A stretch of DNA of 64,000 bases from Candidatus Omnitrophota bacterium. Lineage in GTDB: Bacteria > Omnitrophota > Gorgyraeia > Zapsychrales > Fredricksoniimonadaceae. How positions within the stretch are numbered: the stretch's first letter is position 1; every line of letters starts with the position of its first letter. Location: positions 5,528 through 69,527 of the forward strand of contig CAJARJ010000021.1 of the NCBI GenBank assembly GCA_903944345.1, given 5' to 3'. The notes under the pieces were generated by a model. That model was given only the letters and a program-made list of their open reading frames with translations, searched no databases and was not told the DNA's origin. Positions 1 to 64,000 of the stretch are shown piece after piece. The translations under genes were made by a program, and so were the position numbers.

Positions 1-697
1 ACGCCGCTCCAAGCAGCACGGAAGCTGCCATGGTTAAATCAGGTAGAACACAAAAAGGCATTGCATTCGCCAGAATGGCGCGCAGGCCTTGCTGGTTCAT
101 GTATAAGAGTGTTTTGAGAAGTTTTTGAAAAGCGGGGATTTCAGATCGGGGATCAGTCAAGGGAAGAGCCATTGGCCGGAAGAGCTCCCAGCTGTTAGGA
201 CGGAGAGTTTTTATAAACAGGAAATAGGCCGGAAGTCTGTCCAGCAGAGGTTGGGAGATAACTGTACCAACTCGGAAAATAGGAATAATTGTACGCAGTT
301 GGAAAAGATGGCGAATTTTTTCTGTAAAGGAATGCTGTGCATCATTGGTCAGTTCTTTCTCCGAGTCGGCATCATGGCCTTGCAGAGACACCAGAATGTT
401 GTCGACAGTCCTGGCCAGAACCTGGCGGGTGGCATCCGGAAGAATGGTTGCGTTGGTGTTTAGCAGAACATAAAAGCCCATTTGCTTGGCCAGCGAGAGC
501 ATTTGGAGCAGTTCGGGATGAAGCAGGGGCTCTCCACCGGTAAAGCGAACTGCACGGATGCCGAGAGCGAGTGCTTCGTCAAGAACGGTGCGCACTTGGG
601 CAAAGGAAAGTTCGGTGTGGGCTTGTTTGATGCCGGTGCAATAACGACAGGAAAGGTTGCAGCGGGCGGTGATTTCAAAAACAATCTCGTTGGGCAT
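1..697 (-). CDS. Radical SAM domain protein, partial (C-terminus lies beyond the window start); not in the ORF track because the ORF is open at the window edge
   Basis: Reverse-strand translation from the ATG at ~695-697 reads MPNEIVFEITARCNLSCRYCTG...FTGGEPLLHPEL..., i.e. a CxxxCxxC rSAM cluster motif followed by a GGEP SAM-binding motif. The ORF runs off the window with no stop. Confidence 0.6.
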   Translation of the reverse strand, partial: MPNEIVFEITARCNLSCRYCTGIKQAHTELSFAQVRTVLDEALALGIRAVRFTGGEPLLHPELLQMLSLAKQMGFYVLLNTNATILPDATRQVLARTVDNILVSLQGHDADSEKELTNDAQHSFTEKIRHLFQLRTIIPIFRVGTVISQPLLDRLPAYFLFIKTLRPNSWELFRPMALPLTDPRSEIPAFQKLLKTLLYMNQQGLRAILANAMPFCVLPDLTMAASVLLGAA

Positions 698-1103
698 ATC
701 TATAACAGGCTGTATCCGGGACAATGGATAGGAAGATTTTGCCGGCCAGCCGGGGCACTTTCCCTGCAGACAACAACTGCCGCAGGCCTCAATGGTTCGG
801 GTTGTTTGTTTTCTGAGCCCTGGATAAAGGATGCGGTGTCGGGCATAAGGCAGGAAGCAGAAAGGGACGCCTCGCAATACAAGAAAATGGGTGTCCTTAA
901 CGCTGAGCCAGACAAGTTCCAGTATTTTGTATATGGTTGGAGTGAGTTGGCCGGCATCGACGTCAAGGCAAAGGAAAAGATTCTCGGAGGTGACAAGAAT
1001 ATTATGTCGCTTGAGCAGCTTGGCTAGACTTGGGTAAGAGTTTGGGTAGTTCATGGAAGGAACATTATAACATAGCCGGGGTCGTGTCAAAGGGGCGGGC
1101 ATA

Positions 1104-1856
1104 ATGCAGAGACCAAAAATTTTTATACGAGATGACGATGCGGGAGTTTTGTCGGAGGAGTTCTTGCTGTTTCATCAGATGGTTCGAGATCTTTCCGTCC
1201 CAGTGGTTTATGCCGTCGTTCCCTCTTGGGTTGACAAGAGGTCTGCGGCCTTTTTTCTGTCCGAGAAGAAAAGCGCAGGTTCGAGCTTTGATTTGGTGCA
1301 GCATGGCTGGGCGCACATTAACTATGCAGACAAGAATGACAACAAGTATGAGTTTGGCCCGCGCAGAACATATCAACAGCAAGAGGAAGATATCGGCAGG
1401 GGAAAGGATTTGTTACGGGAGCTGTTTGGGGAGCATTGTGTTCCGGCTTTTGTGCCGCCTTTTCACGGTTTCGACAGCAATACTGTCGGGGTGATCGAGG
1501 CGGCAGCTTTCAAGATATTCTCAGCCGGGCGGAATACCGGTTTTCGCTGGCAGGGGGTGATTGATTTGCCGGCTGGCGTTTATTTGAATGAATATGTATC
1601 GGATGGACGGTCGTTTTGTCTGGATGGTAAGCAGGCGCTTAGACGGTTGTCCTCCGCTCTTAAAACGGCCCCTTTAACCGGATGCCTGTTTCACCACGAA
1701 GCTTTTCAGCAAAAAGAGGGGATTGATCAGATTTATTTTTTTCTGCGGGCAGTTGCCAAGTTGCGCGAGCGCGGAGAGTTGGACATCATTCGGTTTTCCG
1801 ATCTTTGTCGGGAGGGGCGGCTGGCCGCAAGTCCGCAAGCAGTTGATACAAAATAA
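1104..1856 (+). CDS. Hypothetical protein, possibly a divergent polysaccharide-deacetylase-like (NodB/DUF2334-like) enzyme
   Basis: 250 aa. N-terminal FIRDDD and HGWAH motifs recall carbohydrate esterase 4-type deacetylases. I matched no other conserved blocks by eye. Confidence 0.3.
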   Translation: MQRPKIFIRDDDAGVLSEEFLLFHQMVRDLSVPVVYAVVPSWVDKRSAAFFLSEKKSAGSSFDLVQHGWAHINYADKNDNKYEFGPRRTYQQQEEDIGRGKDLLRELFGEHCVPAFVPPFHGFDSNTVGVIEAAAFKIFSAGRNTGFRWQGVIDLPAGVYLNEYVSDGRSFCLDGKQALRRLSSALKTAPLTGCLFHHEAFQQKEGIDQIYFFLRAVAKLRERGELDIIRFSDLCREGRLAASPQAVDTK

Positions 1857-3726
1857 GCTTGCAGCTGGTTTCTCTCCAAAAGAATCCCTGCCGTTTCTGA
1901 AAGTACATTTCCAGATCTGGGTTTCCTGGAAAGGCAATCAGTCTAAGGGGCATAAAATGCTTTAGCGGGTCAAGATAAGGATAGCGGACAGTAAGTCGCT
2001 GCTCTGCGAGTGTTTCGAGAGAGTAGCTTTGGCCTTCTTTGAGGGCGATTACGGATCCTTCGATGTTAAAAGAGTTATCTGCGTTAAGAAAATAGATTTT
2101 GGTGCTTAAGGGCGCATGCAGTAAAAGAGCAAAGAGACGATTAAGATTCGCATCGTACGCAGGATCCAACTCGAAAGAATAGAGAGCGTTGACCGGTAAG
2201 TCAAGCCGGTCGTTTTTATAAAGAGAGAATTGCAGGTCTTTCGAGAAGCGGTTGTTTGAAAGAAAAATCACCGGAGTTTCTGCTGATATTGAGCGAAGGT
2301 CATCAGCTAAAGTCTTCCCCAGTCCGCCGGTTAGCTGATTGATTTTAACAGACAGTTGCCGGACTGTTATAAGGTTTGACGCCTGATCCAACAGACCTAT
2401 AAAGAGTCCCGACAGGACAAATGCAAAGAGTCCGTGTGCGAGTTTGTTTCGGCGAAAAGATAGAGTGTTGTTAAGGAACACCCTGATGTTAAACAGAAGA
2501 ATAATGGTCAGGAACCCCAGGCTGTACATCAGATAGATTTCATTAAGAAATACAATCAGGCAGGGGAGCCAGGAAACAATAAATATAACGGGGAATATCC
2601 GGTGAATCCGGAAAGATGAATAGGCGATGGCCAGAATAAGAAGAGAAGAAATTGCGGCAGAGGCGAATGTTCCAAGTATGGGGGCGTCTGTCAGCAAAAA
2701 GAAAAAACTCCCGACAGCCAGAAGTGTGCCCGTGATTTTCCACGCAAGGGGTTGCCGGTAAAGATTAAAAATATTGGCAAAAACACTTAATATGCCCAAG
2801 AAGACAATAGTTGGAGGCAATGTAAACAGCAAGTGGCTGAAAAGATTGAATTTGAAATTCAGCGTGGCAACTCTTTCCCATATGCGCAGGCTCAGATAGG
2901 TTGAGGTGAATGTCAGGTTGTGATGAGCAATCAAATTAAGCCAGAAAGCCGGAGAAAGCGAGTAGCAGAAAAGTGCAGAAAAAAGAGTGATCAGTCGCCA
3001 GTCTTTTTTGTGGCCAAAACATTCGCAAAGCAGCAGCATAAGGCTGATGATTCCGGTGTATTCTTTATAAAGAGGGCCACATGCGCTAATCAGGAGAATT
3101 GGTGTTAGCCAGACCGGATGAAGTGTTTTTTTAAAGTAAAAATAAGAGATAACGGCAGAGTTGATGGCTAAAGGAACAACCGCGTGAATGCCGATAGTTT
3201 GCCAGGTTGCATTCAGTGAGGGTAAAGAGAACATCATAAAGAATGAGGATGCCAGAGAGAGCCAGAAATCCTTAAGAAAGATGTATGCCAAGGCGAATAA
3301 TGACGCTCCCGCCAGGCCCAGAAAGAACGAATTGATAAGAATCGGAAGCCAGGGCCAGTCATGAATAATGTGTGATGTCAGAACAATAAGTGAGCCAATA
3401 GTAATTTCCAGGGGGCGGTAGAAGTGGGCTTGAATGGGTCTGGAGTTGTGGGTTTCGGGGGTTTCTTTCCATATGGATAATGAATTCTGTGCATAGAATT
3501 CGGAAATACTTCGGATGTCCTGCCGTTTGACAAGGTCTCGGATTTGCAGGATAACACCGGTTTCATTGAAGATGGGTTCAATATTCTTGCGCAGGCCGAA
3601 CGTAATCAGGGTGACTGTAAAAATAATGGCTGAAAAGATGGCAAGAAATAGGGTGCGGGAAGAAGTCGGCATGCTATCCTTTACTGTAGGGCAAAAGCAT
3701 TGGAGCTTGGATTCAAGAGGGTTCAT
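1786..3726 (-). CDS. Large polytopic membrane protein (GT-C / O-antigen-polymerase-like topology); function unknown
   Basis: 646 aa, with one N-terminal TM helix, then a ~70-aa loop, then >=10 hydrophobic helices and a ~200-aa hydrophilic C-terminal domain. Its 3' end overlaps the convergent gene 1104..1856 by ~70 nt. Confidence 0.45.
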   Translation of the reverse strand: MNPLESKLQCFCPTVKDSMPTSSRTLFLAIFSAIIFTVTLITFGLRKNIEPIFNETGVILQIRDLVKRQDIRSISEFYAQNSLSIWKETPETHNSRPIQAHFYRPLEITIGSLIVLTSHIIHDWPWLPILINSFFLGLAGASLFALAYIFLKDFWLSLASSFFMMFSLPSLNATWQTIGIHAVVPLAINSAVISYFYFKKTLHPVWLTPILLISACGPLYKEYTGIISLMLLLCECFGHKKDWRLITLFSALFCYSLSPAFWLNLIAHHNLTFTSTYLSLRIWERVATLNFKFNLFSHLLFTLPPTIVFLGILSVFANIFNLYRQPLAWKITGTLLAVGSFFFLLTDAPILGTFASAAISSLLILAIAYSSFRIHRIFPVIFIVSWLPCLIVFLNEIYLMYSLGFLTIILLFNIRVFLNNTLSFRRNKLAHGLFAFVLSGLFIGLLDQASNLITVRQLSVKINQLTGGLGKTLADDLRSISAETPVIFLSNNRFSKDLQFSLYKNDRLDLPVNALYSFELDPAYDANLNRLFALLLHAPLSTKIYFLNADNSFNIEGSVIALKEGQSYSLETLAEQRLTVRYPYLDPLKHFMPLRLIAFPGNPDLEMYFQKRQGFFWRETSCKLILYQLLADLRPAAPPDKDRKTE

Positions 3727-3807
3727 TTGCCAGACATTCTACCGACGATTGTGTTTTATTCTAACAATCTCATGGATGCTTGACCAGACTAAATTGTTGT
3801 TTGATAA

Positions 3808-4827
3808 ATGCATCAAGATCGCGGGTTGAGTGGCGAATCGCGGCGTTTTAGAAAGTGGCTTAAAGATATGGGAAAACGGCTTCAAGCAGGGAAAGTTGAG
3901 CGGCCATCAATTCTGGTTGTCGGTTGCGGGGCTTTGGGCACGGCCTGCCTGTTTCATTTGCGAAAAATAGCACAAGTATTCGGGTATGATTGTGACCGAG
4001 CCAGGAGTGAGGAGCTTTCCCGTGCTGGCGCGGGATTTCTAGGTGCCGGACGGGTCAGGCCGGTTGTGTTTAATGTCGCAGCAACCATGGAATGTTATCG
4101 AGGCAAAGTATTTGACGGTGTAATTTTCGCGACCAAATGCCGGGGGCTCCGCCCTGCGGTCCGTGTTTTTTCAGCATCAGGACGTGCCACAAGGGTTTTG
4201 TTCTTGCAGAACGGAGGAGATGATCTGCTTTGGGCCAAGTCCCTTCTAAGAGGGAGCAGGATTTGCCGGGGAGTAACCACAATGGCGGTCAGCTTGCAAG
4301 AGAGAAGCCGGGTTCGTCTTTATACAGCCGGAGAAACATTTCTGGGATCAATTGACAGGCAGAGGGAGGGTGCGCAATGGTTTGCTCATGTTTTTGCTGC
4401 TGCCGGATTGAATGTGCACCTGGTTAAGAATATTGCAGGAGCGGTATGGGCGAAGCTGATATTTAATGCGGTTATGAATCCGCTGCCGGTTTTGTGTTCG
4501 CAGAGCTATGCGGTTCTTCATCGGGATCGTTTATTGTATGCTTTGGCCAGGGATGCGATTAGAGAAGGAGTTGCTGTTGCGCGCAAGGCGAAAATTTGTC
4601 TGGCGTTTGATCCGCTGGCAAAATTGCGCGCGGTTCGTGAAGGAAGATTGAACACGGATAATTATTTTGGATCTATGTACGCGGATGCGACCATGGGTCG
4701 GGCAACAGAAATTGAAGAACTCACCGGATTGTTGGTGCGTCAGGCAAAGAGGCTTGGGGTGCCGGTTCCCCGGCTGGATACAATCTATGCTTTGACTCGG
4801 GCCAGACTTGAGAAAAAAGATGGATGA
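3808..4827 (+). CDS. Ketopantoate reductase (PanE/ApbA) family NAD(P)-dependent oxidoreductase
   Basis: Rossmann motif ILVVGCGALG near the N-terminus; KLIFNAVMNPL and SMYADATMGRATEIEELTG blocks typical of the 2-dehydropantoate 2-reductase family. The true start may be the internal M at ~3868. Confidence 0.55.
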   Translation: MHQDRGLSGESRRFRKWLKDMGKRLQAGKVERPSILVVGCGALGTACLFHLRKIAQVFGYDCDRARSEELSRAGAGFLGAGRVRPVVFNVAATMECYRGKVFDGVIFATKCRGLRPAVRVFSASGRATRVLFLQNGGDDLLWAKSLLRGSRICRGVTTMAVSLQERSRVRLYTAGETFLGSIDRQREGAQWFAHVFAAAGLNVHLVKNIAGAVWAKLIFNAVMNPLPVLCSQSYAVLHRDRLLYALARDAIREGVAVARKAKICLAFDPLAKLRAVREGRLNTDNYFGSMYADATMGRATEIEELTGLLVRQAKRLGVPVPRLDTIYALTRARLEKKDG

Positions 4828-5998
4828 AAATATTCTTCGACAAATGACAGGTTTGCTGCGCGGGTTTGCAAAATATGACCAGCGTTGGCAGCTTGACGGA
4901 GCCCTGAGAAGTTATGAACAGATCCGGAAGCTTCCGGTCATGTCACGGGAAGATCTTTTTTCCCATGTTCTTAAGTATGGGCTGAAGAATGCCAGTAATA
5001 TTTCTGCGACATCGGGTTCTACGTCTTGCAGTGTGTTGATCGGACATAGTCTGGTGGCTTATCGTGCGCATTTAGAGCGGTTGGTGCGTCTTTATAAAAC
5101 TTTGCCTGTCGCGCGGGGCTCGTTGTGTCTGAATATGTGCTCGTATGCACTTAATGGCGGCGGAAGACTGATGGAGGCGGGATATAAGGGGGCAGGATAC
5201 AGGGTGGTTGCGCTTGGTCCGCTTGATATGGAGTTGAAGGCGGATGAATTGCGGAGGCTGGTGCGCTGCCTGCGTCCAGCAATGGTCAATGCTTATGCAA
5301 ATCAACTTTATGGATTATTTTCGGCCATTGGCCTGGACAATCACGGGATCAGGCTGTGCGTGGTTAATGGCGAACCCTTGCTGCGAAATTACAAGAAAAC
5401 AATTGAGCGTTCTGCCGGGGTTGAGGTCTTTAATCATTACGGGGCCATGGAAATCTCAGGATTGGCTCTAGCCCGACGTTCAGGTGATGTGTTTATGCGG
5501 GTTGAGCCGTACGGGCTTTTGCTGGAGGTTCTTAAGGATAACGGACAATCGGGGTTATCTGGAAGAGGGGCGCTGCTGGTTACAGATCTTTTTAATCGCA
5601 GTATGCCGGTCATTCGCTATCAAATTGGTGATCGGGTTGATCTGGTGCGAAGAGAAGATGGATTCTATATCAAGGTTCTTGGGCGTCAGAACGGGTCTTT
5701 TCTTTTTGACGGAGAGGTTTATGCCACGCAAGAGCTGGAAAGTGCGGTCGCAGAAGTTCTGGAGCATTGCGAGTATTATTTTGTGATCCGAAAGTCGGAG
5801 GACACGGGGAAAGACGCCATGGAGCTAAGGATAGTTGGAAGACAAGACAAAGGGCTTCTTGGCCGGCTGGAAAAGGTCATGATTGAGCGTTTTCGCTTTG
5901 GTCGGGCTGTGCGCGTGCTTGGTGTTTGTGCAGCCGTCCCGCGTACGATTACGGGGAAAATTCGCCGGATAATGGATTTACGGGAAAAAGATATATGA
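4808..5998 (+). CDS. PaaK/F390-synthetase-like adenylate-forming enzyme (ANL superfamily)
   Basis: AMP-binding P-loop-like motif ATSGSTS; C-terminal PRTITGKIRR block typical of phenylacetate-CoA ligase / CapK-like adenylating enzymes. Its stop overlaps the next start (ATGA). Confidence 0.55.
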   Translation: MRKKMDENILRQMTGLLRGFAKYDQRWQLDGALRSYEQIRKLPVMSREDLFSHVLKYGLKNASNISATSGSTSCSVLIGHSLVAYRAHLERLVRLYKTLPVARGSLCLNMCSYALNGGGRLMEAGYKGAGYRVVALGPLDMELKADELRRLVRCLRPAMVNAYANQLYGLFSAIGLDNHGIRLCVVNGEPLLRNYKKTIERSAGVEVFNHYGAMEISGLALARRSGDVFMRVEPYGLLLEVLKDNGQSGLSGRGALLVTDLFNRSMPVIRYQIGDRVDLVRREDGFYIKVLGRQNGSFLFDGEVYATQELESAVAEVLEHCEYYFVIRKSEDTGKDAMELRIVGRQDKGLLGRLEKVMIERFRFGRAVRVLGVCAAVPRTITGKIRRIMDLREKDI

Positions 5999-6996
5999 TC
6001 GCAGTGCATGCGCTCTTTATATATTTGACAGGACGTTGTCCGCTAAACTGTACCTATTGTTATTTGCGCAGACGTTCTGTGCGGGATTTATCCTGGCCGA
6101 CCGTTGTTCGAGTTCTGGATAGTATATCCAGAGATCTGGGGCTACCCCGGAAAATTGTTATCAGCGGCGGGGAGCCTTTTTTATGCTACCCAATGCTCAG
6201 AAAGCTTGCTCTGGAGGTGCGGCGGCGTTTTTCCTGGTTGCCTTTATCGGTGCAGAGCAACGGCTTGTTGCTGGACAAAAACAGGATCTCTTTCCTGAGG
6301 GCTGTGCAGGCCGGACTGGAAGTAGGGATAGATGGCAAAGAAGAGACTACGTTACGGCATCGTCGGGGACTTACCGGCAGTATTTATAACCGCCTTCTCG
6401 GAAATATTCGTGCTGCTGTCCGTTCAGGACTGTCGGTCAGTTGTACAATGACGGTTCATCCGGATCAGGTGGAGCATATGGAAGAGAATTTTATTTTTTT
6501 GAAATCCTTAGAATTGCGGTCAATTGACATCACCCCGGCCGCGTTTATGCTTTGGACGGACGCCTCGGTACGGGATTTCCGCAGGAATTACAGCCAGATT
6601 CTCCAGGGACAGTCAGGGCAAGGAAGGGTTCTGGTCGCGGAAGATAAGAATCTTTTTGGTGAAGCTTTCTTGGATCTTAGCGTCTACCCCGACGGAAGCG
6701 TGCTCTGTGGTGATGCCTATTCTTGTCTACCAGCCGGGGTCAAACGGGCCAGAAGCTTGGTTCTGCCATCGGGTCAGCTTGAAAAGAAACGGTTAAATTT
6801 TTTTGTCCGGCAGTATGCATCGCTTTGGAGGTCTGGGAGTTCTTGCAGTTACAGAGATTATGTCCGCAGGAGTTTCGAGATTGTGGATCGTTTGGCCGGA
6901 GGTGCTCTTGATGCGGGTCGGCTTAATGAAATGATGCGTTTTATAGGTGGGGCGAATTTGAGGTTGGTTTCAGCTGAAAGAATTTGTCCGGAATAA
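5995..6996 (+). CDS. Radical SAM protein; paralog of 22139..23152
   Basis: CPLNCTYC (CxxxCxxC) at the N-terminus when started at the internal ATG at 5995, which overlaps the upstream stop. GGEPFL SAM-binding motif; LSVQSNGL block shared with the 22139 gene. Confidence 0.8.
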   Translation: MIAVHALFIYLTGRCPLNCTYCYLRRRSVRDLSWPTVVRVLDSISRDLGLPRKIVISGGEPFLCYPMLRKLALEVRRRFSWLPLSVQSNGLLLDKNRISFLRAVQAGLEVGIDGKEETTLRHRRGLTGSIYNRLLGNIRAAVRSGLSVSCTMTVHPDQVEHMEENFIFLKSLELRSIDITPAAFMLWTDASVRDFRRNYSQILQGQSGQGRVLVAEDKNLFGEAFLDLSVYPDGSVLCGDAYSCLPAGVKRARSLVLPSGQLEKKRLNFFVRQYASLWRSGSSCSYRDYVRRSFEIVDRLAGGALDAGRLNEMMRFIGGANLRLVSAERICPE

Positions 6997-7687
6997 AAGA
7001 GTCTTGGTGTGGCCGCTTATCCATCAGCGTATAAACAGCGGTATTGGCACGCAGGATGTTGGACAGGGGTTGTTTGTGCCGACGTAGCTCAAAAGGTATG
7101 TCCAGGGTTGTGGCAATAAACGGCAGGGATATAAAGGGTGCGAGAAATCTCAGTTGATGGACAGCTGCTGCGCGGCGGTGCTGGATGAGGGAGATCGGTT
7201 CTTTGGCCAATAGAAGTTTCTTTAGGTATTTGTCGGAGGAGCATAGAACGTCATCGGCGCCCATACCGCTGAGAACCGTTTGGATGTCCTGTTGTTTCAT
7301 CAGGGTAAAAAGATGATCAGCGGCCGGCAGATATTGATCAAGGGAGTGTTGCCAGCGACGGCGTTGCAGAATTCTTAAATGTGCCTGGAAGATTTCCAGG
7401 CTAATGGGAACAGAATGGAAACGAAGAGACAGTCGACGGGCAAGATTACGACAGTGACGGATGGAGTGCTGGTTATAACTGGCGCAGGATGAGTCAAGAA
7501 TCTCGGCAAAATACAGTTCCGGGGACAGGTCTTGTGTGATGCAGGCAAGGGTGGTTGAGTCGATGCCGCCAGTAAAAAGAATTGCGATATGGCCTTTAGC
7601 GCAGCGGGGACGAATGGTTTGCTGCAGAACGGTTTCCAGTGATCGGCGTTCAGCGGGCGCAGATGAGGGTGAAGACTTGCTTATCAT
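6941..7687 (-). CDS. Asparagine-synthetase-like PP-loop (ATP pyrophosphatase) domain protein, short form
   Basis: AILFTGGIDSTTLA (SGGxDS PP-loop) and SGMGADDVL blocks as in the AsnB C-terminal synthetase domain. At 248 aa it has no N-terminal glutaminase domain. Confidence 0.5.
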   Translation of the reverse strand: MISKSSPSSAPAERRSLETVLQQTIRPRCAKGHIAILFTGGIDSTTLACITQDLSPELYFAEILDSSCASYNQHSIRHCRNLARRLSLRFHSVPISLEIFQAHLRILQRRRWQHSLDQYLPAADHLFTLMKQQDIQTVLSGMGADDVLCSSDKYLKKLLLAKEPISLIQHRRAAAVHQLRFLAPFISLPFIATTLDIPFELRRHKQPLSNILRANTAVYTLMDKRPHQDSFIPDKFFQLKPTSNSPHL

Positions 7688-7702
7688 GAAGGAAATTATA
7701 TC

Positions 7703-8416
7703 ATGCTTGCAGCGGTTGCCGCGCTGAAAAATGTGTTACAGGGTTGCATGCCTTGCGTAACGAGCAGACGCCGGATAGCCATCCTTTTTACGGGCGGACT
7801 GGATTCTACGGTACTAGCGGCTCTTGCTGCTCACCAGCGGCCTGTTTTGGTCTTTGGGGTCGTACTTGATCGGGATTGCCGGGTTTATAACGCCCGGTCT
7901 ATTCTGTATTCGCGGCGTATCGCCGCTATTCTGGGACTTACGTTTAAAACAATCGGGATAAGTCAGCGGGATTATCATGACGGAATAAGGGCGATGTTAT
8001 CAGCGGGCGTATATTCAAAAGACAGAGATTTGCCTGCGGCGGCTTTCCTTGTCAAAGCCCTACGAGCTCAGGGGGTGGGAGGGGTGGTGAGCGGTATGGG
8101 GAGTAATGAGCTTTTCTCTGCCAGTAAAAGAACGTTATCGATGATTCCAGAACTGCAGGCAGCTTACAGTGAACATCGCCTGCTGGGTCGCGCAGAAAAA
8201 ATTATCTTTCGAGCGCCTTTTCTTGAGGAGCCAGTCATAAAGGTTGTGCGTGGACTTGTGCGCTCGGGGCATGCGCGTACAGACGTTCTGGGAGCGCTTC
8301 TGGCCGGTTATCCGGATGTCTGCCGGCTGATGAAAAAGAGAGTGTCCGGACATTCTATGGTGCCTAAAAGATTCTTGCCGGTTCGGATGACAGTCGAACC
8401 AGAAAAGGGTGTATGA
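7703..8416 (+). CDS. Asparagine-synthetase-like PP-loop domain protein, short form
   Basis: AILFTGGLDSTVLA PP-loop and VSGMGSNELF block; 237 aa. It diverges from 6941..7687 with only ~15 nt between the annotated starts. Confidence 0.5.
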   Translation: MLAAVAALKNVLQGCMPCVTSRRRIAILFTGGLDSTVLAALAAHQRPVLVFGVVLDRDCRVYNARSILYSRRIAAILGLTFKTIGISQRDYHDGIRAMLSAGVYSKDRDLPAAAFLVKALRAQGVGGVVSGMGSNELFSASKRTLSMIPELQAAYSEHRLLGRAEKIIFRAPFLEEPVIKVVRGLVRSGHARTDVLGALLAGYPDVCRLMKKRVSGHSMVPKRFLPVRMTVEPEKGV

Positions 8417-9246
8417 GAAAATCTGTTATGCCTGGCATTCCTCCGCAGGAGGCTGTTACTGTTTACGGGGGGTATGTGCGATATTATCATTCAACCGAAT
8501 CATGTCGTGATTTGGCAAGGCTGGCCGAGGAACGCAAGCTAAAACAGGTTCTGGCCTGTTGTGGCGGAGGTGATCAGGCATTGACTCTTTTGGCCGGACT
8601 GGATAAAAAAGGAATCTTTTGGGCATTTGATCTTCAACCGGCTCAGTTGTTTGTGCTTGCGGCCAAAGCGCTTTATCTGCTGGAACGTAAAAGCCCTCCA
8701 TTTTATCCGTCCTTTTCTGTGATACAAAAGATGTATCCTGGCCGTATTTCTGCCCAGCCCCCGGATCGACGGAGAGTTGATCGATTATACGATGCCCGGC
8801 TTAAATGTTTTAGGGATCCGTTCAAAATGTTTCAGAAAAGATTTCTTTATGAATGCGACGGAGGATTGTTTGAGGACGGGCAGAGAACCCCATTCTGGTC
8901 CCGGGATCGGGATTACTGTCAGTGTATTTGCCGGAATATTGTCCGGCTCAGGCTTCTACGGGGAGATTTGTTCTATCTTGATCATTTTTTTAAACCGGCA
9001 ACAGTTGATTTGATATATGTGTCGGATATTTCTTTGGTTGCCGCCCAGGATTTCTTGTTGCAACGGATATCAGCGACTGTAGCCTTGTTGAGGCGAGGGG
9101 GGTGCCTGGCAGCTAATGCGGATTCCGGGGAGAGGTTTCTGGGAAATGGGATTTCGGTAGCTGATATGCTGGAGAGAAATTCTTCCCGACTGGGGCTAAT
9201 GGCTGGCGGGGTCAGCGGGGCGCTCAAAGTTTTTGAGAAGGCCTGA
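8413..9246 (+). CDS. DUF3419 / BtaA-like class-I SAM-dependent protein (homolog of 3-amino-3-carboxypropyl transferases); paralog of 18373..19296
   Basis: Blocks VLACCGGGDQALTLL, AFDLQPAQLFVL and DLIYVSDI resemble the BtaA/DUF3419 motifs VLSI(S/T)SAGCNxLxLL, AVDLNPxQ and LSNIxDW. GGYVRYY is conserved with the paralog. Confidence 0.45.
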   Translation: MRKSVMPGIPPQEAVTVYGGYVRYYHSTESCRDLARLAEERKLKQVLACCGGGDQALTLLAGLDKKGIFWAFDLQPAQLFVLAAKALYLLERKSPPFYPSFSVIQKMYPGRISAQPPDRRRVDRLYDARLKCFRDPFKMFQKRFLYECDGGLFEDGQRTPFWSRDRDYCQCICRNIVRLRLLRGDLFYLDHFFKPATVDLIYVSDISLVAAQDFLLQRISATVALLRRGGCLAANADSGERFLGNGISVADMLERNSSRLGLMAGGVSGALKVFEKA

Positions 9247-10660
9247 GCATGTGTCAGAGAAGGGCGCGTTAATGCGAGTAAGAAGAAAAAAGTTCGCTAT
9301 TCTGCAACTTATTCCCAAGCATCAGAACATGCTGCCGAATCAGTTGGTCAGAGCACTGTCTTTACTCAAATATCATCAGGTCGAATATGCTGTTTATGAT
9401 CTGGAGGCTTCGCTGGAGGCCGAGGCGGGGCAGGCGGTCGCTTCTCTTTTTGCAAAGATCAGGGAAGACGAGGTTGTTGTTTCCCTGGCTTGTCATTACA
9501 ATTATCCCAAATTGACCAGCCTAGTGCTTTTGTTTATGTACCAAGGCCTGTTGAAGGGCAAGCAGATTCATGTGTGTTCGCCGTATCTGTCTTTTTATCC
9601 GGTCAAACAGATTTGTTGCGAGAATATGTTTTTTCATTTTGTCGAGATCGATGAGTTTCTGGTTTCGTATTCAGGGTGGCCTTTTGTAGCTGAGGGCCTG
9701 TTGCTCAAGCCAATGGCTGAAGTTCTACGTGATCAGAATTACACGAATCGTGAATTCTGGACGCATCTGACCTGGGGGTGTCGTTCCTCCTGTTCTTTTT
9801 GTCATAATTGGGCGACAGCCAAGGGCAGAGAGCGGCTTGTCTATTCTGGGTACGATGAGGTGCTTTCCTTGATGCAGACGGCTCGTGCGCTTGGTGCGCG
9901 CAAATTTCAGTTTGCCGATCCTGACTTTCTGGGGGATGCTGCCTATGTTGGAGGGTTTCTTGAAAAGCTGACGGAGGCGGGTGGGTTCTTGCCCTGGCGA
10001 GCCAAGGCAAGGTTAGACAGGATCAATGAGTCAATGTATGAAAAAATGCTTGCTGCGGGGTGTGATCGTATATTCTTTGGTGTGGAGCATGTATCTTCTC
10101 GAATGTTAGACAGGGTCAATAAAGGTGAGAATACTCCGCGGCTGCTTTTGGACTTTATAAAATATTGGGGAACACGCGTGCAGCTCGATGTTTCTTTTCT
10201 CACAGGAATACGTGAAGAGACGGTGTCCGAGTTAAGAGAAAATATTCGTTATATATCCAGAATAGACAAGATTCGCGGGATAGAGGCTTATTTGGGGTAT
10301 GTGATTCTGTATTCCGGGTCTGCACGCAAAGTGGCTTTTAGCGATTATCTGGTGGCCTTTCTGCTGGTTTGCAATATGTTGCCCGAGGAATGGGAAATTG
10401 GGCAGGACTTTCTCAGAAGATTGTTGCAACTCTGTCAGCAAGAGCCCTTTTTTGGCTTTTTTATTCTTACCGAGAATGACCATAGTTTAGCGTTGTTCCA
10501 AGAACTGCTCCGGCAGAATAAGGCGGATATTGCGCCGGATTTTCTTTCAGATTTCGCCAGATTGTGGACATCGGTGGATGGGCGGCTCGCGAAGATTGTT
10601 GCGGGATCAAAGACGACAGGGGAGGTTAACCAAAAGATAGATCAATGGCTACTGAAGTAA
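9233..10660 (+). CDS. B12-binding-domain radical SAM protein (class B rSAM-like); paralog of 19289..20668
   Basis: WGCRSSCSFC cluster motif (CxxxCxFC) after a ~170-aa N-terminal domain consistent with a cobalamin-binding fold. FQFADPDFLGD block shared with the paralog (FKFRDPDFLGV). Confidence 0.65.
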   Translation: MRRPEHVSEKGALMRVRRKKFAILQLIPKHQNMLPNQLVRALSLLKYHQVEYAVYDLEASLEAEAGQAVASLFAKIREDEVVVSLACHYNYPKLTSLVLLFMYQGLLKGKQIHVCSPYLSFYPVKQICCENMFFHFVEIDEFLVSYSGWPFVAEGLLLKPMAEVLRDQNYTNREFWTHLTWGCRSSCSFCHNWATAKGRERLVYSGYDEVLSLMQTARALGARKFQFADPDFLGDAAYVGGFLEKLTEAGGFLPWRAKARLDRINESMYEKMLAAGCDRIFFGVEHVSSRMLDRVNKGENTPRLLLDFIKYWGTRVQLDVSFLTGIREETVSELRENIRYISRIDKIRGIEAYLGYVILYSGSARKVAFSDYLVAFLLVCNMLPEEWEIGQDFLRRLLQLCQQEPFFGFFILTENDHSLALFQELLRQNKADIAPDFLSDFARLWTSVDGRLAKIVAGSKTTGEVNQKIDQWLLK

Positions 10661-12237
10661 AACAAAACAATAAAAGTGGTTTTAGGGTTTCTACAGACGG
10701 CCTCTTTCTGCTGATGCAGCTTTGCGTTGCTTTGGGTGGCGGGCTGATCCTTGCCTGGGCATTAGCTGCCTGGGGAATCGGGATCAATAGTGATTCTGAG
10801 GCGTATCATGTTATGTCCCGGTGTTTGTCGGAGAAAGAGGGAGCTTTTAATGCTGTACCGGATTGTAAAACGCTGTCCCTGCATTTTCCTCCATTGTATC
10901 CGTTGCTAATTTCATTGATGCGTGGCTGGACCGAGAGTTTTATGGAGCGTTCGGCGGGATTGAATGTTTTTCTTTATTCGGGAAGCATTTTTGTTTCCGG
11001 AAGCTTGTTTAAAAGGCTTACCGGCTTGCCGTTTATGGGGCCCGCCGGAGCCCTGCTTGTTGCTGTTGCCCCGGTGGTTGTCAAGGCGCATACGGAAGCC
11101 ATGACTGAGGCCGTGTTTATATTCCTTACGTTGGCCGGCTTGTTCTTCTTTTTATGTTATTTGGAAAGAACCAGTTATTGGCGGTTGCTGGCAGCAGGGG
11201 TTCTCACCGGGTTATCGTTATTGTGCCGTTTTGCCGGACTGACTACCATTTTGGCGATGATGGTGACGATAGTTCTTTTTAAATCGCAACAAAGAAAGCC
11301 AGCGATTTTTGATTCTGTATTTTTTGTGCTGATAGCGTTGATGCCTATGGGGGGGTGGTGGATCAGGAATTTTTTTGATTACGGATTGTCGCTGGATCGG
11401 ATTGTTGTTTTTCATCCGCCAGGATGGTCTGGGTGGAGTGAGGCGTCCGGGGTTTTTTGTATGTGGCTCATGAGTCCGGTTTTCTGTTCTTTTATAAAAG
11501 AGATTGTTTTGTTGCTGGGATTCGTTGTTTTTTTTCTATTCTGCTGGCGGATTGGTAAGGCGCTGGCACTCAGGAACACAAAAGATACGGAAATTTTTCT
11601 TTTTTGGTCTTTTATGGCGGTTATGGCGATCTTGTTTTACCTGATTGGACTGGTGTTGACGATTTCCTGGCTGGACGGGTATATGACTTTGTCGCGAAGG
11701 TATTTGTTGCCGGTTTATGTTTTTGCAATGATCCTTTTTCCGGCATGGTTGCTCAGAAGAACGATCTGTTGCCAGGCGTCAGGCTCCTTGAGAGTGTTTC
11801 TGGGAAAGGTCTTACTTGTCTATTGGGTGTTTTTCAATTGTTCGGTTTCTGTTACCTGGTTGTGGCAGCAGCACTCACGCGGGAGTGGTTATGCGAGCCG
11901 TAACTGGCGGCAATCACCAACGATGCAGGAGCTCTGCCGACTGTCGCGTGAACATGTGATTTTCACCAACCTCAAGGCAGCAGCAGTAATTCATTCGGGT
12001 GCCCGCATATTTGAGATTCCGTGGTTGTCAGATCCGATGAACAGCCGCATGAATGCTCATTACCAGCAAGAACTAGAACAAATGGTGCGGCAGATAAAGG
12101 CGGGTAACGGCCTGCTGGTCTATTTCGATCAAGCTCCGAGTGACTTGCCGATTGAGTCTGCGCAGGTTCTGACGGAACGGTTGTCTTTGCGCATGGTGGC
12201 AAAGTTTGCTGACGGGGCGGTTTATTTGCCGGAATAA
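10645..12237 (+). CDS. GT-C-fold polytopic membrane glycosyltransferase-like protein (ArnT/PMT family-like)
   Basis: 530 aa with ~11-13 TM helices, an acidic first extracytoplasmic loop (INSDSEAYHV) and a ~110-aa hydrophilic C-terminal region, as in GT39/GT83 enzymes. It sits directly upstream of two Thr/Asn-rich secreted repeat proteins. Confidence 0.45.
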   Translation: MATEVKQNNKSGFRVSTDGLFLLMQLCVALGGGLILAWALAAWGIGINSDSEAYHVMSRCLSEKEGAFNAVPDCKTLSLHFPPLYPLLISLMRGWTESFMERSAGLNVFLYSGSIFVSGSLFKRLTGLPFMGPAGALLVAVAPVVVKAHTEAMTEAVFIFLTLAGLFFFLCYLERTSYWRLLAAGVLTGLSLLCRFAGLTTILAMMVTIVLFKSQQRKPAIFDSVFFVLIALMPMGGWWIRNFFDYGLSLDRIVVFHPPGWSGWSEASGVFCMWLMSPVFCSFIKEIVLLLGFVVFFLFCWRIGKALALRNTKDTEIFLFWSFMAVMAILFYLIGLVLTISWLDGYMTLSRRYLLPVYVFAMILFPAWLLRRTICCQASGSLRVFLGKVLLVYWVFFNCSVSVTWLWQQHSRGSGYASRNWRQSPTMQELCRLSREHVIFTNLKAAAVIHSGARIFEIPWLSDPMNSRMNAHYQQELEQMVRQIKAGNGLLVYFDQAPSDLPIESAQVLTERLSLRMVAKFADGAVYLPE

Positions 12238-12408
12238 AACCCGGCTAACTGGAGCATGAGAGGAATAGATATTCGTTATTGTCTGAAATGGTTATATTTA
12301 TAGCATTTCTTGCCTGGGAGCCAGCAAATGTATAGTATTCTTTCAGGAAAGGAGAATGGAAAGCCTTTTCTGTTTTGTCTCTGAGCAGCCAACATTGAGT
12401 GGTCTTGC

Positions 12409-12437
12409 TTGACAGCCTTTCTTGTTGAGTGTTAAAC
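12409..12437 (+). promoter_or_regulatory. Candidate sigma70-like promoter for the repeat-protein genes
   Basis: TTGACA (12409-12414), 17-nt spacer, TTAAAC (12432-12437); the Shine-Dalgarno AAGAGGGG sits ~5 nt upstream of the ATG at 12457. Confidence 0.3.
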
Positions 12438-12456
12438 TTAATCAGAAAGAGGGGTT

Positions 12457-13005
12457 ATGCTCAAACTATTGATTTCCATTGTTTTGTATTTTTTCTCGTG
12501 CGCAGCGGCTTGGTCGGAGGAAATTATTCTGACCACCTTTTATCCGCCCCCTAGCGGGCAGTTTTTGAATCTGACTGTGTTGGGCACTTTGGGTGTAGTG
12601 AACATCAATATTACGGGAACACTGACTATCGCCACTTTAAATGTCACGGGGAATGCTTCAGTTGGTGGAACTTTGAATGCTCGCAATACAACGCTTGGCG
12701 CAACGCTGAACGTGACCGGGGCCACAACTCTTGCCAGCACCCTGAGTGCCGGAGCCACCTCGATTAATGGGACATTGAACGTGAGTGGGCTAACAACGCT
12801 GGGTGCTCTGAGTGCTGCAGCCACCACGGTTAACGGGACTTTGAATGTGACCGGGGCCACCGTAATTACTGGCGCGTTAAATGCTCGGGCGACGACAGTT
12901 AACGGGACTCTGAATGTGAGCGGGGCCATGACCAGTGGTGGGATGTCCGCAGGAGGTTTTACGACAGCGGGGACAACCCAATGCGGTTCTTTGAATCTGT
13001 ATTGA
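12457..13005 (+). CDS. Secreted Thr/Asn/Gly-rich tandem-repeat protein (predicted beta-solenoid and/or glycoprotein)
   Basis: Signal peptide MLKLLISIVLYFFSCAAAWS, then conserved TTFYPPPSGQF, then repeats of the type (A/T)TT(I/V)NGTLNVTG(A/V)TTL. Most Asn lie in N-x-T sequons. Confidence 0.6.
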   Translation: MLKLLISIVLYFFSCAAAWSEEIILTTFYPPPSGQFLNLTVLGTLGVVNINITGTLTIATLNVTGNASVGGTLNARNTTLGATLNVTGATTLASTLSAGATSINGTLNVSGLTTLGALSAAATTVNGTLNVTGATVITGALNARATTVNGTLNVSGAMTSGGMSAGGFTTAGTTQCGSLNLY

Positions 13006-13089
13006 AGGTTGATCTTTTGGGATCTTCTTTTCGGAAACGCCTTGCGTGTGTTTTATGCAAATGTTAAGCTTTGTATTAGAAAGGGTCGC

Positions 13090-13644
13090 ATGGCAAAAAT
13101 CTGGGGTTTACTGCTTTTTATAGTTCTCTCCGCTAGCAGAGCCTGGTCGGATAACCTGGTTTTGACTACATTTTATCCGGCTCCAAACGGGCAGTATTTC
13201 AATATGAATGTAACGGGCACTCTGTCGGCCAATAATCTGACAGTTACCGGAACATTGACCGCTGCCACATTGAATGTGACCGGAAACATGACCGTTGGTG
13301 GTGCATTGAGTGTTACCGGGGCCACAACAATCAACGGGACGTTAAACGTAACGGGGGTCACAACGCTGAATGTTTTGAATGCCCGTAATACAACAATTAA
13401 TGGGACGTTAAACGTAACGGGGGTCACAACCCTTAGCACTCTGATTGCGGCCGCCACAACAATCAACGGGACGCTGAACGTGACCGGGGCCGCAACGCTT
13501 GCCAGCACTCTAAGTGCCGGTGCGACAACGGTGAACGGTGGGCTGGGTGTTACCGGAAATTCGACAGTAGGCGGCACGGTAACTGCCACCGGGTTTACAA
13601 CAGGGGGAACCCTGACGACCAATCGGCTGATTATTTGTCCCTGA
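13090..13644 (+). CDS. Secreted Thr/Asn/Gly-rich tandem-repeat protein, paralog of 12457..13005
   Basis: Start moved to the internal ATG at 13090, which has an AAGGG RBS (track ORF starts at 13009). Signal peptide MAKIWGLLLFIVLSASRAWS; conserved TTFYPAPNGQY; ~22-aa repeats VTGxTTLxxLxAxxTTINGTLN; 13 of ~21 Asn in N-x-T. Confidence 0.6.
   Translation: MAKIWGLLLFIVLSASRAWSDNLVLTTFYPAPNGQYFNMNVTGTLSANNLTVTGTLTAATLNVTGNMTVGGALSVTGATTINGTLNVTGVTTLNVLNARNTTINGTLNVTGVTTLSTLIAAATTINGTLNVTGAATLASTLSAGATTVNGGLGVTGNSTVGGTVTATGFTTGGTLTTNRLIICP
13230..13560. repeat. Intragenic near-identical tandem DNA repeats (~33 and ~66 nt units) encoding the NGTLNVTG repeats
   Basis: The units GGGACGTTAAACGTAACGGGGGTCACAAC and AACGGGACG(C/T)T(A/G)AACGT(A/G)AC(C/G)GGGG recur within 13.3-13.5 kb. 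A similar set lies at 12.6-12.93 kb in the upstream paralog. Confidence 0.55.
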
Positions 13645-13653
13645 TTCCATCAA

Positions 13654-14091
13654 ATGCGGGAGAACTTCATGAAGAAATTATTGCAAACGGCGGGCTGGGT
13701 CAGGCTGCCGGTTCAAACAGCTGTTTATCCTGTGCAGACAATTTATTCTGCCGGGTATGTTTTTCTAGATCGGGCCTATTTCTATCTGGAACCGGATGGC
13801 AAGAATGCTGTGTCCGTATGGATGAGTCCAAAAAAGAAAACAGATGATCTGGAATTGCTGGCCAAGGAGTTTTATCAGGAATTGCTTAATTACGCGCACT
13901 ATTTTATCAGCCTTAAGTCTAATGGAGATCACGTCAGGCTTTTGTTGCAGAGAGCGCTTTTTTCTGCCGCGCCTTCATTGGTCAAGGAGGCTGAAGAGCG
14001 CGAAATTCAGCAACTGATCAAGGAACTGGAGCAGGAGGATTTGTCGGCTTCGAAGAAGAAACAGAGCAAGAAGCCACCCGCTTCGACTTAG
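13654..14091 (+). CDS. Hypothetical protein (possible HxsD-like accessory protein of the maturase cassette)
   Basis: 145 aa, with a hydrophilic, Lys/Glu-rich C-terminus. It is first in the co-directional run 13654 > 14122 > 15092 > 16485 > 16933 with short gaps or overlaps. The functional call rests on position only. Confidence 0.35.
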   Translation: MRENFMKKLLQTAGWVRLPVQTAVYPVQTIYSAGYVFLDRAYFYLEPDGKNAVSVWMSPKKKTDDLELLAKEFYQELLNYAHYFISLKSNGDHVRLLLQRALFSAAPSLVKEAEEREIQQLIKELEQEDLSASKKKQSKKPPAST

Positions 14092-14121
14092 AATTGTACT
14101 TGTAGCAAGCGGGAACGGGAG

Positions 14122-15111
14122 TTGATTATGAGCGTTGCGATTGCCCCGGAGATGCAGAATCTTTTTAGCAGGCCGGCAGAAAAATTTGCCAAAAGAGTGG
14201 TTGTTTTTACAGGATTCAATTGTTCCAATAAATGCTGTTTTTGTGCGGTTGAGTCTAAGCGTCCGGCCGTAGATAAGACGACCGAAGAAGTTCTGCGGGA
14301 GATGGCGCGTGCTTACGAGCGGGGCGCCCGGCAACTGGTGCTTTCCGGAGGGGAATGCACTTTAAGAAAAGATATTGTTGATTTGGTGCGGGCCGCCCGT
14401 CAAAAAGGCTTTGTGGATGTGCATATTCAGAGCAATGGTCGAAGGTTTTCTGATATCGGGTTTTGCAAGGAAATGTTTGCGGCAGGCATGAGTTATCTAG
14501 GGACATCGATTCATGGCCCTAGCGGCGCGGTGCATGATGATTTGACCGCAAGGCCGGGCAGTCTGCGTGAAGTTGTTGAAGGCATTCATAATCTTAAAAG
14601 GCTTGCCCGGGGACGTATTGGCATTGCGATTAACTCGGTCATGGTCCGGCAGAATTTTGCTTTATTACCAGAGACAGCCAGTCTTTTAGTCAGATTACGG
14701 CCGGATTTGCTGCAGTTCGCGTTTGTGCATGCTTGCGGCTTTACAGAAGAGCGTTTCAGAAGATTTGTTCCCAGAAAGACGGACGTTGTTGCCTATGTCA
14801 AGCAGGGAGTAGATATAGCTGTTGGCGCAGGGATTCCGGTTATGGTGGAGGCAATTCCTTACTGTCTTTTGACCGGCTATGAGAAGCATTGTTCGGATCG
14901 GTTTATTCCCTCTACGGATGTGATTGAGCCGGGACGGGAAATTTTGAATTACGAGCAGGTTCGGCTTCGCAGCAGCAAACGCAAGTTTGCCCGTTGCCTG
15001 GACTGTCGTTTTGATGCGATTTGTGAAGGGCCGTGGCAGCAGTATCCTGAGCATTATGGAGATGAGGAATTCCAACCGGTAGAGGCAGAGTATGTCAACC
15101 AGAGAGCTTGA
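14122..15111 (+). CDS. Radical SAM protein (HxsC-like candidate)
   Basis: FNCSNKCCFC cluster motif; SGGECTL SAM-binding block; C-terminal Cys pairs (CLDCRFDAIC). Overlaps the next gene by 20 nt. Confidence 0.75.
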   Translation: MIMSVAIAPEMQNLFSRPAEKFAKRVVVFTGFNCSNKCCFCAVESKRPAVDKTTEEVLREMARAYERGARQLVLSGGECTLRKDIVDLVRAARQKGFVDVHIQSNGRRFSDIGFCKEMFAAGMSYLGTSIHGPSGAVHDDLTARPGSLREVVEGIHNLKRLARGRIGIAINSVMVRQNFALLPETASLLVRLRPDLLQFAFVHACGFTEERFRRFVPRKTDVVAYVKQGVDIAVGAGIPVMVEAIPYCLLTGYEKHCSDRFIPSTDVIEPGREILNYEQVRLRSSKRKFARCLDCRFDAICEGPWQQYPEHYGDEEFQPVEAEYVNQRA

Positions 15112-16501
15112 GTTTTTTGTTGTTCCCTACAACTCGAAGAAAATAGGCCAGCGGCATCTTGTGTCCAACAAGCTAGGCGGGTGGGCTTTTCTTGATCACA
15201 AGGACTTTGCGACGCTTTCTTCTCTGGATTGTCAGCCCGGCACGGAGCTTTTTGAGCGTTTGCGAAACGCCGGGGTGGTGGCGGATGTATCTAATATCGG
15301 GTCTTTGTTGAGCGGTTACCGCAAAATGAACCAGAATCTTTTTTCAGATACCAGTCTGCACATTGCAGTCGTGACGACTCGTTGCAATTTGGCCTGTCAA
15401 TATTGTCAGGCTCGGCCAGAGTCGGGCGAGGATATGTCCCCTGAGGTTGCCTCACGTGTCCTGAAATATCTTTTTGATGTCCGCAATCCTTCGGTCATGC
15501 TGGAATTTCAGGGCGGGGAGCCGCTAATGAATTGGCCGGTTGTTTCTCTTTTAACGGAGCATGCGCGCAAATTCAATACGTCCGGCAAGCAGTTGCAGAT
15601 TGCCATGGTCAGCAATTTCTTATTGTTGACCGAGGAGCAGATCAAGTTTCTTGTCGAGCACGAGGTTAATCTTTGTACGTCTCTGGATGGGCCGGAAGAT
15701 TTACATGATCAGAACCGGAAGGATTGGGCTGGCAAGGGGACTTACAAGGAATTAATGCGCAAAGTGGATCTTGTGCGCAAGAAATTCAACTGGCCGGTGC
15801 ACATGCTTCCGACGATTACCAGAGCTTCGCTCAAACACGCGCGCCGGATTATCGATGAGTATGTGCGTCAGGGGCAGCTGGAAATCTGCCTGCGTCCAGT
15901 GAATGATATGGGGGCGGCGCGTTGTTCCTGGAAGAGTCTGGGATATACGCCGGAAGAGTTTCTTGCTTTCTATCGGGAAGCCTGCGAATATATTTTTGAG
16001 TTGAATCGCAAGGGGATTGCCGTTCGGGAGCGAATGGCCAGAGTTCTTATGACCAAGGCTCTTTTTAAAGAAGATCCGCGCTATGTAGATGTGATGAATC
16101 CCTGTGGGGCCGGCAGAGTGGTTATGACGTATATGCCGGATGGTGGCTGCTTTCCTTGTGACGAAGCCCGGATGGTAGGCGGGGATCTTTTTAAACTGGG
16201 GAATATTTTAAAGGACGACTATAAAGATGTTATTTGTAGTGAGAACCTTTTGAATCTTTTGCAGTCTTCCTGTTCGGATCTTTGGCAAAGCGCTTCAGTT
16301 TACAGCCCTTGGACGGGATATTGTCCGGTCGTTAATTACGCGACTCAGCAGAATGTGATTGCAAAGTCAGCCTGTTCCCAGGCCCAGAGAATTTTGGAGG
16401 GGCAGTTTGATTATCTTTTCGAGAAACTGGAACAGGGTGGGGAAAACGAAATGTTTTTAAGGGAATGGGCGAAAGGAATGGCGCATGAAGAAAAAAAATA
16501 A
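15092..16501 (+). CDS. Radical SAM / SPASM-domain peptide-maturase-like protein (HxsB-like candidate)
   Basis: TTRCNLACQYCQ preceded by a ~90-aa N-terminal extension that may bind the precursor; GGEPLMN block. C-terminal auxiliary-cluster Cys pattern CGAGRVV...DGGCFPCDE...WTGYCPV...CS, typical of SPASM enzymes (anSME- and sactisynthase-like). Overlaps the start of the first precursor. Confidence 0.8.
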   Translation: MSTRELEFFVVPYNSKKIGQRHLVSNKLGGWAFLDHKDFATLSSLDCQPGTELFERLRNAGVVADVSNIGSLLSGYRKMNQNLFSDTSLHIAVVTTRCNLACQYCQARPESGEDMSPEVASRVLKYLFDVRNPSVMLEFQGGEPLMNWPVVSLLTEHARKFNTSGKQLQIAMVSNFLLLTEEQIKFLVEHEVNLCTSLDGPEDLHDQNRKDWAGKGTYKELMRKVDLVRKKFNWPVHMLPTITRASLKHARRIIDEYVRQGQLEICLRPVNDMGAARCSWKSLGYTPEEFLAFYREACEYIFELNRKGIAVRERMARVLMTKALFKEDPRYVDVMNPCGAGRVVMTYMPDGGCFPCDEARMVGGDLFKLGNILKDDYKDVICSENLLNLLQSSCSDLWQSASVYSPWTGYCPVVNYATQQNVIAKSACSQAQRILEGQFDYLFEKLEQGGENEMFLREWAKGMAHEEKK

Positions 16502-16916
16502 TCAGCAGCAAGCGCGCCCGAGAATTCCGCGTTCTCTGAGGCTATTTATCCGGGATGAAGAGGGGTTTGTCAGCAAAGAAACTATTTTGAATGTCGGATT
16601 GACGGCGATAGGTGTGGTCGGGCTGTTGGGAATTTCTTCTGATGTGGTCAATGCCGCGCACTCCAGTCACGCTTCACATTCCAGTTCCGGTGGCGAACAT
16701 GGCAGCACGACAATACCGGGGACAAGCTATGCCATGACCGCGCATATTAATGATGTTGTCTATCCCGCTACACCGGCCGGAGGATCCTGCATGGAGCTAA
16801 GTCCACCGACGCATTCCAATGTTGCGGCAACGCATTGCAACCGGGCGGCTGTGCATGGAAGCTCCATATCAACGCATACGAATGTTACGCCGCATGCAAA
16901 TCATGACTCGTATTAG
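16485..16916 (+). CDS. His-rich precursor-like protein A1 (His-Xaa-Ser/Asn triplets; HxsA-like)
   Basis: 143 aa. Basic N-region MKKKNNQQQARPRIPRSLRLFIRDEEGFVSKET, hydrophobic segment ILNVGLTAIGVVGLLGI, a VNA|AHS site, then a core AHSSHASHSSSGGEHG...GGSCMEL...THCN...HANHDSY with 11 His in 88 aa and 2 Cys. Confidence 0.65.
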   Translation: MKKKNNQQQARPRIPRSLRLFIRDEEGFVSKETILNVGLTAIGVVGLLGISSDVVNAAHSSHASHSSSGGEHGSTTIPGTSYAMTAHINDVVYPATPAGGSCMELSPPTHSNVAATHCNRAAVHGSSISTHTNVTPHANHDSY

Positions 16917-16932
16917 CAAAGCGAGAGGATAT

Positions 16933-17355
16933 ATGAAAATAGACAAGACCAAAAGCAGGATTTTCAAGGCCCCGCGGACGCTAAAAGGATTTCTTGACGG
17001 AGAAGATGGCTATGTCAGCAAGGAAGCTATTTTGAATGTCGGATTGGCCACGATTGGCGTTTTGGGGGTGATGGGATCTTTTTCCGACCCGGCTTATGCC
17101 GCGCACAGCAATCATGGTTCGCATAGCAATGGAGCCGGGACTTTTCATGCCAATGCCTCGGCAGGGCATGTCAATACGGCTGTGGCGCATAGTAATCTGC
17201 AGCATTATGATGATTTCCCATCCGGTGGGTGCCGCGAGTTGCTGCCGGATCACAACAATATTGCTGCGGCGCATTGCAATGTTGGGGCCACGCATTCCAA
17301 CATTCCGGGCACACATGGCAACACCAGCGGGCACGCCAATCATTCCTCGTATTGA
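16933..17355 (+). CDS. His-rich precursor-like protein A2, paralog of A1
   Basis: Start placed at the ATG at 16933, which has a GAGAGGA RBS (track ORF 16819 is a spurious 5' extension overlapping A1). N-region and hydrophobic segment ILNVGLATIGVLGVMG are near-identical to A1; AYA|AHS site; core AHSNHGSHSNGAG...GGCREL...AHCN...HANHSSY with 13 His in 87 aa and 2 Cys. Confidence 0.65.
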   Translation: MKIDKTKSRIFKAPRTLKGFLDGEDGYVSKEAILNVGLATIGVLGVMGSFSDPAYAAHSNHGSHSNGAGTFHANASAGHVNTAVAHSNLQHYDDFPSGGCRELLPDHNNIAAAHCNVGATHSNIPGTHGNTSGHANHSSY

Positions 17356-17426
17356 CAAGGCGAGAGAGATTGGAGTTTTGGTCAATAAACAGGCGTATTT
17401 TTTGACCATCAGCCAAAGGTTCTCGG

Positions 17427-18398
17427 ATGGATTTTCCATATCTTGATTCTGCTGATACCCCTCAGATTGCGGCATTATGGCTCAGGAACAATTATGCGCC
17501 CGCCGTTCCTCGAACCCAATTGATCGAGCATATTCGCTGGAAATATGATTCCCGACGAGCTGTGATTTACAGCCAAAGGGAAGAGGGCCGGATTTTTGCC
17601 ACAACAGGCTACTTAAAGGGATCTTTCTGCAATGGAAACAGCATTTTTAGTATTGGTTGGGGCATGGACTCTCTGATTGATGAGCCGTTAAGAGATGGTC
17701 GTGTGTTTGCCTTTATGCGTGTATTGCGCTCTACCATGCGTTCTGCCGAGCACGAAATTCTGGTTGCTTTTGCCAACAAGAACGTTCACGACACCTATTT
17801 ACGGATTGGTTTCCAGCCTTGGAATGGTTTTTTCTTTTATCAGGCAAAGCTGCAAGCCGGGATGGTGCTGCCAGTTCGACCCGACAGGGGGTTTGATCTT
17901 TTATGGAAAGATGAGCTGGATGTGTCGGGGGCTGAAGCTCTGTTCAGGCGAACGCAGGGGTTTTATCAGGGGATCAGTCCGAGAGACAAGGAATATCTGG
18001 ACTGGCGTTATGGTCAATGTCCTTTTCGTCGGCATGTGTTTCTGCATGTTTATCGGCAAAGGGTTTTGGTTGGATATTGTGCGGTACGCTTTGTTTTGCA
18101 ACCGGAATCGCGGACAGGCTATATTGTGGATCTTCTGGATTCTCCCGACGATGATGCCGTGCTGGAGGTTATGTTGCTGGAGCTTATGGCACGTTGCCGG
18201 CAGCGAGAAATTGCGCAGATCGAAACTGTTTTGACGAATGGGCGGATTTCACAGGGACTGTTGCGTTGTGGATTTTTTCGGCAGCAGCAGGAAACTGTGT
18301 TGGTGTGGCTGAAGAGTGACCGGGCACGCAGGTTTTTTGAACAGGGTTCGACAGGCATGCATTTGACGATGAGTGACGGCGATTATGATATGGAATAA
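17427..18398 (+). CDS. Hypothetical protein, possibly a GNAT-fold / FemAB-like acyltransferase
   Basis: 323 aa. The C-terminal half has a GNAT-like topology (VGYCAVRF...GYIVDLL...LELMARCRQREIAQIE); I recognised no diagnostic motif. Confidence 0.3.
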   Translation: MDFPYLDSADTPQIAALWLRNNYAPAVPRTQLIEHIRWKYDSRRAVIYSQREEGRIFATTGYLKGSFCNGNSIFSIGWGMDSLIDEPLRDGRVFAFMRVLRSTMRSAEHEILVAFANKNVHDTYLRIGFQPWNGFFFYQAKLQAGMVLPVRPDRGFDLLWKDELDVSGAEALFRRTQGFYQGISPRDKEYLDWRYGQCPFRRHVFLHVYRQRVLVGYCAVRFVLQPESRTGYIVDLLDSPDDDAVLEVMLLELMARCRQREIAQIETVLTNGRISQGLLRCGFFRQQQETVLVWLKSDRARRFFEQGSTGMHLTMSDGDYDME

Positions 18399-19296
18399 GT
18401 TAGGTAGTGGGCAAGGTTCGCAATGGCCCCGGAAGGAGAAGAGTATGGTTGGCGTTCACCGCAAGCCGCTGGATATAGAAGAAATGATGACAACGTGCGG
18501 CGGGTTTGTACGCTATTTTGGCACCAATGAACCGGTGTCGCATATTGCCAGTGTCCTGGAGAAAACAGTATTCCGTCGGGTTTTGGCTTGCTGTGGAGGA
18601 GGGGATCAGGCTTTGACATTGCTCGGGCTGGCGGGGCGCCCTTCAGAAATTTATGCGTTTGACATGAATCTGGCGCAGCTGTTTGTTCTGGCCTGCAAGG
18701 CCCAGCTCTTCAAGGATAAGAAAATGAAGACGTATGCTCCTTCTTTCGATCGGATCAGCCGGTTGAACATGGGAAGAATTCGCGCCCTTCCTAATGATGT
18801 TCGGCCCGTGGATACGCTGCTGACTATTCCAGGAGAAAGAAAGATTGCGCTGGAACATGTTTTTGCCGGCCGGTTTGGCTACGAGGTCGACACCGGGATG
18901 CACGATTTTCTCAAGAAGAATATTTACTGGGCAGATGATGCGCGTTTTATTTCCAGGATTCGTTCCGGATTGCCGGCGCTTAAAGGAATTCATTGTGATT
19001 TGCTTTCCTTGTCGGACTGGTTTGCGCCGGATTATCTCGATGTGATATATGTGTCGGATATCCCTTTGCACAATGCTATTCCTTATTATCTGGAAAGACT
19101 GCGTTGCCTGGTGGATTGTCTGGCGCCGGGTGGATTGTTTATTGGCAATCTGGAGGATCAGGCGGTTCTGGATCGCTGCCCGTCGGTGATTGAGGTGATG
19201 CGCAGTTATAAGGATTTGTTCGGGTTAGTGGAGTTCAGGAAAACAGGACAAATTCTGGCTTTACGCAAGGTGCGGCCTGTCAGAAGTATTGGATAA
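18373..19296 (+). CDS. DUF3419 / BtaA-like class-I SAM-dependent protein (paralog of 8413..9246)
   Basis: GGFVRYF, VLACCGGGDQALTLLGLAG, AFDMNLAQLFVL and LDVIYVSDIP blocks. Confidence 0.45.
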   Translation: MTAIMIWNKLGSGQGSQWPRKEKSMVGVHRKPLDIEEMMTTCGGFVRYFGTNEPVSHIASVLEKTVFRRVLACCGGGDQALTLLGLAGRPSEIYAFDMNLAQLFVLACKAQLFKDKKMKTYAPSFDRISRLNMGRIRALPNDVRPVDTLLTIPGERKIALEHVFAGRFGYEVDTGMHDFLKKNIYWADDARFISRIRSGLPALKGIHCDLLSLSDWFAPDYLDVIYVSDIPLHNAIPYYLERLRCLVDCLAPGGLFIGNLEDQAVLDRCPSVIEVMRSYKDLFGLVEFRKTGQILALRKVRPVRSIG

Positions 19297-20668
19297 AAGA
19301 ACGATGCCCCGAGAAATTGCTGTCATTTTTTTTGCGCAGGATGACCGTGTTGTGCCGGTGGATTTGGTTGAGGCCATTGCCTGGTTGGAACAGTCGGGAA
19401 TCAGGCACAAGCTTTACATGCCGGCACGCGGGAAAAGAGGCAGCTGGCGGCAAGCTGTTGCTGAAACTTTGAGCGGAGTCCAGGCGGATGAAGTGTTTGT
19501 ATGTTTTTTGAATGAAAATCATTATCTGGCAACAGCGTCTTTACTTCAGCTGGTCTTTTGTGCAGAGTTTCTCGGGGATAGAGATATTCATGTCTGCCTG
19601 CCGGCTTTAAGTTTGTTTAGGGGGCGGCCTGCGTTGCGGGGGCGTTTTGTCTGGCACGCAAAGAAACTGACGCAGGTTCTTGGTGAACGGCTGGACGGGT
19701 TGAAAAAAGAGCGGTTATTCTCACCGGAAGTCCTTGCCGATGTCACGGTTCGTCTCGGATACAGAAGACAGATCCTTTCGGCTCTCTGGTCGCCGGGGTG
19801 CGGGCACAGCTGTTCGTTTTGTTTTTCCCGTGACAACGGAGAAATGATTGAGCCTGATGCCGGCATTCGTCAGGAAAAACTAGTTTTTCTGCTTGAGCTG
19901 GCGCGTTTAACCGAAGCAAGTTGTTTTAAATTTCGTGATCCTGACTTTCTGGGAGTTCCCGCTAACGCCTGGGAGGCGTTGCGGATTCTTGGTTCTGTCG
20001 CTCCGGGTACAGCGTTTAGATGTAACGCACGACTGGAAGACCTCAATAGAGAGGCACTTGTGCGTCTTGCGGACGCCGGATGCTCCCAGGTATTTTCCGG
20101 TGTGGAGCATGTTTCGATGCGCCTGGTGGAGGCGACAGGAAAACAGGAGAAAGTTCTCGGTCTATTAGCGGGCGTGTTGGCCCATAAACCCCGCAAGATG
20201 GATCTTGCCTTGTCTTTTCTGGCCGGCCTTCCGGGAGAGACCTTGCCGGAGGCGAAGGATAATTTGTGTTTGATCAGGAAGTTAATGAAGTTGAAGGGGG
20301 TTAAACCATATCTTGGGTATTATGTTTTGTTTGCCCAAGAGGTCCGGTCAGGGGCTTTTTTCGATCCCTTGCTGGCTTGCCTGAATTTTTCGGCGATTGT
20401 TCCCGAGGGCATGTTTCTGGATTATCAGGATTATTGTGGCCTGCTAAAGACAGTTAGAGAAGATGCTTTTTTCAGTTTTTTTGCTGCTGCCCTTAATCGA
20501 AACAGCGCTGAGGTTATTCGAATGTTGCTGCGCGAATTTAGCGCGGACGCATGCTTGTCTGAGTGCATGCCGATGGCTAGAAAACTGCTTCTGTTGCGCC
20601 CGGAGCTGGCCAATAGAATAATGAGTGAGCTTGGTGCGCCAACGTTTTTGTGCAGGGGGGCTGTGTGA
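19289..20668 (+). CDS. B12-binding-domain radical SAM protein (paralog of 9233..10660)
   Basis: PGCGHSCSFC cluster motif after a ~165-aa N-terminal domain; FKFRDPDFLG and FSGVEHVSMRL blocks shared with the paralog. Confidence 0.65.
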   Translation: MDKRTMPREIAVIFFAQDDRVVPVDLVEAIAWLEQSGIRHKLYMPARGKRGSWRQAVAETLSGVQADEVFVCFLNENHYLATASLLQLVFCAEFLGDRDIHVCLPALSLFRGRPALRGRFVWHAKKLTQVLGERLDGLKKERLFSPEVLADVTVRLGYRRQILSALWSPGCGHSCSFCFSRDNGEMIEPDAGIRQEKLVFLLELARLTEASCFKFRDPDFLGVPANAWEALRILGSVAPGTAFRCNARLEDLNREALVRLADAGCSQVFSGVEHVSMRLVEATGKQEKVLGLLAGVLAHKPRKMDLALSFLAGLPGETLPEAKDNLCLIRKLMKLKGVKPYLGYYVLFAQEVRSGAFFDPLLACLNFSAIVPEGMFLDYQDYCGLLKTVREDAFFSFFAAALNRNSAEVIRMLLREFSADACLSECMPMARKLLLLRPELANRIMSELGAPTFLCRGAV

Positions 20669-22155
20669 TCAGATTGGCTGTTGACAAAAAAGTTTCATTG
20701 TCCTCTCTGTGCCCGAAACAGGATTTTTTCGAGGTTCTCAATGGAGCCGGTATCGCGGCTTTTGATGAGCGCGGTTTTTTTAATCGTGTTTATGCGCGGG
20801 AGGCCCTGGAGCTTTATCAGCGGCACGAATTGGGGGCTCTCAGGCAGATAGCCAGCCGGGGGGCAGTGCTTGTTTGTGATGAGGTTCGACAGAGACTGTT
20901 TCTTGTGGCAGACAGCGCCGGGCATTCGACTTTTTATTATCTGTTGCGGCAGGGAGAGCTGATTTTTTCCAGTCGGCTTCAGGAACTGGATGAGTATTTT
21001 CGTTTTGACTTGAGTGAACGCTCTACCGATGAATATCTGGCCTGTGGTTTCATAAGTTCTCCGTTGACCGTTTTTGATGGTGTAGGAAAACTTCCTCCCG
21101 GAGGATATTTATTGCTTGAAAATGGCCGGGTTCAGGTTTCTGTTTGTCGAAAGACAAAGATTCCTGCCAGCGATAAAGTATCGGATAACTATCAACGAGA
21201 GCTTGAGGCTGCTTTTGAGAGTTGCCTGGCTCGAACGGCGGATGCTCCGTCCGGGTTGATGCTCAGCGGTGGTTACGATTCTTCTCTTTTAGGGGAGCTT
21301 CTATTGCGCCGTTACGGTCGGCTGCGGACCTGGGTCGTTGATATGATGGGGTATAATGCGGCAACTGTCCGTCAAGCCCAGGAAATGTCGCGCATTCTGG
21401 GGACAGACCATTCTTGTATTCCGGTGAGTGCCCGTGATTATATGGGATATTTCAGAAAGGCGCTCGGATTGGTTGAGGAACCGCTGCTTGACCTGGATTT
21501 TCCGGTTATTCGTCAGGCGGTGCTGGCGATAGGGAACAAGGCCCAATATGTTTGGCATGGATTTGGCAGTGACGAGGTTTTGGGAGAAAGGGTTATTGAT
21601 TTCAAGGGGGCGCTTACTCTTTTTGCCGCACAAAAAGGGAGGTCATCCTGGAAAGGGAAGATATCTGTGCGTCAGATCGGGCAGGCTTTTCTTGCCACCA
21701 AAGTTCCCCAGGAATTGCGGGCGCATTATCGTTTATGCGAAGCAAGCGGAACTTGCCTGGTTTTTCCGTTTTTTGAACCGGAACTGATTAGTGTGGCAGC
21801 CCGGATGCCAATTAATCTGATGAAAAATAAACGGCTTCTACGAGGGATGTCTTCCCGTCTTCATCAGCTTCTGCCTGTGCAGCCAAGAGAGGAGCGGGGG
21901 CAGATGCCGGCGCTGATCAAGCATGTGCTGATTGAAGGGCACAAGGAGTCCTTGCTGGCGGACAGTTTTCTGGCAGTTTTTATAAAGAAGAACGGCGCTT
22001 CTGCAATTTTTGAGCGCAAGAGTGAAGATTTGCTTTTACGGATGATAGTTTTTCTTGTCTGGAAGCAGGAAAGAGATCGTCGCTTGTCGCTGGTTTTTTT
22101 TGACCCGCGGAGTTCGGGGGCCAGCAGGGGAGAAATAAGTGTTGCCCGCGATTGA
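20650..22155 (+). CDS. Asparagine synthetase (AsnB)-like amidotransferase homolog, full length
   Basis: 501 aa; PP-loop LMLSGGYDSSLLGELL at ~residue 205; HGFGSDEVLGE block. The N-terminus MQGGC is not a canonical Cys-2 Ntn glutaminase start, so it may be a non-glutaminase family member as in lasso-peptide-cyclase-type AsnB homologs. Confidence 0.6.
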   Translation: MQGGCVIRLAVDKKVSLSSLCPKQDFFEVLNGAGIAAFDERGFFNRVYAREALELYQRHELGALRQIASRGAVLVCDEVRQRLFLVADSAGHSTFYYLLRQGELIFSSRLQELDEYFRFDLSERSTDEYLACGFISSPLTVFDGVGKLPPGGYLLLENGRVQVSVCRKTKIPASDKVSDNYQRELEAAFESCLARTADAPSGLMLSGGYDSSLLGELLLRRYGRLRTWVVDMMGYNAATVRQAQEMSRILGTDHSCIPVSARDYMGYFRKALGLVEEPLLDLDFPVIRQAVLAIGNKAQYVWHGFGSDEVLGERVIDFKGALTLFAAQKGRSSWKGKISVRQIGQAFLATKVPQELRAHYRLCEASGTCLVFPFFEPELISVAARMPINLMKNKRLLRGMSSRLHQLLPVQPREERGQMPALIKHVLIEGHKESLLADSFLAVFIKKNGASAIFERKSEDLLLRMIVFLVWKQERDRRLSLVFFDPRSSGASRGEISVARD

Positions 22156-23152
22156 TCATGTCTGGATATTCATTACCGGCCGGTGTAATGTGCGTTGTGA
22201 GCATTGTTTTTTTGCACACAAATCGGAGCGCCTGCGTTTGTCAAGTCGTTCGCAGGACGCTCTGTTTCGCTTTCTGTCTGCTGCCGGCAAGAAACAATTC
22301 ATTATCTCGGGAGGTGAGCCGTTTATGGTATGGCCGGCCACACGCGCGCTGCTACTGCGGATCAGGCAGGCGTATCCGCAGGCGTATTTGTCTGTCCAGT
22401 CTAACGGGTTAATGATGAAGCCGGGACATTTGGTTACGCTTAAATCAATGCGGGCGAATCTGGAGCTTGGCATAGATGGTGATGAGGCGGCGGTGGCCGC
22501 CAGTCGGCGGGGGTTGCCGAGGGGCGGCTTTCAGAGGTTATGCGCATCTTTGTCAGCTGCGCGGACGGCAGGGGTTGGTCTGAGCACAACCATGACAGTC
22601 ACTCCGCAAAATGTGGCGAATTTATCGGATAATTTTATGGCGTTGCTTGGCTTGCGCGCGCGCGCGATTGAGATTCATCCGGCTTTTATGGCGCAGTGGC
22701 GGCGGGCAGAAAGCAGGCTTTTTTTGCAGGGATACCGTCGCGCCCTTGCCAGCGAACTACGAATGGGAGAGCGGGGACTGATTAGCAGGGAATACAGCCT
22801 GCCAGCCAAAGGGGTTTGGGATATGGTTATTCTTCCTGACGGGAAGGTGCTTGCGAACTGGACCTTTTTGTCATTCCCGGAGCATGTGCGTGAACAATTT
22901 GTGGTGATGGATTTATCAAAGAGGGATGGAGAATTCTTGCCGGCGGCGAAGAGCTATTTTTCCGCCTTGCGCAAGTTTCTCGGGCAAGGTTCTGCTCCGG
23001 TTTCGTATCGCCGTTTAAGTAATTTTAATGCCTCTCTGGCCATTTCTGCCTGGGGGAATCCGCAGTCCGGACGATGTTTTAAGGAGTATGTCCGCTTGTG
23101 CGATGAGATTGAGCAGATTGATCTTGCAACCATAAGGAGACGGCCCGCATGA
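22139..23152 (+). CDS. Radical SAM protein (paralog of 5995..6996)
   Basis: ITGRCNVRCEHC cluster motif; SGGEPFM and LSVQSNGL blocks. Confidence 0.8.
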   Translation: MLPAIDHVWIFITGRCNVRCEHCFFAHKSERLRLSSRSQDALFRFLSAAGKKQFIISGGEPFMVWPATRALLLRIRQAYPQAYLSVQSNGLMMKPGHLVTLKSMRANLELGIDGDEAAVAASRRGLPRGGFQRLCASLSAARTAGVGLSTTMTVTPQNVANLSDNFMALLGLRARAIEIHPAFMAQWRRAESRLFLQGYRRALASELRMGERGLISREYSLPAKGVWDMVILPDGKVLANWTFLSFPEHVREQFVVMDLSKRDGEFLPAAKSYFSALRKFLGQGSAPVSYRRLSNFNASLAISAWGNPQSGRCFKEYVRLCDEIEQIDLATIRRRPA

Positions 23153-24261
23153 TTCGCTATGAGAGTGTGTTTGTGGAGCAGGTTCTGGCTAAAGAGTACG
23201 CAGTGCTGATGCAGGCACTTCTTAAGAATATACAAGGGTTAAACGATATAAAACCTCTTATTCGGGATTTCGAGCAGGAGTTTGCGCAATATATCGGCGT
23301 CAGGCATGCTCTGGCCATCAATTCAGGAAGCGATGGTTTGCGTCTGGTTTTACGGGCGGCCGGAGTGCGTCCGGGTGACGAGGTGATTATTCCCGATCTG
23401 ACCTATCAGGCGGTGGCCCTGGCCGTGGTTTACAGTGGTGCCCGTCCGGTCATAGCGGATGCGTGCTCAGACGATCTAAATATTAGTGCCGCAGATGTGG
23501 AGAGACTTGTAACGCCTCGCACGCGGGCGATTATTGCAGCACATATGTTTGGCCGGGCCTGCAATCTGGACGCTTTACAGGACATTTGTCGCCGCCGGGG
23601 GATTGTTTTGATCGAGGATGTGTGTCAGGCGGAAAGTTCGACTTATAGAGGCAAGATGTTGGGGAGTTTTGGTGAGTTGGCAGTTTTTTCGTTCTCCTAT
23701 TACAAGCCGTTGTCCTCCTGTGGAGGCGGTGGCGGAATGGTGGCGTTTAACCGGGAGGAATTTGGTTCGATTGCAGACTGGCAGAATGACTGGCAGGACA
23801 AGCCGGAGTTGTTGACTAACGGGCAGCGTTTTGCGCCGCTGTCCTTTATGGATCTGGTGGTGCTCAAAGTCAAGTTTTCCCATCTGAAAAAGATTGTCGA
23901 TTCGCGCAAGAAAATCAAGGGGATTTACGAGCGAACCTTGAAAGATGTTCCAGGGCTGGAGCTGTATATTGATCCTCCCGCGACGGATTCGGTTCCGCAA
24001 AACTTTGTAATTGCTTGCGAATGCCGTGATGAGCTTATGCGTTATCTTTTTGCGAAGGATATTATGGTGCAAAAACCGTATATTCCTTTGCATCTTATGT
24101 CAGCCTACCGGACTTTTTCAGGCTCGGATTATCCGGTCAGTGACAGGTATTATCAGAGGGCGCTGCACCTTCCATTGTATTCGTTCATGAGCGAGGAGAA
24201 AGCGCTGCGGGTGGTGGCTGTCTGTCGGGCGTTTTTTGGCGCAAAGGCTGGTCAGAAATGA
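23149..24261 (+). CDS. DegT/DnrJ/EryC1/StrS-family PLP-dependent aminotransferase
   Basis: FSFSYYKPLSSCGGGGGMV block, the family's SFHxxKxxxxGEGG-like PLP-lysine region; N-terminal LAINSGSDGL; overall length and order of motifs match the family. Confidence 0.7.
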   Translation: MIRYESVFVEQVLAKEYAVLMQALLKNIQGLNDIKPLIRDFEQEFAQYIGVRHALAINSGSDGLRLVLRAAGVRPGDEVIIPDLTYQAVALAVVYSGARPVIADACSDDLNISAADVERLVTPRTRAIIAAHMFGRACNLDALQDICRRRGIVLIEDVCQAESSTYRGKMLGSFGELAVFSFSYYKPLSSCGGGGGMVAFNREEFGSIADWQNDWQDKPELLTNGQRFAPLSFMDLVVLKVKFSHLKKIVDSRKKIKGIYERTLKDVPGLELYIDPPATDSVPQNFVIACECRDELMRYLFAKDIMVQKPYIPLHLMSAYRTFSGSDYPVSDRYYQRALHLPLYSFMSEEKALRVVAVCRAFFGAKAGQK

Positions 24262-25376
24262 AGGATTTGCGGGGACGGGATCTGTTGCGGTTACGGGGGG
24301 TGGCGGCGGGACACCCCTTGATCGGTCCACGTTCGGTTAACATTCATTTGACCAATGTTTGCAATCTTGCCTGTCGTTTTTGCTGGTACCATTCTCCTTT
24401 GGTGACTTTTGAGGAGAAAAAGCAAGAGCTGGACATTGCGGTGTTCAAGCGGGTTATTGATGACTGTGCCGCCATGTCAGTAGACGCCGTTGATCTGGAG
24501 GGAGGGGAAGTGGTTTGCTATTCACACGCTGAGGAGGCTTTCCGCTATGCCTCCCGGTCAGGGGTAGCTTTGCATGCCTATACCAATCTCGCCTATGGAC
24601 GCAGGCCCTTGGCTTATATCGCGCTGGCGGATCGATTGAATGTTAATTTCTCAGCGGTGAATCGCGAGTCTTATCGGAAGATGCACGGCGCGGATCATTT
24701 TGATCAGGTGGTGGAGAATATTCGCATCTTGACAAGTCTGCATGCCAAAAAGAAGAAGCCGCGTATCTGGTTGACATTTATTATTAACGAAAATAATTTC
24801 CGGGATATCGAACTTTTTCTGGCTTTGGCGGACAGACTGGGTGTGGAGCATGTATTTTTTCGTCTGTTTGAGGCTACGCTTGAGATGAAATCCCTGGTGT
24901 TCAGCAAAGCATCGGCGCGGGAGTTGGGACCGCTGCTGCTTCGTCTTCTGGGGAGTTCATATAAAATTCCCAATAATCTGGCAGAAATCTCTGCAGTAGT
25001 CAACAATGGGCAGTTTCTGAAAAATATTGTCGATATTCCGCGAACGGCACATAATAACGACCGTTTCTTTTATTATCATAACCTGCGTTCTGCCACCACG
25101 CGCTGTTATACAGGCTGGTTTTTCTCTCTTATAGACGAAAAGGGTCGGGTGATTGCTCCCTGCGACAACATAGGCGTTTGTATTGCGGGTAATGTTTATA
25201 AGGATTCGTTTAGGGATATCTGGTATTCTTCTGAAAAATTCTGCCGTATTCGTCAGGAAGCCCTGCACTGTATTGATACCCGTAAGCGCAAATGGAAAGA
25301 ATGCCGTTATTGCGGTCACGCCGTGTTTAATCAGGAGATGGATGACTTTATTGCGCAAAGAAGGGGCACGTCATGA
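24258..25376 (+). CDS. Radical SAM / SPASM-domain protein
   Basis: HLTNVCNLACRFCWY; C-terminal CYTGWFF...APCDN...CIAGN...CRYCGH Cys pattern. Overlaps its neighbours by 4 nt. Confidence 0.8.
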   Translation: MKDLRGRDLLRLRGVAAGHPLIGPRSVNIHLTNVCNLACRFCWYHSPLVTFEEKKQELDIAVFKRVIDDCAAMSVDAVDLEGGEVVCYSHAEEAFRYASRSGVALHAYTNLAYGRRPLAYIALADRLNVNFSAVNRESYRKMHGADHFDQVVENIRILTSLHAKKKKPRIWLTFIINENNFRDIELFLALADRLGVEHVFFRLFEATLEMKSLVFSKASARELGPLLLRLLGSSYKIPNNLAEISAVVNNGQFLKNIVDIPRTAHNNDRFFYYHNLRSATTRCYTGWFFSLIDEKGRVIAPCDNIGVCIAGNVYKDSFRDIWYSSEKFCRIRQEALHCIDTRKRKWKECRYCGHAVFNQEMDDFIAQRRGTS

Positions 25377-26350
25377 TTCTTGACGCTGCCGAAACGAGAA
25401 AAAGATTTTTGCTGCGCATGGCAGGCGTGCGCGATGGCAAGGCCTATATCGGTCCGGAGATTGTGCATTTGCATATGACCACCCGCTGTAATCTTTCTTG
25501 CGCCTATTGTTCGTATCACCCGCCGGGATATAAAATCGGTCCGGATCGCCCGATGGATTTTTCGTTGCCGCTTTTTTTGCGCCTGATCGATGAAGCCGTC
25601 AAGTTGCGGTCGAACGCGGTGTATTTGTCCGGGGAGGGTGAGCCGACCATGCATCCACATTTTCGAGAGATGATTTCCGCGCTGGAGAAGGCACCGATCG
25701 AGACGACTTTGTTTACAAATGCGACTTATGATCCCCGCCTTTCAGAGGAGTTGGTCAAGGCGGATCGGCTGATTGTTAATTTAAGTGCTGCTAATGCGAA
25801 GAGTTATCTTGAGATGCAGGGTCGGGATTTCTTTGAACGGGTGCTGGAGAATTTACGGATTCTGGTGCATTTACGCGATACGCAAAAGCCCGGCTTGAGG
25901 GTGGAGATTTCATTTATTTCCAACCGCAAGAATGCAGGAGAGCTTCAAGAGCTCCAGAGCCTGGGAAAGCGGCTCGGGGTTTGCGCTGTTAATGATATTC
26001 GGATGCTCCCGACACCGTACAGCGGGGAGCTTGGCCTTGATGTTGACCAGGAGCAGGAGTCTGTCCGGCCCAGGACGGCGTTTCCTTTGTGTTTTAACGG
26101 GTGGTTCTATTTTGTAGTTTCGGTCGATGGCAAAGTCAGTCTGTGTTGTTCGATCGACCGGATGGTGAAAGCTGATTTTCGCAAATCGTCGCTGGTCGAG
26201 ATCTGGAATTCGAAAGAATTCCAGGCCATGCGGGCGGGGGGAACCAGAGGAGTCTTTCATCAGGTTTTTCCGGAATGTCGAAATTGTTTTGCGGATGGGC
26301 GCAATCGCTCGGTTGCCAGAAACCTCGGGATTTTACCTGTATATGGATAA
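25373..26350 (+). CDS. Radical SAM / SPASM-domain protein
   Basis: HMTTRCNLSCAYCSY; SGEGEPTM SAM-binding block; C-terminal CFNGWFY...SLCCS...CRNC Cys pattern. Confidence 0.8.
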   Translation: MILDAAETRKRFLLRMAGVRDGKAYIGPEIVHLHMTTRCNLSCAYCSYHPPGYKIGPDRPMDFSLPLFLRLIDEAVKLRSNAVYLSGEGEPTMHPHFREMISALEKAPIETTLFTNATYDPRLSEELVKADRLIVNLSAANAKSYLEMQGRDFFERVLENLRILVHLRDTQKPGLRVEISFISNRKNAGELQELQSLGKRLGVCAVNDIRMLPTPYSGELGLDVDQEQESVRPRTAFPLCFNGWFYFVVSVDGKVSLCCSIDRMVKADFRKSSLVEIWNSKEFQAMRAGGTRGVFHQVFPECRNCFADGRNRSVARNLGILPVYG

Positions 26351-27344
26351 ACTGCAGCTTGACGGCATAACGATCGAGATTACTAACCATTGTCAGCTCA
26401 AATGTGCGATATGCGGTATCGGGGGCGAGGTTTCGCGCCAGCAGATTGCGGCGGATGATTTTGTGTTGATGATGGATCGTTTGCAGGAGCGCTTTGACCT
26501 GCAGTGGGTTTCCGTTACGGGAGGCGAGCCCTTTCTGCATCCGCAGCTGCGGGAAATCCTGAGATATCTGGCGCGGTTAAAATTGCAAAGAAGGCTGGAG
26601 TCTTTCGGTCTTTATACCAACGGAGTGGCAACCCAAAAAATTCAGACTCTGTTGGCACAGGATCGCAAGTTTCTGTCCGGCATGAGGATTGGTGTCAGCC
26701 TGGATGGGTTGCAGCGGGCGCATGACCGCAGGCGGGGCCGGGGGAGTTATTGTAAAACGATGGCGACCTTAAACTGGTTGTCGCGAGAATGTGCCGGTGT
26801 TTATGATCTGGAAGTCAAGTTTACTGTCGGGACAGATAATGTTGGCGAAATGCTTCATGTTTATCGCCTGGCAAATGCTCTTGGGGCCAGGTTTTCTCCC
26901 AAACTTCTGGAGAGCGGCGTGGGTGCTTATTATCATCGCCATGAAGATGGCTCAGGTCCGCTCGTGCTTCCCTGGGGCGACGAAGAGTGTTTGACTCAAA
27001 TTCGTAGTGTTATGCGTGAGGACATCGAGTCGCGCCGCAAGGCGGTGGATCTTAAGGCACTCAAGGTTTTGTTGTGCTTGGTGCGTGATGGAGAGAGGAT
27101 TATACGTCGTTGCCGGACACCGGAACGCTGTCTGTTTGTGACTTCTTGCGGAAAGGTGTATCCATGTCTGTATATGGCACCGGCGGGGACGATTTATTCG
27201 TCAGATTTTCCCGGCGAAGATTTTTTTAAGGAACGTCAAAAGCAGATTGCGACAGGGAAGAATGGAAAGTGTTCGCGCTGTTTTGCCTATCATGGTTTTA
27301 TGAAAGATTTTAATTTTGATCCTGATTTGGGCAATCTGCTTTAG
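26343..27344 (+). CDS. Radical SAM / SPASM-domain protein
   Basis: Start at the internal ATG at 26343, which overlaps the upstream stop by 8 nt. EITNHCQLKCAICGI; TGGEPFLH; C-terminal CLFVTSCGKVYPC...CSRCFAYHG. Confidence 0.8.
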   Translation: MDKLQLDGITIEITNHCQLKCAICGIGGEVSRQQIAADDFVLMMDRLQERFDLQWVSVTGGEPFLHPQLREILRYLARLKLQRRLESFGLYTNGVATQKIQTLLAQDRKFLSGMRIGVSLDGLQRAHDRRRGRGSYCKTMATLNWLSRECAGVYDLEVKFTVGTDNVGEMLHVYRLANALGARFSPKLLESGVGAYYHRHEDGSGPLVLPWGDEECLTQIRSVMREDIESRRKAVDLKALKVLLCLVRDGERIIRRCRTPERCLFVTSCGKVYPCLYMAPAGTIYSSDFPGEDFFKERQKQIATGKNGKCSRCFAYHGFMKDFNFDPDLGNLL

Positions 27345-27381
27345 CCGGGATGCTATGTCCGATGCATTCTGAGCTGGGGAA

Positions 27382-28584
27382 TTAAGGTTTCAGGATTTCG
27401 ATGGTGCGGGCTGTTCCGGTAAACCATTCTTGCGGCGGCGCGGGAAAGTTTCCAGGTTTTTCGCATTTCTCTCGTATTGCTGCTGCCAGTGTTGCGGGTT
27501 CCAGTTCGTGATAGTTAAGGACAGTGCTGTTGATCCGTTCCTTGAGTAACAGGGCCCGGGATTGCTGGTCGTTGGCGGGTTCATTCTGGGTTTTATTAAT
27601 ATATGGAACGATTATGCTTTGCGTTCCCGAGGTCAATAGTTGTACGGAAGTGTTGTAGCCGCACATGCTGATTGACAGCTGGCAGGAGCGCATGAGTTGA
27701 GCCAGTCCGGGGACGTGGTCAAAGAGGCGGATGCGGCTGCGATCCGATAAAGACAGGCAGGCCTCGAAGAGTTTTTTTTCTTCAGGGGTTGTTGAGGGAC
27801 CGCAGGCGATGGTCATGCGATACTTTTCACCCAGATGCTTGTGCGCCCGGATGGCACAGGCAATTATATTAGGGTAAACCGCCCCGCCCCCCCGGCTGAT
27901 AACAATATGATATGGTGCCGGATGCGGCCAATTAATGATTTGTGGCGGGCAGGGATCTTCAGCTGGAAGGACATAGCCGGTATAAGTGATTTTATCCCGG
28001 ATACGTTCAAAGAACTGGTCGTAGCCTGTCTGCAATTCGGGTTTTGCCAGAACTGTTCGAAGATAAGGATTTTCCAGTTGAGGAGGGGTGTGGATCAGCA
28101 ACTGGTCATAGAGGCCGATCAGGCGTATGGTCAGATCCATATCGCCCGACTTGGCCAGATTATAGATTTGAATCAGAAAAGGATAGCCGATACTGGCATA
28201 GATTTTTTTTCCGCATTGGCGTAGATGGCGTAAGGCCGGCAGCAGTTCCGGCGTGTAGTCCGCCCGTCCGAAAGGAAAAAATTCGGTTACGAAGATGTCA
28301 GGATTAACACTGCGGACTGTTTTCATAACGAACTCGCAGCGCAGGGGCAGAGATGTTGCGCTGCGCCCGCCGTGGAAGCTGAGTCGGGAATCGAATGGAT
28401 AAGGAATTGGGTGCAGGCCAACATTCTTTGGAAAGCGGATTGCGGGTTGCTCGGTTCCGGCCTGCAGAAGATGCACGCGGACTCCTGCCCGGGAGAGTCC
28501 ATGGCAGAGGGCGTGAACCCGGGTGCTGTGTCCCAGAGTGCCTTTGTGGGTGTAGTGAATCAGTACCGAGGGTTTCTTTTGCAT
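27382..28584 (-). CDS. GT1-family glycosyltransferase (MurG/MGT-like fold)
   Basis: Start placed at the internal M (MQKKPSVLIHYTHKGTLGHSTR), which gives the Gly/His-rich N-terminal loop typical of GT-B GT1 enzymes. The 448-aa track ORF would otherwise overlap the divergent CorC gene. Confidence 0.5.
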   Translation of the reverse strand: MQKKPSVLIHYTHKGTLGHSTRVHALCHGLSRAGVRVHLLQAGTEQPAIRFPKNVGLHPIPYPFDSRLSFHGGRSATSLPLRCEFVMKTVRSVNPDIFVTEFFPFGRADYTPELLPALRHLRQCGKKIYASIGYPFLIQIYNLAKSGDMDLTIRLIGLYDQLLIHTPPQLENPYLRTVLAKPELQTGYDQFFERIRDKITYTGYVLPAEDPCPPQIINWPHPAPYHIVISRGGGAVYPNIIACAIRAHKHLGEKYRMTIACGPSTTPEEKKLFEACLSLSDRSRIRLFDHVPGLAQLMRSCQLSISMCGYNTSVQLLTSGTQSIIVPYINKTQNEPANDQQSRALLLKERINSTVLNYHELEPATLAAAIREKCEKPGNFPAPPQEWFTGTARTIEILKP

Positions 28585-28707
28585 GTTATCGGAATGTTGA
28601 TTACAATGATGCAACAGCTTGCTGTACGAACGGTTTGATCGGAGCCCCCCGATAATTATAGAGCTTGAGTTTAATTCTATATATTTAGAACAAGGAACAT
28701 TGGAATC

Positions 28708-30042
28708 ATGATAAACAGTTTTGCGCAAATTGTCATAATCTTTTTGATGTTGTTGTTAAATGCCGTATTTGCTGCGTATGAAATGGCTCTGGCCTCTGTT
28801 TCCCAGTCCCGGCTTAACGCTTTATCTGCTCGTCAGGTCAAGGGCGGAGCGGAGGCCGCATTTATGAAGTCCAGGATTGAGGCCAGCCTGGCAGTTATCC
28901 AGATGGGGATTACCCTGGTGGCCGCGATTGCAGCGGCAACCGGGGGGTTGAGTGCAGTGGATTCTTTTGCTCCGTGGCTGGTGAAAGAGCTTGGCTGGCA
29001 CAAGACCCTGGCCGGAATGGTGGCGGTGATTATTGTTGTAATTCCCCTGAGCAGCGTAACGATTATTTTTGCCGAGCTGGTTCCCAAAATGCTTGCGCTT
29101 AACTATCGTGAGCGAGTGTGTTTGCGGCTGTCACCATTGATGAAAAGGCTTTTTCTTTTCTTGCATCCGGTGGTCAATGTATTTGAGCGGATTGTCAAAT
29201 GGCTGGTGCAGGCAGGAAGCAGACATTTCCCCGGACGTTCGTCTGCAGAAGAGTCCCCTGGACTGCATGAACTTCAGGCTGCTGCGGCTTTGGCGCGAAC
29301 GGCACGCCTGATCGGAGCACATCAGGAGAAAATTCTTTTGTCCGCGGCCCAGCTGTCTGCCCGGCAGGTGCGGGAGATACTTATCCCTTTATCGGAAGTG
29401 TCAACTATTCCGTCGACATTTACGCTCAGTCAGGCTTTGGTTCGGGCGCATCTGGATATGCACACCCGGTTTCCTGTCTGTCGGCAGGAAGGCGATTCTC
29501 AGAGTATCGACGGGTATGTGAATTTCAAGGATATTATTTCGGCCTTGCGCCTGAATCCGGAAGATCCTTCGGTTTGCGGGATTGTCCGGCCGCTCAAGAG
29601 CGTTGAGGCAGAACGCACCATTTCTGCGGTTCTGGAAATCATGATTCAGGAAAAGATGCACATTATTCTGGTTTGTTCGCGAGGTGGCCGGTATCTGGGA
29701 ATTGTGACGCTTGAGGATATTATTGAGGAATTGGTCGGAGAGATCGAGGATGAGTTTGATCGTCTGCCGGCCTATATTCATGCCTTTGCCGGAGGCTGGA
29801 TTGTTGGCGGGGGAACTTTAATGGAAAATATTTCCGGCGCGGCGGGTTTGTCCGGGACATTTCTCCCGGGAGAGCGCCTGGCCGATTGGTGTCTGCGACA
29901 GATCCCCGGAGGCAATCTTGAGGGTGGGCAGACGATCGAGGCCGATGGGTTGCGTGTAAGCTTGCGCAAGTTTCGCCGGCATAAGGTTAGTGAAGCGGCG
30001 ATTGCGCGGACACGTGAGGGAATAAAGGATGCACGGATGTAG
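28708..30042 (+). CDS. CorC/HlyC (TlyC) family transporter-like protein: DUF21/CNNM TM domain + CBS pair + CorC_HlyC domain
   Basis: N-terminal 4-TM DUF21 (AAYEMALASVSQSRL), a CBS-pair region (GIVTLEDIIEELVGEIEDEFD), and a C-terminal transporter-associated domain. Confidence 0.8.
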   Translation: MINSFAQIVIIFLMLLLNAVFAAYEMALASVSQSRLNALSARQVKGGAEAAFMKSRIEASLAVIQMGITLVAAIAAATGGLSAVDSFAPWLVKELGWHKTLAGMVAVIIVVIPLSSVTIIFAELVPKMLALNYRERVCLRLSPLMKRLFLFLHPVVNVFERIVKWLVQAGSRHFPGRSSAEESPGLHELQAAAALARTARLIGAHQEKILLSAAQLSARQVREILIPLSEVSTIPSTFTLSQALVRAHLDMHTRFPVCRQEGDSQSIDGYVNFKDIISALRLNPEDPSVCGIVRPLKSVEAERTISAVLEIMIQEKMHIILVCSRGGRYLGIVTLEDIIEELVGEIEDEFDRLPAYIHAFAGGWIVGGGTLMENISGAAGLSGTFLPGERLADWCLRQIPGGNLEGGQTIEADGLRVSLRKFRRHKVSEAAIARTREGIKDARM

Positions 30043-30107
30043 TTTGTCGCCGATCAGGGGCGGCTTTTTGTCTTGCAACTTTCCGGGGCATAAACAATAA
30101 TAGGCAG

Positions 30108-30827
30108 TTGCCGGTTGCTCCAGGTGCTTTATTGAAAGAGGTTGTTATGTTGCCAGATAAAGATGTGGTCGATCGCCTTGTCGACTTGAGGGCGGAACAG
30201 GAGCGCACCCTGTCGGCGCCCCCGTTGCGGGCAAATTTCTTTTTGCGATGCATGTTTTTGTCAGTCGATCTTGTTTATGGCAGGCAGCGTACGCTGGCTC
30301 GCTTTCTGGTTCTGGAAACATTGGCCAGTTGCTTTTACCAGACATTGGGAAAACTTGAGAGAGTGGAAGCTTTTCTTCTTCGCCCGGATGGAAAAAATTC
30401 CCGGGGACTCAGTGCCCGGAATTTGGTCGGCTGTATCCAGCTGGGAAGATCGGGAAGAGATCTTTCCCGCTGGCACTTTTTGCTGCTGACAGATCTTGTC
30501 CGGCAGCAGAAGATCAAGTTGGACAAGTTTCGTTATTCATTTCTTCCGGCGGTCATGGCGTTTAAGTATCGGTTATTCCTGAGTATTGTTTTCTGGCTTC
30601 ATCCGGACTGGCTTTTGGGTATGACGGCGTCTTTTGGGTCCTATCTTGAGCATCAGTATATGTTGCTGGCGCGCGAAAATTCCGGCTGGGATACCCAGGC
30701 GGTGCAAAGCCGCTGGTTTGAGTGTTACCCTGCACAGAGGACCCTCGGAGATCTGATTCGCCGGATTGCTCTGGATCAGAGGGAATTAATGCAGTCTTTC
30801 CTGAGAAGAGATGCAGACAAAACGTAG
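30108..30827 (+). CDS. Hypothetical protein, possibly a diiron-carboxylate alternative-oxidase/PTOX-like protein
   Basis: LETLAS and LEHQ (E..H) segments loosely resemble the AOX iron-binding motifs LET(V/I)A and ExxH. I did not find the NERMHL and RADE..H motifs cleanly. Confidence 0.25.
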   Translation: MPVAPGALLKEVVMLPDKDVVDRLVDLRAEQERTLSAPPLRANFFLRCMFLSVDLVYGRQRTLARFLVLETLASCFYQTLGKLERVEAFLLRPDGKNSRGLSARNLVGCIQLGRSGRDLSRWHFLLLTDLVRQQKIKLDKFRYSFLPAVMAFKYRLFLSIVFWLHPDWLLGMTASFGSYLEHQYMLLARENSGWDTQAVQSRWFECYPAQRTLGDLIRRIALDQRELMQSFLRRDADKT

Positions 30828-30909
30828 GCGTTAAAATTAAAGGTTGGTTTGGATTCCGGATTTTGAAAAGGAGTCTGGCGTAATCAGAGGTTAACAAAGG
30901 AGAAGGTGT

Positions 30910-32562
30910 ATGTTGTCTGACCGGATTAAAAAAGGATTGGAGCGGATGCCCAACCGGGCTCTTTTGTATGCGACAGGTCTGCATCGTTCGCATATGGATC
31001 GCCCGTTCATCGGAATTGCCTCTTCCTATACAGACATTATTCCCGGACATGTTCACATGCGTTCGCTGGAGCGCTATATTGAGCGCGGCGTCGAGAATGG
31101 GGGAGGGACTCCTTTTATTTTTGGTGTTCCGGGCATTTGCGACGGGATTGCCATGGGGCATTCCGGCATGCGCAATTCTCTTCCTTCCCGTGAAATTATT
31201 GCGGATGTCATCGAGAATGTGGCAGGAGCCAATGCTTTTGACGGGTTGATTTTGCTGACTAATTGCGACAAGATTACCCCGGGCATGATCATGGGGGCCT
31301 TGCGTCTTAATATTCCGGTCATTGTAATGACTGCCGGAGCAATGATGACCGGGCATCACAAAAAGCGTCGTCTGAATCTTATTACCGATACATTTGAGGC
31401 GGTAGGCCAGGTTAAGGCGGGGACGTTGACAGAAGAGGATCGGCAGGTTCTGGAGAAAGAGGCTTGTCCGACTTGCGGTTCTTGTCAGGGAATGTATACG
31501 GCCAATACGATGGCATGTTTGTCCGAGGCAATGGGGCTTTCTCTGCCCTATTGTGCCACAACGATGGCGGTGTTGTCCGAGAAGAGCCGGATTGCTTACG
31601 AGAGTGGACAGCGTGTGGTTGATCTGGTGCGAAAAGGTGTTCGGGTGCGCGACATCGTAACGCCCAAAGCACTTGAAAATGCGATCCGGGTTGATATGGC
31701 TTTGGGCGGGTCATCAAACACTGTTTTACATTTGATGGCTATTGCGCATGAAGCGCGGGCAGATATCTCTTTACGTGATTTTGACCGCCTCAGCAAGACC
31801 ACGCCACATTTGTGCAGCATGAATCCGGCGGGCAAATGGTATATGGAAGACCTGCATTACGCCGGAGGCATTCCTGCGGTTATGCGGATGATTGGCAAGA
31901 GTTTGCATGATTTGCCAACTGTCAGCGGGCGCTCAGTCTACGAGATTCTTTCGGCCGTTAAGTATTGTGATGCCGAGGTTATTCGCACTCCAGAGGATCC
32001 CGAGCATCAGCAGGGCGGATTGGCGGTTCTTTACGGCAATCTTGCCGAGGAGGGATGTGTGGTCAAGCAGTCGGCTGTGGAAACATCCATGTTGGCGTTC
32101 AGTGGTCAGGCGGTTGTTTTTAATTCGGAAGAAGACGCCATGGAGGCGATTTTGTCCGGTAAGATTGTCAAGGGATCAGTTGTTGTTGTGCGTTATGAAG
32201 GCCCTGCTGGCGGTCCGGGAATGCGTGAAATGCTAGGGCCCACAGCTGCGATTGCAGGCATGGGGCTGCACAAGGATGTGGCTCTTATTACCGATGGACG
32301 TTTTTCGGGGGGGACGAGGGGGCCCTGTATCGGGCATATTTCTCCCGAAGCGGCGGCCGGAGGACTTATTGCTTATCTAAAAGACGGAGATACTATAGAT
32401 CTGGATATTCCTGGTAACAAGATCAATGTGCGCCTGACCGATAACGAGATTGAGAAGCGCAAGAAAGAAATGACTTTGCTTGCTCCAAGGGTGTGTGAAG
32501 GTTTTCTTGGGCGCTATGCGCGTGCAGTCACATCTGCTTCGACTGGGGCGGTTTTACGTTAG
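30910..32562 (+). CDS. ilvD: Dihydroxy-acid dehydratase
   Basis: 550 aa; conserved blocks across the whole length, including CDGIAMGH and the Fe-S ligand region [18 protein letters not shown]. Confidence 0.95.
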
Positions 32563-32618
32563 TGTCGGATGATTTTTAGTTGGTTATTACGTTTATATAA
32601 AAGTAATTCAATTTATTG

Positions 32619-32650
32619 GCGGACACCCCGTTTTGAAGGGGGGAGTCCGC
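32619..32650 (+). terminator. GC-rich hairpin ~55 nt downstream of ilvD (candidate weak intrinsic terminator or RNA structure)
   Basis: GCGGACaCCCC-gttttgaa-GGGGggaGTCCGC: a 6+4 bp stem with one mismatch. No U-tract follows, so terminator function is uncertain. Confidence 0.25.
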
Positions 32651-32820
32651 AATGACTTATAGATGCTTATCATTGTCGCGCAACAACTTACAATCCTGAT
32701 AAAATCCGGACTAAGGAAGAGCTGCCTTGTTGCGCATTTTTTCTTTTTGAGCGATTTTTGGACACAAGCAGGCAGATTGGTTCTTGGTCAGGACCTCTTC
32801 GAAATCCTCCGAAAAACATA

Positions 32821-32848
32821 TTGACGTATGTTTGGGGTGGAGTATAAT
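32821..32848 (+). promoter_or_regulatory. Near-consensus sigma70-type promoter upstream of glgP
   Basis: TTGACG (32821-32826), 16-nt spacer, TATAAT (32843-32848), ~65 nt upstream of the glgP ATG at 32912, which has a GAAGGAGGAAGG RBS. Confidence 0.45.
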
Positions 32849-32911
32849 TCTTGATCGAGACGTAACTTATTTTTATCCAGGCGCTTATCGCATTTTCTGT
32901 GATCGGGTTTT

Positions 32912-35374
32912 TTGGTGTTCCCGAAGGAGGAAGGCATGTCGAAGTCCGAGGAAAAGAGTGGCTTACCCGCCGATATGAGCAAAGAGGATATCAAGCGTTG
33001 TTTTCAGGATATTCGGGCTCATTATCTTGCAAAAAATCAAGACAGCGCAACAACTTTAGACAATTTTCATGCCTTGGCCTTGACGGTGCGTCATCGCATT
33101 GTTGATCGCTGGATGCGCACCCAGAAAAGCTATCATGAGCGTAATGCAAGGCGGGTCTACTATTTGTCCATGGAATTCCTGATCGGGCGCCTCATGGGCA
33201 ATTATATGTTCAATCTTGGCAAGGAGAAAGATATTGAGGCGGCCTTGCGCGAGATGGATATAAGCTTGGATGATGTGCGTAACGAAGAGCTGGATGCCGG
33301 GCTCGGCAATGGCGGTCTTGGGCGTTTGGCGGCTTGTTTTCTGGATTCTATGGCGACGTTGCGTGTTCCGGCGTATGGGTACGGCATTCGATACGATTAC
33401 GGGATTTTTAATCAGAAGATACAGGATGGTAATCAATTCGAGCTGCCGGACGAATGGATGCGCAATGGCAATCCCTGGGAAATTCCCCGGCCCGAATATA
33501 CGGTCAAGATTAACTTCTACGGACGCATTGATCACTCTTCGCAATTCACTTCTCCTTGGGTTGATACTGAAGCCGTTCTGGCGGTTCCCTACGATATTCC
33601 AATTCCTGGTTACAAGAATGATGTGGTCAATACCTTGCGATTGTGGTCGGCTCGGGCAACTGATGAGTTTGAGTTCGATTATTTCAACCACGGTAATTAC
33701 GATCGGGCTGTTCAAAAGAAAATTCTTTCTGAAAGCATTTCCAAGGTGCTTTATCCGAACGACAACGTTAATCAGGGCAAGGAGTTGCGGCTCAAGCAGG
33801 AGTATTTCTTTACAGCGGCCGCTATTGCAGACATTATTCGTCGCCATAAGGTAGGCAAAAATGATATCCGCTCCTTGCATAACAAGGCTTGCATCCAGTT
33901 AAACGATACGCATCCTACGCTGGCTATTCTCGAGCTTATGCGGGTCTTGCTTGACCAGGAGGGACTCTCTTGGGAGGATGCCTGGAGTATTACCAGCCAG
34001 ACTTTTGCTTACACCAATCACACGCTTTTGCCCGAAGCGCTGGAATGTTGGACAGTTCCTTTGATGCAAACGGTGTTGCCGCGCCATCTTGAGATCGCTT
34101 ATGAAGTTAATGCGCGTTTCTTGGCGGATGTTGCCAGAAAATTTCCCGGAGATAATGCCCGTTCTATCCGCATGTCCGTCATTCAGGAGGGGGATATCAA
34201 GCGGGTGCGCATGGGGTTTCTGGCCATTATTGGAAGTTTTTCTGTGAACGGGGTTTCTGCCCTGCATTCGACTTTGCTTAAAACAGATTTGTTCAAAGAT
34301 TTTTATGAAATGTTCCCGGAGCGGTTTAACAACAAGACCAACGGGATAACTCCCAGGCGTTGGTTGTTAAAAGCCAATCCCCGCCTGGCAGACCTGATTA
34401 CGGAAACTGTGGGCGACAGATGGGTAACCGAGCTCGAAGATTTGCGCGGGCTTGAGCGGCATAAGGATAGTCGGGAGTTTCGCCGCCGCTGGCAGGCAAT
34501 CAAGCAGGCAAATAAGGTTGCTCTTTCCGAGTATGTTTTTCGCGCTATGGATGTACCGGTTGACCCCAATTCTCTTTTTGATGTTCAGGTCAAGCGAATA
34601 CACGAATACAAGAGACAGTTCCTTTTCGGGCTTTATATTATTTCCCAGTATTTGAGCATCAAGAACAATCCCGCTGCGTTTGTCCAGCCGCGTACTTTTA
34701 TAATCGGCGGCAAAGCGGCACCCGGGTATTATTTGGCAAAGCTGATCATCAAGTTCTTGAACAATGTGGCTATGGTTATTAATCAGGACAAGCCTGTGCG
34801 CGAGAAAATCCGTTTGGTGTTTCTGGAAAACTATCGAGTGTCGCTTGCCGAAAAAATCATGCCTGCGGCGGATCTTTCCGAGCAGATTTCCACGGCTGGC
34901 ATGGAAGCGTCGGGTACTGGTAATATGAAATTCATGCTGAACGGGGCGTTGACGATCGGAACTTATGACGGGGCCAATGTGGAGATGTCCGAGCAGCTTA
35001 ATGGCGAAGACATTTTTATTTTTGGCCTGAGGGCCGGTGAAGTGGCGGATTTACGTGCCAAGGGGTATAATCCCAGAGACTATATCAAGGCGTCGGCATC
35101 GCTGCGTGAAACTTTTCGTTTGCTGGAGAATGATTTCTTTTCCCCTGGGCAGCCAGGGCTTTTTGATCCTTTGCTGGATACTATCTATCATGGTGACCAT
35201 TTTATGGTGTGCGCGGATTATGACGCTTATTTAAAGGCGCAGGATGCCGTTTCGCGTGCTTATAGCGACCGCGATTCCTGGACAGGAAAAACAGTTGTGA
35301 ATGTCGCCCGTAGCGGATTTTTTTCCAGTGACCGCACTATTCGCGAGTATGCCAGGGAGATATGGCGTGTCTAG
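32912..35374 (+). CDS. glgP: Glycogen/maltodextrin phosphorylase
   Basis: 820 aa; PLP-lysine signature EASGTGNMKFMLNGALTIGTYDGANVEM; colinear with GlgP/MalP throughout. Confidence 0.95.
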   Translation: MVFPKEEGMSKSEEKSGLPADMSKEDIKRCFQDIRAHYLAKNQDSATTLDNFHALALTVRHRIVDRWMRTQKSYHERNARRVYYLSMEFLIGRLMGNYMFNLGKEKDIEAALREMDISLDDVRNEELDAGLGNGGLGRLAACFLDSMATLRVPAYGYGIRYDYGIFNQKIQDGNQFELPDEWMRNGNPWEIPRPEYTVKINFYGRIDHSSQFTSPWVDTEAVLAVPYDIPIPGYKNDVVNTLRLWSARATDEFEFDYFNHGNYDRAVQKKILSESISKVLYPNDNVNQGKELRLKQEYFFTAAAIADIIRRHKVGKNDIRSLHNKACIQLNDTHPTLAILELMRVLLDQEGLSWEDAWSITSQTFAYTNHTLLPEALECWTVPLMQTVLPRHLEIAYEVNARFLADVARKFPGDNARSIRMSVIQEGDIKRVRMGFLAIIGSFSVNGVSALHSTLLKTDLFKDFYEMFPERFNNKTNGITPRRWLLKANPRLADLITETVGDRWVTELEDLRGLERHKDSREFRRRWQAIKQANKVALSEYVFRAMDVPVDPNSLFDVQVKRIHEYKRQFLFGLYIISQYLSIKNNPAAFVQPRTFIIGGKAAPGYYLAKLIIKFLNNVAMVINQDKPVREKIRLVFLENYRVSLAEKIMPAADLSEQISTAGMEASGTGNMKFMLNGALTIGTYDGANVEMSEQLNGEDIFIFGLRAGEVADLRAKGYNPRDYIKASASLRETFRLLENDFFSPGQPGLFDPLLDTIYHGDHFMVCADYDAYLKAQDAVSRAYSDRDSWTGKTVVNVARSGFFSSDRTIREYAREIWRV

Positions 35375-35446
35375 AAATATCCGGTTCGCCCGCGAAGTTG
35401 GGGTGGCCTGTTCGGAAATAAAAAAACAGATCGTTAGCGCGTTCTA

Positions 35447-37492
35447 ATGACAGGAGACATTATGCAAACGACTATAATCACCAGCCGGCGTAAAAGTGCA
35501 AAAACATATTATGCGGCCAAGGTTGCCCAGCCCGCAACGGCTGCGCCGGAAGAGTCGTTTGTTTGCAGTGAACCGGAAATGCGGGAGGACGAAAAGATGT
35601 CCTGTCAGATCACCGACTTTGATACCCACCTTTTACGGGAAGGGCATCATTATCGTTTGTATCGTAAGTTGGGAGCGCATATTGTTGTGCAGGACGGTCT
35701 CAAGGGTGTCAAATTTGCGCTTTGGGCACCCAACGCCAAGAAGGTTTCGGTTGTTGGTGATTTCAATGGCTGGAAGCGCGGGGCGAATGTGCTGCAGTCC
35801 CGTGGAGATGGCTCAGGAATATGGGAGGGGTTTATTCCCCGCCTAGGTCACGGAACTTTGTACAAATACGCTATTCTCAGTCCTCAGGGCTGGCAGTTGG
35901 AAAAAGCCGATCCGGTTGGATTTCATTCCGAAGTTCCGCCGAAATCTGCCTCGATTGTCTGGGATACAAGTTATTCCTGGCAGGACGGGGCATGGATGGC
36001 CAAGCGATCGCAGTACAATGCTCTTAACCGACCGATGTCAGTCTATGAAGTGCATTTGGGTTCCTGGATGCGTTCGGTTGATAATGGCGGGCGTGCTTTG
36101 ACATATGTCGAACTTGCGGACAAACTGGTGGATTATGTGCGCAAGATGGGTTACACGCATGTGGAGCTTATGCCGGTTATGGCACATCCTTTTCAGGGGT
36201 CATGGGGGTATCAAACTATCGGACATTTTGCTCCGGCATCTTTTTTTGGCAGTCCTCAGGACTTGATGTATCTCATTGATCGCTTTCACCAATATGATAT
36301 TGCTGTTATTCTGGATTGGGTTCCGTCGCATTTTCCAAATGACGGGCACGGACTCTGGCAGTTTGACGGCACGGCTCTTTACGAGCATGAAGATATGCGC
36401 AAAGGTTTTCATCCCGACTGGAAAAGCTCCATTTTCAATTATGGCCGGGTTGAGGTGCGCAGTTATCTTATTTCCAGCGCCATGTTCTGGCTTGACCTTT
36501 ATCATGCGGACGGTTTGCGCGTGGATGGAGTGGCGTCCATGCTTTATCTGGATTATTCACGTCAGGAAGGGGAGTGGATTCCCAACTGTTTCGGTGGACG
36601 TGAAAATCTGGAGGCTATTGATTTTATTCGCAAGCTCAATGAGGCGGTTTATTCCGCACATCCTGATATTCAGATGATTGCGGAAGAATCGACCGCTTGG
36701 AGCAAGGTGTCTCGTCCGGTTTTTGAGGGGGGTCTTGGTTTCGGGATGAAATGGAATATGGGTTGGATGCACGATACGTTGGTCTATTTCACCAAGGATC
36801 CGGTCTACCGCAAACATCATCATAATCAGCTGACGTTCGGGCTTTTGTATGCTTTCACTGAAAACTTTATGATGTCTTTATCGCATGATGAGGTTGTCCA
36901 TGGCAAAGGCTCTCTTCTGCGCAAGATGCCTGGAGATGACTGGCAGAAATTTGCCAATTTACGGTTGTTGTTTGGCTACATGTTTGGTCAGCCCGGGAAA
37001 AAGTTGCACTTTATGGGTGGGGAGTTTGGGCAGTGGGATGAATGGAACTATCAGGCCAGTCTGGACTGGCACTTGCTGCAGTGGGCACCGCATCAGGGAG
37101 CACAAAAGTGGATGCAGGATCTTAATGAAATGTATCGTCGCGAGCCGGCACTTTATCAGCGGGATTTCACGCATGACGGGTTTGAATGGGTGGACTGCGG
37201 GGCGTGGGAGGATAGCGTGCTAACCTGGCTGCGCAAGGGAGACGATCCTGCACAAGATGTTCTGGTGGTTTGTAATTTTACGCCTGTTTTGCGTGAGAAG
37301 TATCCTGTCGGGGTTCCTCGTGCGGGCTACTGGAGAGAACTGCTGAACTCTGATGGGAAAATGTATGGCGGCAGCGACCAGGGAAATGCTGGCGGGATAA
37401 TGTCTTCTCCCGTTGAGGTTCAGGGGCGTCCACATTCGCTTTTGATGAATCTGCCTCCTTTGTCGATTGTGTTTTTGAAAAAAGAAAGTTAA
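35447..37492 (+). CDS. glgB: 1,4-alpha-glucan branching enzyme
   Basis: GH13 blocks DWVPSHF, GLRVDGVASMLYLDY and GGEFGQWDEW; N-terminal CBM48-like region. The start could be the internal M at 35462. Confidence 0.9.
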   Translation: MTGDIMQTTIITSRRKSAKTYYAAKVAQPATAAPEESFVCSEPEMREDEKMSCQITDFDTHLLREGHHYRLYRKLGAHIVVQDGLKGVKFALWAPNAKKVSVVGDFNGWKRGANVLQSRGDGSGIWEGFIPRLGHGTLYKYAILSPQGWQLEKADPVGFHSEVPPKSASIVWDTSYSWQDGAWMAKRSQYNALNRPMSVYEVHLGSWMRSVDNGGRALTYVELADKLVDYVRKMGYTHVELMPVMAHPFQGSWGYQTIGHFAPASFFGSPQDLMYLIDRFHQYDIAVILDWVPSHFPNDGHGLWQFDGTALYEHEDMRKGFHPDWKSSIFNYGRVEVRSYLISSAMFWLDLYHADGLRVDGVASMLYLDYSRQEGEWIPNCFGGRENLEAIDFIRKLNEAVYSAHPDIQMIAEESTAWSKVSRPVFEGGLGFGMKWNMGWMHDTLVYFTKDPVYRKHHHNQLTFGLLYAFTENFMMSLSHDEVVHGKGSLLRKMPGDDWQKFANLRLLFGYMFGQPGKKLHFMGGEFGQWDEWNYQASLDWHLLQWAPHQGAQKWMQDLNEMYRREPALYQRDFTHDGFEWVDCGAWEDSVLTWLRKGDDPAQDVLVVCNFTPVLREKYPVGVPRAGYWRELLNSDGKMYGGSDQGNAGGIMSSPVEVQGRPHSLLMNLPPLSIVFLKKES

Positions 37493-37507
37493 CGAAAAGG
37501 GTTTTCT

Positions 37508-39202
37508 ATGCAAAGCTGGCGAATTGGTTTTATTTTCCTTTTCTTTCTTATGATGGCAGATGCTTTTGTCGCTGCAGACAATTTGCCGGTGGAATCCAAA
37601 ATCATTTCGGCAGTAGTTTATCCGCAAGGGGCGCGCATAACCCGCAGCACCAGAGTCCAGCTTAAAGAAGGAACGCAAACGATAACTCTGGAAGGTGTTC
37701 TGCCCGATTTTGATGAAAATTCGATGTCTGTTTCCGGGGCAGGGACGGCTCTGGCCAAAATTCTGGGGGCGGGTATTCGGACGGTTTATTTGCAGGAATC
37801 CTCGGATGTTCGTGTCCGGGAATTGCAGACGGCGCTTCAGCAGGCAGATGACCAGATTGAAGAAGCGAAGGCTGCGGCCTCTGTTCTGGCAGAAAAGAAA
37901 GCCTTTCTTGATTCTCTGCGGCTTTTTTCCCAGGGGCAATTGCCCAAAGACCTGGTCACCAAGTTGCCGACGGTTGACGAACTTAAGGGAACTTTGTCTT
38001 TTCTTGAACAGGAAAATAAACTTTACCAGGAAGGGCGAATTGCTTCCACTGTTCTATTACGCGAGCTTGCTTCAAAAAAAATGGTTCTTGCGCAAGAGTT
38101 AAATCAGTTGAATTCCGGAGTGCGCAAGGCGGAACGTGTTCTTGCGGTGGATGTGGAATGTGAACGGGCGGGCGAATTAAAGCTGGAGATTGCCTACACA
38201 GTTAATAATGTTAGCTGGCAGCCAATATATGATGCCCGGGTCAATTTTGAAAAAGCCAAGACTGTTCTTAGCGCTTTTGCAGTGGCCGCCCAGGCTACCG
38301 GCGAGGACTGGAATGACGTAGCTTTGACTCTTTCCACAGCGCGGCCTTCAGTCGGGGGGACCATGCCGGAGCTGTCAGCCTGGTATTTGAGTCCGGTTAT
38401 GCCAATGCCGTCTCGCCGTAAAATGGCCAAGGGAATGATGATGGACGCCGGAGAATCCACTTTTGCTTCGTCTGGGATTGCGCAGGAGATGGATTTCGAC
38501 AGCAACAAATCAGACAAGCTTGTAGAGCGGGAAGCTGCTCCGGTGTATGCCCAGTCCGAGTCCTCCGGTGTTTCGCTGGTCTATAAGGCGGCTCGTCCGG
38601 TAACAATCAAGTCGGACGGAAGTGAAACACGTGTTCCGCTTCTTTCCCAGAATTTTGATGCAGATTTCGAGTATGCCGCTACTCCCAAACTTTCTCCTTA
38701 TGCCTATCTGACAACCCGGGTGACCAATGGTTCCCAGGATCAGCTGATGTCCGGCCGGGTTAACATTTTTCTGGACGGGACATTCGTTGGTGCGTCGGCT
38801 ATCGATCGCACTGTGTCGGCAGGGGAGTCGTTTATGCTGCACCTGGGGATCGACGAGGGGGTCGAGGTCAAACGGGAATTGCTCGAGCAGAAAACTGATG
38901 ATACTTTGATCGGGAATATTCCTTCTCCGACAAAAAAGGTTTCATATGCATACAAGTTCAAGTTGGAGAACAAGAAAGCACGTCCGGTGCGGATCAAGGT
39001 TTTTGACCATGTTCCGGTTTCCCAGGATGACAAGATCAAGGTTTCGGGCATCCGTCTGGAGCTTAAGCCTGATACGGACCGTTATGAAGGACGCCCCGGC
39101 GTTTATTGCTGGACGCTGACGCTGCAGCCCGGAGAAAAGAAAGAATTTGCGCTGGCCTATGTTGTGGAGTACCCCAGGGATTTGATCGTGAGCGGTTTGT
39201 AA
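37508..39202 (+). CDS. DUF4139/DUF4140 domain protein (MuiA-like conserved hypothetical) with signal peptide
   Basis: Signal peptide FIFLFFLMMADAFVAA; a coiled-coil middle; C-terminal blocks resembling DUF4139 (VSWQPIYDARV, VNIFLDGTFVG). Confidence 0.5.
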   Translation: MQSWRIGFIFLFFLMMADAFVAADNLPVESKIISAVVYPQGARITRSTRVQLKEGTQTITLEGVLPDFDENSMSVSGAGTALAKILGAGIRTVYLQESSDVRVRELQTALQQADDQIEEAKAAASVLAEKKAFLDSLRLFSQGQLPKDLVTKLPTVDELKGTLSFLEQENKLYQEGRIASTVLLRELASKKMVLAQELNQLNSGVRKAERVLAVDVECERAGELKLEIAYTVNNVSWQPIYDARVNFEKAKTVLSAFAVAAQATGEDWNDVALTLSTARPSVGGTMPELSAWYLSPVMPMPSRRKMAKGMMMDAGESTFASSGIAQEMDFDSNKSDKLVEREAAPVYAQSESSGVSLVYKAARPVTIKSDGSETRVPLLSQNFDADFEYAATPKLSPYAYLTTRVTNGSQDQLMSGRVNIFLDGTFVGASAIDRTVSAGESFMLHLGIDEGVEVKRELLEQKTDDTLIGNIPSPTKKVSYAYKFKLENKKARPVRIKVFDHVPVSQDDKIKVSGIRLELKPDTDRYEGRPGVYCWTLTLQPGEKKEFALAYVVEYPRDLIVSGL

Positions 39203-39261
39203 GGGCTCTTTCGGAAAGTTGGGAAAGGTTTATCTTAATGGTTTGACAACACGCCTGTGGC

Positions 39262-41706
39262 GTGGAACAGGATAGAGAAGTGAACAAGTTCGTTTGTCTG
39301 CATGGTCATTTTTACCAGCCTCCTCGAGAAAATCCTTGGCTGGAAGAAGTTGAACTTCAGGAATCTGCCCATCCTTATCATGACTGGAATGAGCGGATTA
39401 CCGCCGAGTGTTATGCCCGCAACGGCGCCTCCCGTATTATGGATCATCAGGGGCGCATCATTGAAATTGTTAATAATTATTCCAAAATCAGTTTTAATAT
39501 GGGGCCGACGCTTTTGTCCTGGATGGAAAAATGCGACCCGGAAGCCTATCGCGCGGTTATTGAAGCAGACCGTTTGAGTCGCCAGCGTTTTTCCGGGCAT
39601 GGTTCGGCGATGGCGCAGGTTTATAATCATATGATTATGCCTCTGGCTAATGCCCGGGACAAGCGGACACAGGTGCTTTGGGGAATTCGTGATTTTGAAA
39701 GTCGCTTTAATCGCAAGCCGGAAGGGATGTGGCTGGCGGAAGCGGCTGTCGATCTGGAGAGCCTGGACATCATGGCGGAAGAGGGCATTCTTTTTACGGT
39801 TTTAGCGCCGCATCAGGCCCGGAGGGTGCGCAAACTGAAAGAAAAGCGTGCCTGGGAGCCGCAGGATGAGGAGCATATCGATCTGCGTCGGCCGTATTTA
39901 TGTCATTTGCCGTCGGGGCGTTCAATTGCAATATTTTTTTATGATGGTCCGATTTCTCTTTCAGTGGCCTTCGAGGGGCTTTTGCATAACGGTGAGTCGT
40001 TGGCCCGTCGAGTATTGGGTGCGCTTGATCAGAATGCCCGGGAGCCTCAGCTGGTGCATATTGCCACTGACGGAGAGTCCTACGGACATCACCACAAGTT
40101 TGGAGATATGGCGCTGGCTTATGCGCTGCGTTATATCGAATCCCACAGTCATGCGCGCTTGACGGTTTATGGAGAGTATCTTGAAAAGTATCCTCCGGAA
40201 TACGAGGTTGAGATAGTTGAGAACAGCTCTTGGAGTTGTATTCATGGTATCGAGCGTTGGAGAGACAACTGTGGCTGCAACAGCGGCACCAAGGCCGGAT
40301 GGCATCAGGAATGGAGAGCCCCGTTGCGTCAGGCGCTGGACTGGCTGCGCGATCGTGCGGCTAAGGTATTCGTCGAGCAGACGGCATCCTATGTCAAGGA
40401 TCCATGGGCGCTGCGCGATGCGTATATTGATGTGATTCTTGATCGTAACCGGTATAATGTCGAGCGTTTTCTTGCCCAGCATATCCAGCATCCTTTGCAT
40501 GCGGACGACAAGAATCGTTTTTTGCGTGCGCTCGAAGTCCAGCGTAACGCCTTGCTCATGTATACCAGTTGCGGATGGTTTTTTGATGATATCTCCGGGA
40601 TTGAAACTGTTCAGATCATCAAGTATGCTGCTCGAGTTATACAGCTTGTCCGTCGCTTGACCGGTGAAGATTTTGAGCCGGGCTTTGTCGAACTTTTGTC
40701 CAAGGCCCGCAGTAATGTTGCCGAAGCCAATAACGGGGCACGCATTTATAAGTCGTATGTTGAGCCTTCGGTAGTGGATATTTTACGGGTTGGTGCGCAT
40801 TATGCGATGAGCTCCTTGTACCAGGAGTACCCCAAAGAAGCCCGTCTGTATTGTTTTACTGTGCGTCAGCAGGCCTATGAGAAACAGGTGGTCGGCAAGC
40901 TGGAACTGGCGGTCGGCCGTGCCGAGATTGTTTCCGAGGTGACTTGGACGAGTATCCCGGTGCAGTTTTGTGTGATGCATCTGGGAGACCATAACTTTAT
41001 TTGCGGAGTGGATTATTTCCGGGAGGAGCCGGATTTCGAGAAAAGGCTTGTCGAGATGAAGGCTCTTTTTGCCGAAGGAGATATCCCTCGGGCTATTCAG
41101 GCGATTAATGCTTCCTTTGGCCTTAAAAGTTATTCGCTGTGGCATTTGTTCAAACAGGAACAGAAAATTATTCTCGATCAGATTTTTGAGAGCACTCTGC
41201 GGGAAATGGAGTCTTCGTTCCGTCGTCTTTATGACGACCATTTCTCTCTTATCAGGATGATCAATGAGCACAGCATTCCTTTACCCAAAGCTCTGGCGAA
41301 TGTAGTGGAGTTTGTGCTTAATCGCGACCTGACGCAGGTTCTCGAAATGGAAGAGGTTCCGCTGGATCGGCTGGATCGGCTGGTTAAGGAGATTCGCCGC
41401 TGGGAGTTTAAACGGGACAAGGCCAGTCTGGATATGCTGGCTTCAGAGAAGATTCGCAGCATTATGGCCATCTTCGGACGGGATCCGTCGGATACGCGTT
41501 TTCTTGAATATGCTCTGGCTGTAATTGAGCGTTTAAGTGAGTTGCAGCTGGATATTGATTTATGGCATCCGCAGAATGTATTCTTCAGGGTTGGCAAGGA
41601 ACTTTATCCGAACAGAAAACGACTGGCGGAAAGTGATGATCTTTCCCGCCGGTGGGTTGCCGCATTCGACCGTCTGGGCGAGATCCTGAAAGTGCGCGTT
41701 ATTTAG
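39262..41706 (+). CDS. Glycoside hydrolase family 57 protein (alpha-glucan-active; GH57 catalytic domain + C-terminal helical domain)
   Basis: The N-terminal CLHGHFYQPPRENPW is the GH57 signature region; IATDGESYGHHHKFGDMALAY is the catalytic nucleophile region. Confidence 0.8.
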   Translation: MEQDREVNKFVCLHGHFYQPPRENPWLEEVELQESAHPYHDWNERITAECYARNGASRIMDHQGRIIEIVNNYSKISFNMGPTLLSWMEKCDPEAYRAVIEADRLSRQRFSGHGSAMAQVYNHMIMPLANARDKRTQVLWGIRDFESRFNRKPEGMWLAEAAVDLESLDIMAEEGILFTVLAPHQARRVRKLKEKRAWEPQDEEHIDLRRPYLCHLPSGRSIAIFFYDGPISLSVAFEGLLHNGESLARRVLGALDQNAREPQLVHIATDGESYGHHHKFGDMALAYALRYIESHSHARLTVYGEYLEKYPPEYEVEIVENSSWSCIHGIERWRDNCGCNSGTKAGWHQEWRAPLRQALDWLRDRAAKVFVEQTASYVKDPWALRDAYIDVILDRNRYNVERFLAQHIQHPLHADDKNRFLRALEVQRNALLMYTSCGWFFDDISGIETVQIIKYAARVIQLVRRLTGEDFEPGFVELLSKARSNVAEANNGARIYKSYVEPSVVDILRVGAHYAMSSLYQEYPKEARLYCFTVRQQAYEKQVVGKLELAVGRAEIVSEVTWTSIPVQFCVMHLGDHNFICGVDYFREEPDFEKRLVEMKALFAEGDIPRAIQAINASFGLKSYSLWHLFKQEQKIILDQIFESTLREMESSFRRLYDDHFSLIRMINEHSIPLPKALANVVEFVLNRDLTQVLEMEEVPLDRLDRLVKEIRRWEFKRDKASLDMLASEKIRSIMAIFGRDPSDTRFLEYALAVIERLSELQLDIDLWHPQNVFFRVGKELYPNRKRLAESDDLSRRWVAAFDRLGEILKVRVI

Positions 41707-41724
41707 GCGCAGGAAGGAGGGCCT

Positions 41725-43257
41725 ATGGCCGCCGGAGTAATTGATATCGGTTCCAATTCGGTCAAGCTTCTTATCGGGGAACCCGGGGACGGCGATGTCA
41801 TGGTTCTGGAGTCGCTGAGGAATATATCTCCCATCGGGCGCTCGACGTTCCTGAAAGGTTATATTGCCCAGGAACCGATTAATCTGACCATCGAGATTCT
41901 GCACAAATATCGCAAGGCCCTTCGGGAATACCAGATCGACAAGGTTTTTGTTATTGCCACCACCGCGGTGCGTGAGGCTTCCAATCGTAATATATTCGTG
42001 GATACTGTCCGTCGCAAAACCGGCTTTGAGATCGAAGTGCTCAATGTCGGTGATATTGTTTATTATATTGATGCTTATATTGCCTTCAAGCTCAAGGAGC
42101 GCTACCCGGTTCATAACCGGAACCTGTTGATTTGCGAGATGGGGGCGGGCAGCGTGGATGTTTCGTTTTTGAAAAAAGGGTTTACGGTCATGAACACCGG
42201 CCTGGCTTTGGGCTCCCTGCGCTTTCGTCAGCTGGTTAGCCGTCTTGGTGGCAGCATGGAAGAAACGACCGAAGCCCTGCAGGAATATATCGAGAACGAG
42301 TTTGCTTTTCTGCGCCAGAGATTGCCCTCTGGTGCGATCGATGATATTTTTTTGATCGATGAGAATCAGGAATATTTGCGGGCGATCTTGCCTAATCGCA
42401 AGATTGCCAGCAATTTCTTCCAGTTCGGAATCAGTGATGTCGAGCAAATTATCGCCGCACTTACGGGCAAAACCAATGAGGAGATTTCCGAGGTCTATGA
42501 TATGCCTCCGGAAGGGGCGGACGCGTTGTTGCCCTATATGATCATTCTGAAAATGTTTTTTGAGTTGACCCGTAATCCGCATGTTTATATTCTGGAAACG
42601 TCCCTGGCCGAGGCGGTTTTGGCCAATAAACTGCTGGGTCTGGAATTAAGCCGGCGTTACAGTAAAACCAATCAGTTGCTTTCAGTGGCGCACTCCATTT
42701 GCGAGAAATATCATATGGATCTGGATCACGCCAAGCATACTTCGCATGCCGCCCGGATTCTTTTTGAGGGCCTTGCGGAGCAACTGGGTCTTGAGCCCAG
42801 TCATCAGCTTTATCTGGTGCTGGCGGCCTATTTGCATGATATAGGAAAGTTTATCTCGAATCGTTCGCACCACAAGCATTCAGAGTACATCATCAACTCG
42901 TTAAATCTTTCGCGCTTGACCGAGGAAGAAGTCCGGATTATCGCTTGCGTGGCGCGTTATCATCGTCGGGGAGATCCTTCCAAGTCGCACCTTCTTTACA
43001 ATAGTTTGGCAGAAGACAAGCAGATTCTGGTACAGAAACTGTCGGCACTCCTGCGTCTGGCCAATGCGCTGGATCATTCGCATCGGCAGAAGGTTAAGGG
43101 GATGCGGGTGCTGGGGGCGGACAGTGATGATATAACGGTGCAGGTCGATACACGTTCGAATTTTTTGCTGGAAAAGAACGATTTTAATGACAAAAAAGAT
43201 CTGCTGGAAAAGATCACCGGCAGCCGTATCAAACTGGCGGTTAACGAGAATTTTTAG
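41725..43257 (+). CDS. ppx: Exopolyphosphatase / guanosine pentaphosphate phosphohydrolase family protein (Ppx/GppA)
   Basis: N-terminal actin-like ATPase motifs (IDIGSNSVKLLIGE; CEMGAGSVDVSF) and a C-terminal HD-like domain (LAAYLHDIGKFISNRSHHKHSEYII). Confidence 0.85.
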   Translation: MAAGVIDIGSNSVKLLIGEPGDGDVMVLESLRNISPIGRSTFLKGYIAQEPINLTIEILHKYRKALREYQIDKVFVIATTAVREASNRNIFVDTVRRKTGFEIEVLNVGDIVYYIDAYIAFKLKERYPVHNRNLLICEMGAGSVDVSFLKKGFTVMNTGLALGSLRFRQLVSRLGGSMEETTEALQEYIENEFAFLRQRLPSGAIDDIFLIDENQEYLRAILPNRKIASNFFQFGISDVEQIIAALTGKTNEEISEVYDMPPEGADALLPYMIILKMFFELTRNPHVYILETSLAEAVLANKLLGLELSRRYSKTNQLLSVAHSICEKYHMDLDHAKHTSHAARILFEGLAEQLGLEPSHQLYLVLAAYLHDIGKFISNRSHHKHSEYIINSLNLSRLTEEEVRIIACVARYHRRGDPSKSHLLYNSLAEDKQILVQKLSALLRLANALDHSHRQKVKGMRVLGADSDDITVQVDTRSNFLLEKNDFNDKKDLLEKITGSRIKLAVNENF

Positions 43258-43259
43258 TT

Positions 43260-45284
43260 ATGGCTGATATTGAAAATCGCGATAAGTACATTCACCGGGA
43301 TCTGAGCTGGCTGGCTTTTAACAGCCGGGTGCTGGAAGAGGCGTTGGAACCAGAGAATCCGCTGCTGGAGCAGGCTCGTTTTCTGGCGATCTGCGCCAGC
43401 AACCTCGACGAATTTCTTATGGTGCGCTATGCCGGCATCCGCAGCCTGCAGGATGCCCGGCATAATCATAAGGATGCTTATGGTTATTACCCGCAGGATA
43501 TTTTTCGTCAGCTGAGAACCGAGGTAGACGGATTTATTCGCCGGTTGTATGGAGTCTTTGAAGGCAAGATCAAGCCCGGGCTGGTAGCAGAAAGAATTTA
43601 TCTTCGTCGCTGCAGCGAGCTTAACGGTGAGCAGCAGAAATTTGTTAAAAGATTTTTTGACGGCACTCTGTACCCGGTGGTCACCCCGATGGCCATTGAT
43701 CAGGGGCATCCGTTTCCGGTTCTGATTTCGCGGACTATGGCTTTTGCTGTGCATCTGGAGCGTAAAGGCGAACCTCGTCTGGCGCTGGTGCCTGTTCCGG
43801 CTAATCTGCCCCGGCTGGTCAAATTACCCTCGCAGGCGGACACTCACGAGTTTATTTTGCTGGACGAGATTTTACGAGAACATCTGAGTATTTTTTTCCG
43901 AGGGTTTGAGTTGTCTGCTTGCGCTTTGTTCCGGATTATTCGCGACGGTGATCTGGCCGTGGACGAGGAGTTCTCTCCGAATTTGCTTAAATCCATCGAA
44001 GAAGAGGTCAAGAAACGTCCCCAGGCGCGGGTGGTGCACTTATGTGTGGAGGAAGGCTGCTCTCCCGGTTTGCTGGAAGTTTTGACCGACGCGCTCAATT
44101 TCCCGCTGGAAGAGGTGGCTTTTCTCCGCGGCGAGTTTGACCTGACTTTTCTTTTTACTCTTGCAGGCGTCGTGCCGCGTCCGGAATTGATTTATCCGGC
44201 GCTCATGCCGGCCAAACTGGCATACGATAATATTTTTAACCGCATTCGTGAGGGAGATTTTTTGCTGCATATGCCGTACCAGTCGTTTCAGCCGACGGTT
44301 GATTTGCTCAAGACGGCAGCGATTGATCCGGATGTGCTGGCGGTGAAGATGACCCTTTATCGTGCGAGTGAGGATTCCGAGATTGTTGCCGCGCTCAAAG
44401 AGGCAGCCCGGCGCAAGAAGCAGGTGACGGTCCTGGTCGAGATCAAGGCTCGCTTTGACGAGGAACGCAATATTGTTTGGGCACGGCAACTGGAAGAAGC
44501 AGGTTGTCACGTGATTTATGGTATTCCCGGGGTCAAGATTCATTCCAAGATCTGTCTTGTGGTCCGACGGGAGGAGGGGCGAACGCGTCGTTATGTGCAT
44601 TTGTCCACCGGCAATTATAATGAAAAGACGGCCCGGGTTTACACTGATCTTGGATATTTCACGGCCAATGATGATTTTGCCCGGGATATTTCGGATCTGT
44701 TTAATGTTATTACCGGGTATTCCCGTCCGGCGCGCTGGAAAAGGGTTATTTCTTCGCCGAATGATCTGCGGGAATATTTCTTCGAGTTGATTGACCGCGA
44801 GATAGCTTTTCAGAAAGAGCACCGTAACGGGTTTATTATTGCCAAGATGAACTCTCTGGAGGATACCCGTATTGTTGACAAGCTGTATGAGGCATCCAAG
44901 GCAGGGGTGCGCATTCATTTGATTGTGCGCGGTATCTGTATTCTGGTCGCCGGAGTTCCTGGTTTGAGTGACACTATTACTGTCAAGAGCGTAGTTGGAC
45001 GTTTTCTCGAACATTCCCGGATATTTCTTTTTAACAATAACTCCGACCACCGGATTTTTTTATCTTCTGCGGACTGGATGTCGAGAAACTTTGATCGTCG
45101 CATCGAACTGTTATTTGAAATTCTTCAGCCGGAACTCAAGGAGCATTTGCGTACCATTCTTGAGATGACCTGGAAAGACAATCAGAAAGCCCGGCTGCTC
45201 TTGCCGCAAAGGACGTATTCTTTTCTCAAGGCGCATGAAGACAGGCATAGCGTGCAGGGGTTTTTTCTTGGATATTATGCATGA
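43260..45284 (+). CDS. ppk: Polyphosphate kinase 1
   Basis: 674 aa; PPK1 blocks including HSKICLVVRRE, RYVHLSTGNYN and the PLD-like SADWMSRNFDRRIEL. Confidence 0.95.
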   Translation: MADIENRDKYIHRDLSWLAFNSRVLEEALEPENPLLEQARFLAICASNLDEFLMVRYAGIRSLQDARHNHKDAYGYYPQDIFRQLRTEVDGFIRRLYGVFEGKIKPGLVAERIYLRRCSELNGEQQKFVKRFFDGTLYPVVTPMAIDQGHPFPVLISRTMAFAVHLERKGEPRLALVPVPANLPRLVKLPSQADTHEFILLDEILREHLSIFFRGFELSACALFRIIRDGDLAVDEEFSPNLLKSIEEEVKKRPQARVVHLCVEEGCSPGLLEVLTDALNFPLEEVAFLRGEFDLTFLFTLAGVVPRPELIYPALMPAKLAYDNIFNRIREGDFLLHMPYQSFQPTVDLLKTAAIDPDVLAVKMTLYRASEDSEIVAALKEAARRKKQVTVLVEIKARFDEERNIVWARQLEEAGCHVIYGIPGVKIHSKICLVVRREEGRTRRYVHLSTGNYNEKTARVYTDLGYFTANDDFARDISDLFNVITGYSRPARWKRVISSPNDLREYFFELIDREIAFQKEHRNGFIIAKMNSLEDTRIVDKLYEASKAGVRIHLIVRGICILVAGVPGLSDTITVKSVVGRFLEHSRIFLFNNNSDHRIFLSSADWMSRNFDRRIELLFEILQPELKEHLRTILEMTWKDNQKARLLLPQRTYSFLKAHEDRHSVQGFFLGYYA

Positions 45285-46180
45285 CCGCTAAAGGATCCAT
45301 GGACGAAAAAGAGTTGTATTTTGTATTGGCCGGGGAGCATGTCAGGGCTGTGGAAGCCGAGGTCGCCGGGGTGCGTTCGGCCCGGGACATTGAATGTCTG
45401 CACCGGATGCGAGTAGCGTTAAGACGCCTTAAAGCCACACTTTCGGATTTTCGAGAACTGCTGCCGGCGCGTGAATATGTTTCTCTTCTGGGTAATGTGG
45501 ACAAGTTGCTCAGAGCCCTGGGACAGGCGAGGGATATTGACACCAAAATAGCTTTTCTGAATGCTCTTCTTTCCGGCGGGCAGGCAGAATCTGTTCGTGC
45601 GGGCATTCTTGAAATTATTGATGAACTGGCGGAAGATCGCAGCGAGATACAACCTAAAATACTTAAATGGATTTCGCGCTTGCGGCAGAAACAGGTCTTT
45701 CGCGCCGCGGTCAAACTCAGGCCCGCGCTTGAGAATACGGGAATGACTTTGGATGAGTGGGCCAGGAACCGTATTCTTGCCCGTTTGGAGAAGTTTTTTT
45801 CGCTCGAAGCGTATGTTCGCCGCCCGGGTTGTATCAGGGAACTGCACGGAATGCGGATTGCCGCCAAGAATCTGCGCTATACGCTGGAGAATTTCTCCCG
45901 TCTTTATGGAAAAGAAGCTCTGGATTTCGCCGGTTCCGCCATGCTCGTCCAGCGGGCGCTTGGAGAGGTTCACAGTTTTGATATCTGGCTGGGATTACTC
46001 GATATCCTGGCGGACAGTTCCGGGCGTGAGCCGTCTTTTCGCCGGGCTGTTGTTTTTCTTCGCAAGGAGTGCCAGAGTCGCCGGTCAGCAGCGTATCAAT
46101 CTTTTCTCGAGCTCTGGTCGGATCTCAAGCACAAAAAGACCTGGGCGCGGCTGGGTTTCTTCGCTTTGGATCGTTCATGA
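45281..46180 (+). CDS. CHAD domain-containing protein
   Basis: Helical repeat blocks RMRVALRRLKATL and MRIAAKNLRYTLE typical of CHAD. Translationally coupled to ppk upstream and the MPP gene downstream. Confidence 0.7.
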   Translation: MTAKGSMDEKELYFVLAGEHVRAVEAEVAGVRSARDIECLHRMRVALRRLKATLSDFRELLPAREYVSLLGNVDKLLRALGQARDIDTKIAFLNALLSGGQAESVRAGILEIIDELAEDRSEIQPKILKWISRLRQKQVFRAAVKLRPALENTGMTLDEWARNRILARLEKFFSLEAYVRRPGCIRELHGMRIAAKNLRYTLENFSRLYGKEALDFAGSAMLVQRALGEVHSFDIWLGLLDILADSSGREPSFRRAVVFLRKECQSRRSAAYQSFLELWSDLKHKKTWARLGFFALDRS

Positions 46181-47466
46181 AAATTGCCCTGGTTTCCGAT
46201 GTGCATGCCAACCTCCCGGCGCTTGAGGCGGTCATAGCGCATGCGCGTGCGCGCGGGGCGGAAGAGTTCTGGAGCCTCGGAGATATTGTCGGCTGCGGCC
46301 CTTTTCCTGATGAATGTGCCCGTTTGCTTTCAGATGCTTTTCGTTATAGTGTGCAGGGCAATCACGATGTGCGGGCGCTACCTTTCTGGCGGGATCGGCG
46401 TAAGGAGAAAGAGGCCAGAGATCCGGACAAGGCCACGCTTGTCGAATGGACCAGGACGAATTGTTCCCGCAAAACACGGGCCTATCTGCAGGGCCTTCCT
46501 CCAGTCATGACGGTTGTTGTGCGAGGGCACAAAATTCAGCTGACGCATTCTCTGCCAGAAGAGCCGTGGGGTCAGCTTTTGCAGGGCACCGAGCTTGTCC
46601 TTTCTGGGCATACCCACGGTGCCAGTGACCGGAGGATGAGGGGTATTCGTTGCATTAATCCTGGGACAGCGGGATCTGCTTTCGACGGGGACCCGCGTGC
46701 TGCTTATGCACTGCTGGAAATTGACGATCAGAGGGTGGATGTTGTTTTTGAACGGGTCGCTTACGACTGTGCGCGAGTGGAGCGGGCAATGAAAGAACAC
46801 GGTTTTCCGGTCCGCAGTATTCGGGCGTTTTCTGCTGCCCGCAGCCTTGACGGGCTGGATCGTCAGGAGATGTCTGTTCTGGTCTGCGAACTTCCGGACC
46901 GGGCCGAGCAGATCGGTCTGCGCGAGTCCTTTGACCGGGGCCATGCGCTTAAGGTTTGTCAGTTGGCCCTGAAGCTTTTCGATGGGCTTTCCGCTTACCA
47001 TGGCTTTGGTGTTCGGGAACGTCTTTTGTTGCAAAGCGCGGCGATCTTACATGATTCGGGTTTTAACCGGAACCCTCGTGCTCATCATAAAATCGCGCGG
47101 GATATAATTCTTTGTGACCGGACTTTGCCTTTAACCTGGAAAGAGCGGGTTGTTGCGGCTCTGGTAGCTCGATATCATCGACGCGCCTTGCCGGATCTTC
47201 GGCACCGTTATTACGGGGTTATCGGGCCTGCCCGCAGGCGCGTGGTTGATGTTCTGGGAGGGATTCTGCGGATGGCTGACGGAATGGATCGCCTGCATCT
47301 TGGAGAAGTTCACGATATTGCTCTGGATGTTTTTGCGCGTCGACTTGAAGTGACCCTGCTGAGCGAGATGCCGGTACCTGAATCAGAGCGCGGTGCCGGG
47401 CAGAAATCTGATCTATTGTCTCGTGCCTTGAACCGGATAATCCGTGTCAGGCACAAATTCCTTTAG
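46177..47466 (+). CDS. Metallophosphoesterase (calcineurin-like) fused to a Ppx/GppA-C-terminal-like HD domain
   Basis: Start at the internal ATG at 46177, which overlaps the CHAD stop (ATGA). MPP motifs MKIALVSDVHAN, SLGDIVG, GNHD and SGHTHG; C-terminal ~170 aa (HALKVCQLALKLFD...AAILHDSGFNRNPRAHHKIARDII) resembles the helical HD-type domain of Ppx/GppA. Confidence 0.65.
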   Translation: MKIALVSDVHANLPALEAVIAHARARGAEEFWSLGDIVGCGPFPDECARLLSDAFRYSVQGNHDVRALPFWRDRRKEKEARDPDKATLVEWTRTNCSRKTRAYLQGLPPVMTVVVRGHKIQLTHSLPEEPWGQLLQGTELVLSGHTHGASDRRMRGIRCINPGTAGSAFDGDPRAAYALLEIDDQRVDVVFERVAYDCARVERAMKEHGFPVRSIRAFSAARSLDGLDRQEMSVLVCELPDRAEQIGLRESFDRGHALKVCQLALKLFDGLSAYHGFGVRERLLLQSAAILHDSGFNRNPRAHHKIARDIILCDRTLPLTWKERVVAALVARYHRRALPDLRHRYYGVIGPARRRVVDVLGGILRMADGMDRLHLGEVHDIALDVFARRLEVTLLSEMPVPESERGAGQKSDLLSRALNRIIRVRHKFL

Positions 47467-47502
47467 CCGCAGTGTCCGGGATTCCTGCAACAACAGAAAC
47501 TT

Positions 47503-48825
47503 CTAGAGAACAAAAACAATTGTTTTGCGGTCAGAGTTTTTGTTGTACGCCGCCAGGGCCCGGCGCAGGGGCAGAATGCAGAAAGAAATTTTTTTCTTTC
47601 TAAGCAGGCGCAGCCCTTTGGGAGAAAACGCGGTACGAACACCCGGGGCACAGGCAATATAAAGACTGTCCGGGCCTTTTTTGCAGAGCCAGGCCAGATT
47701 TTTGTCATTAATAATCTGCCGCAGGCATTCTTGCGGCTGTTTGATTTTTCCGTCAGCCCGGACGAGGGTTGTACTGGCAAAAGGTTTGCCGTCAATCCGG
47801 ATAGAGCCCTCTGTTGAAATTTTTATCTGGGGATAGCTTAGAGTAGCCAGACGAGTATGTCCGGCATTCTGCAGGGCGATAGCGACCGCACCCAGCATGA
47901 CAGCGTCGTCTCCCAGGCGTGCCGAGATGACGCGGGGAGGGGGCAGTTTTTTGAAGAAAGGGTCGGCTTTAAGAGCTTTTTCAACGCGCGCAAGAATAAA
48001 GTCTCCGCAGGCCTCGATCAGGCCTCCGCCAAACAGAAATATATCAGGATTAAAAAGATGGTTGAGAGATACACAGCTGTAAGCCAGAGACTGTGCGGCG
48101 GCGTCCATGATCCTGGTGACCAAAGGATCTTTTAACTGCAGGGCGCGGGCCAAGGCGCTGCTTTTGATGCGTTCAAGATTGCGGTCGGCCAGTTCAGTAA
48201 TGAGGGAGTGTTCGCCTTTTTTGATGGCCGCACGTATATCGCGTTCTATGGCCCAGCGGCCAGCCAGAGCTTCCAGGCAGCCGCGATTGCCGCAGGAACA
48301 TTCCGGACCCAGCGGGTCTACGGTCATATGCCCGAGTTCTGCAGCGGCGCCCTGGCTGCCGGTCATCAGTTTTCCGTTAATGACAATACCGCCACCAATT
48401 CCTGTTCCAGGGAAGATGCCGACGATTGAGGAAGCTTTGCGTCCGGCACCCAGCCATTGTTCACCCAGGACACCGAGGTTCACGTCGTTGCCGATCGAAA
48501 CCCGGAGGTGCAGGCGTTTTTCAAGGATATTTTTAAGATCGGATTTTTCCAGATTAAGATTGGGTGTGGCCAGTACTCGTCCGGCATTATCGACAATACC
48601 GGGTATAGCCAGACCGATGCCGGCGAGTTCCGAAGTTTTTTGGCCAGATTCCAGTAAAAGGGTTTTGACGATTTTGTCTATTAGGGCACAAATTTCTTTG
48701 GCTCCGGCTTTGGGCGGTGTCGCCAGTTTGTGCTGGCAGAGAATAACTCCTGCGGGAGTCACCAGCCCGCCAAGAATTTTTGTGCCGCCGACATCGATAC
48801 CTATGAAGTTTTTTTCATTTAGCAT
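47503..48825 (-). CDS. ROK-family glucokinase with a ~120-aa C-terminal extension
   Basis: FIGIDVGGTKI ATP-binding start; ROK zinc motif CSCGNRGCLEA; GIGGGIVING block. Residues ~325-440 fall outside the normal ROK length. Confidence 0.8.
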   Translation of the reverse strand: MLNEKNFIGIDVGGTKILGGLVTPAGVILCQHKLATPPKAGAKEICALIDKIVKTLLLESGQKTSELAGIGLAIPGIVDNAGRVLATPNLNLEKSDLKNILEKRLHLRVSIGNDVNLGVLGEQWLGAGRKASSIVGIFPGTGIGGGIVINGKLMTGSQGAAAELGHMTVDPLGPECSCGNRGCLEALAGRWAIERDIRAAIKKGEHSLITELADRNLERIKSSALARALQLKDPLVTRIMDAAAQSLAYSCVSLNHLFNPDIFLFGGGLIEACGDFILARVEKALKADPFFKKLPPPRVISARLGDDAVMLGAVAIALQNAGHTRLATLSYPQIKISTEGSIRIDGKPFASTTLVRADGKIKQPQECLRQIINDKNLAWLCKKGPDSLYIACAPGVRTAFSPKGLRLLRKKKISFCILPLRRALAAYNKNSDRKTIVFVL

Positions 48826-49293
48826 GGAGGTATTGTGTCATAAAAAGATTCGGGAGTCAAAACGACAGATATACTTTTTTGCTGGATATTCTGGAAGGTG
48901 GGCGTTCGGGGCAGGATTCCTGCAGTGTTCCACTGTCTGGTTTTCATTTGTTTTATGTTCTATACTTCAATCCAGCAGGAGGATGTGGGCACAACGTATT
49001 TGGGATTTGTTATTTTATTCCAGGCGGATTTTTAGTGGGCTGTCAGAGCCCTCCCAAAGACGAATCCACCAAGTTGATAAAAATCCTCCTTGCATCTCTG
49101 GCGGCCCTTTTCTAATTGCGATTGTGCATTAGCTGGTCAATCTTTAAGCGGCCTTAAGCACGCAAGAGTTCAGACGGAGTCAACTCAGCCTTCCTGAATA
49201 TTCAACTTAGTGGTCAGATCTGGATTTTCATTTTTTATGAAAGGTCCGGATTAAATTGTATTTAAGGGCTTTATTTCTATTTATTTCGCTTAT

Positions 49294-49322
49294 TTGACAT
49301 ACAACGCAATAGGTGTTATTTT
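49294..49322 (+). promoter_or_regulatory. Candidate sigma70-like promoter in the 570-nt AT-rich divergent intergenic region
   Basis: TTGACA (49294-49299), 17-nt spacer, TATTTT (49317-49322). The -10 is weak. Confidence 0.2.
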
Positions 49323-49394
49323 TTACAGTGTTGTTTTGGGTTCGGGTTTCATGTTAAATCAAAACTTATAAACAGTTCTGAAAGGTTTGCTGAT

Positions 49395-52300
49395 ATGGCT
49401 AAGCGTTTTCTTTTATTCCGCAGGGTCACGGCAGTTGTGGTTCTAGGATCTTTTTTACTTTCCAGTCTTTTCCCTTCCGATCTGGTGGCTCAGCAGCTTG
49501 CGGCAGGCCTGCCGGGGGTATCAGATCTCCCCGCTCCTGGCGCGATGGTTGCGCTCAGTGGTCCGGGGCAGGATGTTCTGTTAAACGGGTTACATGTCGA
49601 TTCTTTTGACCCTTTCAAATTCCAGTTTATTGCCGACCGTCGACCCGCTTCTATGGGCGATCGTTCTTATGAAGCGGAGATAAACAAAAGTATCCGATAT
49701 TTTCTTGCCACTCTGGTTTTTCCGGAAACGTCTATTTGGGTAAACTTGTCTCCTTATGAAAAAGACAGGATGCTGGATCCTGGTGTTAGCGAAACTGTGC
49801 TTGGGGAAGGGCTTGTTCGTCAGGATTATTTGTTGAAACAGATGGTGTCCAGCCTGTTGCACCCCGACATGGACCTTGGTCGGAGTTTCTGGAGCCAGGT
49901 GTATTCGCAAATGGGGGAGAAATACGGAACAACGGAAGTTCCAGTGGAAACTTTTAATAAAGTCTGGATCGTGGCGGACTATGCGACGGTATATGAAGAC
50001 CAGGGCACAGCCTATATCAAGAATTCCAGGCTGAAGGTTCTGACTGATGTTGATTACCAGGCATACAAAGCTGGATCTACGGAGTTGCACCAGCAAGATG
50101 CGTCTTTGCCCAGTCTGGTGGCAACGGATGCAATTCGGGAGGTGATTATCCCGATTTTGGAAAAGGAAGTTAATACCGGGGCGAATTTTGCTAATTTACG
50201 TCAAATTTTCCATGGGTTTATTCTGGCGTCCTGGTACAAGAAATCTTTGAAGAATTCATTGCTCGGTCAGCATTATGCCGATCATGGATTAACCGGGGGT
50301 GTAGAGGCTGCCGATGCCCGGATTGCAGAGAAAGTTTATGCCCGTTATCTGGAGGCTTTTCGTACTGGCGTGTTTAACCTGATCCGGGAAGACCGGGTGG
50401 CAGATGAAATCGTTCCGAGAAAGTATTTCTCGGGTGGAGTCGGGTTCGTTGATGCGGCTCGGTATGAAAGAATGCCGGAGCAATTTGTACCGGCAGCGCA
50501 GGCTGTTATTGATACGGAGGTTTTGCCTATAAACGCAGAAAAGGTTCCTTCTGATGAAATTGTAGGGACTGATTCCGACATTACCCGGGAGGACGCGGCC
50601 CAGATAACGGCTGTTGCAAATACAGGTTCAGTCCAGGAGTTGTCTTCTTTTAATTTCCTGAAGGTTTCCGAAGCTTTTGGGGCTAAAGCATCTGCAGTCG
50701 ATTCAAAGGTTATGCAGGAGCTAGTTAGCGATCAAGACCGGGAAGTTCTTCCGGGTATTGGTCAGGTGTCAGTCATGGTTGTTGCAGATGAGAATAAAGG
50801 AGACTTGCCGCTGGGATTTGCCCTTGATTCGCAAACAAAGACAATTTATGTGTCTGCGGATTACCTGTCCAGGGTTCGCTCAGGTGGCGATTTGTCAGAC
50901 AATAAATTTGTTTTGAGAAAAGCGTATGCAGTGTTGCACGGTGGGTCAAGAGAGGGAATCGGTTCTATTTATGCTGATGTCCGTTCCGGGCTTGCTCACG
51001 AGCAAGAGATCGTTCAAACCACGTTTGATGAGTTCTCCCGGGACATGGTGGTTAGTGATGATCCCGCCCGTACCGAGGAGTATTACCGGGCCTTGGCCGG
51101 ACAGGTATCCGGTTTGGAGAAAGAGAAGCTGGATGTTGTTTTGCCGTCCATGGAAATGGTCAGGGGTATGGGGAGGTTGCGAACGGATTTTAAGCGCATG
51201 CTTTATGATATTACAGAAAACAGGCTGGATGGCATTACCCGGGCGACGACAGAACAATTTGAAATTGCCCCGGAAGAGCTTGGACAATACTCTTCGGTGG
51301 CATTTATTGCTACAAAGTTGGCGCCGCCAACGGTCGTTCACAAGCTTTTGCAGACGGCATTGTCAGCTTATTTTGGCACGGACATTTCAGTTATTGATGT
51401 GACGGCTCTTGATTCGCGAAAGCCATCTGTTCAATGGACGCATGCGACGAGAAAACGCCTGGCAGCCCTTACCCTGGAACCGTTAAAAGCATTTGTCAAG
51501 ATGATCAGAGTGCAGGAACCTGAACTGCAAGGTTTCAATGGGGAGCCGATGTCGTTCAAGTTGCTGGCGCGTTTGCGCACGGCGGGACAACAAACGGGCA
51601 AGATGATCAAAAAATATGTCTATCAGGCCGGCTCGGATCACGCCGGAGTTGCTGGCATAAAGGGTGTCCGGGATCTTATTGGGATGGTGACTTATGAGAG
51701 TGCGGCCCAATTTCGGGACGGGATTGCGCCGATTGAGGAAAATCCGGCAGCTTATCAGGATTTGATTGCATCTATCCTGGTGCTCGCAGGACCTTCGATA
51801 AATATAGATAGTGAGACGGGGTTGTTGAAGGAAGGGCAGGCGCTGCCGCCACTTGTTCAGTACCTGGCAGCACATCCTGACAGCATGGCGGCCAGGATTG
51901 ATAAGGAACGGAATCGTCTTCTGGAGCAAGTTGGCGTTACATCATATTATCTGGAGCCTGGTGAGCTTTTAGATATCTTACGTCAGTTGGCGGCAGATTC
52001 CGGACTGGCCAGACAGGTGCTCAGCGAGATTGCCTCAGAGTTGCAGGTGGTTTATACAGACGCCAAGGAAGCAATAATTCAGATATCGGCGATGATAAAC
52101 ACGAAGAATGAAAAGCGTGTGCGTACAGCTTTGGAGAATGCCTTGACGCACCAGTTGGATAACAAGGAATTACTGCAGTCTATCGGTGATTTCGATATTG
52201 ATCAATTGCTGGACGAGAGGACAAGAGTGATTGCGCGCAATATTGTTGCCGGGACAGTGGATGTTTCCGGCTTGGATTATCGCAGATTGAACCGGAACCT

Positions 52301-53663
52301 ATTACGGGTCTATTTTGGGCAGGCGGGAAGAAATCTGACATATAGCTATATTGGGCGTCCAAAGATGTTCTGGACGGAAGGCGAGATCAGGAATCATGCC
52401 AGAAAAATAGGTAATGAGTCCGGTATGAACGCGACAGTACAACAGCATAAAAGAAGACGGGATATTGTTGGCCTTATTCTGGAAACGCCCGCAGAGAAGC
52501 TGTCCGCAGCTTTGGCGGGAAAAAGAGAGCAAGGCAATATTATTGATCTTCCTTACATCGATACGGTGGGGCTTCTGTATATGCTGCAACGCAGCAATCC
52601 GGACACACAGATTGTTTTTGCTCACACGGTTCGTCCGGATGCTATGCGAGTCGATATTTTACGGGATTATATTATTAATGAAAGACTGCTTAGTGTTGCC
52701 AATGTTCCTCTGGCCGAGGTGCCTGTTGCCGCAACCTGGACCCGGCATGCCATGTTAAGGCGACTGTTGGAGCATACCGGAATAGTTGAGGCTGAGCAGC
52801 TGGCCGGTTTCAGATCAGGATCCGAGTGGGATCCGGAGAATATCCGGGGTGTCTGGGAGCGTGTAGGAAACGGTTTCGTGCGATTAAAAGATGCCTATCT
52901 GACGGCCACGAAAGAAGAAGTGTCGTCGTATTTCGATGGGGATGTTGAGAGTGTCTGGCCGGTTATTGCTGAAGCCCGGTTGCGAGGGAAAACAACAATT
53001 GATCTGGGATTGCTGGCCTCAGCGGGAGATATTCATACAGCTACGGCTGTTTTGTCGGAACCCGAAACGATGAGGACAATATTGGCCGGGGCTGAACAGG
53101 GCCTGCCTGCGTTCTTTCCTTCTTTGTGGGATTCCCGGTTGAAAGAAATAGCTGATGTGATAAGCCGGAAAGTTTCTGAAACATACTCTATCGGGCTGGA
53201 AGTAATTCTAACGCCTCCTGTTGTAAGTGGCGAGAAGTTTGATGCGGGAAAAACCAGGCTGGTTTTTTATGATGATGGTAAACCGGTTGGACGGATGAGT
53301 TTTGATGTGAGGTTTTCTTTTAGTCGGGATGGACAAATAGAGACCGTGCCTGAAGTAAGTACTTTTGAGTTAGATGAGTCCGCTCGAGCAAAGATCCGGG
53401 ATGTGGATGCGTTTAAACAGAGAATTGCCAGTGTTTTTGCGGGAAAAGAATGGGCCGATGCCAGTATGGCGGCCCCGGGTGGTGTGGATCTTGGAAATCG
53501 TGATTTCCAAATGAATATCGAGGCCGGCAGACAGTCGCCTGAGATTACGGATACTGCGATGGAAGCTGTTCTTGTCCGCGATGATTTCGCCGGGTTGAGT
53601 TTCCGGGTTCTGGGTATTTCAACTCTTGCAGAGACCCCTTTGTCTATGGCTATAGGTAGATAA
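49395..53663 (+). CDS. Giant signal-peptide protein (1422 aa), function unknown; paralog of the downstream gene
   Basis: Signal peptide VTAVVVLGSFLLSSLFPSDLVAQQ. The N-terminal ~350 aa are colinear with the downstream paralog (VNLSP..., K/RVWIV, ILA(S/D)WYKK, GVFN(L/F)(I/V)RE(D/E), PRKYFSGG). Confidence 0.7.
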   Translation: MAKRFLLFRRVTAVVVLGSFLLSSLFPSDLVAQQLAAGLPGVSDLPAPGAMVALSGPGQDVLLNGLHVDSFDPFKFQFIADRRPASMGDRSYEAEINKSIRYFLATLVFPETSIWVNLSPYEKDRMLDPGVSETVLGEGLVRQDYLLKQMVSSLLHPDMDLGRSFWSQVYSQMGEKYGTTEVPVETFNKVWIVADYATVYEDQGTAYIKNSRLKVLTDVDYQAYKAGSTELHQQDASLPSLVATDAIREVIIPILEKEVNTGANFANLRQIFHGFILASWYKKSLKNSLLGQHYADHGLTGGVEAADARIAEKVYARYLEAFRTGVFNLIREDRVADEIVPRKYFSGGVGFVDAARYERMPEQFVPAAQAVIDTEVLPINAEKVPSDEIVGTDSDITREDAAQITAVANTGSVQELSSFNFLKVSEAFGAKASAVDSKVMQELVSDQDREVLPGIGQVSVMVVADENKGDLPLGFALDSQTKTIYVSADYLSRVRSGGDLSDNKFVLRKAYAVLHGGSREGIGSIYADVRSGLAHEQEIVQTTFDEFSRDMVVSDDPARTEEYYRALAGQVSGLEKEKLDVVLPSMEMVRGMGRLRTDFKRMLYDITENRLDGITRATTEQFEIAPEELGQYSSVAFIATKLAPPTVVHKLLQTALSAYFGTDISVIDVTALDSRKPSVQWTHATRKRLAALTLEPLKAFVKMIRVQEPELQGFNGEPMSFKLLARLRTAGQQTGKMIKKYVYQAGSDHAGVAGIKGVRDLIGMVTYESAAQFRDGIAPIEENPAAYQDLIASILVLAGPSINIDSETGLLKEGQALPPLVQYLAAHPDSMAARIDKERNRLLEQVGVTSYYLEPGELLDILRQLAADSGLARQVLSEIASELQVVYTDAKEAIIQISAMINTKNEKRVRTALENALTHQLDNKELLQSIGDFDIDQLLDERTRVIARNIVAGTVDVSGLDYRRLNRNLLRVYFGQAGRNLTYSYIGRPKMFWTEGEIRNHARKIGNESGMNATVQQHKRRRDIVGLILETPAEKLSAALAGKREQGNIIDLPYIDTVGLLYMLQRSNPDTQIVFAHTVRPDAMRVDILRDYIINERLLSVANVPLAEVPVAATWTRHAMLRRLLEHTGIVEAEQLAGFRSGSEWDPENIRGVWERVGNGFVRLKDAYLTATKEEVSSYFDGDVESVWPVIAEARLRGKTTIDLGLLASAGDIHTATAVLSEPETMRTILAGAEQGLPAFFPSLWDSRLKEIADVISRKVSETYSIGLEVILTPPVVSGEKFDAGKTRLVFYDDGKPVGRMSFDVRFSFSRDGQIETVPEVSTFELDESARAKIRDVDAFKQRIASVFAGKEWADASMAAPGGVDLGNRDFQMNIEAGRQSPEITDTAMEAVLVRDDFAGLSFRVLGISTLAETPLSMAIGR

Positions 53664-53738
53664 TCCTAAAGCAGGACCCCATGGGGGGCTTTGTTTCGTG
53701 GGGCAGAGATCCGGGCTAACACACAGTCGGGAATATGT

Positions 53739-56700
53739 ATGGGGCGTAGACTAGCGGCATCGTTGCTGGTATTAGTTCTTCTTTTCGAGAACGGGTTGAC
53801 CCAGGCTCAGGGTTTGTATTGGCTTCCCGCTCCGAACAGAATGATCCTTCCAGGAGCTCCTTTTGCCCCCTCTCTTTTTCAGGGCCTGCGGCTAGAGGCT
53901 TCCGATCCGCTTAATTTTCAGTTTTTGCTGGAGGATGGAGAATCTTCAGCGGATCATTCCGAGATTGAGCGTATGCTGCGGTATTTTATGGCTGCTTTGG
54001 CTCTGCCGCAGAAAGATGTCTGGGTGAATCTCTCTCCCGGAGAGAGTCGACGTGTGGCTCCTCAGGCACTGGCTCTTACCGAAATTGGCCGTGAGTTGCT
54101 GGGGCAGGATTATGTGCTCAAGCAGCTGGCAGCATCATTGCTCTTTCCCGAAAGTGAGGGGGGTCGGGCTTTCTGGGAGAATGTTTACCGGCAAGCCTGG
54201 ATCCGGTTTGGCACGGTGGATATACCACTAGAAACTCAAAGCCGTGTTTGGATCGTCCCAGGCGAGATTTCACTTTATCAACAAAAAGGTGTTGTGCTTG
54301 TTGCTTCAGCGCGTTTACAGGTTTTAGCGGAGGATGATTACCTGCGCTTTAAAGATGGAAAGCCAGAAGGTTCGGGGCAGTCGGATATTCGACGGCTTGT
54401 TAGCGATGTTTTTCGCCAAATGATTTTGCCCGAGTTAGAGCGGGAGGTGAATTCAGGCCCTGCTTTCTCTCGTTTACGGCAGGTTTATTATGCCTTGATT
54501 CTGGCGGACTGGTACAAGAAAAATTTCCAGATGATTTCGGGCTTATCTTCTTATGTAGATCAGGGGCGATTGGCGGGGTTGGCCACGGAGAGTCCGCATT
54601 TGCGTGAGCAGGTCTGGGGTCAGTATATGCAGGCGTATCAGATCGGTGTTTTTAATTTTGTGCGTGAAGAGTCCTCTCCGGATGGCGGGCAGATTCCTCG
54701 TAAATATTTTTCGGGAGGGATTTCTCTGGATGTTGCGGCTAATGCCGAAGTAACAGATTCCAGAGAGCTTCCCCGTTACGCGCGCCCACTTCGGTTGGTT
54801 AATGTGCAGGCTGTTGACCGGGCCCAGGTCCCGGAAGAGTATTTGTCAGCCGATCCGCGCAGTGCCGGCAACAAGGGGAGAAATCTACAGGCTTTGGATT
54901 CGCTTCTGCCGGATATCGTACCGCCTTTTCTGGTGATTTCCGGTCATCTTTACAGTGCGGCCACAGGAGATCCGCAAATGGTTGCGCTGGTGTGTGCGAA
55001 AGTTCTTGAAAGGCTGGAAAGAGTGTTGCGCTCTGGAGCCACTCTGGCGGTTCGACCGGCGGGTTATATTAATATGCCCGGGATTTTGCCTACTATAAAG
55101 CAGGTCAGGACCCATCAGGAGCTTGTGCAGGCAGTATGGGACATATACAAGGCATGGGAAATGCCGGAGGTTCGCGCCTATCTTTCTACCGAGACCGCCC
55201 GGCTTGAGGCCGCACTTGCGATAGACAAGAAATTCCCGGTTGACATTGGGCCGGCGATTGTAGTTCAGCAGGAAGTTTTCTCGGATCGGGGCGCGTATAG
55301 CGGTAGCGGTGTTTTTGTATCCAGAAATATCAAGAGCGGGGATTTTCATGTTTCGGGTTCATTAGGGATCAATGTAGTTCCGGAGGATATTCGTAACGGC
55401 AGCGTGCGGTCCCTCTTGAATCTGGGCCCTTCTGTGGATGAGCAATTCCCTTCATTTTCTCAAGATGGGGGAGCAGGTTTTTATGCGACACTTGAGAGTG
55501 CGGCCCGTAAATTGGAGAAGGCTTATCATTTTCCGGTGGAGGTGGAGTTTGTTGTGGAGCGTGGTAAGCTTTGGGTTCTTCAGGTTAATCATCAGGACAT
55601 CCCTGCGACAGTTGGAAGTCAGATATTGACCCGAATGGTTTCCGAGGGCATTCTAAGCCGTGCGGGTACGGTGCGGGAACGTGTGCGCATGATTCGCCAG
55701 CGTGTTGGCAAGATAAGATCAGGGGTCAATCTTGAGCCTTTGCTGGAAAATGTCAGAGGACTTTCTGTTGGTGCCGTCGATGGCGTGTTGTCTTTCAGCG
55801 TGCCGGAAGCCAAACAGATGCGCGCCCTCGGACAAAAGGTTATTCTGCTTTCTCTTGAGCCTGATCTACCCGGTGTGACTCAAGCCTTGATTGACGCGCA
55901 GATAGATGGTTTTGTGACGATGTATGGCGATTATCATATGCATAATGCCCGGTTGGCCCGTAATCGGCTTATTCCCGGACTTTCTCTTGTGGGGACATCG
56001 GCACGCATTGTTGCCGGAGTGTCGGCCCCCCGATTGCAGATCGGATCCCGGACGTATTCAGCCGGGGATCGGCTGGTAGTCAATGCAGAAGATTTTAATC
56101 GTGATGGAGAGGTTTTTCATTCCGGAGGGCTTTTTGTCAACGACCAGGAAGAGAGTGTTATTGACTATCATGAGGAAGCGGTAAATTATCTGGATTTTGA
56201 TGAACAGCAGGTGCGACAACAGGTGCGTCAACGTTTTGTGGGTCAAGACTATCAGGTTCTGACTGCTTTACACGCATTGCTGAAAGCCTATCTTTTTCTT
56301 AAGGTTGATCCGCAGGATTTTACGGTGGATCAGCTTGAGATCGCCACCAATGAACTGCATCAGATACTTGATGAAGCTTACAGAGAGGGAGAGCAGGTGG
56401 CGGAATCAGCCGATTATAATGGTGCGCGCGAGGCGGTCTTTGTGCCGATTGTGGAGGGGTTTGGAGATTCCTTTCCTTTTCCGGAGATGCGTACGCTCGG
56501 GGATCTTGAAAAAGGTTGGGAGCTTATGGCGTATTTTGTTGAGCGATATCGCGCGATGCCGCCGGCACGGATCGATTATTTTAATTATTCATCCGAGCGC
56601 CCCAATCTGGTTGCTGAAAGCTTATCTATTCCACTAAGTTTTTCTGTTTTGTTCAACGACCCTGAGCATATTAACTGGACGTATGAGAATGCGCAATTGT

Positions 56701-57818
56701 GGGCGCTTGTGCGCCATTTCAAGCCGGAGATTTCTTATAACAAGGACACTCTGGCCGGAAACTTTTTGTCAGCGCCCGCTATTGAGGGTCTGCGTTTTGT
56801 GGCGGATCCGCTTAATTCTTCGCAGATTCGGGTGAGCGGCCGAGCCGATGTTCTTTCGGGATCTCCCAGCCGGACATTCTCCCTGATGGCCAGAGACCCT
56901 TTGGCCGATGCCTGGGATCGTAAGGTTTTATTCTTTGCGCATCGGGAGGTTCTTGTTGATGTAGCCGATTTCAGGGATTATATACGACACAGGTCTGAAG
57001 AAGCGCTGAGCCGGTATCCTCCTTTGCGCAGAGGGAAGTCGCCGTCTTTTGTTTCAGAAGAATCTGTTGCGGAAATGTTGCAAGAGTTTTTTCTTCCCCG
57101 AACGTATCAAACGGCGGCACTAAGATCCCTTAAAGGAGGGGATTTTGTTGCAGAAGATGAGCCGGGTGAAACTAAAGACGACGGATACGATATATTAGAC
57201 GGGGATTTGTTGTGGCGACTTTCCCAGCAGACGCTGGGCTCATATTTTGTCGGGGAAGAATTGCGGCCCGGGATTGTTCGCCCCCCGGATCCGCACAGGA
57301 CCAGGGAGTCAAGGTTATTGCTTAATCTTTTACGTGAAGTTTTTCCCTCGGGTCGCCTGATTCATCGGGCAGGCCGTCGCAGGGAACAGGGGTTTATGAA
57401 TCATAATCTGGCAACCGTTGAGACAGTCCATTATTATTCGTGGATCATTCTTGGCGAAGAGGTGGTGGGCGAGTTAGCCAGAGAGTTGTCCGGATTGGCT
57501 TTGCGGTATGACCTTTCCCGAGCGGTTAGCGTAGAGGAGCAGGCCCGTGTACTGGATCTTGAAGGACTGTTGTTCCTTTTGTATCTCGACAAGAACAAAC
57601 AGCTCGAAGATCTGCAGGCTCTGGATCCGGTATCTCCGGTAGGAGGGATTGATCTGAGTCTTTCCTGGGGGACGGGGAGAGACTCTTTGTCTGCAGTTGA
57701 GTCTGCGCAAGATGCCCTCGTTCCTGATTTGGACAACGGGTTACTGATTAAAATGATGAAGGTGTGTTTTCTGCCGGATGTGGCCGCTTTTATTCCCGAT
57801 TTTTCTTTGAAGAAATAA
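53739..57818 (+). CDS. Giant signal-peptide protein (1360 aa from the internal start) with an internal PPDK-N/PEP-utilising ATP-grasp-like domain
   Basis: Start at the ATG at 53739 (MGRRLAASLLVLVLLF signal peptide). Residues ~395-640 carry GNKGRNLQALDSLLPDIVPPFLVISGHLY, AVRPAGYINMPG and FPVEVEFVVERGKLWVLQVN, which resemble the GGKxxNLxEL..VPpGFvIt and DIE(F/W)..E.GKL(W/Y).LQ blocks of the pyruvate,phosphate dikinase N-terminal nucleotide-binding domain. Confidence 0.65.
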   Translation: MGRRLAASLLVLVLLFENGLTQAQGLYWLPAPNRMILPGAPFAPSLFQGLRLEASDPLNFQFLLEDGESSADHSEIERMLRYFMAALALPQKDVWVNLSPGESRRVAPQALALTEIGRELLGQDYVLKQLAASLLFPESEGGRAFWENVYRQAWIRFGTVDIPLETQSRVWIVPGEISLYQQKGVVLVASARLQVLAEDDYLRFKDGKPEGSGQSDIRRLVSDVFRQMILPELEREVNSGPAFSRLRQVYYALILADWYKKNFQMISGLSSYVDQGRLAGLATESPHLREQVWGQYMQAYQIGVFNFVREESSPDGGQIPRKYFSGGISLDVAANAEVTDSRELPRYARPLRLVNVQAVDRAQVPEEYLSADPRSAGNKGRNLQALDSLLPDIVPPFLVISGHLYSAATGDPQMVALVCAKVLERLERVLRSGATLAVRPAGYINMPGILPTIKQVRTHQELVQAVWDIYKAWEMPEVRAYLSTETARLEAALAIDKKFPVDIGPAIVVQQEVFSDRGAYSGSGVFVSRNIKSGDFHVSGSLGINVVPEDIRNGSVRSLLNLGPSVDEQFPSFSQDGGAGFYATLESAARKLEKAYHFPVEVEFVVERGKLWVLQVNHQDIPATVGSQILTRMVSEGILSRAGTVRERVRMIRQRVGKIRSGVNLEPLLENVRGLSVGAVDGVLSFSVPEAKQMRALGQKVILLSLEPDLPGVTQALIDAQIDGFVTMYGDYHMHNARLARNRLIPGLSLVGTSARIVAGVSAPRLQIGSRTYSAGDRLVVNAEDFNRDGEVFHSGGLFVNDQEESVIDYHEEAVNYLDFDEQQVRQQVRQRFVGQDYQVLTALHALLKAYLFLKVDPQDFTVDQLEIATNELHQILDEAYREGEQVAESADYNGAREAVFVPIVEGFGDSFPFPEMRTLGDLEKGWELMAYFVERYRAMPPARIDYFNYSSERPNLVAESLSIPLSFSVLFNDPEHINWTYENAQLWALVRHFKPEISYNKDTLAGNFLSAPAIEGLRFVADPLNSSQIRVSGRADVLSGSPSRTFSLMARDPLADAWDRKVLFFAHREVLVDVADFRDYIRHRSEEALSRYPPLRRGKSPSFVSEESVAEMLQEFFLPRTYQTAALRSLKGGDFVAEDEPGETKDDGYDILDGDLLWRLSQQTLGSYFVGEELRPGIVRPPDPHRTRESRLLLNLLREVFPSGRLIHRAGRRREQGFMNHNLATVETVHYYSWIILGEEVVGELARELSGLALRYDLSRAVSVEEQARVLDLEGLLFLLYLDKNKQLEDLQALDPVSPVGGIDLSLSWGTGRDSLSAVESAQDALVPDLDNGLLIKMMKVCFLPDVAAFIPDFSLKK

Positions 57819-57968
57819 GATCCCCACTTTGTGTAGACCCTTCTTTCGGGCGGGTTTCTATGCGAAAATGCTGTGGATTTACCGGGAATTATTTGAACAG
57901 ATATGCTATTTTATCCCTGCGCACGCTTTGTTCCGGATTTTTTGTTAGCGATACGGGGTAAATGGTTT

Positions 57969-58505
57969 ATGCTTCTGAATCGATGGGGTATTCTTTTGGT
58001 TGTGTTGGCGTTGTCGGGGGCTGCCTCCGGTTGTGATCGTATTTACGGCTTATTGCATAAACCGGGCGGAGAAGAACGCAGCGTCCTGGGGGAAGTTGTT
58101 TTTAATGAGTATAATCCCAAAGTCGAAGAGTTGCAGCAGATTCTGAAAACTCTGGGTTACAATATTGGTCGAGCTGACGGCAAGTTTGGCGCGGCGACGC
58201 GTGAGGCTGTGGCAAAATTTCAGGCCGAGGAAAAACTTGAGGTGACCCGGTTTGTTGACAAACTCACCTGGGAGCGGTTGCGCAGTTATGCGGACGGGCC
58301 ATTTATCAGTCAGGGACAGGTTAAGGCCCTTAATGTTCAGCGGGCACTTCTCGCCGCGGGCTATGATCCTGGCAGGATAGACGGGCAGATGGGGACGCGC
58401 ACGCGCGAGGCAGTCAAGTCCTTTCAGCGTGACCGCGGATTGTCTCCCGACGGACAGGTCGGACTAAGGACGATCAAGCTTCTTGCAGAGTACCATCGCG
58501 AATGA
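57969..58505 (+). CDS. Lipoprotein with two peptidoglycan-binding (PG_binding_1-like) domains
   Basis: Start at the internal M: MLLNRWGILLVVLALSGAASGC is an SPase II lipobox. Two repeats LGYNIGRADGKFGAATREAVAKFQ and AGYDPGRIDGQMGTRTREAVKSFQRDRGLSPDGQVG. Confidence 0.65.
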   Translation: MLLNRWGILLVVLALSGAASGCDRIYGLLHKPGGEERSVLGEVVFNEYNPKVEELQQILKTLGYNIGRADGKFGAATREAVAKFQAEEKLEVTRFVDKLTWERLRSYADGPFISQGQVKALNVQRALLAAGYDPGRIDGQMGTRTREAVKSFQRDRGLSPDGQVGLRTIKLLAEYHRE

Positions 58506-58549
58506 CAGTTCCGGAGGGGCCTCTGCAGACTGCCGGGGGCGCTTAATTC

Positions 58550-59908
58550 ATGGCAAGATGTATCCGCATAAGAAAAGGCCGCAATCTTCCGTTGACAGGG
58601 GAGGCGGGCAGACAATGGCGTGATTGCCGGATTCCTTCTGTTGTCAGAGTTCCTTTCTACGAATTTACCGCGCAGGATTTCCGTTTTCTTGTTCAGCCGC
58701 ACGACCGGGTTCTTCTGGGGTCACCTCTTCTGCAGAAAAGAAATAATCCAGCGCTGGTTATTGTTTCTCCGGTTAGTGGTCGGGTGACAGGTATTGTGCG
58801 CGGTGAGCGCAGGATTCCGGAATATCTTGAGATTAAGACCGATATTCGGCAGGAAACGGTGACGCCTCGTCCGTTTTCTCCGGAACGGTTGCCGCACCTG
58901 GACAGAGACGAGATTATCGCCCGGATGCTTGAGGGGGGCGTGTGGCCTTTTGTTTGTCAGCGTCCATTTGGCCGCATGGCGGATCCTTCGGTTTTGCCGC
59001 AGGCTGTTTTTGTTCGTGCCATGGACACCTCTCCTCTGGCGCCGGATATCAACATGATTCTTCAGGGACAAGAAGACGATTTTCTGCTAGGACTTTCCCT
59101 TGTGCGCCGGCTGACAACCGGATCGACATATTTATGTCATGGTCCCGAGGCAGCTTCCCGGGCCATTGGGGATTTCCCCGGCATCGAGCGGGCTGTTTTC
59201 AGGGGCCCCCATCCAGCGGGAAATACGGGAACACATGTGCATCATCTTTTTTCTTTATCCAGAGGAAAGGTGGTCTGGACTTTTGATGTCCAGGACGTTA
59301 TAGCGGTTGCGCGGCTTTTTCGGGAAGGAGTTTTTTGTCCCTGGCGGGTGGTGGCACTTACTGGTGAAGGACTTCCCCCTGACCGCAGGGGGTACGTGCG
59401 GGTTATGGCAGGAACTCCGCTGGAATCTTTAACCGGAGCGATTAATCCTCAGGCCAAGGTTGTTGCCGGCAATGCACTTTGGGGCGTGTTGCGCGAGAAA
59501 AGCTCCGGATTGGGTTTTATGACGAACCAGCTGACGATCTTGCCCGGAGGAAGTGGTCGGAAATTTCTGGGTTGGCTTGCCCCGGGAGAAAATCTCTTTA
59601 GTTTCCGGCGGTTATTCTTGTCGTCTTTCTTGCCGGGAACGTTCTTTAAAATGGAAATTTGTTTAAACGGCAGCCCGCGGGCCATTGTTCTCAATGATGT
59701 TTACGATGATCTGGTGGCGCTGGATGTGCTGACTTTTTTTCTGATCAAGGCGATCCTGGCCGGAGAGATTGAGGAAATGGAGCGCCTGGGAATCCTTGAA
59801 TGCTCACCGGAAGACTTTGCCCTGGCTGCGTTCGCCTGTCCTTCAAAGACAGATATTCCTGCTCTGATTGCTCGCGGACTGGAGTTGATGGAGAAAGAGG
59901 GGATATGA
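58550..59908 (+). CDS. nqrA: Na+-translocating NADH:quinone oxidoreductase subunit A
   Basis: IRIRKGRNLPLTGEA start; VFVRAMDTSPLAPD and GPHPAGNTGTHVHHL blocks match NqrA. Confidence 0.9.
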   Translation: MARCIRIRKGRNLPLTGEAGRQWRDCRIPSVVRVPFYEFTAQDFRFLVQPHDRVLLGSPLLQKRNNPALVIVSPVSGRVTGIVRGERRIPEYLEIKTDIRQETVTPRPFSPERLPHLDRDEIIARMLEGGVWPFVCQRPFGRMADPSVLPQAVFVRAMDTSPLAPDINMILQGQEDDFLLGLSLVRRLTTGSTYLCHGPEAASRAIGDFPGIERAVFRGPHPAGNTGTHVHHLFSLSRGKVVWTFDVQDVIAVARLFREGVFCPWRVVALTGEGLPPDRRGYVRVMAGTPLESLTGAINPQAKVVAGNALWGVLREKSSGLGFMTNQLTILPGGSGRKFLGWLAPGENLFSFRRLFLSSFLPGTFFKMEICLNGSPRAIVLNDVYDDLVALDVLTFFLIKAILAGEIEEMERLGILECSPEDFALAAFACPSKTDIPALIARGLELMEKEGI

Positions 59909-61086
59909 GGTTTTTAAGAAAGATCTTTGATTGTGCCGGGGAGGTGTTTCGTCCGGGCCGTCCTCTGGAACGGCTGTTTCCCCTGTTTGAAGCGGTCGAC
60001 ACGTTTCTTTTTACGCCCGGGGAAACGCCTCGATGCGCTCCCTTTGTTCGTGATGCCGCAGATCTCAAACGGGTCATGGTTACCGTTATTGCCGCACTCT
60101 TGCCGTCGGCATTGTTTGGTATTTACAATACCGGTTACCAGGCTATTCTTGCGTCGGGCAAGGAGCCGGCATTGATGGAGGCCATGATGCTGGGCGCACA
60201 CATTGTCCTTCCGATTATTTTGGTCAGTTATTTGGCTGGCGGATTCTGGGAAGTTCTTTTTGCCTGTGTTCGCAAACGGACGATTAGTGAAGGGTTTCTG
60301 GTGACGGGACTGCTTTTTGCTCTCACCCTTCCGGCGACGATCCCTTTGTGGCAGGTGGCTGTTGGCGTTTCTTTTGGCGTGGTGATCGGTAAGGAAGTGT
60401 TTGGCGGAACAGGCATGAATCTGGTTAATCCGGCCCTGGCGGGTCGGGCGTTTTTGTTTTTTGCCTATCCCGCTTCCATCTCGGGGGATACGGTCTGGGT
60501 TGCGGTTGACGGGGTAACCCGGGCCACGCCTTTGTCGGTGGTGGCCTCGGCTCCTGCCGGAACAAATCCTGTCGAACTTTTGGTGTCCCGCGGGTATGAC
60601 TGGAGCGCCTTGTTCTTTGGCTTTTGTCCGGGGTCAATAGGCGAAACCTCCCGCCTGGCTTGTTGCGTTGGACTGGGAGTTCTTTTAATCGCCGGGGTAG
60701 CCAGCTGGCGGATTGTGGTCGGGTGTGTACTGGGGCTTTTGGCTGTCAGCGGATTGCTTTTGTTTTTTGCCGGGCCGCAGGCATCAGCTTTTATGCGCCT
60801 TCCTCCTTATTGGCACATGGTTCTTGGCAGTTTTGCCTTTGGCGCGGTTTTTATGGCAACTGATCCGGTTTCCTCGGCGGCGACATCTTTCGGACGTTGG
60901 GTTTATGGTTTTTGTATTGGAGCGCTTGTTGTGGTCATTCGGGTGTTTAATCCGGCTTATCCGGAAGGAACCATGCTGGCTATTCTGCTTATGAATATTT
61001 TTGCGCCTTTGCTGGATTTTGTTGCGGTTGAGTGGCACGTGACGCGCCGGAATCACCGTTTGCAAGGCGCAAAGGGGGGGCGATGA
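59905..61086 (+). CDS. nqrB: Na+-translocating NADH:quinone oxidoreductase subunit B
   Basis: Start at the ATG at 59905, which overlaps the nqrA stop (ATGA). Polytopic membrane protein with a GKEVFGGTGMNLVNPALAGRAF block and an FMN-attachment-type region (FMATDPVSS). Confidence 0.9.
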   Translation: MRFLRKIFDCAGEVFRPGRPLERLFPLFEAVDTFLFTPGETPRCAPFVRDAADLKRVMVTVIAALLPSALFGIYNTGYQAILASGKEPALMEAMMLGAHIVLPIILVSYLAGGFWEVLFACVRKRTISEGFLVTGLLFALTLPATIPLWQVAVGVSFGVVIGKEVFGGTGMNLVNPALAGRAFLFFAYPASISGDTVWVAVDGVTRATPLSVVASAPAGTNPVELLVSRGYDWSALFFGFCPGSIGETSRLACCVGLGVLLIAGVASWRIVVGCVLGLLAVSGLLLFFAGPQASAFMRLPPYWHMVLGSFAFGAVFMATDPVSSAATSFGRWVYGFCIGALVVVIRVFNPAYPEGTMLAILLMNIFAPLLDFVAVEWHVTRRNHRLQGAKGGR

Positions 61087-61814
61087 GACCGGATCGGGAG
61101 AGCGCGGGCTATACATTTGTATTTGCTTTCGTGGTGTGCGTGGCCTGCGGGCTGGTTCTTTCTTTTGTGGCGCAGAGCCTGCGCGCGCGCCAGGAGTTTA
61201 ACGCGGCGCTGGAAGTGCGAAAAAGTATTTTGCAGGCGGCGCGAGTTGTACCCGGGGCGCTGCAGAAGGTTCCTTTACAGGAGATCAACAGCCTGTTCGA
61301 GCGGAACATCCGTTCGGTCCGGGTTGACAGCCAGGGAGGTGTCCAGGCTTTTTCCGGGGCGAAAGATCAAAACCCCTCACAGGAGGGGAATCCTTTGTAT
61401 ATTTACCATGAACAGGATCGACCCGTGGCCTATATTTTTCCGGTGGAAGGCAGCGGATTGTGGGGACAGATACACGGTTTTCTTGCGCTGGAGGCAGACG
61501 GGATAACGGTGCGCGGACTGGCGTTTAGTTCCCATTCGGAAACTCCAGGGCTTGGCGGAGAAATAGACAAAGAATCGTTTCTTAAAGGGTTTTATGGAAA
61601 AAAGATCTGGGATGAAAAGAGCCGGCAGCTGGTGAGTGTCACGATTGCCAAAGGCCGGGCCGCCGACCGGGTGGGTTCTGAACGCTTGCCGTATTATGTT
61701 GATGGCATAAGCGGAGCCACCTTGACGGGAGACGGCATCAATGTTTTTCTGAAGGACACTCTGCTCCGGTATAAGCCGTTTCTTGCCCGGATCCGGGTGG
61801 GAGAAAGGCCATGA
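61083..61814 (+). CDS. nqrC: Na+-translocating NADH:quinone oxidoreductase subunit C
   Basis: Start at the ATG at 61083 (ATGA overlap with nqrB). A single N-terminal TM helix, then the FMN-binding motif ISGATLTG. Confidence 0.9.
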   Translation: MRPDRESAGYTFVFAFVVCVACGLVLSFVAQSLRARQEFNAALEVRKSILQAARVVPGALQKVPLQEINSLFERNIRSVRVDSQGGVQAFSGAKDQNPSQEGNPLYIYHEQDRPVAYIFPVEGSGLWGQIHGFLALEADGITVRGLAFSSHSETPGLGGEIDKESFLKGFYGKKIWDEKSRQLVSVTIAKGRAADRVGSERLPYYVDGISGATLTGDGINVFLKDTLLRYKPFLARIRVGERP

Positions 61815-62437
61815 TCCGGTTAACCCGCAAAGAGATGACCGTTTTGAAGGAAGGCCTCTGGTCGGGCAATCCGGTGACTTTCCAGGTTTTGGGGGTTTGC
61901 TCTGCCCTGGCGGTCACAGTCAAAGTGGAAACCGCTCTTCTTATGGGGATCGGGCTGACGTTTGTTGCCGCCAGTTCTTCTTTGCTTGTTTCGTTGCTGC
62001 GGGCGTTTATTCCGTCGAGGATCAGAATCATTGTTCAGCTTCTGGTCGTTTCCGTTCTGGTGATTACGGTCGATCAGTTGCTGCGGGCATTTTTTTATGC
62101 GGTTTCAAAACAGATGAGTGTGTTTGTTGGTCTTATTATTACAAACTGTATTGTGATGGGGCGGGTGGAAGGGTATGCCATGATCAATCCGCCGAGGCGG
62201 GCATTTCTGGACGGACTGGCCAACGGGCTGGGTTATGCGGCGGTGCTGGTATTGATCGCGGTGGTGCGCGAGCTCGCAGGCAGCGGAACAATTTTGGGTG
62301 GAGCCGTTTTGCCCCGGGAGTTGTATGAGCACGGGTATGTCAATAACGGCCTCATGGTTCTGGCGCCGGGAGCATTCTTTTTGCTGGGTCTTGTGGTCTG
62401 GCTGCAGCGGGCCTTGAGCGGTTACCGGGAAAAATAA
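61811..62437 (+). CDS. nqrD: Na+-translocating NADH:quinone oxidoreductase subunit D
   Basis: NPVTFQVLGVCSALAVT start region typical of NqrD/RnfE-like subunits; ATGA overlap with nqrC. Confidence 0.9.
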   Translation: MIRLTRKEMTVLKEGLWSGNPVTFQVLGVCSALAVTVKVETALLMGIGLTFVAASSSLLVSLLRAFIPSRIRIIVQLLVVSVLVITVDQLLRAFFYAVSKQMSVFVGLIITNCIVMGRVEGYAMINPPRRAFLDGLANGLGYAAVLVLIAVVRELAGSGTILGGAVLPRELYEHGYVNNGLMVLAPGAFFLLGLVVWLQRALSGYREK

Positions 62438-62451
62438 AAAAGGGAAGAACC

Positions 62452-63060
62452 GTGGCGGATTATTGGGGGCTTTTTTTCAGTACAGTTTTTGTTAACAATA
62501 TCCTTTTCTCCGGGTTTCTGGGCATGTGCTCGTTTTTGGCCTGTTCCCGGCGAATGTCCACCGCGCTTGGTTTGGGGGCGGCGGTTGTTTTTGTTCTGAC
62601 GGTAACAGTTCCTCTTAATTGGTTGCTCAAGGAGTTCCTGCTGCGCAAGGGGGCGCTGGCCTGGGCCGGCCTTCCGGAAACAGATTTGAGTTTTTTGGTG
62701 CTCATTGTTTTTGTTTCCAGTATTGCGGCGTTGACGCAGATAGTTGAAATTGTGATTGAACGTTATAGTCCGGCGCTGCATGAATCTTTGGGTGTTTTTC
62801 TTCCTCTTATTGCGGTGAATTGTGCCATTCTTGGCACGTCCCTTTTTATGGATCAGCGCGGATACACGTTTGTGCAGGCGGCTGTTTACGGTGCGGCGTC
62901 CGGAACCGGATGGGGTTTGGCTATTGTTCTGATGGCGGCGATCAGAAAAAAGTTGTGGTATTCGGATGTTCCCGGACCGCTTAAAGGCTTGGGAATTTCC
63001 CTTCTGATCACGGGATTAATGGCTATGGCTTTTATGGCTTTTTCCGGAATTAGACTGTAG
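62452..63060 (+). CDS. nqrE: Na+-translocating NADH:quinone oxidoreductase subunit E
   Basis: FSTVFVNNILFSGFLGMCSFLACS is typical of NqrE/RnfA-like subunits. Confidence 0.9.
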   Translation: MADYWGLFFSTVFVNNILFSGFLGMCSFLACSRRMSTALGLGAAVVFVLTVTVPLNWLLKEFLLRKGALAWAGLPETDLSFLVLIVFVSSIAALTQIVEIVIERYSPALHESLGVFLPLIAVNCAILGTSLFMDQRGYTFVQAAVYGAASGTGWGLAIVLMAAIRKKLWYSDVPGPLKGLGISLLITGLMAMAFMAFSGIRL

Positions 63061-63094
63061 ATTTCAGGCGTAAAAAGGTTGGAGGAAGACGGCA

Positions 63095-64000
63095 GTGTTT
63101 GTTGTTGTTTTGAGTGTGCTGGTATTTTCCGGGATTATCATGTTCCTGGTGGCGGCTCTTTTTGTGATCACTCGCAAGCTGACCTCTGCCCGGACTTGCC
63201 GTATTGGTGTGAACGGTTTTGCGCGATCCATCGAGGTTTCCGCTGGAGGCAAGCTTCTGCCGGTTCTGGCGCAGCACGGAATTTTTTTGTCTTCGGCTTG
63301 TGGCGGCGGGGGGGTGTGCGGTCATTGCAAATGTCAGGTGCTCCAAGGCGGCAGCGGGGCGTTGGCCACTGAAAAGGGGCTTTTGTCGCGGGAAGAGTTG
63401 CGTCAGCATTATCGGCTGGCTTGTCAGGTCAGGGTTCGCGAAGATATGAATATTCGCGTTTCCGAGCGGGCGTTTCATTCCGGGCCGTTTGTGTGCGAGG
63501 TTGTTTCCAATAACAATGTCGCGACATTTATAAAGGAACTGGTATTGGTGCCGTTGGCGTCAGCATCGCCGGCGTTTCGGGCGGGAGAGTATTTGCAGAT
63601 TTCCGTGCCCGAGTATGATCTTAATTTCCGTGACTTTGTGATTGAGCAAGATTATTATTCGCAGTGGCAGCAACAGGGTTGGCTGGAAGTTCGTGCCGTT
63701 AATGATGAGCCTGTGATCAGGGCGTATTCCATCGCCAGTTATCCCGGGGAGAGAGGGGGACTTCGCCTGAATGTGCGCATGGCCCTTCCGCCGGCTGGAA
63801 CAAAGAAGGGTATCCCGGGGAGGGCTTCTTCTTTTTTGTTTTCGCTGAAGCCCGGCGACCGGGTTATGGTCAGCGGCCCGTACGGGGAGTTTCTTATCCG
63901 GGACAGCGACCGCGAAATGGTGTATATCGGAGGCGGCGCGGGAATGGCACCGTTGCGCAGTCATTTGGGCGATTTGTTTTATAACCGGAAAACGCAGCGG
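63095..64000 (+). CDS. nqrF: Na+-translocating NADH:quinone oxidoreductase subunit F, 5' partial (C-terminus beyond the window end); not in the ORF track
   Basis: GTG start at 63095 after a GGAGGA RBS. Translation reads TM helix, then the 2Fe-2S ferredoxin motif SACGGGGVCGHCKCQV...RLACQV, then FAD-binding RAYSIASYP and GGGAGMAPLRSH. The ORF is open to position 64000. The track's 63079..63372 ORF is in a different frame. Confidence 0.9.
   Translation, partial: MFVVVLSVLVFSGIIMFLVAALFVITRKLTSARTCRIGVNGFARSIEVSAGGKLLPVLAQHGIFLSSACGGGGVCGHCKCQVLQGGSGALATEKGLLSREELRQHYRLACQVRVREDMNIRVSERAFHSGPFVCEVVSNNNVATFIKELVLVPLASASPAFRAGEYLQISVPEYDLNFRDFVIEQDYYSQWQQQGWLEVRAVNDEPVIRAYSIASYPGERGGLRLNVRMALPPAGTKKGIPGRASSFLFSLKPGDRVMVSGPYGEFLIRDSDREMVYIGGGAGMAPLRSHLGDLFYNRKTQR

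Follow-up and report, generated by a model that had tools for sequence, protein, structure and literature searches.

The His-Xaa-Ser (Hxs) maturation system is a named, little-studied system for which a partial characterisation has been available since 2026 (PMC13128918). In the E. coli HXS system, processing that depends on HxsB, HxsC and HxsD leads to a +8 Da modification on the last HxS repeat of HxsA, and antiphage activity has been demonstrated (PMC13128918).

We report the analysis of a roughly 31.5-kb chromosomal island from an Omnitrophota genome, studied in a window of 64,000 nucleotides, the whole stretch of DNA analysed, together with sequence upstream of it. From sequence comparison, the island is likely to be an Omnitrophota variant of the HxsA3-type Hxs maturation system, enlarged and internally duplicated. 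A preliminary description of the window had proposed multi-step anaerobic tailoring of either a ribosomal product or an unusual glycan or cyclitol. The Hxs genes and precursors found here favour the former and a stand-alone glycan or cyclitol pathway is not supported, though the sugar-type enzymes may glycosylate peptide or protein products. The island offers a good source of enzyme chemistry not yet known.

Hxs cassettes and precursors

The features of the island are collected in Table 1. As had been suggested, the cluster begins before the window, some 2.75 kb upstream of its first position and next to glnS. Two paralogous cassettes with the layout HxsD-[HxsC]-HxsB-HxsA3 are present. HxsB2 is the only protein to pass its curated NCBIfam cut-off; HxsB1, in which a SPASM domain is seen weakly, carries the name HxsB at both NCBI and JGI. 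HxsC4/HxsC, HxsD and HxsA3 are the top NCBIfam matches of their respective genes with scores well under the cut-offs (for the HxsC-like rSAM, those of both HxsC4 and HxsC), and these are therefore divergent relatives of the Hxs families. HxsD2, upstream of the window, has a PF27806 HxsD match on record.

Table 1. Features of the island (window positions unless stated otherwise; rSAM, radical SAM)
Feature	Position	Strand	Evidence or remark
Island, 5' bound	just after glnS, ~2.75 kb upstream of window		
HxsB2, rSAM	L001 6805-8235, 0.7-2.1 kb upstream of window		381.3 bits vs cut-off 370
Third precursor, 99 aa	upstream of window		
G01, rSAM, 466 aa	1..697 (3' two-thirds; full gene L001 8599-9999)	-	Pfam Radical_SAM 60 bits
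DUF2334/polysaccharide-deacetylase-like protein	1104..1856	+	Pfam DUF2334 39.7 bits, Polysacc_deac_1 23.2 bits
G03, polytopic membrane protein, 628-646 aa	1786..3726	-	C-terminal domain soluble
PanE/ApbA-like NAD(P)H 2-ketoacid reductase	3808..4827	+	Pfam ApbA, ApbA_C
PaaK-like adenylate-forming enzyme	4820..5998 (alternative start 4808)	+	NCBIfam DVU_1553-family, PaaK ~48-50 bits
G06, PapB-like rSAM	5995..6996 (alternative start 5926)	+	Pfam 65.9 bits
AsnB-like PP-loop ATP-pyrophosphatase domain protein, 248 aa	6941..7687	-	Pfam Asn_synthase 41.8, NAD_synthase 22.5 bits
AsnB-like PP-loop protein, 237 aa	7703..8416	+	Pfam Asn_synthase 44.6 bits
G09, DUF3419/BtaA-like putative SAM-dependent transferase, copy 1	8413..9246	+	likeness to copy 2
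G10, class-B-like ('B12-type') rSAM, copy 1	9233..10660	+	Pfam Radical_SAM 46.8 bits
GT-C fold (PMT_2) membrane glycosyltransferase	10645..12237	+	Pfam PMT_2 30.4 bits vs cut-off 26.1
G12, secreted protein	12457..13005	+	signal peptide, N-terminal TTFYPxPxGxF motif, LNVTG repeats
G13, second TTFYP/LNVTG secreted protein	13090..13644	+	60% identical to G12
HxsD1	13654..14091	+	NCBIfam TIGR03976 35.2 bits, cut-off 50 not reached
HxsC-like rSAM	14122..15111	+	NCBIfam HxsC4 131 bits, full-length; HxsC 95.5 bits
HxsB1, rSAM/SPASM maturase	15092..16501	+	TIGR03978 368.9 bits vs cut-off 370
HxsA3a precursor, 143 aa	16485..16916	+	NF038309 39.9 bits, under cut-off 65
HxsA3b precursor, 140 aa	16933..17355	+	NF038309 32.4 bits; C-terminal HSSY
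G19, 323 aa	17427..18398	+	directly 3' of HxsA3 precursors
G20, DUF3419/BtaA-like, copy 2	18373..19296	+	Pfam DUF3419 21.4 bits vs cut-off 28.2
G21, class-B-like rSAM, copy 2	19289..20668	+	weak Pfam 23.3 bits; CxxxCxxC at residue 171
AsnB-like amidotransferase, 501 aa	20650..22155	+	Pfam Asn_synthase 57.3, GATase_7 23.3 bits
G23, PapB-like rSAM	22139..23152	+	Pfam 50.3 bits
DegT/DnrJ/EryC1-type sugar aminotransferase	23149..24261	+	Pfam 262 bits
G25, rSAM/SPASM	24258..25376	+	Pfam Radical_SAM 53.1 bits, SPASM 25.7 bits
G26, rSAM/SPASM	25373..26350	+	Pfam Radical_SAM 53.6 bits, SPASM 47.6 bits
G27, rSAM	26343..27344 (alternative start 26289)	+	Pfam Radical_SAM 47.9 bits; CxxxCxxC
GT28-type (GT-B) glycosyltransferase	27382..28728	-	Pfam Glyco_tran_28_C 36.5 bits
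Island, 3' bound	28,728		end of GT28-type gene

Three small His/Asn/Ser-rich precursor genes (99, 143 and 140 aa, ending in H-x-S-Y) belong to the island. All three products share a basic N-region with a nearly invariant (K/R)DE(D/E)G(F/Y)VSKExIL motif, which leads into a short, hydrophobic h-region and an AxA-like site; the His/Asn/Ser-rich core that follows contains a single conserved Cys. HxsA3a, for example, has the conserved leader 'RDEEGFVSKETIL', the h-region, the stretch AAHSSHASHSS and a C-terminal HDSY; HxsA3b is 47% identical to it. In the wider family (45 sequences collected, 17 aligned, 39 full-length) the leader is conserved and H-x-S-Y forms the C-terminus of 35 of the 39 full-length members. 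The cores are variable, rich in His and Cys and poor in basic residues, with on average 2.2 H-x-N, 2.2 H-x-S and 0.03 H-x-T motifs each.

The invariant Gly of the leader, with a Glu five residues on, would also suit a reading of HxsA3 as a prepilin- or Flp-like subunit, cleaved after this Gly (G|FVSKE, Glu at +5) by a dedicated A24 aspartyl peptidase and assembled in the manner of type IV pilus subunits, with the rSAM-modified, glycosylated His-rich tail shown on the cell surface. The predicted mature size, about 60 aa, is near that of Flp pilins, and an A24-family peptidase homolog adjoins the G01-type rSAM in 17 of 21 HxsD-bearing related loci; both catalytic Asp residues of these homologs are invariant, 14 of 15 match PF01478 and their sole PDB match is FlaK. 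In one clade HxsD is even directly preceded by a PilC-like gene and the genes of two PilB-like ATPases. We nevertheless consider this reading unlikely: no A24-type peptidase, PilB or PilC homolog was found in the window or the 8.9 kb upstream, the leader motif, judged by reading aligned sequences, does not fit PROSITE PS00409, and the hydrophobic stretch, only some 15 residues long before the AxA-like site, resembles a Sec signal peptide. A different HxsA type, found on viral contigs, furthermore keeps the leader as EEEG-NIPRN, which has neither Phe at +1 nor Glu at +5.

Radical SAM and accessory enzymes

Ten rSAM genes, all with CxxxCxxC, lie in the window and the eleventh (HxsB2) upstream of it; the preliminary description was thus right about the ten genes it listed and wrong in counting at least eleven inside the window. 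Nine of the ten match Pfam Radical_SAM soundly and G21 does so weakly (cut-off 29.5 bits), while a purpose-built rSAM-core HMM recovers all ten, G21 at E=1e-20. The remaining 36.7 kb of the window hold no rSAM gene, and ten among about 28 genes corresponds to a binomial P of ~5e-9 with the background set, generously, at 3%. It had been stated beforehand that an assignment of every rSAM to housekeeping subgroups, with neighbours unrelated across genomes, would count against such an island. All rSAM scores fall far under the curated NCBIfam cut-offs of MoaA, PqqE, NirJ and similar housekeeping families, and the neighbours recur across genomes; the proposal of an rSAM island therefore stands.

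The best NCBIfam neighbours of several of these enzymes are the RiPP maturases PapB, MftC, PqqE and WgkB. Together with the leader-core precursors and several rSAM/SPASM enzymes, a typical RiPP layout, and with the His- and Cys-rich cores, this could indicate that the core peptides are freed as a secreted, heavily cross-linked metallophore or antimicrobial. We think this rather improbable, as every similarity is far under the family cut-offs, the island yielded neither a leader peptidase nor an ABC exporter nor an immunity gene, and the precursors contain a signal-peptide-like segment, which suggests a general export pathway. The preliminary description had likewise recorded no regulator, peptidase or ABC exporter, and we found none of these in the island.

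Individually, G01 (CxxxCxxC at residue 148) reaches no NCBIfam cut-off, and the best match of G06 is PapB at 78 bits against a cut-off of 340. The proteins labelled 'B12' in the preliminary description do have class-B-like rSAM cores, the closest solved structures to G10 being AprD4 (6fd2, 8e-6) and OxsB, but neither G10 nor G21 matches a B12-binding Pfam domain. The 'SPASM' labels hold for G25 and G26 and weakly for HxsB1, but not for G27, where Pfam detects no SPASM; Pfam SPASM thus matches two of the three rSAMs that we group as SPASM-type (G25-G27).

Most of the partner enzymes previously named were recovered by Pfam: the three AsnB-like proteins, the PanE-like, DegT and GT-C enzymes, the deacetylase-like protein and, as a GT28-type GT-B enzyme, the second glycosyltransferase. 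The two short AsnB-like proteins are 30% identical, the first with a weak LarE-like match; the third combines a degenerate GATase domain with a synthetase domain (TIGR01536, 88.7 bits against a cut-off of 267). For the PaaK-like enzyme the NCBIfam matches, far under cut-offs, are the sole ones, and its L089 homolog matches PF00501 weakly. The PseC and WecE-like matches of the DegT-type protein are also under cut-offs. The two DUF3419-like proteins are confirmed as paralogs, the weak Pfam match being confined to G20.

The secreted proteins G12 and G13 each have 12 N-x-S/T sequons, against 4.2 and 5.6 expected, and their TTFYPxPxGxF motif family occurs upstream of HxsD/HxsB in 15 further loci. 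These two proteins (12457-13644), the three precursor genes and the Hxs identity were absent from the preliminary description. Pfam, NCBIfam and PDB searches gave no match for G03 or G19, and the AF2 models of both were unusable; G19 has a single homolog among the related loci compared, in L063.

Conservation across related loci

We compared 28 related loci, counting genes within 10 kb on each side of HxsB. Relatives of HxsB and of IlvD are nearly all from Omnitrophota. Between two and eight rSAM genes (median 5) surround HxsB in this clade and two in the distant HxsB loci on viral contigs; rSAM enrichment is a trait of the clade. After HxsB itself the most conserved partner is the G01 family (23/28), followed by HxsD (20/28), the GT28-type enzyme (17/28, mostly directly after HxsA3) and HxsC (15/28). 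DegT homologs were found in 7/28 and DUF2334 homologs in 7-9 related loci. The pair of DUF3419-like protein and B12-type rSAM recurs in L021, L022 and L063 (G20 being 50% identical to its L063 homolog), and the PanE/PaaK-like pair, with or without AsnB, in L022, L089 and L090; in L089 the homolog of the longest AsnB-like protein adjoins both. G26 is 37% identical to its L006 homolog.

A sister species (L090) is collinear at 84% nucleotide identity across 13.8 kb and retains the 5' third of the island in the same order. It also has G03 and, of the AsnB-like pair, the first gene, inside which its contig stops. All ten genes compared are under purifying selection (dN/dS 0.004-0.18; DUF2334 gene 0.15; G03, 82% identical, 0.18).

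The sugar-type enzymes are of kinds usual in nucleotide-sugar and glycan clusters, some related loci, such as L088, have a minimal Hxs cassette by itself, and the 10 kb to each side of HxsB in the other loci showed no AsnB-like pair (6941-8416), GT-C gene, G03 or LNVTG-repeat form of the secreted proteins. The neighbourhood might accordingly be composite, with self-contained Hxs cassettes beside sugar and AsnB genes and several rSAMs that belong to a separate, unrelated pathway for an envelope glycan, a lipid or a cofactor. We give this little weight, since the same accessory modules stand beside Hxs cassettes where HxsB is only 50-57% identical (L013, L016, L021, L022, L038, L043, L063, L089) and two core partner families, G01 and GT28-type, enclose the island as a whole. 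The packing is operon-like, stop codons overlapping the next start: between 7703 and 27344 neighbouring genes overlap or lie less than 75 nt apart, except at one 220-nt gap (12237-12457), and the sole promoter-like site in an intergenic gap is at 12409-12438. Accessory and Hxs genes are, moreover, duplicated in step, each in two diverged copies: between the island halves, identity is 57% for HxsD, 59% for HxsB, 34-37% for HxsA3, 34% for the DUF3419-like proteins (E=1e-44), 29% across 411 aa for the B12-type rSAMs and 34% for the PapB-like rSAMs.

Proposed maturation and comparison with HXS

The sequences show gene content, paralogy, conservation, purifying selection and operon-like packing; the chemistry proposed below, modelled on E. 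coli HXS through homology, is inferred throughout, as are the route of export and any biological role. Most likely, the enlarged Hxs system decorates three small histidine-rich exported peptides. HxsD, HxsC and both HxsB rSAM/SPASM enzymes would bind the precursor leader in the cytoplasm and covalently modify an H-x-S motif, which is probably that of the C-terminus. Further modifications might be added by the three AsnB-like PP-loop enzymes and by the eight other rSAMs, namely one of the G01 type, two PapB-like, three SPASM-type and two class-B-like enzymes, of which each of the last two has a DUF3419/BtaA-like SAM enzyme as its partner. The sugar-type set (DegT, PanE-like, PaaK-like, DUF2334, GT28-type and GT-C) may put an amino-sugar-like group on the peptides and/or the two secreted N-x-T-repeat proteins, before the products go to the periplasm or envelope. 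For all accessory enzymes, the tie to the peptides is a prediction from gene content and context.

The homology of HxsB, HxsC and HxsD to a system with shown antiphage activity (PMC13128918), the exported look of the precursors and the variability of their cores, which fits an arms race, suggest a possible, if doubtful, role in defence, in which matured His-rich periplasmic peptides would stop phage DNA entry as in E. coli HXS and the extra rSAMs would diversify the effector. Against it, the cores have few basic residues, the composition of the island matches that of its flanks, mobility genes are absent from it, and its housekeeping position after glnS is conserved in L090 and in the distant L006 (HxsB ~57% identical). 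The clade is also missing from IMG/VR viral contigs, where the distant two-rSAM HxsB loci do occur. PADLOC 2.0.0 returned only generic viperin-like rSAM similarity, which carries no weight either way because that release predates HXS.

The island differs from characterised HXS in the order of its genes and in its HxsA3, which has no peptidoglycan-binding domain, a difference that also speaks against the defence role. That no A24-type peptidase was found in the window or the 8.9 kb upstream, unlike in most HxsD-bearing related loci, likewise counts against the maturation proposed here. The earlier statement that no characterised pathway has this composition holds for the enlarged composition only, because the centre of the island is the already named Hxs system.

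Identity and architecture of the radical SAM island

The genes at the start of the window belong to a His-Xaa-Ser (Hxs) island of ~31.5 kb with 11 radical SAM (rSAM) genes, which starts directly after glnS and ends at a GT28-type glycosyltransferase (GT) gene, beyond which follow CNNM, ilvD, glycogen and polyphosphate genes and nqr. The preliminary description had proposed that the cluster reaches past the window start; upstream DNA, taken from a contig identical to the window over 11.8 kb (exact-sequence match), places the beginning of the island ~2.75 kb upstream and adds a second Hxs cassette, made up of HxsD2, a 78-aa ORF, HxsB2, a 99-aa HxsA3-like gene and the full 466-aa rSAM that we call G01, of which the window start (1-697, - strand) includes only the 3' part.

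Hxs families are the best-scoring NCBIfam models for the HxsA3a, HxsA3b, HxsC, HxsD and HxsB genes. On TIGR03978, with its cut-off of 370 bits, HxsB2 scores 381.3 bits and HxsB1 scores 368.9 bits with full-length coverage. There is a single HxsC-like gene for the two cassettes; HxsC and HxsC4 are its best-matching families, with full-length coverage, yet the scores lie below the cut-offs (95.5 bits against 267.9 for TIGR03977 and 131.4 bits against 500 for HxsC4, NF038332). HxsD1 and HxsD2 reach 35.2 and 26.5 bits on TIGR03976, both below the cut-off of 50; HxsD2 and homologs from related loci have recorded PF27806 (HxsD) matches, and HxsD1 has no Pfam match, but the Pfam copy used apparently lacks PF27806. 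The HxsA3 precursors score 39.9, 32.4 and 23 bits on NF038309, all below the cut-off of 65, and plainly show H-x-S and H-x-N repeats and a family-wide leader.

The ten genes previously listed as rSAM enzymes all carry a Radical_SAM domain in the ORF listing and Pfam scans, although that of G21, one of two class-B-like enzymes, is sub-threshold at 23 bits. G21 contains the CxxxCxxC motif, is 29% identical over 411 residues to the other class-B-like enzyme, G10, and is matched at E=1e-20 by an rSAM-core HMM built from the island. The same HMM found no rSAM in the other 36.7 kb of the window. Chance would hardly place ten rSAM genes among ~28 (binomial P ~5e-9 for a background of 3%); the original count of at least 11 is one too high for the window and is reached once the upstream DNA is added. 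The label 'B12' given to G10 and G21 is based on the resemblance of their rSAM cores to AprD4, OxsB and PhpK-type enzymes, but PF02310, the N-terminal B12-binding domain, is absent among the Pfam matches of either; a relative in locus L005 has PF02310 on record and its family HMM matches G10 at 8e-28. The SPASM label of the last rSAM gene (26343-27344) is unsupported. No island rSAM reaches the NCBIfam equivalog cut-off of a housekeeping subgroup (MoaA, PqqE, NirJ/Ahb, NrdG, viperin, anSME and others), the scores being 30-130 bits against cut-offs of 131-855, and PADLOC 2.0.0, which holds no HXS model, returned only generic viperin-like rSAM similarity.

The composition of the island had been described essentially correctly. 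At superfamily level, Pfam and NCBIfam bear out three AsnB-like proteins, PanE-like, PaaK-like and DegT enzymes, a GT-C and a GT28-type GT, a DUF2334 protein and two DUF3419-like paralogs. No curated family model was found for the G01-type rSAM, the GT28-type GT, or the 'TTYYP' secreted protein and A24-like protein of related loci. PDB sequence searches with the DUF3419-like G20, its neighbour G19 and the membrane protein G03 gave nothing informative, and AlphaFold2 single-sequence models of G19 (pLDDT 35) and G03 (pLDDT 42) were too poor to use. Similarity of G03 to the GT-C protein, which would make it a second GT-C, was undetectable.

The island falls into two diverged, parallel sets of genes, half A running from the upstream HxsD2 to 12237 and half B from 12457 to 28728. 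Present in both are HxsD (57% identity between halves), HxsB (59%), HxsA3 precursors (34-37%), DUF3419-like proteins (34%), class-B-like rSAMs (29%), PapB-like rSAMs (34%) and AsnB-like proteins. Local duplications account for the AsnB-like pair, the two secreted proteins, the precursors HxsA3a and HxsA3b and a pair of rSAM/SPASM genes (G25/G26). Together, the old duplication of a multi-gene module and these local duplications explain much of the density. The packing is operon-like: between 7703 and 27344, adjacent genes either overlap or are separated by <75 nt, save for one 220-nt gap before the secreted-protein genes, where the best + strand promoter-like match sits. That match is not statistically meaningful by itself, and the promoter/terminator scan gave counts no higher than in shuffles. 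In both GC content and GC skew the island matches its flanks, and it has no mobility genes.

Over the window as a whole, GC skew is uniformly and strongly positive (0.09-0.26 in every 2-kb bin) and nearly all genes lie on the + strand, and we therefore take the entire window to be the leading strand of one replichore. Scans of the window for tRNA and Rfam families detected nothing. Very long proteins have been reported for Omnitrophota, and the two adjacent giant ORFs beyond the island fit with this.

Coordinates of the features discussed (window positions unless a locus is named; L001 holds the DNA upstream of the window, L090 is the sister species)
Feature	Locus	Coordinates	Remarks
rSAM G01		2-697(-)	Pfam Radical_SAM
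ORF antisense to G01		482-1027(+)	181 aa; no family match, probably spurious
Membrane protein G03		1786-3726(-)	
rSAM		5995-6996	Pfam Radical_SAM
AsnB-like pair (G07/G08)		6941-8416	
Class-B-like rSAM (G10)		9233-10660	Pfam Radical_SAM
GT-C glycosyltransferase		10645-12237	
Secreted protein (G12)		12457-13005	LNVTG repeats
Secreted protein (G13)		13090-13644	LNVTG repeats
HxsD1		13654-14091	
HxsC-like rSAM		14122-15111	Pfam Radical_SAM
HxsB1		15092-16501	Pfam Radical_SAM
HxsA3a (G17)		16485-16916	
HxsA3b (G18)		16933-17355	
G19		17427-18398	
DUF3419-like (G20)		18373-19296	
Class-B-like rSAM (G21)		19289-20668	Pfam Radical_SAM, sub-threshold
rSAM		22139-23152	Pfam Radical_SAM
rSAM		24258-25376	Pfam Radical_SAM
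rSAM		25373-26350	Pfam Radical_SAM
rSAM		26343-27344	Pfam Radical_SAM
GT28-type GT		27382-28728	
Storage-polymer genes		32912-47466	Glycogen phosphorylase, branching enzyme, DUF4139/4140, GH57/DUF3536, Ppx/GppA-HD, polyphosphate kinase, CHAD protein, metallophosphatase-HD fusion
Giant ORF		49395-53663	1422 aa; no Pfam match
Giant ORF		53691-57818	1375 aa; only a faint PPDK_N match
Double PG_binding_1 protein		57903-58505	Precedes the Nqr/Rnf-type operon
Nqr/Rnf-type operon		58550-63060	To window end; NqrA-like, NqrB/RnfD, FMN-binding, two Rnf-Nqr membrane subunits
HxsB2	L001	6805-8235	
99-aa HxsA3-like gene	L001	8201-8500	
Peptidase_U32-family gene	L006	14388-15281	Amid rSAM genes
A24-like gene	L013	8010-8873(-)	15 further loci besides L013 and L021
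A24-like gene	L021	14601-15494(-)	
PilB-like ATPases (T2SSE + MshEN)	L021	2900-8501	Two, directly upstream of HxsD
TTYYP protein	L013	1054-1443	12 further loci besides L013, L016 and L068
TTYYP protein	L016	8013-8465	
TTYYP protein	L068	8822-9460	
Bro-N and HTH genes	L090	628-4384	Upstream of glnS
Viral-contig HxsA type	L091-L094	12177-12995	262-272 aa

Related loci in the Omnitrophota

Relatives of HxsB (47-60% identity) and of IlvD (67-81%) are almost all annotated as Candidatus Omnitrophica/Omnitrophota. A scan of GTDB genomes with HxsB returned a single distant Eubacterium match, the back-translated patterns having failed to catch the clade. From public assemblies we gathered ~86 loci encoding HxsB relatives, and 28 loci of at least 12 kb were analysed with our own ORF calls, an rSAM HMM and family clustering. 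All 28 hold between 2 and 8 rSAM genes (median 5) within 10 kb either side of HxsB, against 1-3 (median 2) in control loci from distant HxsB clades (29-34% identity, IMG/VR contigs). High rSAM density is therefore a trait of the HxsB clade to which the window belongs, and none of the loci compared shows it more extremely than the window.

The usual order is: a secreted TTYYP-motif protein (in some loci), HxsD, a ~75-aa ORF, HxsC (in some loci), HxsB, HxsA3, a secreted ~260-aa protein, a GT28-type GT and then, on the - strand, the G01-type rSAM and an A24-like membrane protein, followed by variable modules. Homologs of the G01-type rSAM co-localise with HxsB in 23 of the 28 loci, those of HxsD in 20, of the GT28-type GT in 17, of HxsC in 15 and of DUF2334 and DegT in seven each. 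Several loci have SPASM-type and PapB-like rSAMs; a pair of DUF3419-like and B12-type rSAM genes is shared by L021, L022 and L063, and the PanE and PaaK-like module recurs in L022, L089 and L090, joined in L089 by an AsnB-like gene. In none of the 28 loci did we find the AsnB-like pair, the GT-C gene, G03 or secreted proteins of the LNVTG-repeat form less than 10 kb from HxsB. In L052, L079, L048 and L038, the neighbours of HxsB include fused rSAM proteins of very large size (708-1424 aa).

The sister species (L090) does carry G03, as well as the first of the two AsnB-like genes in the pair. It is 84% identical to the window at the nucleotide level and collinear over 13.8 kb, and all ten genes compared, among them the 99-aa precursor, the 78-aa ORF and G03, are under purifying selection (dN/dS 0.004-0.18). 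The more distant L006 (HxsB ~57% identical) keeps the same chromosomal position, after RNase Y-YmdB-PilZ-gltX...glnS, which argues for vertical inheritance. The island is real, non-random, conserved and selectively maintained, and the outcome that would have spoken against a dedicated pathway, namely housekeeping rSAMs with unrelated neighbours, is not what we find. The Bro-N and HTH genes of the sister species, close to the edge of the island, could be what is left of a prophage. The glnS-linked L006 also lacks an A24-like gene and carries a Peptidase_U32-family gene; U32 members include O2-independent Fe-S hydroxylases.

Precursors, export and proposed maturation

We gathered 45 HxsA3-type sequences, of which 17 were aligned. 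A basic N-region is followed by a nearly invariant motif that reads (K/R)DE(D/E)G(F/Y)V(S/T)KExILK(V/I)GL, with an invariant Gly, then by ~15 residues of weak hydrophobicity, an AxA-like site and a core of ~35-90 residues, those of HxsA3a and HxsA3b being unusually long. Cores contain ~4.8 His and, in most cases, one Cys; H-x-N and H-x-S each occur 2.2 times per sequence, H-x-T only 0.03 times, and H-x-S-Y forms the C-terminus of 35 of 39 full-length sequences. The +8 Da modification that depends on rSAM enzymes in E. coli HXS sits in the last HxS repeat (PMC13128918), and by analogy we infer HxsB/HxsC to act primarily on the invariant C-terminal H-x-S-Y. The preliminary description had proposed a tailoring pathway for either a ribosomal product or an unusual glycan or cyclitol, and the first of these readings holds; the Hxs identity and the substrates themselves had been missed.

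The N-terminus of HxsA3 may be a Sec-type signal peptide with an extended n-region that carries the Hxs recognition motif. Its h-region is short and the AxA-like site immediately precedes the His-rich core. Furthermore, the HxsA type of four IMG/VR contigs classed as viral (L091-L094), from loci with only two rSAMs, retains a leader of the form EEEG-NIPRN...AFA/GHRSH, where '/' marks the presumed cutting site, with neither Phe at +1 nor Glu at +5; its layout is as in Omnitrophota, DFLYEEEGNIPRNKLL, then the h-region and AFA/GHRSHSSH..., and its HxS array is much longer. Alternatively, HxsA3 could bear a prepilin-like class III signal, cut after the invariant Gly (G/FVSKE, with Glu at +5). Related loci lend weight to this, since a conserved membrane protein adjoins the G01-type rSAM in 17 of 21 HxsD-bearing loci, 14 of 15 of these proteins match Pfam Peptidase_A24, both catalytic Asp residues are invariant and the sole PDB match is the preflagellin peptidase FlaK; the A24-like gene and the G01-type rSAM form a conserved gene pair, and in one clade PilB-like and PilC-like genes lie directly upstream. 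The L021-type region of that kind, seen also in L019, L022, L024 and L063, has stand-alone MshEN proteins and a PilC-like T2SSF gene as well as the PilB-like ATPases. The prepilin reading is weaker here because an A24-like gene is missing from the window, from the 8.9 kb upstream of it and from the sister species; PilB and PilC homologs were likewise not found in the window or the 8.9 kb upstream. Moreover, while Gly at -1 and Glu at +5 fit, PROSITE PS00409 fails by eye at -2, +2, +3 and +4. G03 is no stand-in for the A24-like peptidase (hhalign probability 0.2%), and we treat the likeness of SKExILK to a twin-arginine motif (K-E for R-R) as a curiosity and not as evidence.

The secreted pair G12/G13 is a second candidate class of substrate or partner. 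In both proteins a TTFYPxPxGx(F/Y) start follows the signal peptide, as (I/L)T(I/L)TT(Y/F)YPxPxGxY does in an unnamed family with variable C-terminal parts, usually with a Cys near the end, whose genes immediately precede HxsD or HxsB in 15 other loci and occur even in clades with only 37% HxsB identity. The window's two members are built of LNVTG repeats, each has 12 N-x-S/T sequons where 4-6 would be expected, and their genes lie directly after the GT-C gene. A homology search with G13 gave only weak, repeat-driven matches and one paralog encoded elsewhere in the genome (P0164, 289 aa), with no name or domain. The PG_binding_1 protein, considered as an HxsA-like effector, was rejected because it has no HxS repeats.

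Extrapolating from the E. coli work, HxsD, HxsC and HxsB would bind the leader in the cytoplasm and modify the H-x-S motif before export. Judging by family-level chemistry, the PapB-like and SPASM-type rSAMs may form cross-links, the class-B-like rSAMs may alkylate or methylate together with their BtaA-like partners, the AsnB-like PP-loop enzymes may adenylate carboxylates on the way to an amide or lactam, and the DegT, PanE-like, PaaK-like, DUF2334, GT28-type and GT-C proteins may build and attach a sugar-like or acyl group. Candidate roles for the product are an envelope peptide, defence, a pilin-like fibre and a metallophore. We think it improbable, but worth setting out, that the HxsA3-type island is a vertically inherited, phylum-wide envelope feature of Omnitrophota, as opposed to a cluster for defence or for an antibiotic. 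In most lineages a dedicated, prepilin-like peptidase of the A24 type would then cleave small His-rich proteins, and up to 11 rSAMs would cross-link or alkylate them. Some of these rSAMs would work with a BtaA-like SAM enzyme and an AsnB-like amidotransferase, a trio formally analogous to diphthamide-type histidine modification. The products, glycosylated, would be shown on the membrane or a pilus-like fibre beside the TTYYP/N-x-T-repeat secreted proteins, possibly for metal binding, electron transfer or host attachment in ultra-small, possibly host-dependent bacteria.

Comparison with known systems

rSAM-rich orphan clusters are common in uncultured anaerobes and the core Hxs system is known. 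The in-silico Hxs families of Haft and Basu (TIGR03976-03979) and the NCBIfam HxsA3 and HxsC4 models are the best models for the island, although only HxsB2 passes its cut-off. Since NCBIfam holds HxsA3 and HxsC4 models, curators have already seen the HxsA3 variant; we found no literature that mentions HxsA3 or HxsC4, and no publication on rSAM-rich Hxs islands in Omnitrophota.

Like the antiphage HXS system of E. coli and Klebsiella (HxsD-HxsB-HxsC-HxsA), the island encodes homologous HxsB (rSAM/SPASM), HxsC (rSAM) and HxsD, with an exported His-Xaa-Ser-repeat substrate encoded beside the enzymes and presumably modified in the cytoplasm before export. It differs in its host, a member of the Omnitrophota, as 99.7% of HXS systems were placed in Pseudomonadota (Li et al., Nat Commun 2026; PMC13128918), and in its substrates, which are 99-143 aa long, have H-x-N as well as H-x-S and an H-x-S-Y end and, unlike HXS HxsA, have no peptidoglycan-binding domain in Pfam or NCBIfam searches of any HxsA3. 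Gene order is D-C-B-A-A and D-x-B-A, in contrast to D-B-C-A, and where characterised HXS has two rSAMs, the island has two cassettes, eight further rSAMs and ~15 tailoring and envelope genes at a conserved chromosomal position and not in a mobile context. Characterised HXS protects from phage by blocking DNA entry (Li et al. 2026, PMC13128918), and this sole experimental Hxs study reports an undefined +8 Da modification.

With rSAM/SPASM RiPP systems (PapB ranthipeptides, PqqE, MftC, SCIFF) the island shares a conserved leader and variable core encoded beside rSAM/SPASM enzymes with ~90-aa N-terminal extensions, and the invariant C-terminal Tyr of its precursors recalls MftA. Typical RiPP clusters have 1-3 rSAMs, whereas the island has 11, no protease or exporter, and precursors with a signal-peptide-like segment. 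As in Flp/type IV prepilin systems with an A24 peptidase (TadV/FlaK), related loci pair an A24 homolog, with both catalytic Asp, with small proteins in which Gly occupies -1, Glu occupies +5 and a hydrophobic segment is present. In contrast to those systems, the window has no A24 gene, its precursors have a non-canonical motif and a short hydrophobic segment, and the A24-like protein, at ~290 aa, has both an extra membrane domain and an extra RIPFAP motif conserved at the C-terminus.

We know of no cultured, genetically tractable member of the Omnitrophota. For Hxs enzymology, the island brings 11 rSAM enzymes together with three natural substrates in a single operon-like unit, and the related loci form a graded series, from a minimal cassette with 2 rSAMs to at least 8, as a comparative set for assigning enzymes to modifications. 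The recurring A24-type peptidase, GT-B glycosyltransferase and TTYYP proteins point to an undescribed envelope or surface structure in Omnitrophota. The island shows that the Hxs family reaches well beyond Proteobacteria; its Omnitrophota form looks chromosomal and conserved, not mobile, and the defence role seen in E. coli may therefore be neither ancestral nor the sole one.

Follow-up and report, generated by a model that had tools for sequence, protein, structure and literature searches.

Two anciently diverged front ends and one shared back end in a gene cluster of about 33 kb from Omnitrophota

Results

The window, i.e. the whole stretch of 64,000 nucleotides analysed from a Candidatus Omnitrophota contig, carries part of a gene cluster of ~33 kb, which begins ~2.7 kb upstream of the window, ends at 28.7 kb and consists of two anciently diverged variable "front ends", arranged in tandem, and one shared "back end". 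The sole unit that is truly twofold as a unit is a gene pair encoding a class I methyltransferase-fold protein (MT_A, MT_B) and a radical SAM protein of class-B architecture (B12_A, B12_B); this pair is rare, and its two copies in the window are anciently diverged. Front end 1 comprises, in order, HxsD'-HxsB'-HxsA' (upstream of the window), an ApbA reductase, a PaaK-like ligase, rSAM_A, two short PP-loop proteins, MT_A, B12_A and a GT-C enzyme, and front end 2 two secreted repeat proteins, HxsD-HxsC-HxsB-HxsA1-HxsA2, a 323-aa protein, MT_B, B12_B and an AsnB-like enzyme. The back end holds rSAM_B-DegT aminotransferase, three radical SAM/SPASM enzymes and a GT-B glycosyltransferase. The genes of the window are:

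1-1102, minus: radical SAM gene, 466 aa, 3' part only, running off the window's 5' end (gene call L034 8599-9999; PF04055)
1104-1856, plus: DUF2334/polysaccharide-deacetylase-like (PF10096 E 5e-10, PF01522 E 7e-5)
1786-3726, minus: polytopic membrane protein, 646 aa (no family match; 82% conserved in L016)
3808-4827, plus: ApbA/PanE-family NAD(P)H ketoreductase, A-side accessory (PF02558, PF08546)
4808-5998, plus: PaaK/CapK-like adenylate-forming ligase (NF045666 E 2e-13, TIGR02155 E 8e-13, both below cut-off)
5995-6996, plus: rSAM_A, CPLNCTYC (PF04055 E 5.5e-18)
6941-7687, minus: PP1, 248-aa PP-loop ATP pyrophosphatase, Asn-synthase family, TGGIDS (PF00733 E 1.4e-10)
7703-8416, plus: PP2, 237-aa PP-loop protein, TGGLDS (PF00733 E 1.9e-11)
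8413-9246, plus: MT_A, class I SAM-methyltransferase fold, small Omnitrophota family (motifs GGxVRY, ACCGGGDQ, DxxPAQLF, DLIYxSDI)
9272-10660, plus: B12_A, radical SAM (CRSSCSFC) with N-terminal Rossmann-like domain, class-B architecture (alternative start TTG 9233)
10645-12237, plus: GT-C membrane glycosyltransferase, PMT_2/ArnT-like (PF13231 E 5e-7; NF047440 E 3e-9, below cut-off)
12457-13005, plus: secreted repeat protein 1, with signal peptide and NxT/S-rich "TLNVTG" repeats (from the sequence)
13090-13644, plus: secreted repeat protein 2 (ORF opens at 13009; ATG 13090 gives a signal peptide)
13654-14091, plus: HxsD-like (PF27806; TIGR03976 35.2 bits, cut-off 50)
14122-15111, plus: HxsC-like radical SAM (NF038332 131 bits, TIGR03977 95.5 bits, both below cut-off)
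15092-16501, plus: HxsB-like radical SAM/SPASM maturase (TIGR03978 368.9 bits, cut-off 370, E 3.5e-110)
16485-16916, plus: HxsA-like His-rich protein 1, HSSHASHSS..., ending HDSY (NF038309 39.9 bits, below cut-off)
16933-17355, plus: HxsA-like His-rich protein 2, ending HSSY (NF038309 33.2 bits)
17427-18398, plus: 323-aa protein travelling with B-type MT genes (orthologues near MT(b))
18445-19296, plus: MT_B, B-type paralogue of MT_A (ORF opens at GTG 18373)
19289-20668, plus: B12_B, B-type paralogue of B12_A, CGHSCSFC (Radical_SAM domain, blastp to B12_A)
20650-22155, plus: AsnB-like PP-loop enzyme, 501 aa, SGGYDS (PF00733 E 2.8e-15)
22139-23152, plus: rSAM_B, CNVRCEHC, member of a conserved rSAMb-DegT pair (Radical_SAM domain, tree)
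23149-24261, plus: DegT/DnrJ/EryC1-family PLP aminotransferase (best NCBIfam PseC, WecE, LegC, DesI)
24258-25376, 25373-26350 and 26289-27344, plus: three radical SAM/SPASM-twitch enzymes (PF04055, PF13186)
27382-28728, minus: GT-B glycosyltransferase, Glyco_tran_28_C, last gene of the cluster (PF04101 E 6e-9)

Conservation and gene order

All nine open reading frames claimed by a first-pass annotation were found in place, with a Radical_SAM domain in 5995-6996, 9233-10660, 19289-20668 and 22139-23152 and an Asn_synthase domain in 6941-7687 (minus strand), 7703-8416 and 20650-22155. No cluster protein reached a curated family cut-off except for the ApbA subfamily model (TIGR00745, 148.7 bits, cut-off 141). 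This includes the DegT matches (E 1e-44 to 1e-49) and the three SPASM-twitch enzymes, the first two of which are tandem paralogues (29% identity, E 3e-38).

Compared with L016, a relative ~80% identical that retains both front ends, every gene displayed a dN/dS of 0.03-0.25, i.e. purifying selection. Both copies of the MT/rSAM pair fall within 0.03-0.18 (MT_B 0.03, B12_B 0.10); PP2 has 0.25 and PP1, the sole minus-strand gene within the operon, 0.20, being intact in L016 with 83% amino acid identity. As to the proposal of two rounds or two substrate specificities of one chemistry, such selection on both copies agrees with two specificities better than with a duplicate in decay.

Gene orders, tabulated across 25 related loci, are highly fluid among species, but several associations recur:
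PaaK-rSAMa is a conserved pair (adjacent in L004, L005, L013, L020, L021, L032 and L016), and B12-ApbA are adjacent in L004, L009, L013, L020, L023, L024 and L026.
GT-C homologues occur in L005, L006 and L008 and the DUF2334 gene in L006, L007, L018 and L029; the GT-B gene keeps position and strand in L004, L006, L009, L029 and L032.
DegT shows the strongest conservation of all cluster genes, with 56-61% identity between species. MBOAT and APH/choline-kinase genes are also present in relatives.

Paralogy and the twofold unit

The first-pass annotation had described a four-enzyme module (rSAM, AsnB-like, BtaA-like, B12-rSAM) present twice. Its blocks LSVQSNGL, GGxVRY, VLACCGGGDQALTLL and FxFxDPDFLG are present, and for three of its four enzyme types blastp confirms full-length paralogy (E ~1e-42 to 1e-46): rSAM_A and rSAM_B share 34% over 253 aa (E 3e-46), MT_A and MT_B 34% over 266 aa (E 2e-43), and B12_A and B12_B 29% over 411 aa (E 3e-42), far above the <20% identity outside the motifs that the annotation had named as refuting it. 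The fourth lacks a clear paralogue: PP1 and PP2, which are 30% identical (E 5e-24), match the AsnB-like enzyme only weakly (E 9e-5 and 4e-4), in the PP-loop domain alone. In alignments the AsnB-like protein has a truncated N-terminal domain (no Cys-1, the glutaminase nucleophile; ~100 residues missing) and PP1 and PP2 have none; judged by sequence, the short and the 501-aa proteins belong to different lineages. The latter has orthologues in L006 (45%) and L008 (32%), and resembles glutaminase-less asparagine-synthetase homologues in keeping the PP-loop ATP site after loss of the Cys nucleophile, in which PP1 and PP2, devoid of any N-domain, differ. Enzymes of this kind typically serve to form the lactams of lasso and other peptides. 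Lasso-peptide/macrolactam cyclase models (NF033535, NF033561) gave weak matches, scoring 18-37 bits where the cut-offs are 300-525, and the cluster is without a lasso precursor or B-protein.

Likewise, rSAM_A and rSAM_B are old, separate genes, since their orthologues stand in tandem, as PaaK-rSAMa-rSAMb-DegT, in ~10 related loci of Omnitrophota that have one MT-rSAM pair only (side by side in L004, L005, L009, L013, L020, L021 and L032). They form two separate clades (A clade, 92% bootstrap), which have only the CxxxCxxC cysteines in common, and rSAMb-DegT are adjacent in every locus with both genes. Therefore rSAM_B belongs to the shared rSAMb-DegT back end, and is not specific to a "module B", while rSAM_A goes with the PaaK-like ligase. 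Duplication of the four-enzyme module as such is thus contradicted, both by these tandem genes and by the different PP-loop and AsnB-like lineages.

In contrast, the MT gene adjoins a class-B-architecture rSAM gene in 20 of 21 informative cases, i.e. all except the L006/L011/L027 species, and it always comes first, as had been noted for both modules. The junctions are tight; the claimed start/stop overlap in both modules is less certain, as the likely starts at ATG 9272 and ATG 18445 give +25 nt for A and -8 or +7 nt for B. The former is preceded by an RBS-like GAGAAGGG and used by gene callers, and from Met25, at the latter, MT_B is identical to P0029. Relatives show an overlap of 4 nt. The window's A-type and B-type pairs both have orthologues in other species, the B-type pair standing alone in L008 and the A-type pair in L007, L017 and L018; the A/B split is old. 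In the MT tree the A clade (99% bootstrap) and the B clade (with P0027 and L008, 100%) are sisters; in the B12 tree, B12_B groups with the L008 protein (86%) and B lies outside A plus the main clade. The two trees are not fully congruent. They do not separate duplication followed by loss from a merger of two cluster types. For the 323-aa protein, which has no Pfam, NCBIfam or PDB match, orthologues in L006 (43%) and L008 (29%) lie directly or closely 5' of MT(b).

The label "BtaA-like" holds for the N-terminus only. BtaA/DUF3419 (PF11899) is a SAM:diacylglycerol 3-amino-3-carboxypropyl transferase of ~400 aa, with which the MT proteins (277-283 aa) have the N-terminal SAM-binding region in common (motif I and the D-x-x-P-A-Q helix), but they match only ~60-110 of 385 profile positions. 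MT_B gave E 1.6e-4 and the window proteins stay below the gathering score, which 9 of the 10 nearest outgroup proteins pass. A structure search returned only the generic class I methyltransferase fold, and the MT-like protein is a protein of this fold and remote kin of the DUF3419 N-terminus. As for "B12-rSAM", the architecture stands, yet the B12-binding signature (PF02310) was detected in no member of the MT-partnered family, which also has a divergent N-domain compared with the cobalamin-dependent class B radical SAM methyltransferases (TsrM, CysS, MgmA, TokK).

The nearest likeness is to cobalamin-free AprD4. AprD4/AprD3 are a radical SAM 1,2-diol dehydratase and an NADPH reductase of apramycin biosynthesis (PDB 6fd2). 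AprD4 does without cobalamin despite a class-B-like architecture. Common to both systems are an aminotransferase/glycosyltransferase cluster context and, in type-I relatives, an ApbA-family ketoreductase gene directly 3' of the MT-partnered rSAM. The differences are an identity of only 18% (NF033070 36.7 bits, cut-off 500), a reductase family other than ApbA in AprD3, the distance of 4.4 kb between ApbA and B12_A in the window, and no obligatory methyltransferase-fold partner for AprD4. AprD4 and ArsL are both free of cobalamin and have Rossmann-related domains (PMC12931638), and ArsL works with the methyltransferase ArsM in arsinothricin biosynthesis (PMC8552651; bioRxiv 10.1101/2024.02.01.577332). 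There, too, a class I SAM methyltransferase gene adjoins a radical SAM gene with a Rossmann-related N-domain; the ArsL model matched B12_A (E 1.3e-5, 24.6 bits, cut-off 450) and not B12_B, but the window locus is without arsenic context and its MT is DUF3419-related, not ArsM.

HXS sets

HXS (His-Xaa-Ser; HxsD-HxsB-HxsC-HxsA, NCBIfam TIGR03976-03978) is an antiphage system of E. coli that requires four genes only, with HxsA matured by radical SAM enzymes and 99.7% of known systems in Pseudomonadota (Li et al., Nat Commun 2026; PMC13128918). The core of the window has HxsD-, HxsC-, HxsB- and HxsA-like genes, the latter with H-x-S repeats, but the order is D-C-B-A-A, HxsC, HxsD and HxsA are well below cut-offs, the two HxsA copies are without a recognisable peptidoglycan-binding domain, and the set is embedded in an enzyme cluster of >25 kb in an Omnitrophota host.

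Gene calls for the contig, aligned to the window by way of the DUF2334 gene (L034 10001 is window 1104), place a second set, D'-B'-A' without HxsC, just upstream of window position 1; the 466-aa radical SAM gene stands between this set and the cluster. The earlier picture of two modules flanking one core, which is HXS-like, was incomplete: because of this second set, each MT-rSAM pair has an HXS set of its own ahead of it. In L005, L008, L009, L013, L023 and L032 the pair is preceded at 6-8 kb by a same-strand HXS set, and at least seven species have HXS and enzyme genes in a near-contiguous, same-strand arrangement. The linkage is not universal, since the A-clade relatives L007, L017 and L018 have the pair and no HXS set nearby. 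The HxsB copies of the two sets are 59-61% identical to each other and 51-55% to those of other species, which suggests from sequence that the HXS duplication is younger than the MT/rSAM split. HxsA1/A2 are 44-51% identical and the two repeat proteins 51-61%. Among the loci compared, secreted repeat protein 1 is confined to the window lineage and L016.

Discussion

The best explanation, which we hold with modest confidence, is that of twin front ends feeding a shared back end, the MT/rSAM pair being a tailoring step on an amino-sugar or glycan intermediate. We hypothesize that each pair is a two-protein, SAM-consuming step, in which the rSAM partner would start with radical H-abstraction, probably independent of cobalamin by analogy with AprD4 or ArsL, and the MT-fold partner would put a methyl or other SAM-derived alkyl group on the same intermediate. 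Each front end would have one carboxylate-adenylating activity (PaaK-like with short PP-loop proteins in A, AsnB-like in B), forming an amide bond without glutamine hydrolysis, and rather than acting twice on one substrate, the A and B versions would each serve a substrate or branch of their own. As the intermediate, an amino-sugar or glycan unit is most likely; it would be made by the DegT/glycosyltransferase/deacetylase back end, and the GT-C enzyme may make the final transfer in the periplasm, with HxsA-like or repeat proteins as possible acceptors. The surrounding DegT, GT-B, GT-C and DUF2334/deacetylase genes suggest this tailoring; to our knowledge, characterised DegT-family enzymes all act on keto-sugars or inososes. 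On the other side stand the scores of all proteins but ApbA below curated cut-offs, with no reaction assigned, the incomplete congruence of the MT and B12 trees, the HxsB identities that point to a younger HXS duplication, and the A-clade relatives that have no HXS set close by.

The substrate could instead be a peptide, given the peptide-family matches of rSAM_A/B and the repeated HXS linkage. The MT-rSAM pairs, rSAM_A/B and PP-loop enzymes would then tailor the His-rich HxsA-like proteins directly, in RiPP fashion (e.g. radical C-methylation or cross-linking, alkylation, amidation), one enzyme set per HXS set, with the sugar genes a separate pathway merely alongside. We consider this possible but doubtful. 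In its favour, among NCBIfam families rSAM_A/B match peptide maturases best (PapB, E 6e-22; YhhB, AmcB, HxsB/HxsC) and B12_A the RiPP enzyme ApyD (E 1.3e-11), the AsnB-like enzyme is of the glutaminase-less kind, an HXS set precedes the pair in six loci and again, after duplication, before each pair, and maturation of HxsA by rSAM enzymes is established (PMC13128918). These matches are, however, far below family cut-offs and cover the rSAM core only, rSAM_A/B have neither a SPASM domain nor an N-terminal leader-recognition extension, DegT, GT and deacetylase genes are interleaved with the enzyme genes and translationally coupled to them, A-clade relatives have no nearby HXS set, and four genes suffice in E. 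coli (PMC13128918).

That the enzymes form a surface-glycan or small-molecule pathway functionally unlinked to HXS, with the neighbourhood as inherited synteny and the second pair as an extra tailoring step from a laterally transferred cluster variant, appears unlikely. Glycan-type gene content, the fluid gene order, the three relatives without HXS and the self-contained four-gene system elsewhere (PMC13128918) agree with it, but HXS genes are same-strand and near-contiguous in at least seven species, the window lineage shows the association anew for both sets, and intergenic distances from HXS into enzyme genes are short or negative.

Finally, a block duplication of rSAM, AsnB-like, BtaA-like and B12-rSAM genes followed by shuffling, so that one chemistry is run twice or on the two flanked HxsA or two repeat-protein substrates, would accommodate the three full-length paralogies, the two HxsA and two repeat proteins of the lineage and the selection on both copies, but is very improbable, and for the rSAM and PP-loop members largely refuted, given the tandem rSAM orthologues of separate clades, the non-orthologous PP-loop proteins, A-type and B-type pairs found alone elsewhere, HxsA and repeat-protein copies far more alike than MT_A and MT_B, and A and B regions without colinearity or DNA-level similarity beyond 30-39-nt patches over conserved motifs.

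Paralogy between the two enzyme sets

All nine open reading frames that the first-pass annotation had assigned to a duplicated four-enzyme module, with an A set and a B set, are present:

5995-6996, plus strand: Radical_SAM (Pfam), rSAM_A
6941-7687, minus strand: Asn_synthase (Pfam), PP-loop protein PP1
7703-8416, plus strand: Asn_synthase (Pfam), PP-loop protein PP2
8413-9246, plus strand: methyltransferase-fold protein MT_A, no match in the Pfam search
9233-10660, plus strand: Radical_SAM (Pfam), B12_A, the partner of MT_A
18373-19296, plus strand: methyltransferase-fold protein MT_B
19289-20668, plus strand: Radical_SAM (Pfam), B12_B, the partner of MT_B
20650-22155, plus strand: Asn_synthase (Pfam), AsnB-like protein AsnB_B
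22139-23152, plus strand: Radical_SAM (Pfam), rSAM_B

In pairwise blastp comparisons, rSAM_A and rSAM_B share 34% identity over 253 aa (E 3e-46), MT_A and MT_B 34% over 266 aa (E 2e-43) and B12_A and B12_B 29% over 411 aa (E 3e-42), the similarity spanning the whole length of the proteins. With 29-34% identity maintained over the full length, these pairs escape the outcome named beforehand as fatal to the proposal, namely the sharing of generic motifs alone with less than 20% identity outside them. The claim of a clear paralogue for each enzyme therefore holds for these three pairs and is weaker for the PP-loop/AsnB "pair": PP1 and PP2 resemble each other (30% identity, E 5e-24), and their match to the 501-aa AsnB-like protein is limited to the PP-loop region (E about 1e-4). 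At the DNA level the A and B regions have in common only patches of 30-39 nt over conserved motifs, and a recent duplication is consequently rejected. With probable starts at ATG 9272 for B12_A and ATG 18445 for MT_B, the spacing between the MT gene and the following radical SAM gene is +25 nt in A and -8 or +7 nt in B; the junctions are tight, as had been reported, but the start/stop overlap is not necessarily present.

The PP-loop proteins keep the SGGxDS motif of the glutamine-hydrolysing AsnB (TIGR01536), as SGGYDS in AsnB_B, TGGIDS in PP1 and TGGLDS in PP2, but they depart from that enzyme in lacking the Cys nucleophile, a full glutaminase domain and a score above the cut-off. Relative to E. 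coli AsnB, AsnB_B and its orthologues in two related loci (L006 and L008) are devoid of Cys-1 and of about 100 N-terminal glutaminase residues, and in PP1 and PP2 the entire N-terminal glutaminase domain is absent; against the TIGR01536 cut-off of 267 bits, AsnB_B scores 88.7 bits and PP1 and PP2 38.3 and 41.2 bits. PP1 (window 6941-7703 region) is the sole minus-strand gene within a long plus-strand operon, with its start codon 15 nt from the start of PP2 and its 3' end overlapping that of rSAM_A by 56 nt, as if one member of a tandem pair had been inverted in place. In L016, a relative about 80% identical, the gene is unbroken (83% aa identity) and selection acts on it (dN/dS 0.20). Likewise, rSAM_A and rSAM_B differ from the PapB-like radical SAM/SPASM maturases: no SPASM domain (PF13186) was matched by Pfam, the CxxxCxxC cysteines are the only ones conserved in both clades, leaving no C-terminal SPASM/twitch cluster, and the NF047865 scores of 78 and 54 bits fall below the family cut-off of 340 bits.

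Related loci and the age of the two sets

In 25 loci with sequence beyond the window, the genes were compared with the window proteins. The two main arrangements are:

type I, the commonest (L004, L005, L009, L013, L020, L021, L023, L032): HxsD-HxsB-HxsA ... GT28 ... MT-rSAM(B12-like)-ApbA-PaaK-rSAMa-rSAMb-DegT-rSAM-rSAM-GT28(-)
type II (L008; L006 = L011 = L027): u323-MT(b)-[rSAM]-...-AsnB-...-rSAMb-DegT-rSAMs

Type I loci carry a single MT-rSAM pair, yet orthologues of rSAM_A (33-38%) and rSAM_B (36-40%) stand there side by side, and in neighbour-joining trees the 'a' copies take in rSAM_A (92% bootstrap) and the 'b' copies take in rSAM_B. Both observations argue that rSAM_A and rSAM_B are ancient, non-equivalent paralogues, the former being part of a conserved PaaK-rSAMa pair and the latter of an rSAMb-DegT pair found in every cluster type. 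In type II loci the MT protein is 50-67% identical to MT_B versus 36-38% to MT_A, AsnB-like orthologues occur at 32-45% identity, and ApbA, PaaK and rSAMa are all absent. The right half of the window is accordingly type II-like and the left half bears the type-I-specific genes.

A similar picture emerges for the MT protein and its partner. The MT tree separates an A clade (99% bootstrap) from a B clade (100%), and in the partner tree B12_B joins L008 (86%) and B12_A joins L007 and the main clade. Capped distances were used in computing the rSAM and B12 trees. This membership across species indicates that the A/B split of the MT-rSAM pair is older than the separation of these species. Both pairs together are found only in the window's species and in L016. 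Comparison with the latter gives dN/dS values of 0.15 for MT_A, 0.18 for B12_A, 0.03 for MT_B, 0.10 for B12_B, 0.20 for PP1 and 0.25 for PP2, that is, purifying selection on every gene of both sets, and decay of one copy is thereby rejected for the window and L016 (0.03-0.25).

Duplication of a four-gene block is not sustained, given that the paralogues are not each other's closest relatives, rSAM_A and rSAM_B each clustering with orthologues of other species, that gene order differs between the sets, and that DNA similarity is lacking. The first-pass observation was largely right and its reading as a duplicated module only partly so; the unit truly present twice is the gene pair encoding the MT-like protein and the radical SAM enzyme of class B architecture. 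In genome mining of clusters rich in radical SAM genes, an apparent 'duplicated module' calls for comparison with single-copy relatives before duplication is concluded. Pairs of paralogues are common in this cluster more generally: the first two rSAM/SPASM genes 3' of DegT (24258-26350) are tandem paralogues (29% identity, E 3e-38), the first of which is absent in type I relatives.

The two front ends and their HXS sets

The genes between the A and B enzymes form a His-Xaa-Ser (HXS)-like set comprising HxsD, an HxsC-like radical SAM protein, HxsB and two His-rich HxsA-like proteins. HxsB scores 368.9 bits with TIGR03978 (cut-off 370), HxsD 35.2 bits with TIGR03976 (cut-off 50) along with a PF27806 match, the HxsC-like protein 95.5 bits (cut-off 267.9) and an HxsA-like protein 39.9 bits with the HxsA3 model (cut-off 65). 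PADLOC, run with a 2023 library that holds no HXS model, returned only generic viperin-type radical SAM matches. [quoted passage not shown] A second set lies on the same contig (locus L034, which reaches further upstream):

L034 6154-8500, just upstream of window position 1 (about L034 8898): second HXS set, with HxsD' (135 aa, PF27806), a 78-aa ORF, HxsB' (476 aa) and HxsA' (90 aa, ending HCSY)
window 1-1102, minus strand: 3' part of a radical SAM gene adjoining this set

The order D'-(78 aa)-B'-A', without HxsC, again departs from the usual one. HxsB' is 59-61% identical to the window HxsB, and both copies share 51-55% identity with the HxsB proteins of other species. Further upstream, genes of the Glutamyl/glutaminyl-tRNA synthetase family (PF00749) form the left border of the cluster. 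The layout is therefore [HXS'...ApbA-PaaK-rSAMa-PP1-PP2-MT_A-B12_A-GTC] [rep-rep-HXS-u323-MT_B-B12_B-AsnB] [rSAMb-DegT-3 rSAM-GT28], namely two front ends that each have an HXS set of their own, and one shared back end. Two modules around one core had been proposed earlier; an HXS-like core does lie between them, but it is not the only one. Of the two functions then suggested, two substrate specificities fits better, as each front end has its own HXS set, and two rounds of the same chemistry finds no support. The three HxsA-like proteins (16485-17355; L034 8228-8500) end in (D/S/C)-S-Y and have H-C-(N/S) motifs; the HxsA of single-pair relatives has 88-94 aa, some 50 residues fewer than HxsA1 (143 aa) and HxsA2 (140 aa).

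The methyltransferase-like protein and its radical SAM partner

The MT proteins have a class I SAM-dependent methyltransferase fold (seven-stranded and Rossmann-like, in which motif I is rich in glycine and strand 2 is followed by an acidic residue). Against PF11899 (DUF3419/BtaA; gathering threshold 28.2 bits), MT_B reaches 21.4 bits (E 1.6e-4) over profile positions 26-83 of ~385, and 17 of the 29 family members match it at E<0.1 only, the best at 5e-5. With 277 and 283 aa, MT_A and MT_B are also shorter than DUF3419/BtaA (about 400 aa), from which they are thus distinguished by score, coverage and length. Their closest relatives outside the family are nevertheless DUF3419 proteins: in an exhaustive profile search, nine of the ten next-best proteins pass PF11899 (30-59 bits), matched only over their N-terminal ~80-110 residues. 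The family comprises 29 clusters at 90% identity and appears restricted to Omnitrophota-type MAGs; among 1.84 billion clusters at 50% identity, 12 representatives match at E<1e-30. Its nine genome matches are six MAGs titled Omnitrophota/Omnitrophica and three titled 'uncultured Planctomycetales'.

B12_A and B12_B have class B architecture, with a CxxxCxxC radical SAM core after an N-terminal Rossmann-type domain. Pfam detects only PF04055 and no B12-binding domain (PF02310) in them or in any family member; PF02310 is present in more distant relatives. Class-B-like architecture without cobalamin is possible, as in AprD4 and ArsL (PMC12931638). Word-indexed homologue searches with B12_A returned 5-18 proteins and missed 35-39% 'main-clade' orthologues that were recovered by locus scans. 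MT and partner lie next to each other in 20 of the 21 informative cases; only the species of L006 departs from this. There (L006/L011/L027, AM4_bin-704) MT(b) is followed directly by the AsnB-like gene, the partner being deleted and a ~180-bp gap with a 57-aa ORF left. In L021 an independent extra MT copy follows the pair (MT-rSAM-MT). An independent assembly (L002, JGI 3300045717) equals window 3150-19245 but for an additional A after 9936, outside any homopolymer, which frameshifts B12_A just past its DPDFLG motif and represents a natural knock-out variant if it is not an error of assembly.

Discussion

The MT-fold/rSAM couple is rare, almost always paired, and occurs in two old versions in a cluster that is two-headed and associated with HXS. 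The small size of the MT family and its near-constant pairing with one divergent class-B-architecture radical SAM type make the pair a candidate, clean and open to testing, for a new SAM-dependent reaction of two enzymes. In its simplest reading, each pair would catalyze a coupled SAM-consuming tailoring step, the radical SAM partner providing radical activation and the MT-fold partner transferring a methyl or other alkyl group, accompanied by a putative carboxylate-adenylating, amide-forming enzyme. In type I loci the partner gene is directly followed by a ketoreductase gene, which recalls the deoxygenation logic of AprD4/AprD3. The DegT-family aminotransferase, best conserved in the cluster (56-61%), the GT-B, GT-C and DUF2334/deacetylase genes, and the MBOAT and APH/choline-kinase genes in relatives' loci point to amino-sugar or glycan chemistry for the shared back end, whose product may be delivered in the periplasm; candidate acceptors are the secreted repeat proteins rich in NxT/S or the HxsA-like proteins.

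A direct role of the rSAM/MT enzymes in peptide tailoring is also conceivable, since the best matches of rSAM_A and rSAM_B are peptide maturases and linkage to HXS is recurrent. Far less probable, and in our judgement a long shot, is that the pair is a new two-protein SAM-alkyl transferase (a DUF3419/BtaA-related protein with a cobalamin-free ArsL/AprD4-like radical SAM enzyme) which, with glutaminase-less PP-loop amidating enzymes, installs a diphthamide-like modification on the histidines of HXS effectors, the two enzyme sets serving the two HXS sets. Such a modification would consist of a 3-amino-3-carboxypropyl group, then amidated or methylated, and if true Omnitrophota elaborate a known antiphage effector by a dedicated radical tailoring pathway.

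NCBIfam gave no match above curated cut-off for any cluster protein except with an ApbA subfamily model, u323 (323 aa) had no relative in Pfam, NCBIfam or PDB, and searching the literature for radical SAM enzymes in Omnitrophota retrieved nothing on this cluster. The HXS-like sets would widen the reach of the recently characterised HXS antiphage system to a distant, uncultured phylum, where it is repeatedly linked to a large set of radical SAM and glycosylation genes, a linkage hinting at further tailoring of HxsA-type effectors.

Other features of the window are:

12457-13005 and 13090-13644: two secreted proteins with 'TLNVTG'-type repeats, extremely rich in N-x-T/S sequons
49395-53663 (1422 aa) and 53691-57818 (1375 aa): very long ORFs

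The repeat proteins are restricted to the window lineage and L016, and the GT-C enzyme encoded next to them may use them as glycosylation acceptors; a long antisense ORF at 13173-13622 is spurious. Nearly all long ORFs lie on the plus strand, and GC skew is positive in all 2-kb bins of the window (0.09-0.26).

Follow-up and report, generated by a model that had tools for sequence, protein, structure and literature searches.

Two paralogous genes, MT1 (copy 1) and MT2 (copy 2), on the plus strand of the Omnitrophota contig CAJARJ010000021.1 encode proteins of a very small SAM-binding family whose fold is that of class I (Rossmann) methyltransferases. Judged by profile comparison, this family branches off remotely from the DUF3419 superfamily. 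A radical-SAM gene follows each of the two genes directly on the same strand, and the pair was found at about 16/19 informative related loci. Taken as a whole, the DUF3419 offshoot and its radical-SAM partner are probably best explained as a two-step tailoring module. All positions given below are those of the window, the whole stretch of 64,000 nucleotides that was analysed.

Two predicted transferase genes and their radical-SAM partners

8413..9246, plus strand: MT1, predicted DUF3419-superfamily SAM-binding class-I-fold protein, 277 aa
9272..10660, plus strand: radical-SAM partner 1, predicted class-B architecture, CxxxCxxC at nt 9776-9802, TTG 9233 a possible start
18445..19296, plus strand: MT2, predicted DUF3419-superfamily SAM-binding class-I-fold protein, 283 aa
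19304..20668, plus strand: radical-SAM partner 2, paralog of partner 1, CxxxCxxC at nt 19796-19822, TTG 19289 a possible start

MT1 and MT2 shared 34% identity across 266 residues (E 1e-44). MT1 could start at 8413 or at M6, the latter giving 272 aa. The ORF called earlier for copy 2 (18373-19296) began with GTG at 18373, an upstream extension; the true start is probably ATG 18445, which gives a protein of 283 aa that was 100% identical to the database protein P0001.

The gap between transferase and partner was 25 nt for the first pair (with ATG 9272) and 7 nt for the second (with ATG 19304, a start taken from the calls in loci L005 and L006), and this spacing of 7-25 nt suggests that the genes of each pair are co-transcribed. 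The earlier note had described them as fused in an operon; the close same-strand adjacency was borne out, but the genes were separate neighbours and no fusion was present.

The pair was present in 6/7 informative genome loci and 10/12 informative metagenome loci, which confirms the proposed pairing of the transferase with a class-B-like radical-SAM enzyme and shows that it is conserved. In one lineage (P0002; L009, L025, and L026), the MT2 orthologue was intact and the radical-SAM partner was reduced to a remnant ORF of 57 aa, which showed that the two enzymes were not strictly interdependent. At locus L037, a SPASM-type radical-SAM gene was located downstream of the transferase instead of the usual partner. 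The pair had been put forward as undescribed, and no prior description of it was found in the searchable literature on DUF3419, BtaA, Omnitrophota, and aminocarboxypropyl (ACP)-transfer clusters.

The family was small, consisting of 29 clusters at 90% identity. A search of 1.84 billion proteins with the family profile returned about 18 close representatives only (E below 1e-10), and nine loci were found among 185,579 species genomes, six of them in MAGs labelled Omnitrophota/Omnitrophica. The family is restricted to Omnitrophota, the other three of the nine genome loci carrying 'uncultured Planctomycetales' MAG labels. It is recognised by no Pfam or NCBIfam model, and MT1 alone had zero matches in either database. 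Some members were named 'class I SAM-dependent methyltransferase' at NCBI and likewise methyltransferases at JGI.

Relationship to the DUF3419 superfamily

Comparison of the family with DUF3419 by hhalign gave a probability of 98.2% (E 4e-14) over 213 columns, with an identity of only about 24% over the aligned core. In the search of 1.84 billion proteins, 53 of the 58 proteins in the next tier of family-profile matches were DUF3419-positive, and they included full-length members at 214 and 216 bits. The Pfam model PF11899 (DUF3419; gathering threshold 28.2 bits), which the earlier note had named for checking its assignment, recognised neither protein. Copy 1 had no match at E <= 1; the score of copy 2, 21.4 bits (E 1.6e-4), fell short of that threshold and came from an N-terminal match of 60 residues (62-121) to profile positions 26-83 of 385. 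Among 30 family members, PF11899 gave weak matches to 18/30 (best E 5.6e-5). Weak matches to generic methyltransferase models were about as frequent (Methyltransf_25 24/30, Methyltransf_11 19/30, and Methyltransf_31 13/30).

BtaA is a strong DUF3419 match (PMC6642084) with aminocarboxypropyl transferase activity (PMC10491745); the only characterised members of the superfamily are BtaA-type SAM:diacylglycerol aminocarboxypropyl transferases (PMC6642084, PMC10491745). The MT family shared with BtaA and the BTA1 C-terminal domain a homologous SAM-binding core, an insertion that follows strand 2 in both, and the conserved residues RY...E, the GD(Q/N) loop, D..AQL, and SD(I/V). The differences were also clear. 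MT1 and MT2 had 277-283 aa, compared with about 360-415 aa in BtaA-type proteins, and their genes were located in a radical-SAM/glycan cluster, not in a lipid synthesis context as for BtaA. The DUF3419 lid, which has ~150 residues between strand 2 and strand 4 and contains the invariant WNTWRWR and NPY, was absent from the MT family (about 100 alignment columns), and a shorter, partly beta insert of about 75 residues was present instead. The C-terminal DUF3419 segment (DKAFFY region) could not be aligned and was missing or replaced.

Because the lid with WNTWRWR and NPY is missing, MT1 and MT2 are not BtaA orthologues, and diacylglycerol is an unlikely acceptor. Of the original description of these proteins as DUF3419/BtaA-like, the remote homology was upheld by the profile comparison, the 53/58 neighbours, and the shared residues. 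BtaA goes with the N-methyltransferase BtaB in its genomic setting or is fused to it as in BTA1; no BtaB-like or additional methyltransferase gene adjoined copy 1 or copy 2; the adjoining genes were radical-SAM, Asn-synthase-like, PMT_2, and ApbA genes.

The nearest outside relatives were short DUF3419-like proteins of 210-305 aa (for example P0042, P0046, and P0047; E 1e-10 to 1e-3). As in the MT family, they had the motif pattern LA.CGSGDQA...AVD.NP.Q...IYLSN, and the full DUF3419 lid was absent. These uncharacterised proteins, unlike the MT family, had no radical-SAM pairing: none was seen around the outgroup genes P0042, P0045, P0046, and P0047. P0046 and P0047 adjoined aminoacyl-tRNA synthetase genes, and P0042 was located among unrelated genes.

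Conserved motifs and predicted fold of the transferase

8548-8592 (copy 1) and 18580-18624 (copy 2), plus strand: motif I, glycine-rich SAM loop, VLACCGGGDQALTLL
8623-8670 (copy 1, AFDLQPAQLFVLAAKA) and 18655-18702 (copy 2, AFDMNLAQLFVLACKA), plus strand: end of strand 2 and the next helix
9007-9030 (copy 1, DLIYVSDI) and 19039-19062 (copy 2, DVIYVSDI), plus strand: strand 4 motif

The BtaA-like blocks quoted in the earlier note were found exactly in both ORFs. In the 30-member alignment, LACCGGGD of motif I was invariant family-wide, and G53 and D54 of this motif were common to the DUF3419 'SAGDN' motif. D73 and Q78 were invariant in the MT family and common to the DUF3419 'D.NPAQL' motif, and S204 and D205 of the strand 4 motif were common to 'NLSDIFEY'. 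Together with R23, Y24, and E29, these six residues were conserved in the MT family and DUF3419 alike. The DUF3419-type SAM-site signature was kept: RY...E precedes strand 1, a G-G-D-(Q/N) loop stands where D/ExGxGxG is usual, strand 2 is followed by D..AQL, and strand 4 by SD. Since the motifs are invariant across the 30-member family and several are common to bona fide DUF3419 proteins, the alignment puts them far from chance.

The AlphaFold2 model of copy 2 (pLDDT 84.5, pTM 0.83) showed a Rossmann methyltransferase core with an insert of ~75 residues after strand 2. On this model, the family has the features that define the class I SAM-dependent methyltransferase fold, a seven-stranded Rossmann-like core, including the GGGD loop after strand 1 and the invariant acidic D73 at the end of strand 2. 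Foldseek comparison of the model with the PDB gave 313 matches at E <= 0.001. NNMT, PNMT, and INMT ranked highest, and the top matches were all class I methyltransferases with a TM of about 0.43. No DUF3419 structure was found in the PDB, so this search cannot discriminate between the families. PDB sequence searches with copy 2 and the family profile as queries gave chance-level matches only.

These results bear on what MT1 and MT2 transfer. They could be ordinary O- or N-methyltransferases of glycan or peptide tailoring that resemble DUF3419 because their SAM-binding half alone descends from a common ancestor, and whose radical-SAM neighbour performs an independent step; we give this explanation a little under an even chance. 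Most SAM enzymes with a class I fold, by a very wide margin, transfer methyl. The weak matches to generic methyltransferase models, the NCBI and JGI names, and the persistence of the transferase without its radical-SAM partner in one lineage agree with methyl transfer, as does the fact that every PDB fold match was a methyltransferase, although a PDB holding no DUF3419 structure could not have returned one. Two observations argue against it: the first outside relatives among 1.84 billion proteins were DUF3419 proteins and not the far commoner generic methyltransferases, and motif I lacked the canonical D/E and followed the DUF3419 pattern instead.

The same residues can be read as a sign of BtaA-like chemistry, in which MT1 and MT2 would attack the C-gamma of SAM, release methylthioadenosine, and add an ACP group (+101 Da), which would then be elaborated by the partner and possibly by an Asn-synthase-like amidotransferase. 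This reading, put forward in the earlier note, is rather unlikely. ACP transfer is the sole characterised DUF3419 chemistry (PMC6642084, PMC10491745). The residues common with DUF3419 clustered at the SAM site, and neither the MT family nor DUF3419 had the acidic residue that is canonical in methyltransferase motif I. Against it, the core identity was low and the lid was missing, and no solved DUF3419 structure defines the determinants of ACP transfer. Moreover, close homologues with the class I fold can differ in the group they transfer (Trm5 methyl, Tyw2 ACP), which makes remote homology a weak predictor of the group transferred. Remote homology is what suggests aminocarboxypropyl transfer by MT1 and MT2, and sequence cannot tell it from methyl transfer.

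The radical-SAM partner

Partner 1 matched Pfam Radical_SAM (E 4.7e-12) and P0101 (462 aa); partner 2 matched Radical_SAM with E 7.9e-5, and Pfam recognised no other domain. The two partners shared 29% identity (E 3e-43), and CxxxCxxC was invariant among their homologues. The AlphaFold2 model of partner 1 showed a Rossmann-like N-terminal domain, a barrel, and a helical C-terminus. The best fold match in the PDB by Foldseek was AprD4, followed by TsrM, CysS, MgmA, and TokK, and the best PDB sequence match was also AprD4 (E 8e-6). AprD4 works cobalamin-independently.

The partner resembled AprD4 (6fd2), TsrM (6wte), CysS (9n1d), TokK (7kdy), and MgmA (9ccb) in its three-part architecture and canonical CxxxCxxC, with Foldseek E of 5.8e-11 to 1e-6 at a TM of only about 0.5 and an identity of 12-16%. 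Its N-terminal domain, unlike theirs, had an invariant IH(V/I)C.P motif of its own; H100 and C102 of the partner are invariant, and PF02310 (B12-binding) had no match in either partner or in five homologues. In view of the PF02310 result and of AprD4 as the best solved match, the earlier label 'cobalamin-type', like the class-B (cobalamin-dependent) one, would fit the partner by its predicted architecture only. ACP-radical chemistry of the ArsL type was considered for the partner and set aside, since the match to ArsL was weak (E 1.3e-5) and generic and the motif was the canonical CxxxCxxC.

Gene cluster around the two modules

1104..28728: conserved Omnitrophota cluster with both MT modules inside, based on family assignments and synteny with other Omnitrophota contigs
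within 1104..28728: DUF2334 deacetylase-like gene
3808: ApbA reductase
4808: PaaK-like AMP ligase
5926 and 22139: radical-SAM/SPASM genes
7703..8416, plus strand: Asn-synthase-like PP-loop protein, 237 aa, synthetase domain only (Pfam Asn_synthase E 1.9e-11)
10645: PMT_2 membrane glycosyltransferase
12457 and 13009: two NxT-repeat secreted proteins
13654-17355: HxsD/C/B/A, a His-Xaa-Ser system inside the cluster
17427..18398, plus strand: 323-aa protein without an assigned family, conserved upstream of MT2-type genes
20650..22155, plus strand: full-length Asn-synthase-like amidotransferase, downstream of partner 2
23149: DegT aminotransferase (DegT/PseC-like)
24258, 25373, and 26289: three further radical-SAM genes
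27382-28728, minus strand: GT28-like glycosyltransferase

An MBOAT gene was also counted among the cluster content. The 323-aa protein had no Pfam, NCBIfam, or PADLOC match; its orthologues were located upstream of MT2-type genes in L009 (43%), L010 (29%), L026 (same lineage as L009), and L027 (same contig as L010).

Asn-synthase-like genes flanked both copies. The stop of the 7703..8416 gene overlapped the start of copy 1 (ATGA), and the 20650..22155 gene matched NCBIfam asn_synth_AEB (E 4.4e-25) and Pfam Asn_synthase and GATase_7; an Asn-synthase-like amidotransferase was also found after the MT2-type modules in L009 and L010. This arrangement is consistent with ACP transfer, as an ACP group would provide a carboxylate for amidation, but most family modules (L001, L002, L013, and others) had no Asn-synthase gene nearby, and uronamides are the usual products of Asn-synthase-like enzymes in glycan clusters. 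The combination has precedents in diphthamide biosynthesis, where ACP transfer is followed by Dph6 amidation, and in wybutosine biosynthesis, where the radical-SAM enzyme TYW1 is followed by the ACP transferase TYW2. By analogy, both pathways (TYW1, TYW2; Dph2, Dph5, Dph6) would resemble the MT module conceptually, with radical-SAM chemistry and a polar non-methyl transfer from SAM on one substrate, and diphthamide would additionally match it in ATP-dependent amidation of the same substrate by a PP-loop enzyme. The likeness is one of analogy only, since the enzymes are unrelated to the MT family (TYW2 is Trm5-like and Dph2 does not have the class I fold) and the substrates are tRNA and EF2.

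The two modules enclose HxsD, HxsC, HxsB, and two HxsA3-like genes, and the pair might therefore act in RiPP maturation, on the neighbouring His-Xaa-Ser repeat or NxT-repeat proteins alongside HxsB and HxsC. HxsD-HxsB-HxsA was syntenic with the cluster in L002, L010, L013, and L034, several radical-SAM enzymes of the cluster were PapB-like SPASM enzymes, and the radical-SAM partner weakly matched the RiPP enzyme ApyD. We regard this role as unlikely. The characterised HXS system needs only HxsA-D (PMC13128918), the pair occurred without detected Hxs genes in the available sequence of L001, L011, L015, and L028 (several of these loci are short or cut near contig ends, and Hxs genes may lie farther away), and the other conserved neighbours were of the sugar type (DegT, glycosyltransferases, and deacetylase).

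An anti-phage accessory to the HXS system was likewise set aside, because HxsA-D suffice (PMC13128918) and several loci had no Hxs genes in the available sequence. No defence-system model in PADLOC matched the transferase or its partner.

The conserved neighbours were mostly glycan-type enzymes (sugar aminotransferase, glycosyltransferases, and deacetylase), which makes the earlier reading of the region as a maturation cluster doubtful. The cluster resembles one for a surface glycoconjugate more than it does a classical peptide cluster, even though it contains a His-Xaa-Ser system.

Proposed function and its implications

In the favoured explanation, the transferase and radical-SAM pair would form a two-step tailoring module inside the conserved cluster. 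Both enzymes would act on one intermediate: the DUF3419-like enzyme would alkylate an O or N nucleophile of it by polar transfer from SAM, and the radical-SAM step may be an AprD4-like dehydration/deoxygenation or a C-methylation. The other enzymes of the cluster suggest a product of the cell-surface glycoconjugate or glycoprotein type rather than a membrane lipid; the substrate class is deduced from the neighbouring genes only.

For the group transferred by the family, methyl stands at about an even chance. Transfer of 3-amino-3-carboxypropyl or another non-methyl part of SAM is possible but clearly less probable, and a different role, for example as a lyase or cyclase acting on SAM or as a partner that binds SAM without catalysis, is improbable. 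A fuller scheme is also rather unlikely, in which BtaA-type use of SAM is kept, ACP or another non-methyl fragment is placed on an intermediate (sugar or peptide), this group is reworked by a class-B-like radical-SAM enzyme that needs no cobalamin, and Asn-synthase-like amidation follows in some modules.

The analysis defined a compact, lid-less branch of the DUF3419 superfamily whose genes form two-gene modules with those of an unusual class-B-like radical-SAM enzyme. If BtaA chemistry is retained, a single module would couple radical chemistry to ACP transfer, and the acceptors of ACP transfer would no longer be lipids only. Should the combined ACP and radical reading be true, a cell-surface polymer of these ultra-small bacteria would carry a SAM-derived decoration of a kind not known before, and the transferase would be the first enzyme of DUF3419 type to act on an acceptor other than a lipid. 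If methyl is transferred, the DUF3419 SAM site would not be diagnostic of aminocarboxypropyl transfer, which would bear on the common practice of annotating every DUF3419 match as BtaA. Either outcome would help to decode a conserved, radical-SAM-rich cluster of an uncultivated phylum.

The two transferase genes

The two genes under study correspond to the following ORFs.
8413-9246, + strand: copy 1, 277 aa
18373-19296, + strand: copy 2 (MT2), 307 aa as read from 18373

The products were 34% identical over 266 residues (E 1e-44) and, judged by sequence, are clearly paralogs. The database protein P0001 (283 aa) was 100% identical to copy 2 and had the ATG at 18445 as its start, a more likely start for copy 2 than 18373. 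The three SAM-binding blocks quoted in the earlier note were found verbatim in both ORFs.

Relationship to DUF3419

Copy 1 had 0 matches in Pfam and 0 in NCBIfam. The single Pfam match of copy 2 was to DUF3419 at 21.4 bits (E 1.6e-4; residues 62-121 on profile positions 26-83 of 385), which falls short of the gathering score of 28.2, and the Pfam check on single proteins was equivocal. Transferase-family proteins scanned singly gave weak matches to Methyltransf_25 (24/30), Methyltransf_11 (19/30) and DUF3419 (18/30). The family is very small. In a collection of 5.8 billion sequences it amounted to 29 clusters (90% identity), nearly all of which came from Omnitrophota MAGs; a few entries carried the name "class I SAM-dependent methyltransferase". 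No Pfam, NCBIfam or PADLOC model covering the family was found.

The family profile (A1) was run with HMMER on 1.84 billion representative proteins and matched 12 representatives below E 1e-30 and 18 below 1e-10. In the next tier (E 1e-10 to 1e-3), 53 of 58 proteins were DUF3419-positive, and two of them (P0090 and P0098) were full-length DUF3419 proteins, with scores of 214 and 216 bits across the whole Pfam model. Because generic methyltransferases far outnumber DUF3419 in such a library, this count is a fair specificity control. Profile-profile comparison (hhalign) of A1 with an alignment of 21 bona fide DUF3419 proteins (A4) gave a probability of 98.2% (E 4e-14, 213 aligned columns). In the merged alignment, the two families had the same residue, with conservation of 90% or more, at R23, Y24, E29, L47, G53, D54, L60, D73, Q78, S204, and D205 (MT2 numbering); the common motifs were RY...E ahead of strand 1, a GD(Q/N) loop, and, following strands 2 and 4 respectively, D..AQL and SD. 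Both window proteins carry the DUF3419-type SAM-site signature.

BtaA is an aminocarboxypropyl transferase (PMC10491745), and R. sphaeroides BtaA matches DUF3419 with P = 2e-106 (PMC6642084). Taken with the profile matches and the hhalign result, this shows that the BtaA/DUF3419 homology first inferred from motifs is real. The remote homology to BtaA favors transfer of 3-amino-3-carboxypropyl (ACP), as does the canonical motif I acidic residue, missing in DUF3419 and Omnitrophota transferases alike; we give ACP or another non-methyl group a lower chance than methyl. The case for unusual chemistry comes from remote homology alone.

The earlier label "DUF3419/BtaA-like" held for homology but not for membership in BtaA. 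Between strands 2 and 4, about 100 columns of the template were skipped in the hhalign alignment; these form the DUF3419 lid with its invariant W162 and W167 (WNTWRWR) and N217-P218 (NPY). In contrast, the Omnitrophota transferases had at this position a shorter insert of about 75 residues, predicted to be partly beta in an AlphaFold2 model, with invariants of its own (P99, F101, and W162), and the DUF3419 C-terminal segment did not align with them. Given these differences, and since no BtaB-like gene lay beside either copy in the window, the Omnitrophota transferases are not orthologous to BtaA and are unlikely to use diacylglycerol as acceptor.

The nearest outgroup proteins, the short DUF3419-like P0046 and P0047, were encoded directly upstream of aminoacyl-tRNA synthetase genes (L020 1274-3998; L022 109-3164), one an AlaRS-like gene followed by Archease and the other a ThrRS with an archaeal-type editing domain. 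These two proteins might be tRNA-modifying SAM enzymes.

Predicted structure of the transferase

AlphaFold2 modelling of A1 (pLDDT 84.5, pTM 0.83) gave a class I Rossmann methyltransferase core, and copies 1 and 2 are confidently predicted to have the class-I fold and to bind SAM. Foldseek against the PDB returned only generic small-molecule methyltransferases (NNMT, PNMT, and INMT; E ~1e-6, TM ~0.43). With no DUF3419 structure in the PDB, this result does not tell the readings apart. Transfer of a methyl group, to which we give about an even chance, is favored by the base rate among class-I-fold enzymes and by the precedent of closely related enzymes, Trm5 and Tyw2 among them, that differ in whether they transfer methyl or ACP. 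Some other role for the transferase is unlikely.

The radical-SAM partner

Each transferase gene was followed by a radical-SAM gene.
9233/9272-10660, + strand: radical-SAM partner 1, ~460 aa, 25-nt gap after copy 1 with the called ATG
19289/19304-20668, + strand: radical-SAM partner 2, ~460 aa, 7-nt gap after copy 2 with the called ATG

The genes described earlier as "fused in operon" were therefore adjacent and tightly spaced, but not fused. The two partners were paralogs (29% identity, E 3e-43). In both, and in five homologues, Pfam detected the Radical_SAM domain only, and the B12-binding domain PF02310 was absent. NCBIfam gave weak, core-only matches to the class-B families ApyD, AprD4, PhpK, HpnJ, and ArsL, and the best PDB sequence matches were AprD4 (E 8e-6) and OxsB (E 0.01). 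The AlphaFold2 model (pLDDT 78.7) had an N-terminal five-stranded Rossmann-like domain, a barrel with an invariant CxxxCxxC, and a helical C-domain. Foldseek ranked AprD4 first (E 5.8e-11), then TsrM, CysS, MgmA, MiaB/RimO, and TokK. AprD4 functions without cobalamin. The proposed label "cobalamin-type" was right for the architecture of the partner, with cobalamin as a putative cofactor.

The N-terminal Rossmann-like domain carried an invariant IH(V/I)C.P (window 9566-9583 and 19586-19603; H100 and C102 in P0101, the counterpart of partner 1), which differs from the canonical DxHxxG cobalamin motif; cysteines were too few for a MiaB-type auxiliary cluster. At the related locus L001, a radical-SAM gene with PF02310 (545-1909) belonged to the same cluster as the transferase and lay upstream of it by a few kb, and four loci (L029, L030, L038, and L039) had weak class-B-like tblastn matches at the equivalent upstream position.

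Conservation of the gene pair

In species-representative genomes the family occurred at 9 loci, 6 in MAGs labelled Omnitrophota/Omnitrophica and 3 in "uncultured Planctomycetales" MAGs. A class-B-like radical-SAM gene lay directly downstream of the transferase at 6 of 7 informative genome loci and at 10 of 12 metagenome loci with enough downstream DNA, some of which duplicate genome loci. The two genes form a conserved, tightly spaced module, which bears out the pairing proposed earlier. Literature searches (DUF3419, BtaA/ACP transfer with radical SAM, and Omnitrophota radical SAM) returned no description of it, in line with the earlier impression.

The arrangement varied at some loci. In the P0002 lineage (67% identical to MT2, on at least 17 contigs) the transferase was intact and the partner was cut down to a 57-aa ORF; at L037 a SPASM-type radical-SAM gene lay downstream instead; and on the metagenome contig L032 (5992-9034) the order was transferase, radical-SAM, transferase, ApbA, so that two transferases flanked the partner. 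The 57-aa remnant (L009 7254-7427, L025 3320-3493, and L026 3284-3403) still resembled the partner N-terminus, and the remainder of the cluster was intact in this lineage, the closest to copy 2.

Gene neighborhood

The cluster spanned about 1.1-28.7 kb of the window, contained two transferase/radical-SAM modules, and was followed by housekeeping genes. Its conserved neighborhood comprised an ApbA/PanE-like reductase, a PaaK-like AMP ligase, two PapB-like radical-SAM/SPASM enzymes, two or three other radical-SAM enzymes, a DegT/PseC-like sugar aminotransferase, and a GT28-like glycosyltransferase. The PMT_2 membrane glycosyltransferase, MBOAT, a DUF2334 deacetylase-like protein, and the Asn-synthase-like amidotransferase were variable. 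Genes around the modules were as follows.
6941-7687, - strand: Asn-synthase PP-loop-only protein, ~240 aa, just upstream of copy 1 and divergent to the next
7703-8416, + strand: Asn-synthase PP-loop-only protein, ~240 aa, stop overlapping the copy 1 start (ATGA)
10645-12237: PMT_2-type membrane glycosyltransferase
12457-13005 and 13009-13644: secreted repeat proteins, TLNVTG / INGTLNVTG repeats, dense in N-x-T sequons
13654-14091: HxsD
14122-15111: HxsC/HxsC4-like
15092-16501: HxsB (369 bits vs cutoff 370)
16485-16916 and 16819-17355: two HxsA3-like repeat proteins
20650-22155: full-length Asn-synthase-like gene, after the second module

An ACP group would offer a carboxylate for amidation by the products of the adjoining Asn-synthase-like genes, as happens in diphthamide synthesis, and in this respect these genes favor ACP transfer; the absence of an Asn-synthase gene from most modules favors methyl.

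The secreted repeat proteins shared an N-terminal LTTFYP.P.GQ motif, had a weak bactofilin-like match only, and are possible glycoprotein substrates. The His-Xaa-Ser system (13654-17355) was complete and lay between the two modules; several Omnitrophota genomes (L002, L010, L013, and L034) had HxsD-HxsB-HxsA in synteny with the large radical-SAM cluster. A recent study in E. coli demonstrated that HXS is an anti-phage system, for which HxsA-D suffice (PMC13128918).

Elsewhere in the window, two very large ORFs (1422 and 1375 aa) lay side by side at 49395-57818 with essentially no Pfam assignment, the sole match being a faint PPDK_N in the second. GC skew was positive throughout, strongly and evenly so (0.09-0.26 in each 2-kb step of the window), and nearly all long ORFs were on the + strand.

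Proposed role of the module

The cluster had been called a "maturation cluster"; the His-Xaa-Ser system between the modules agrees with this, but the gene content as a whole fits a surface glycoconjugate or glycoprotein pathway better than classical peptide maturation, with a peptide substrate still conceivable. The transferase and the radical-SAM enzyme would modify a single intermediate of the product of the cluster, the former by a polar alkyl transfer and the latter by an AprD4-like or C-methylase-like step. The transferase family is best classed as a lid-less branch of the DUF3419 superfamily with a new genomic partnership.
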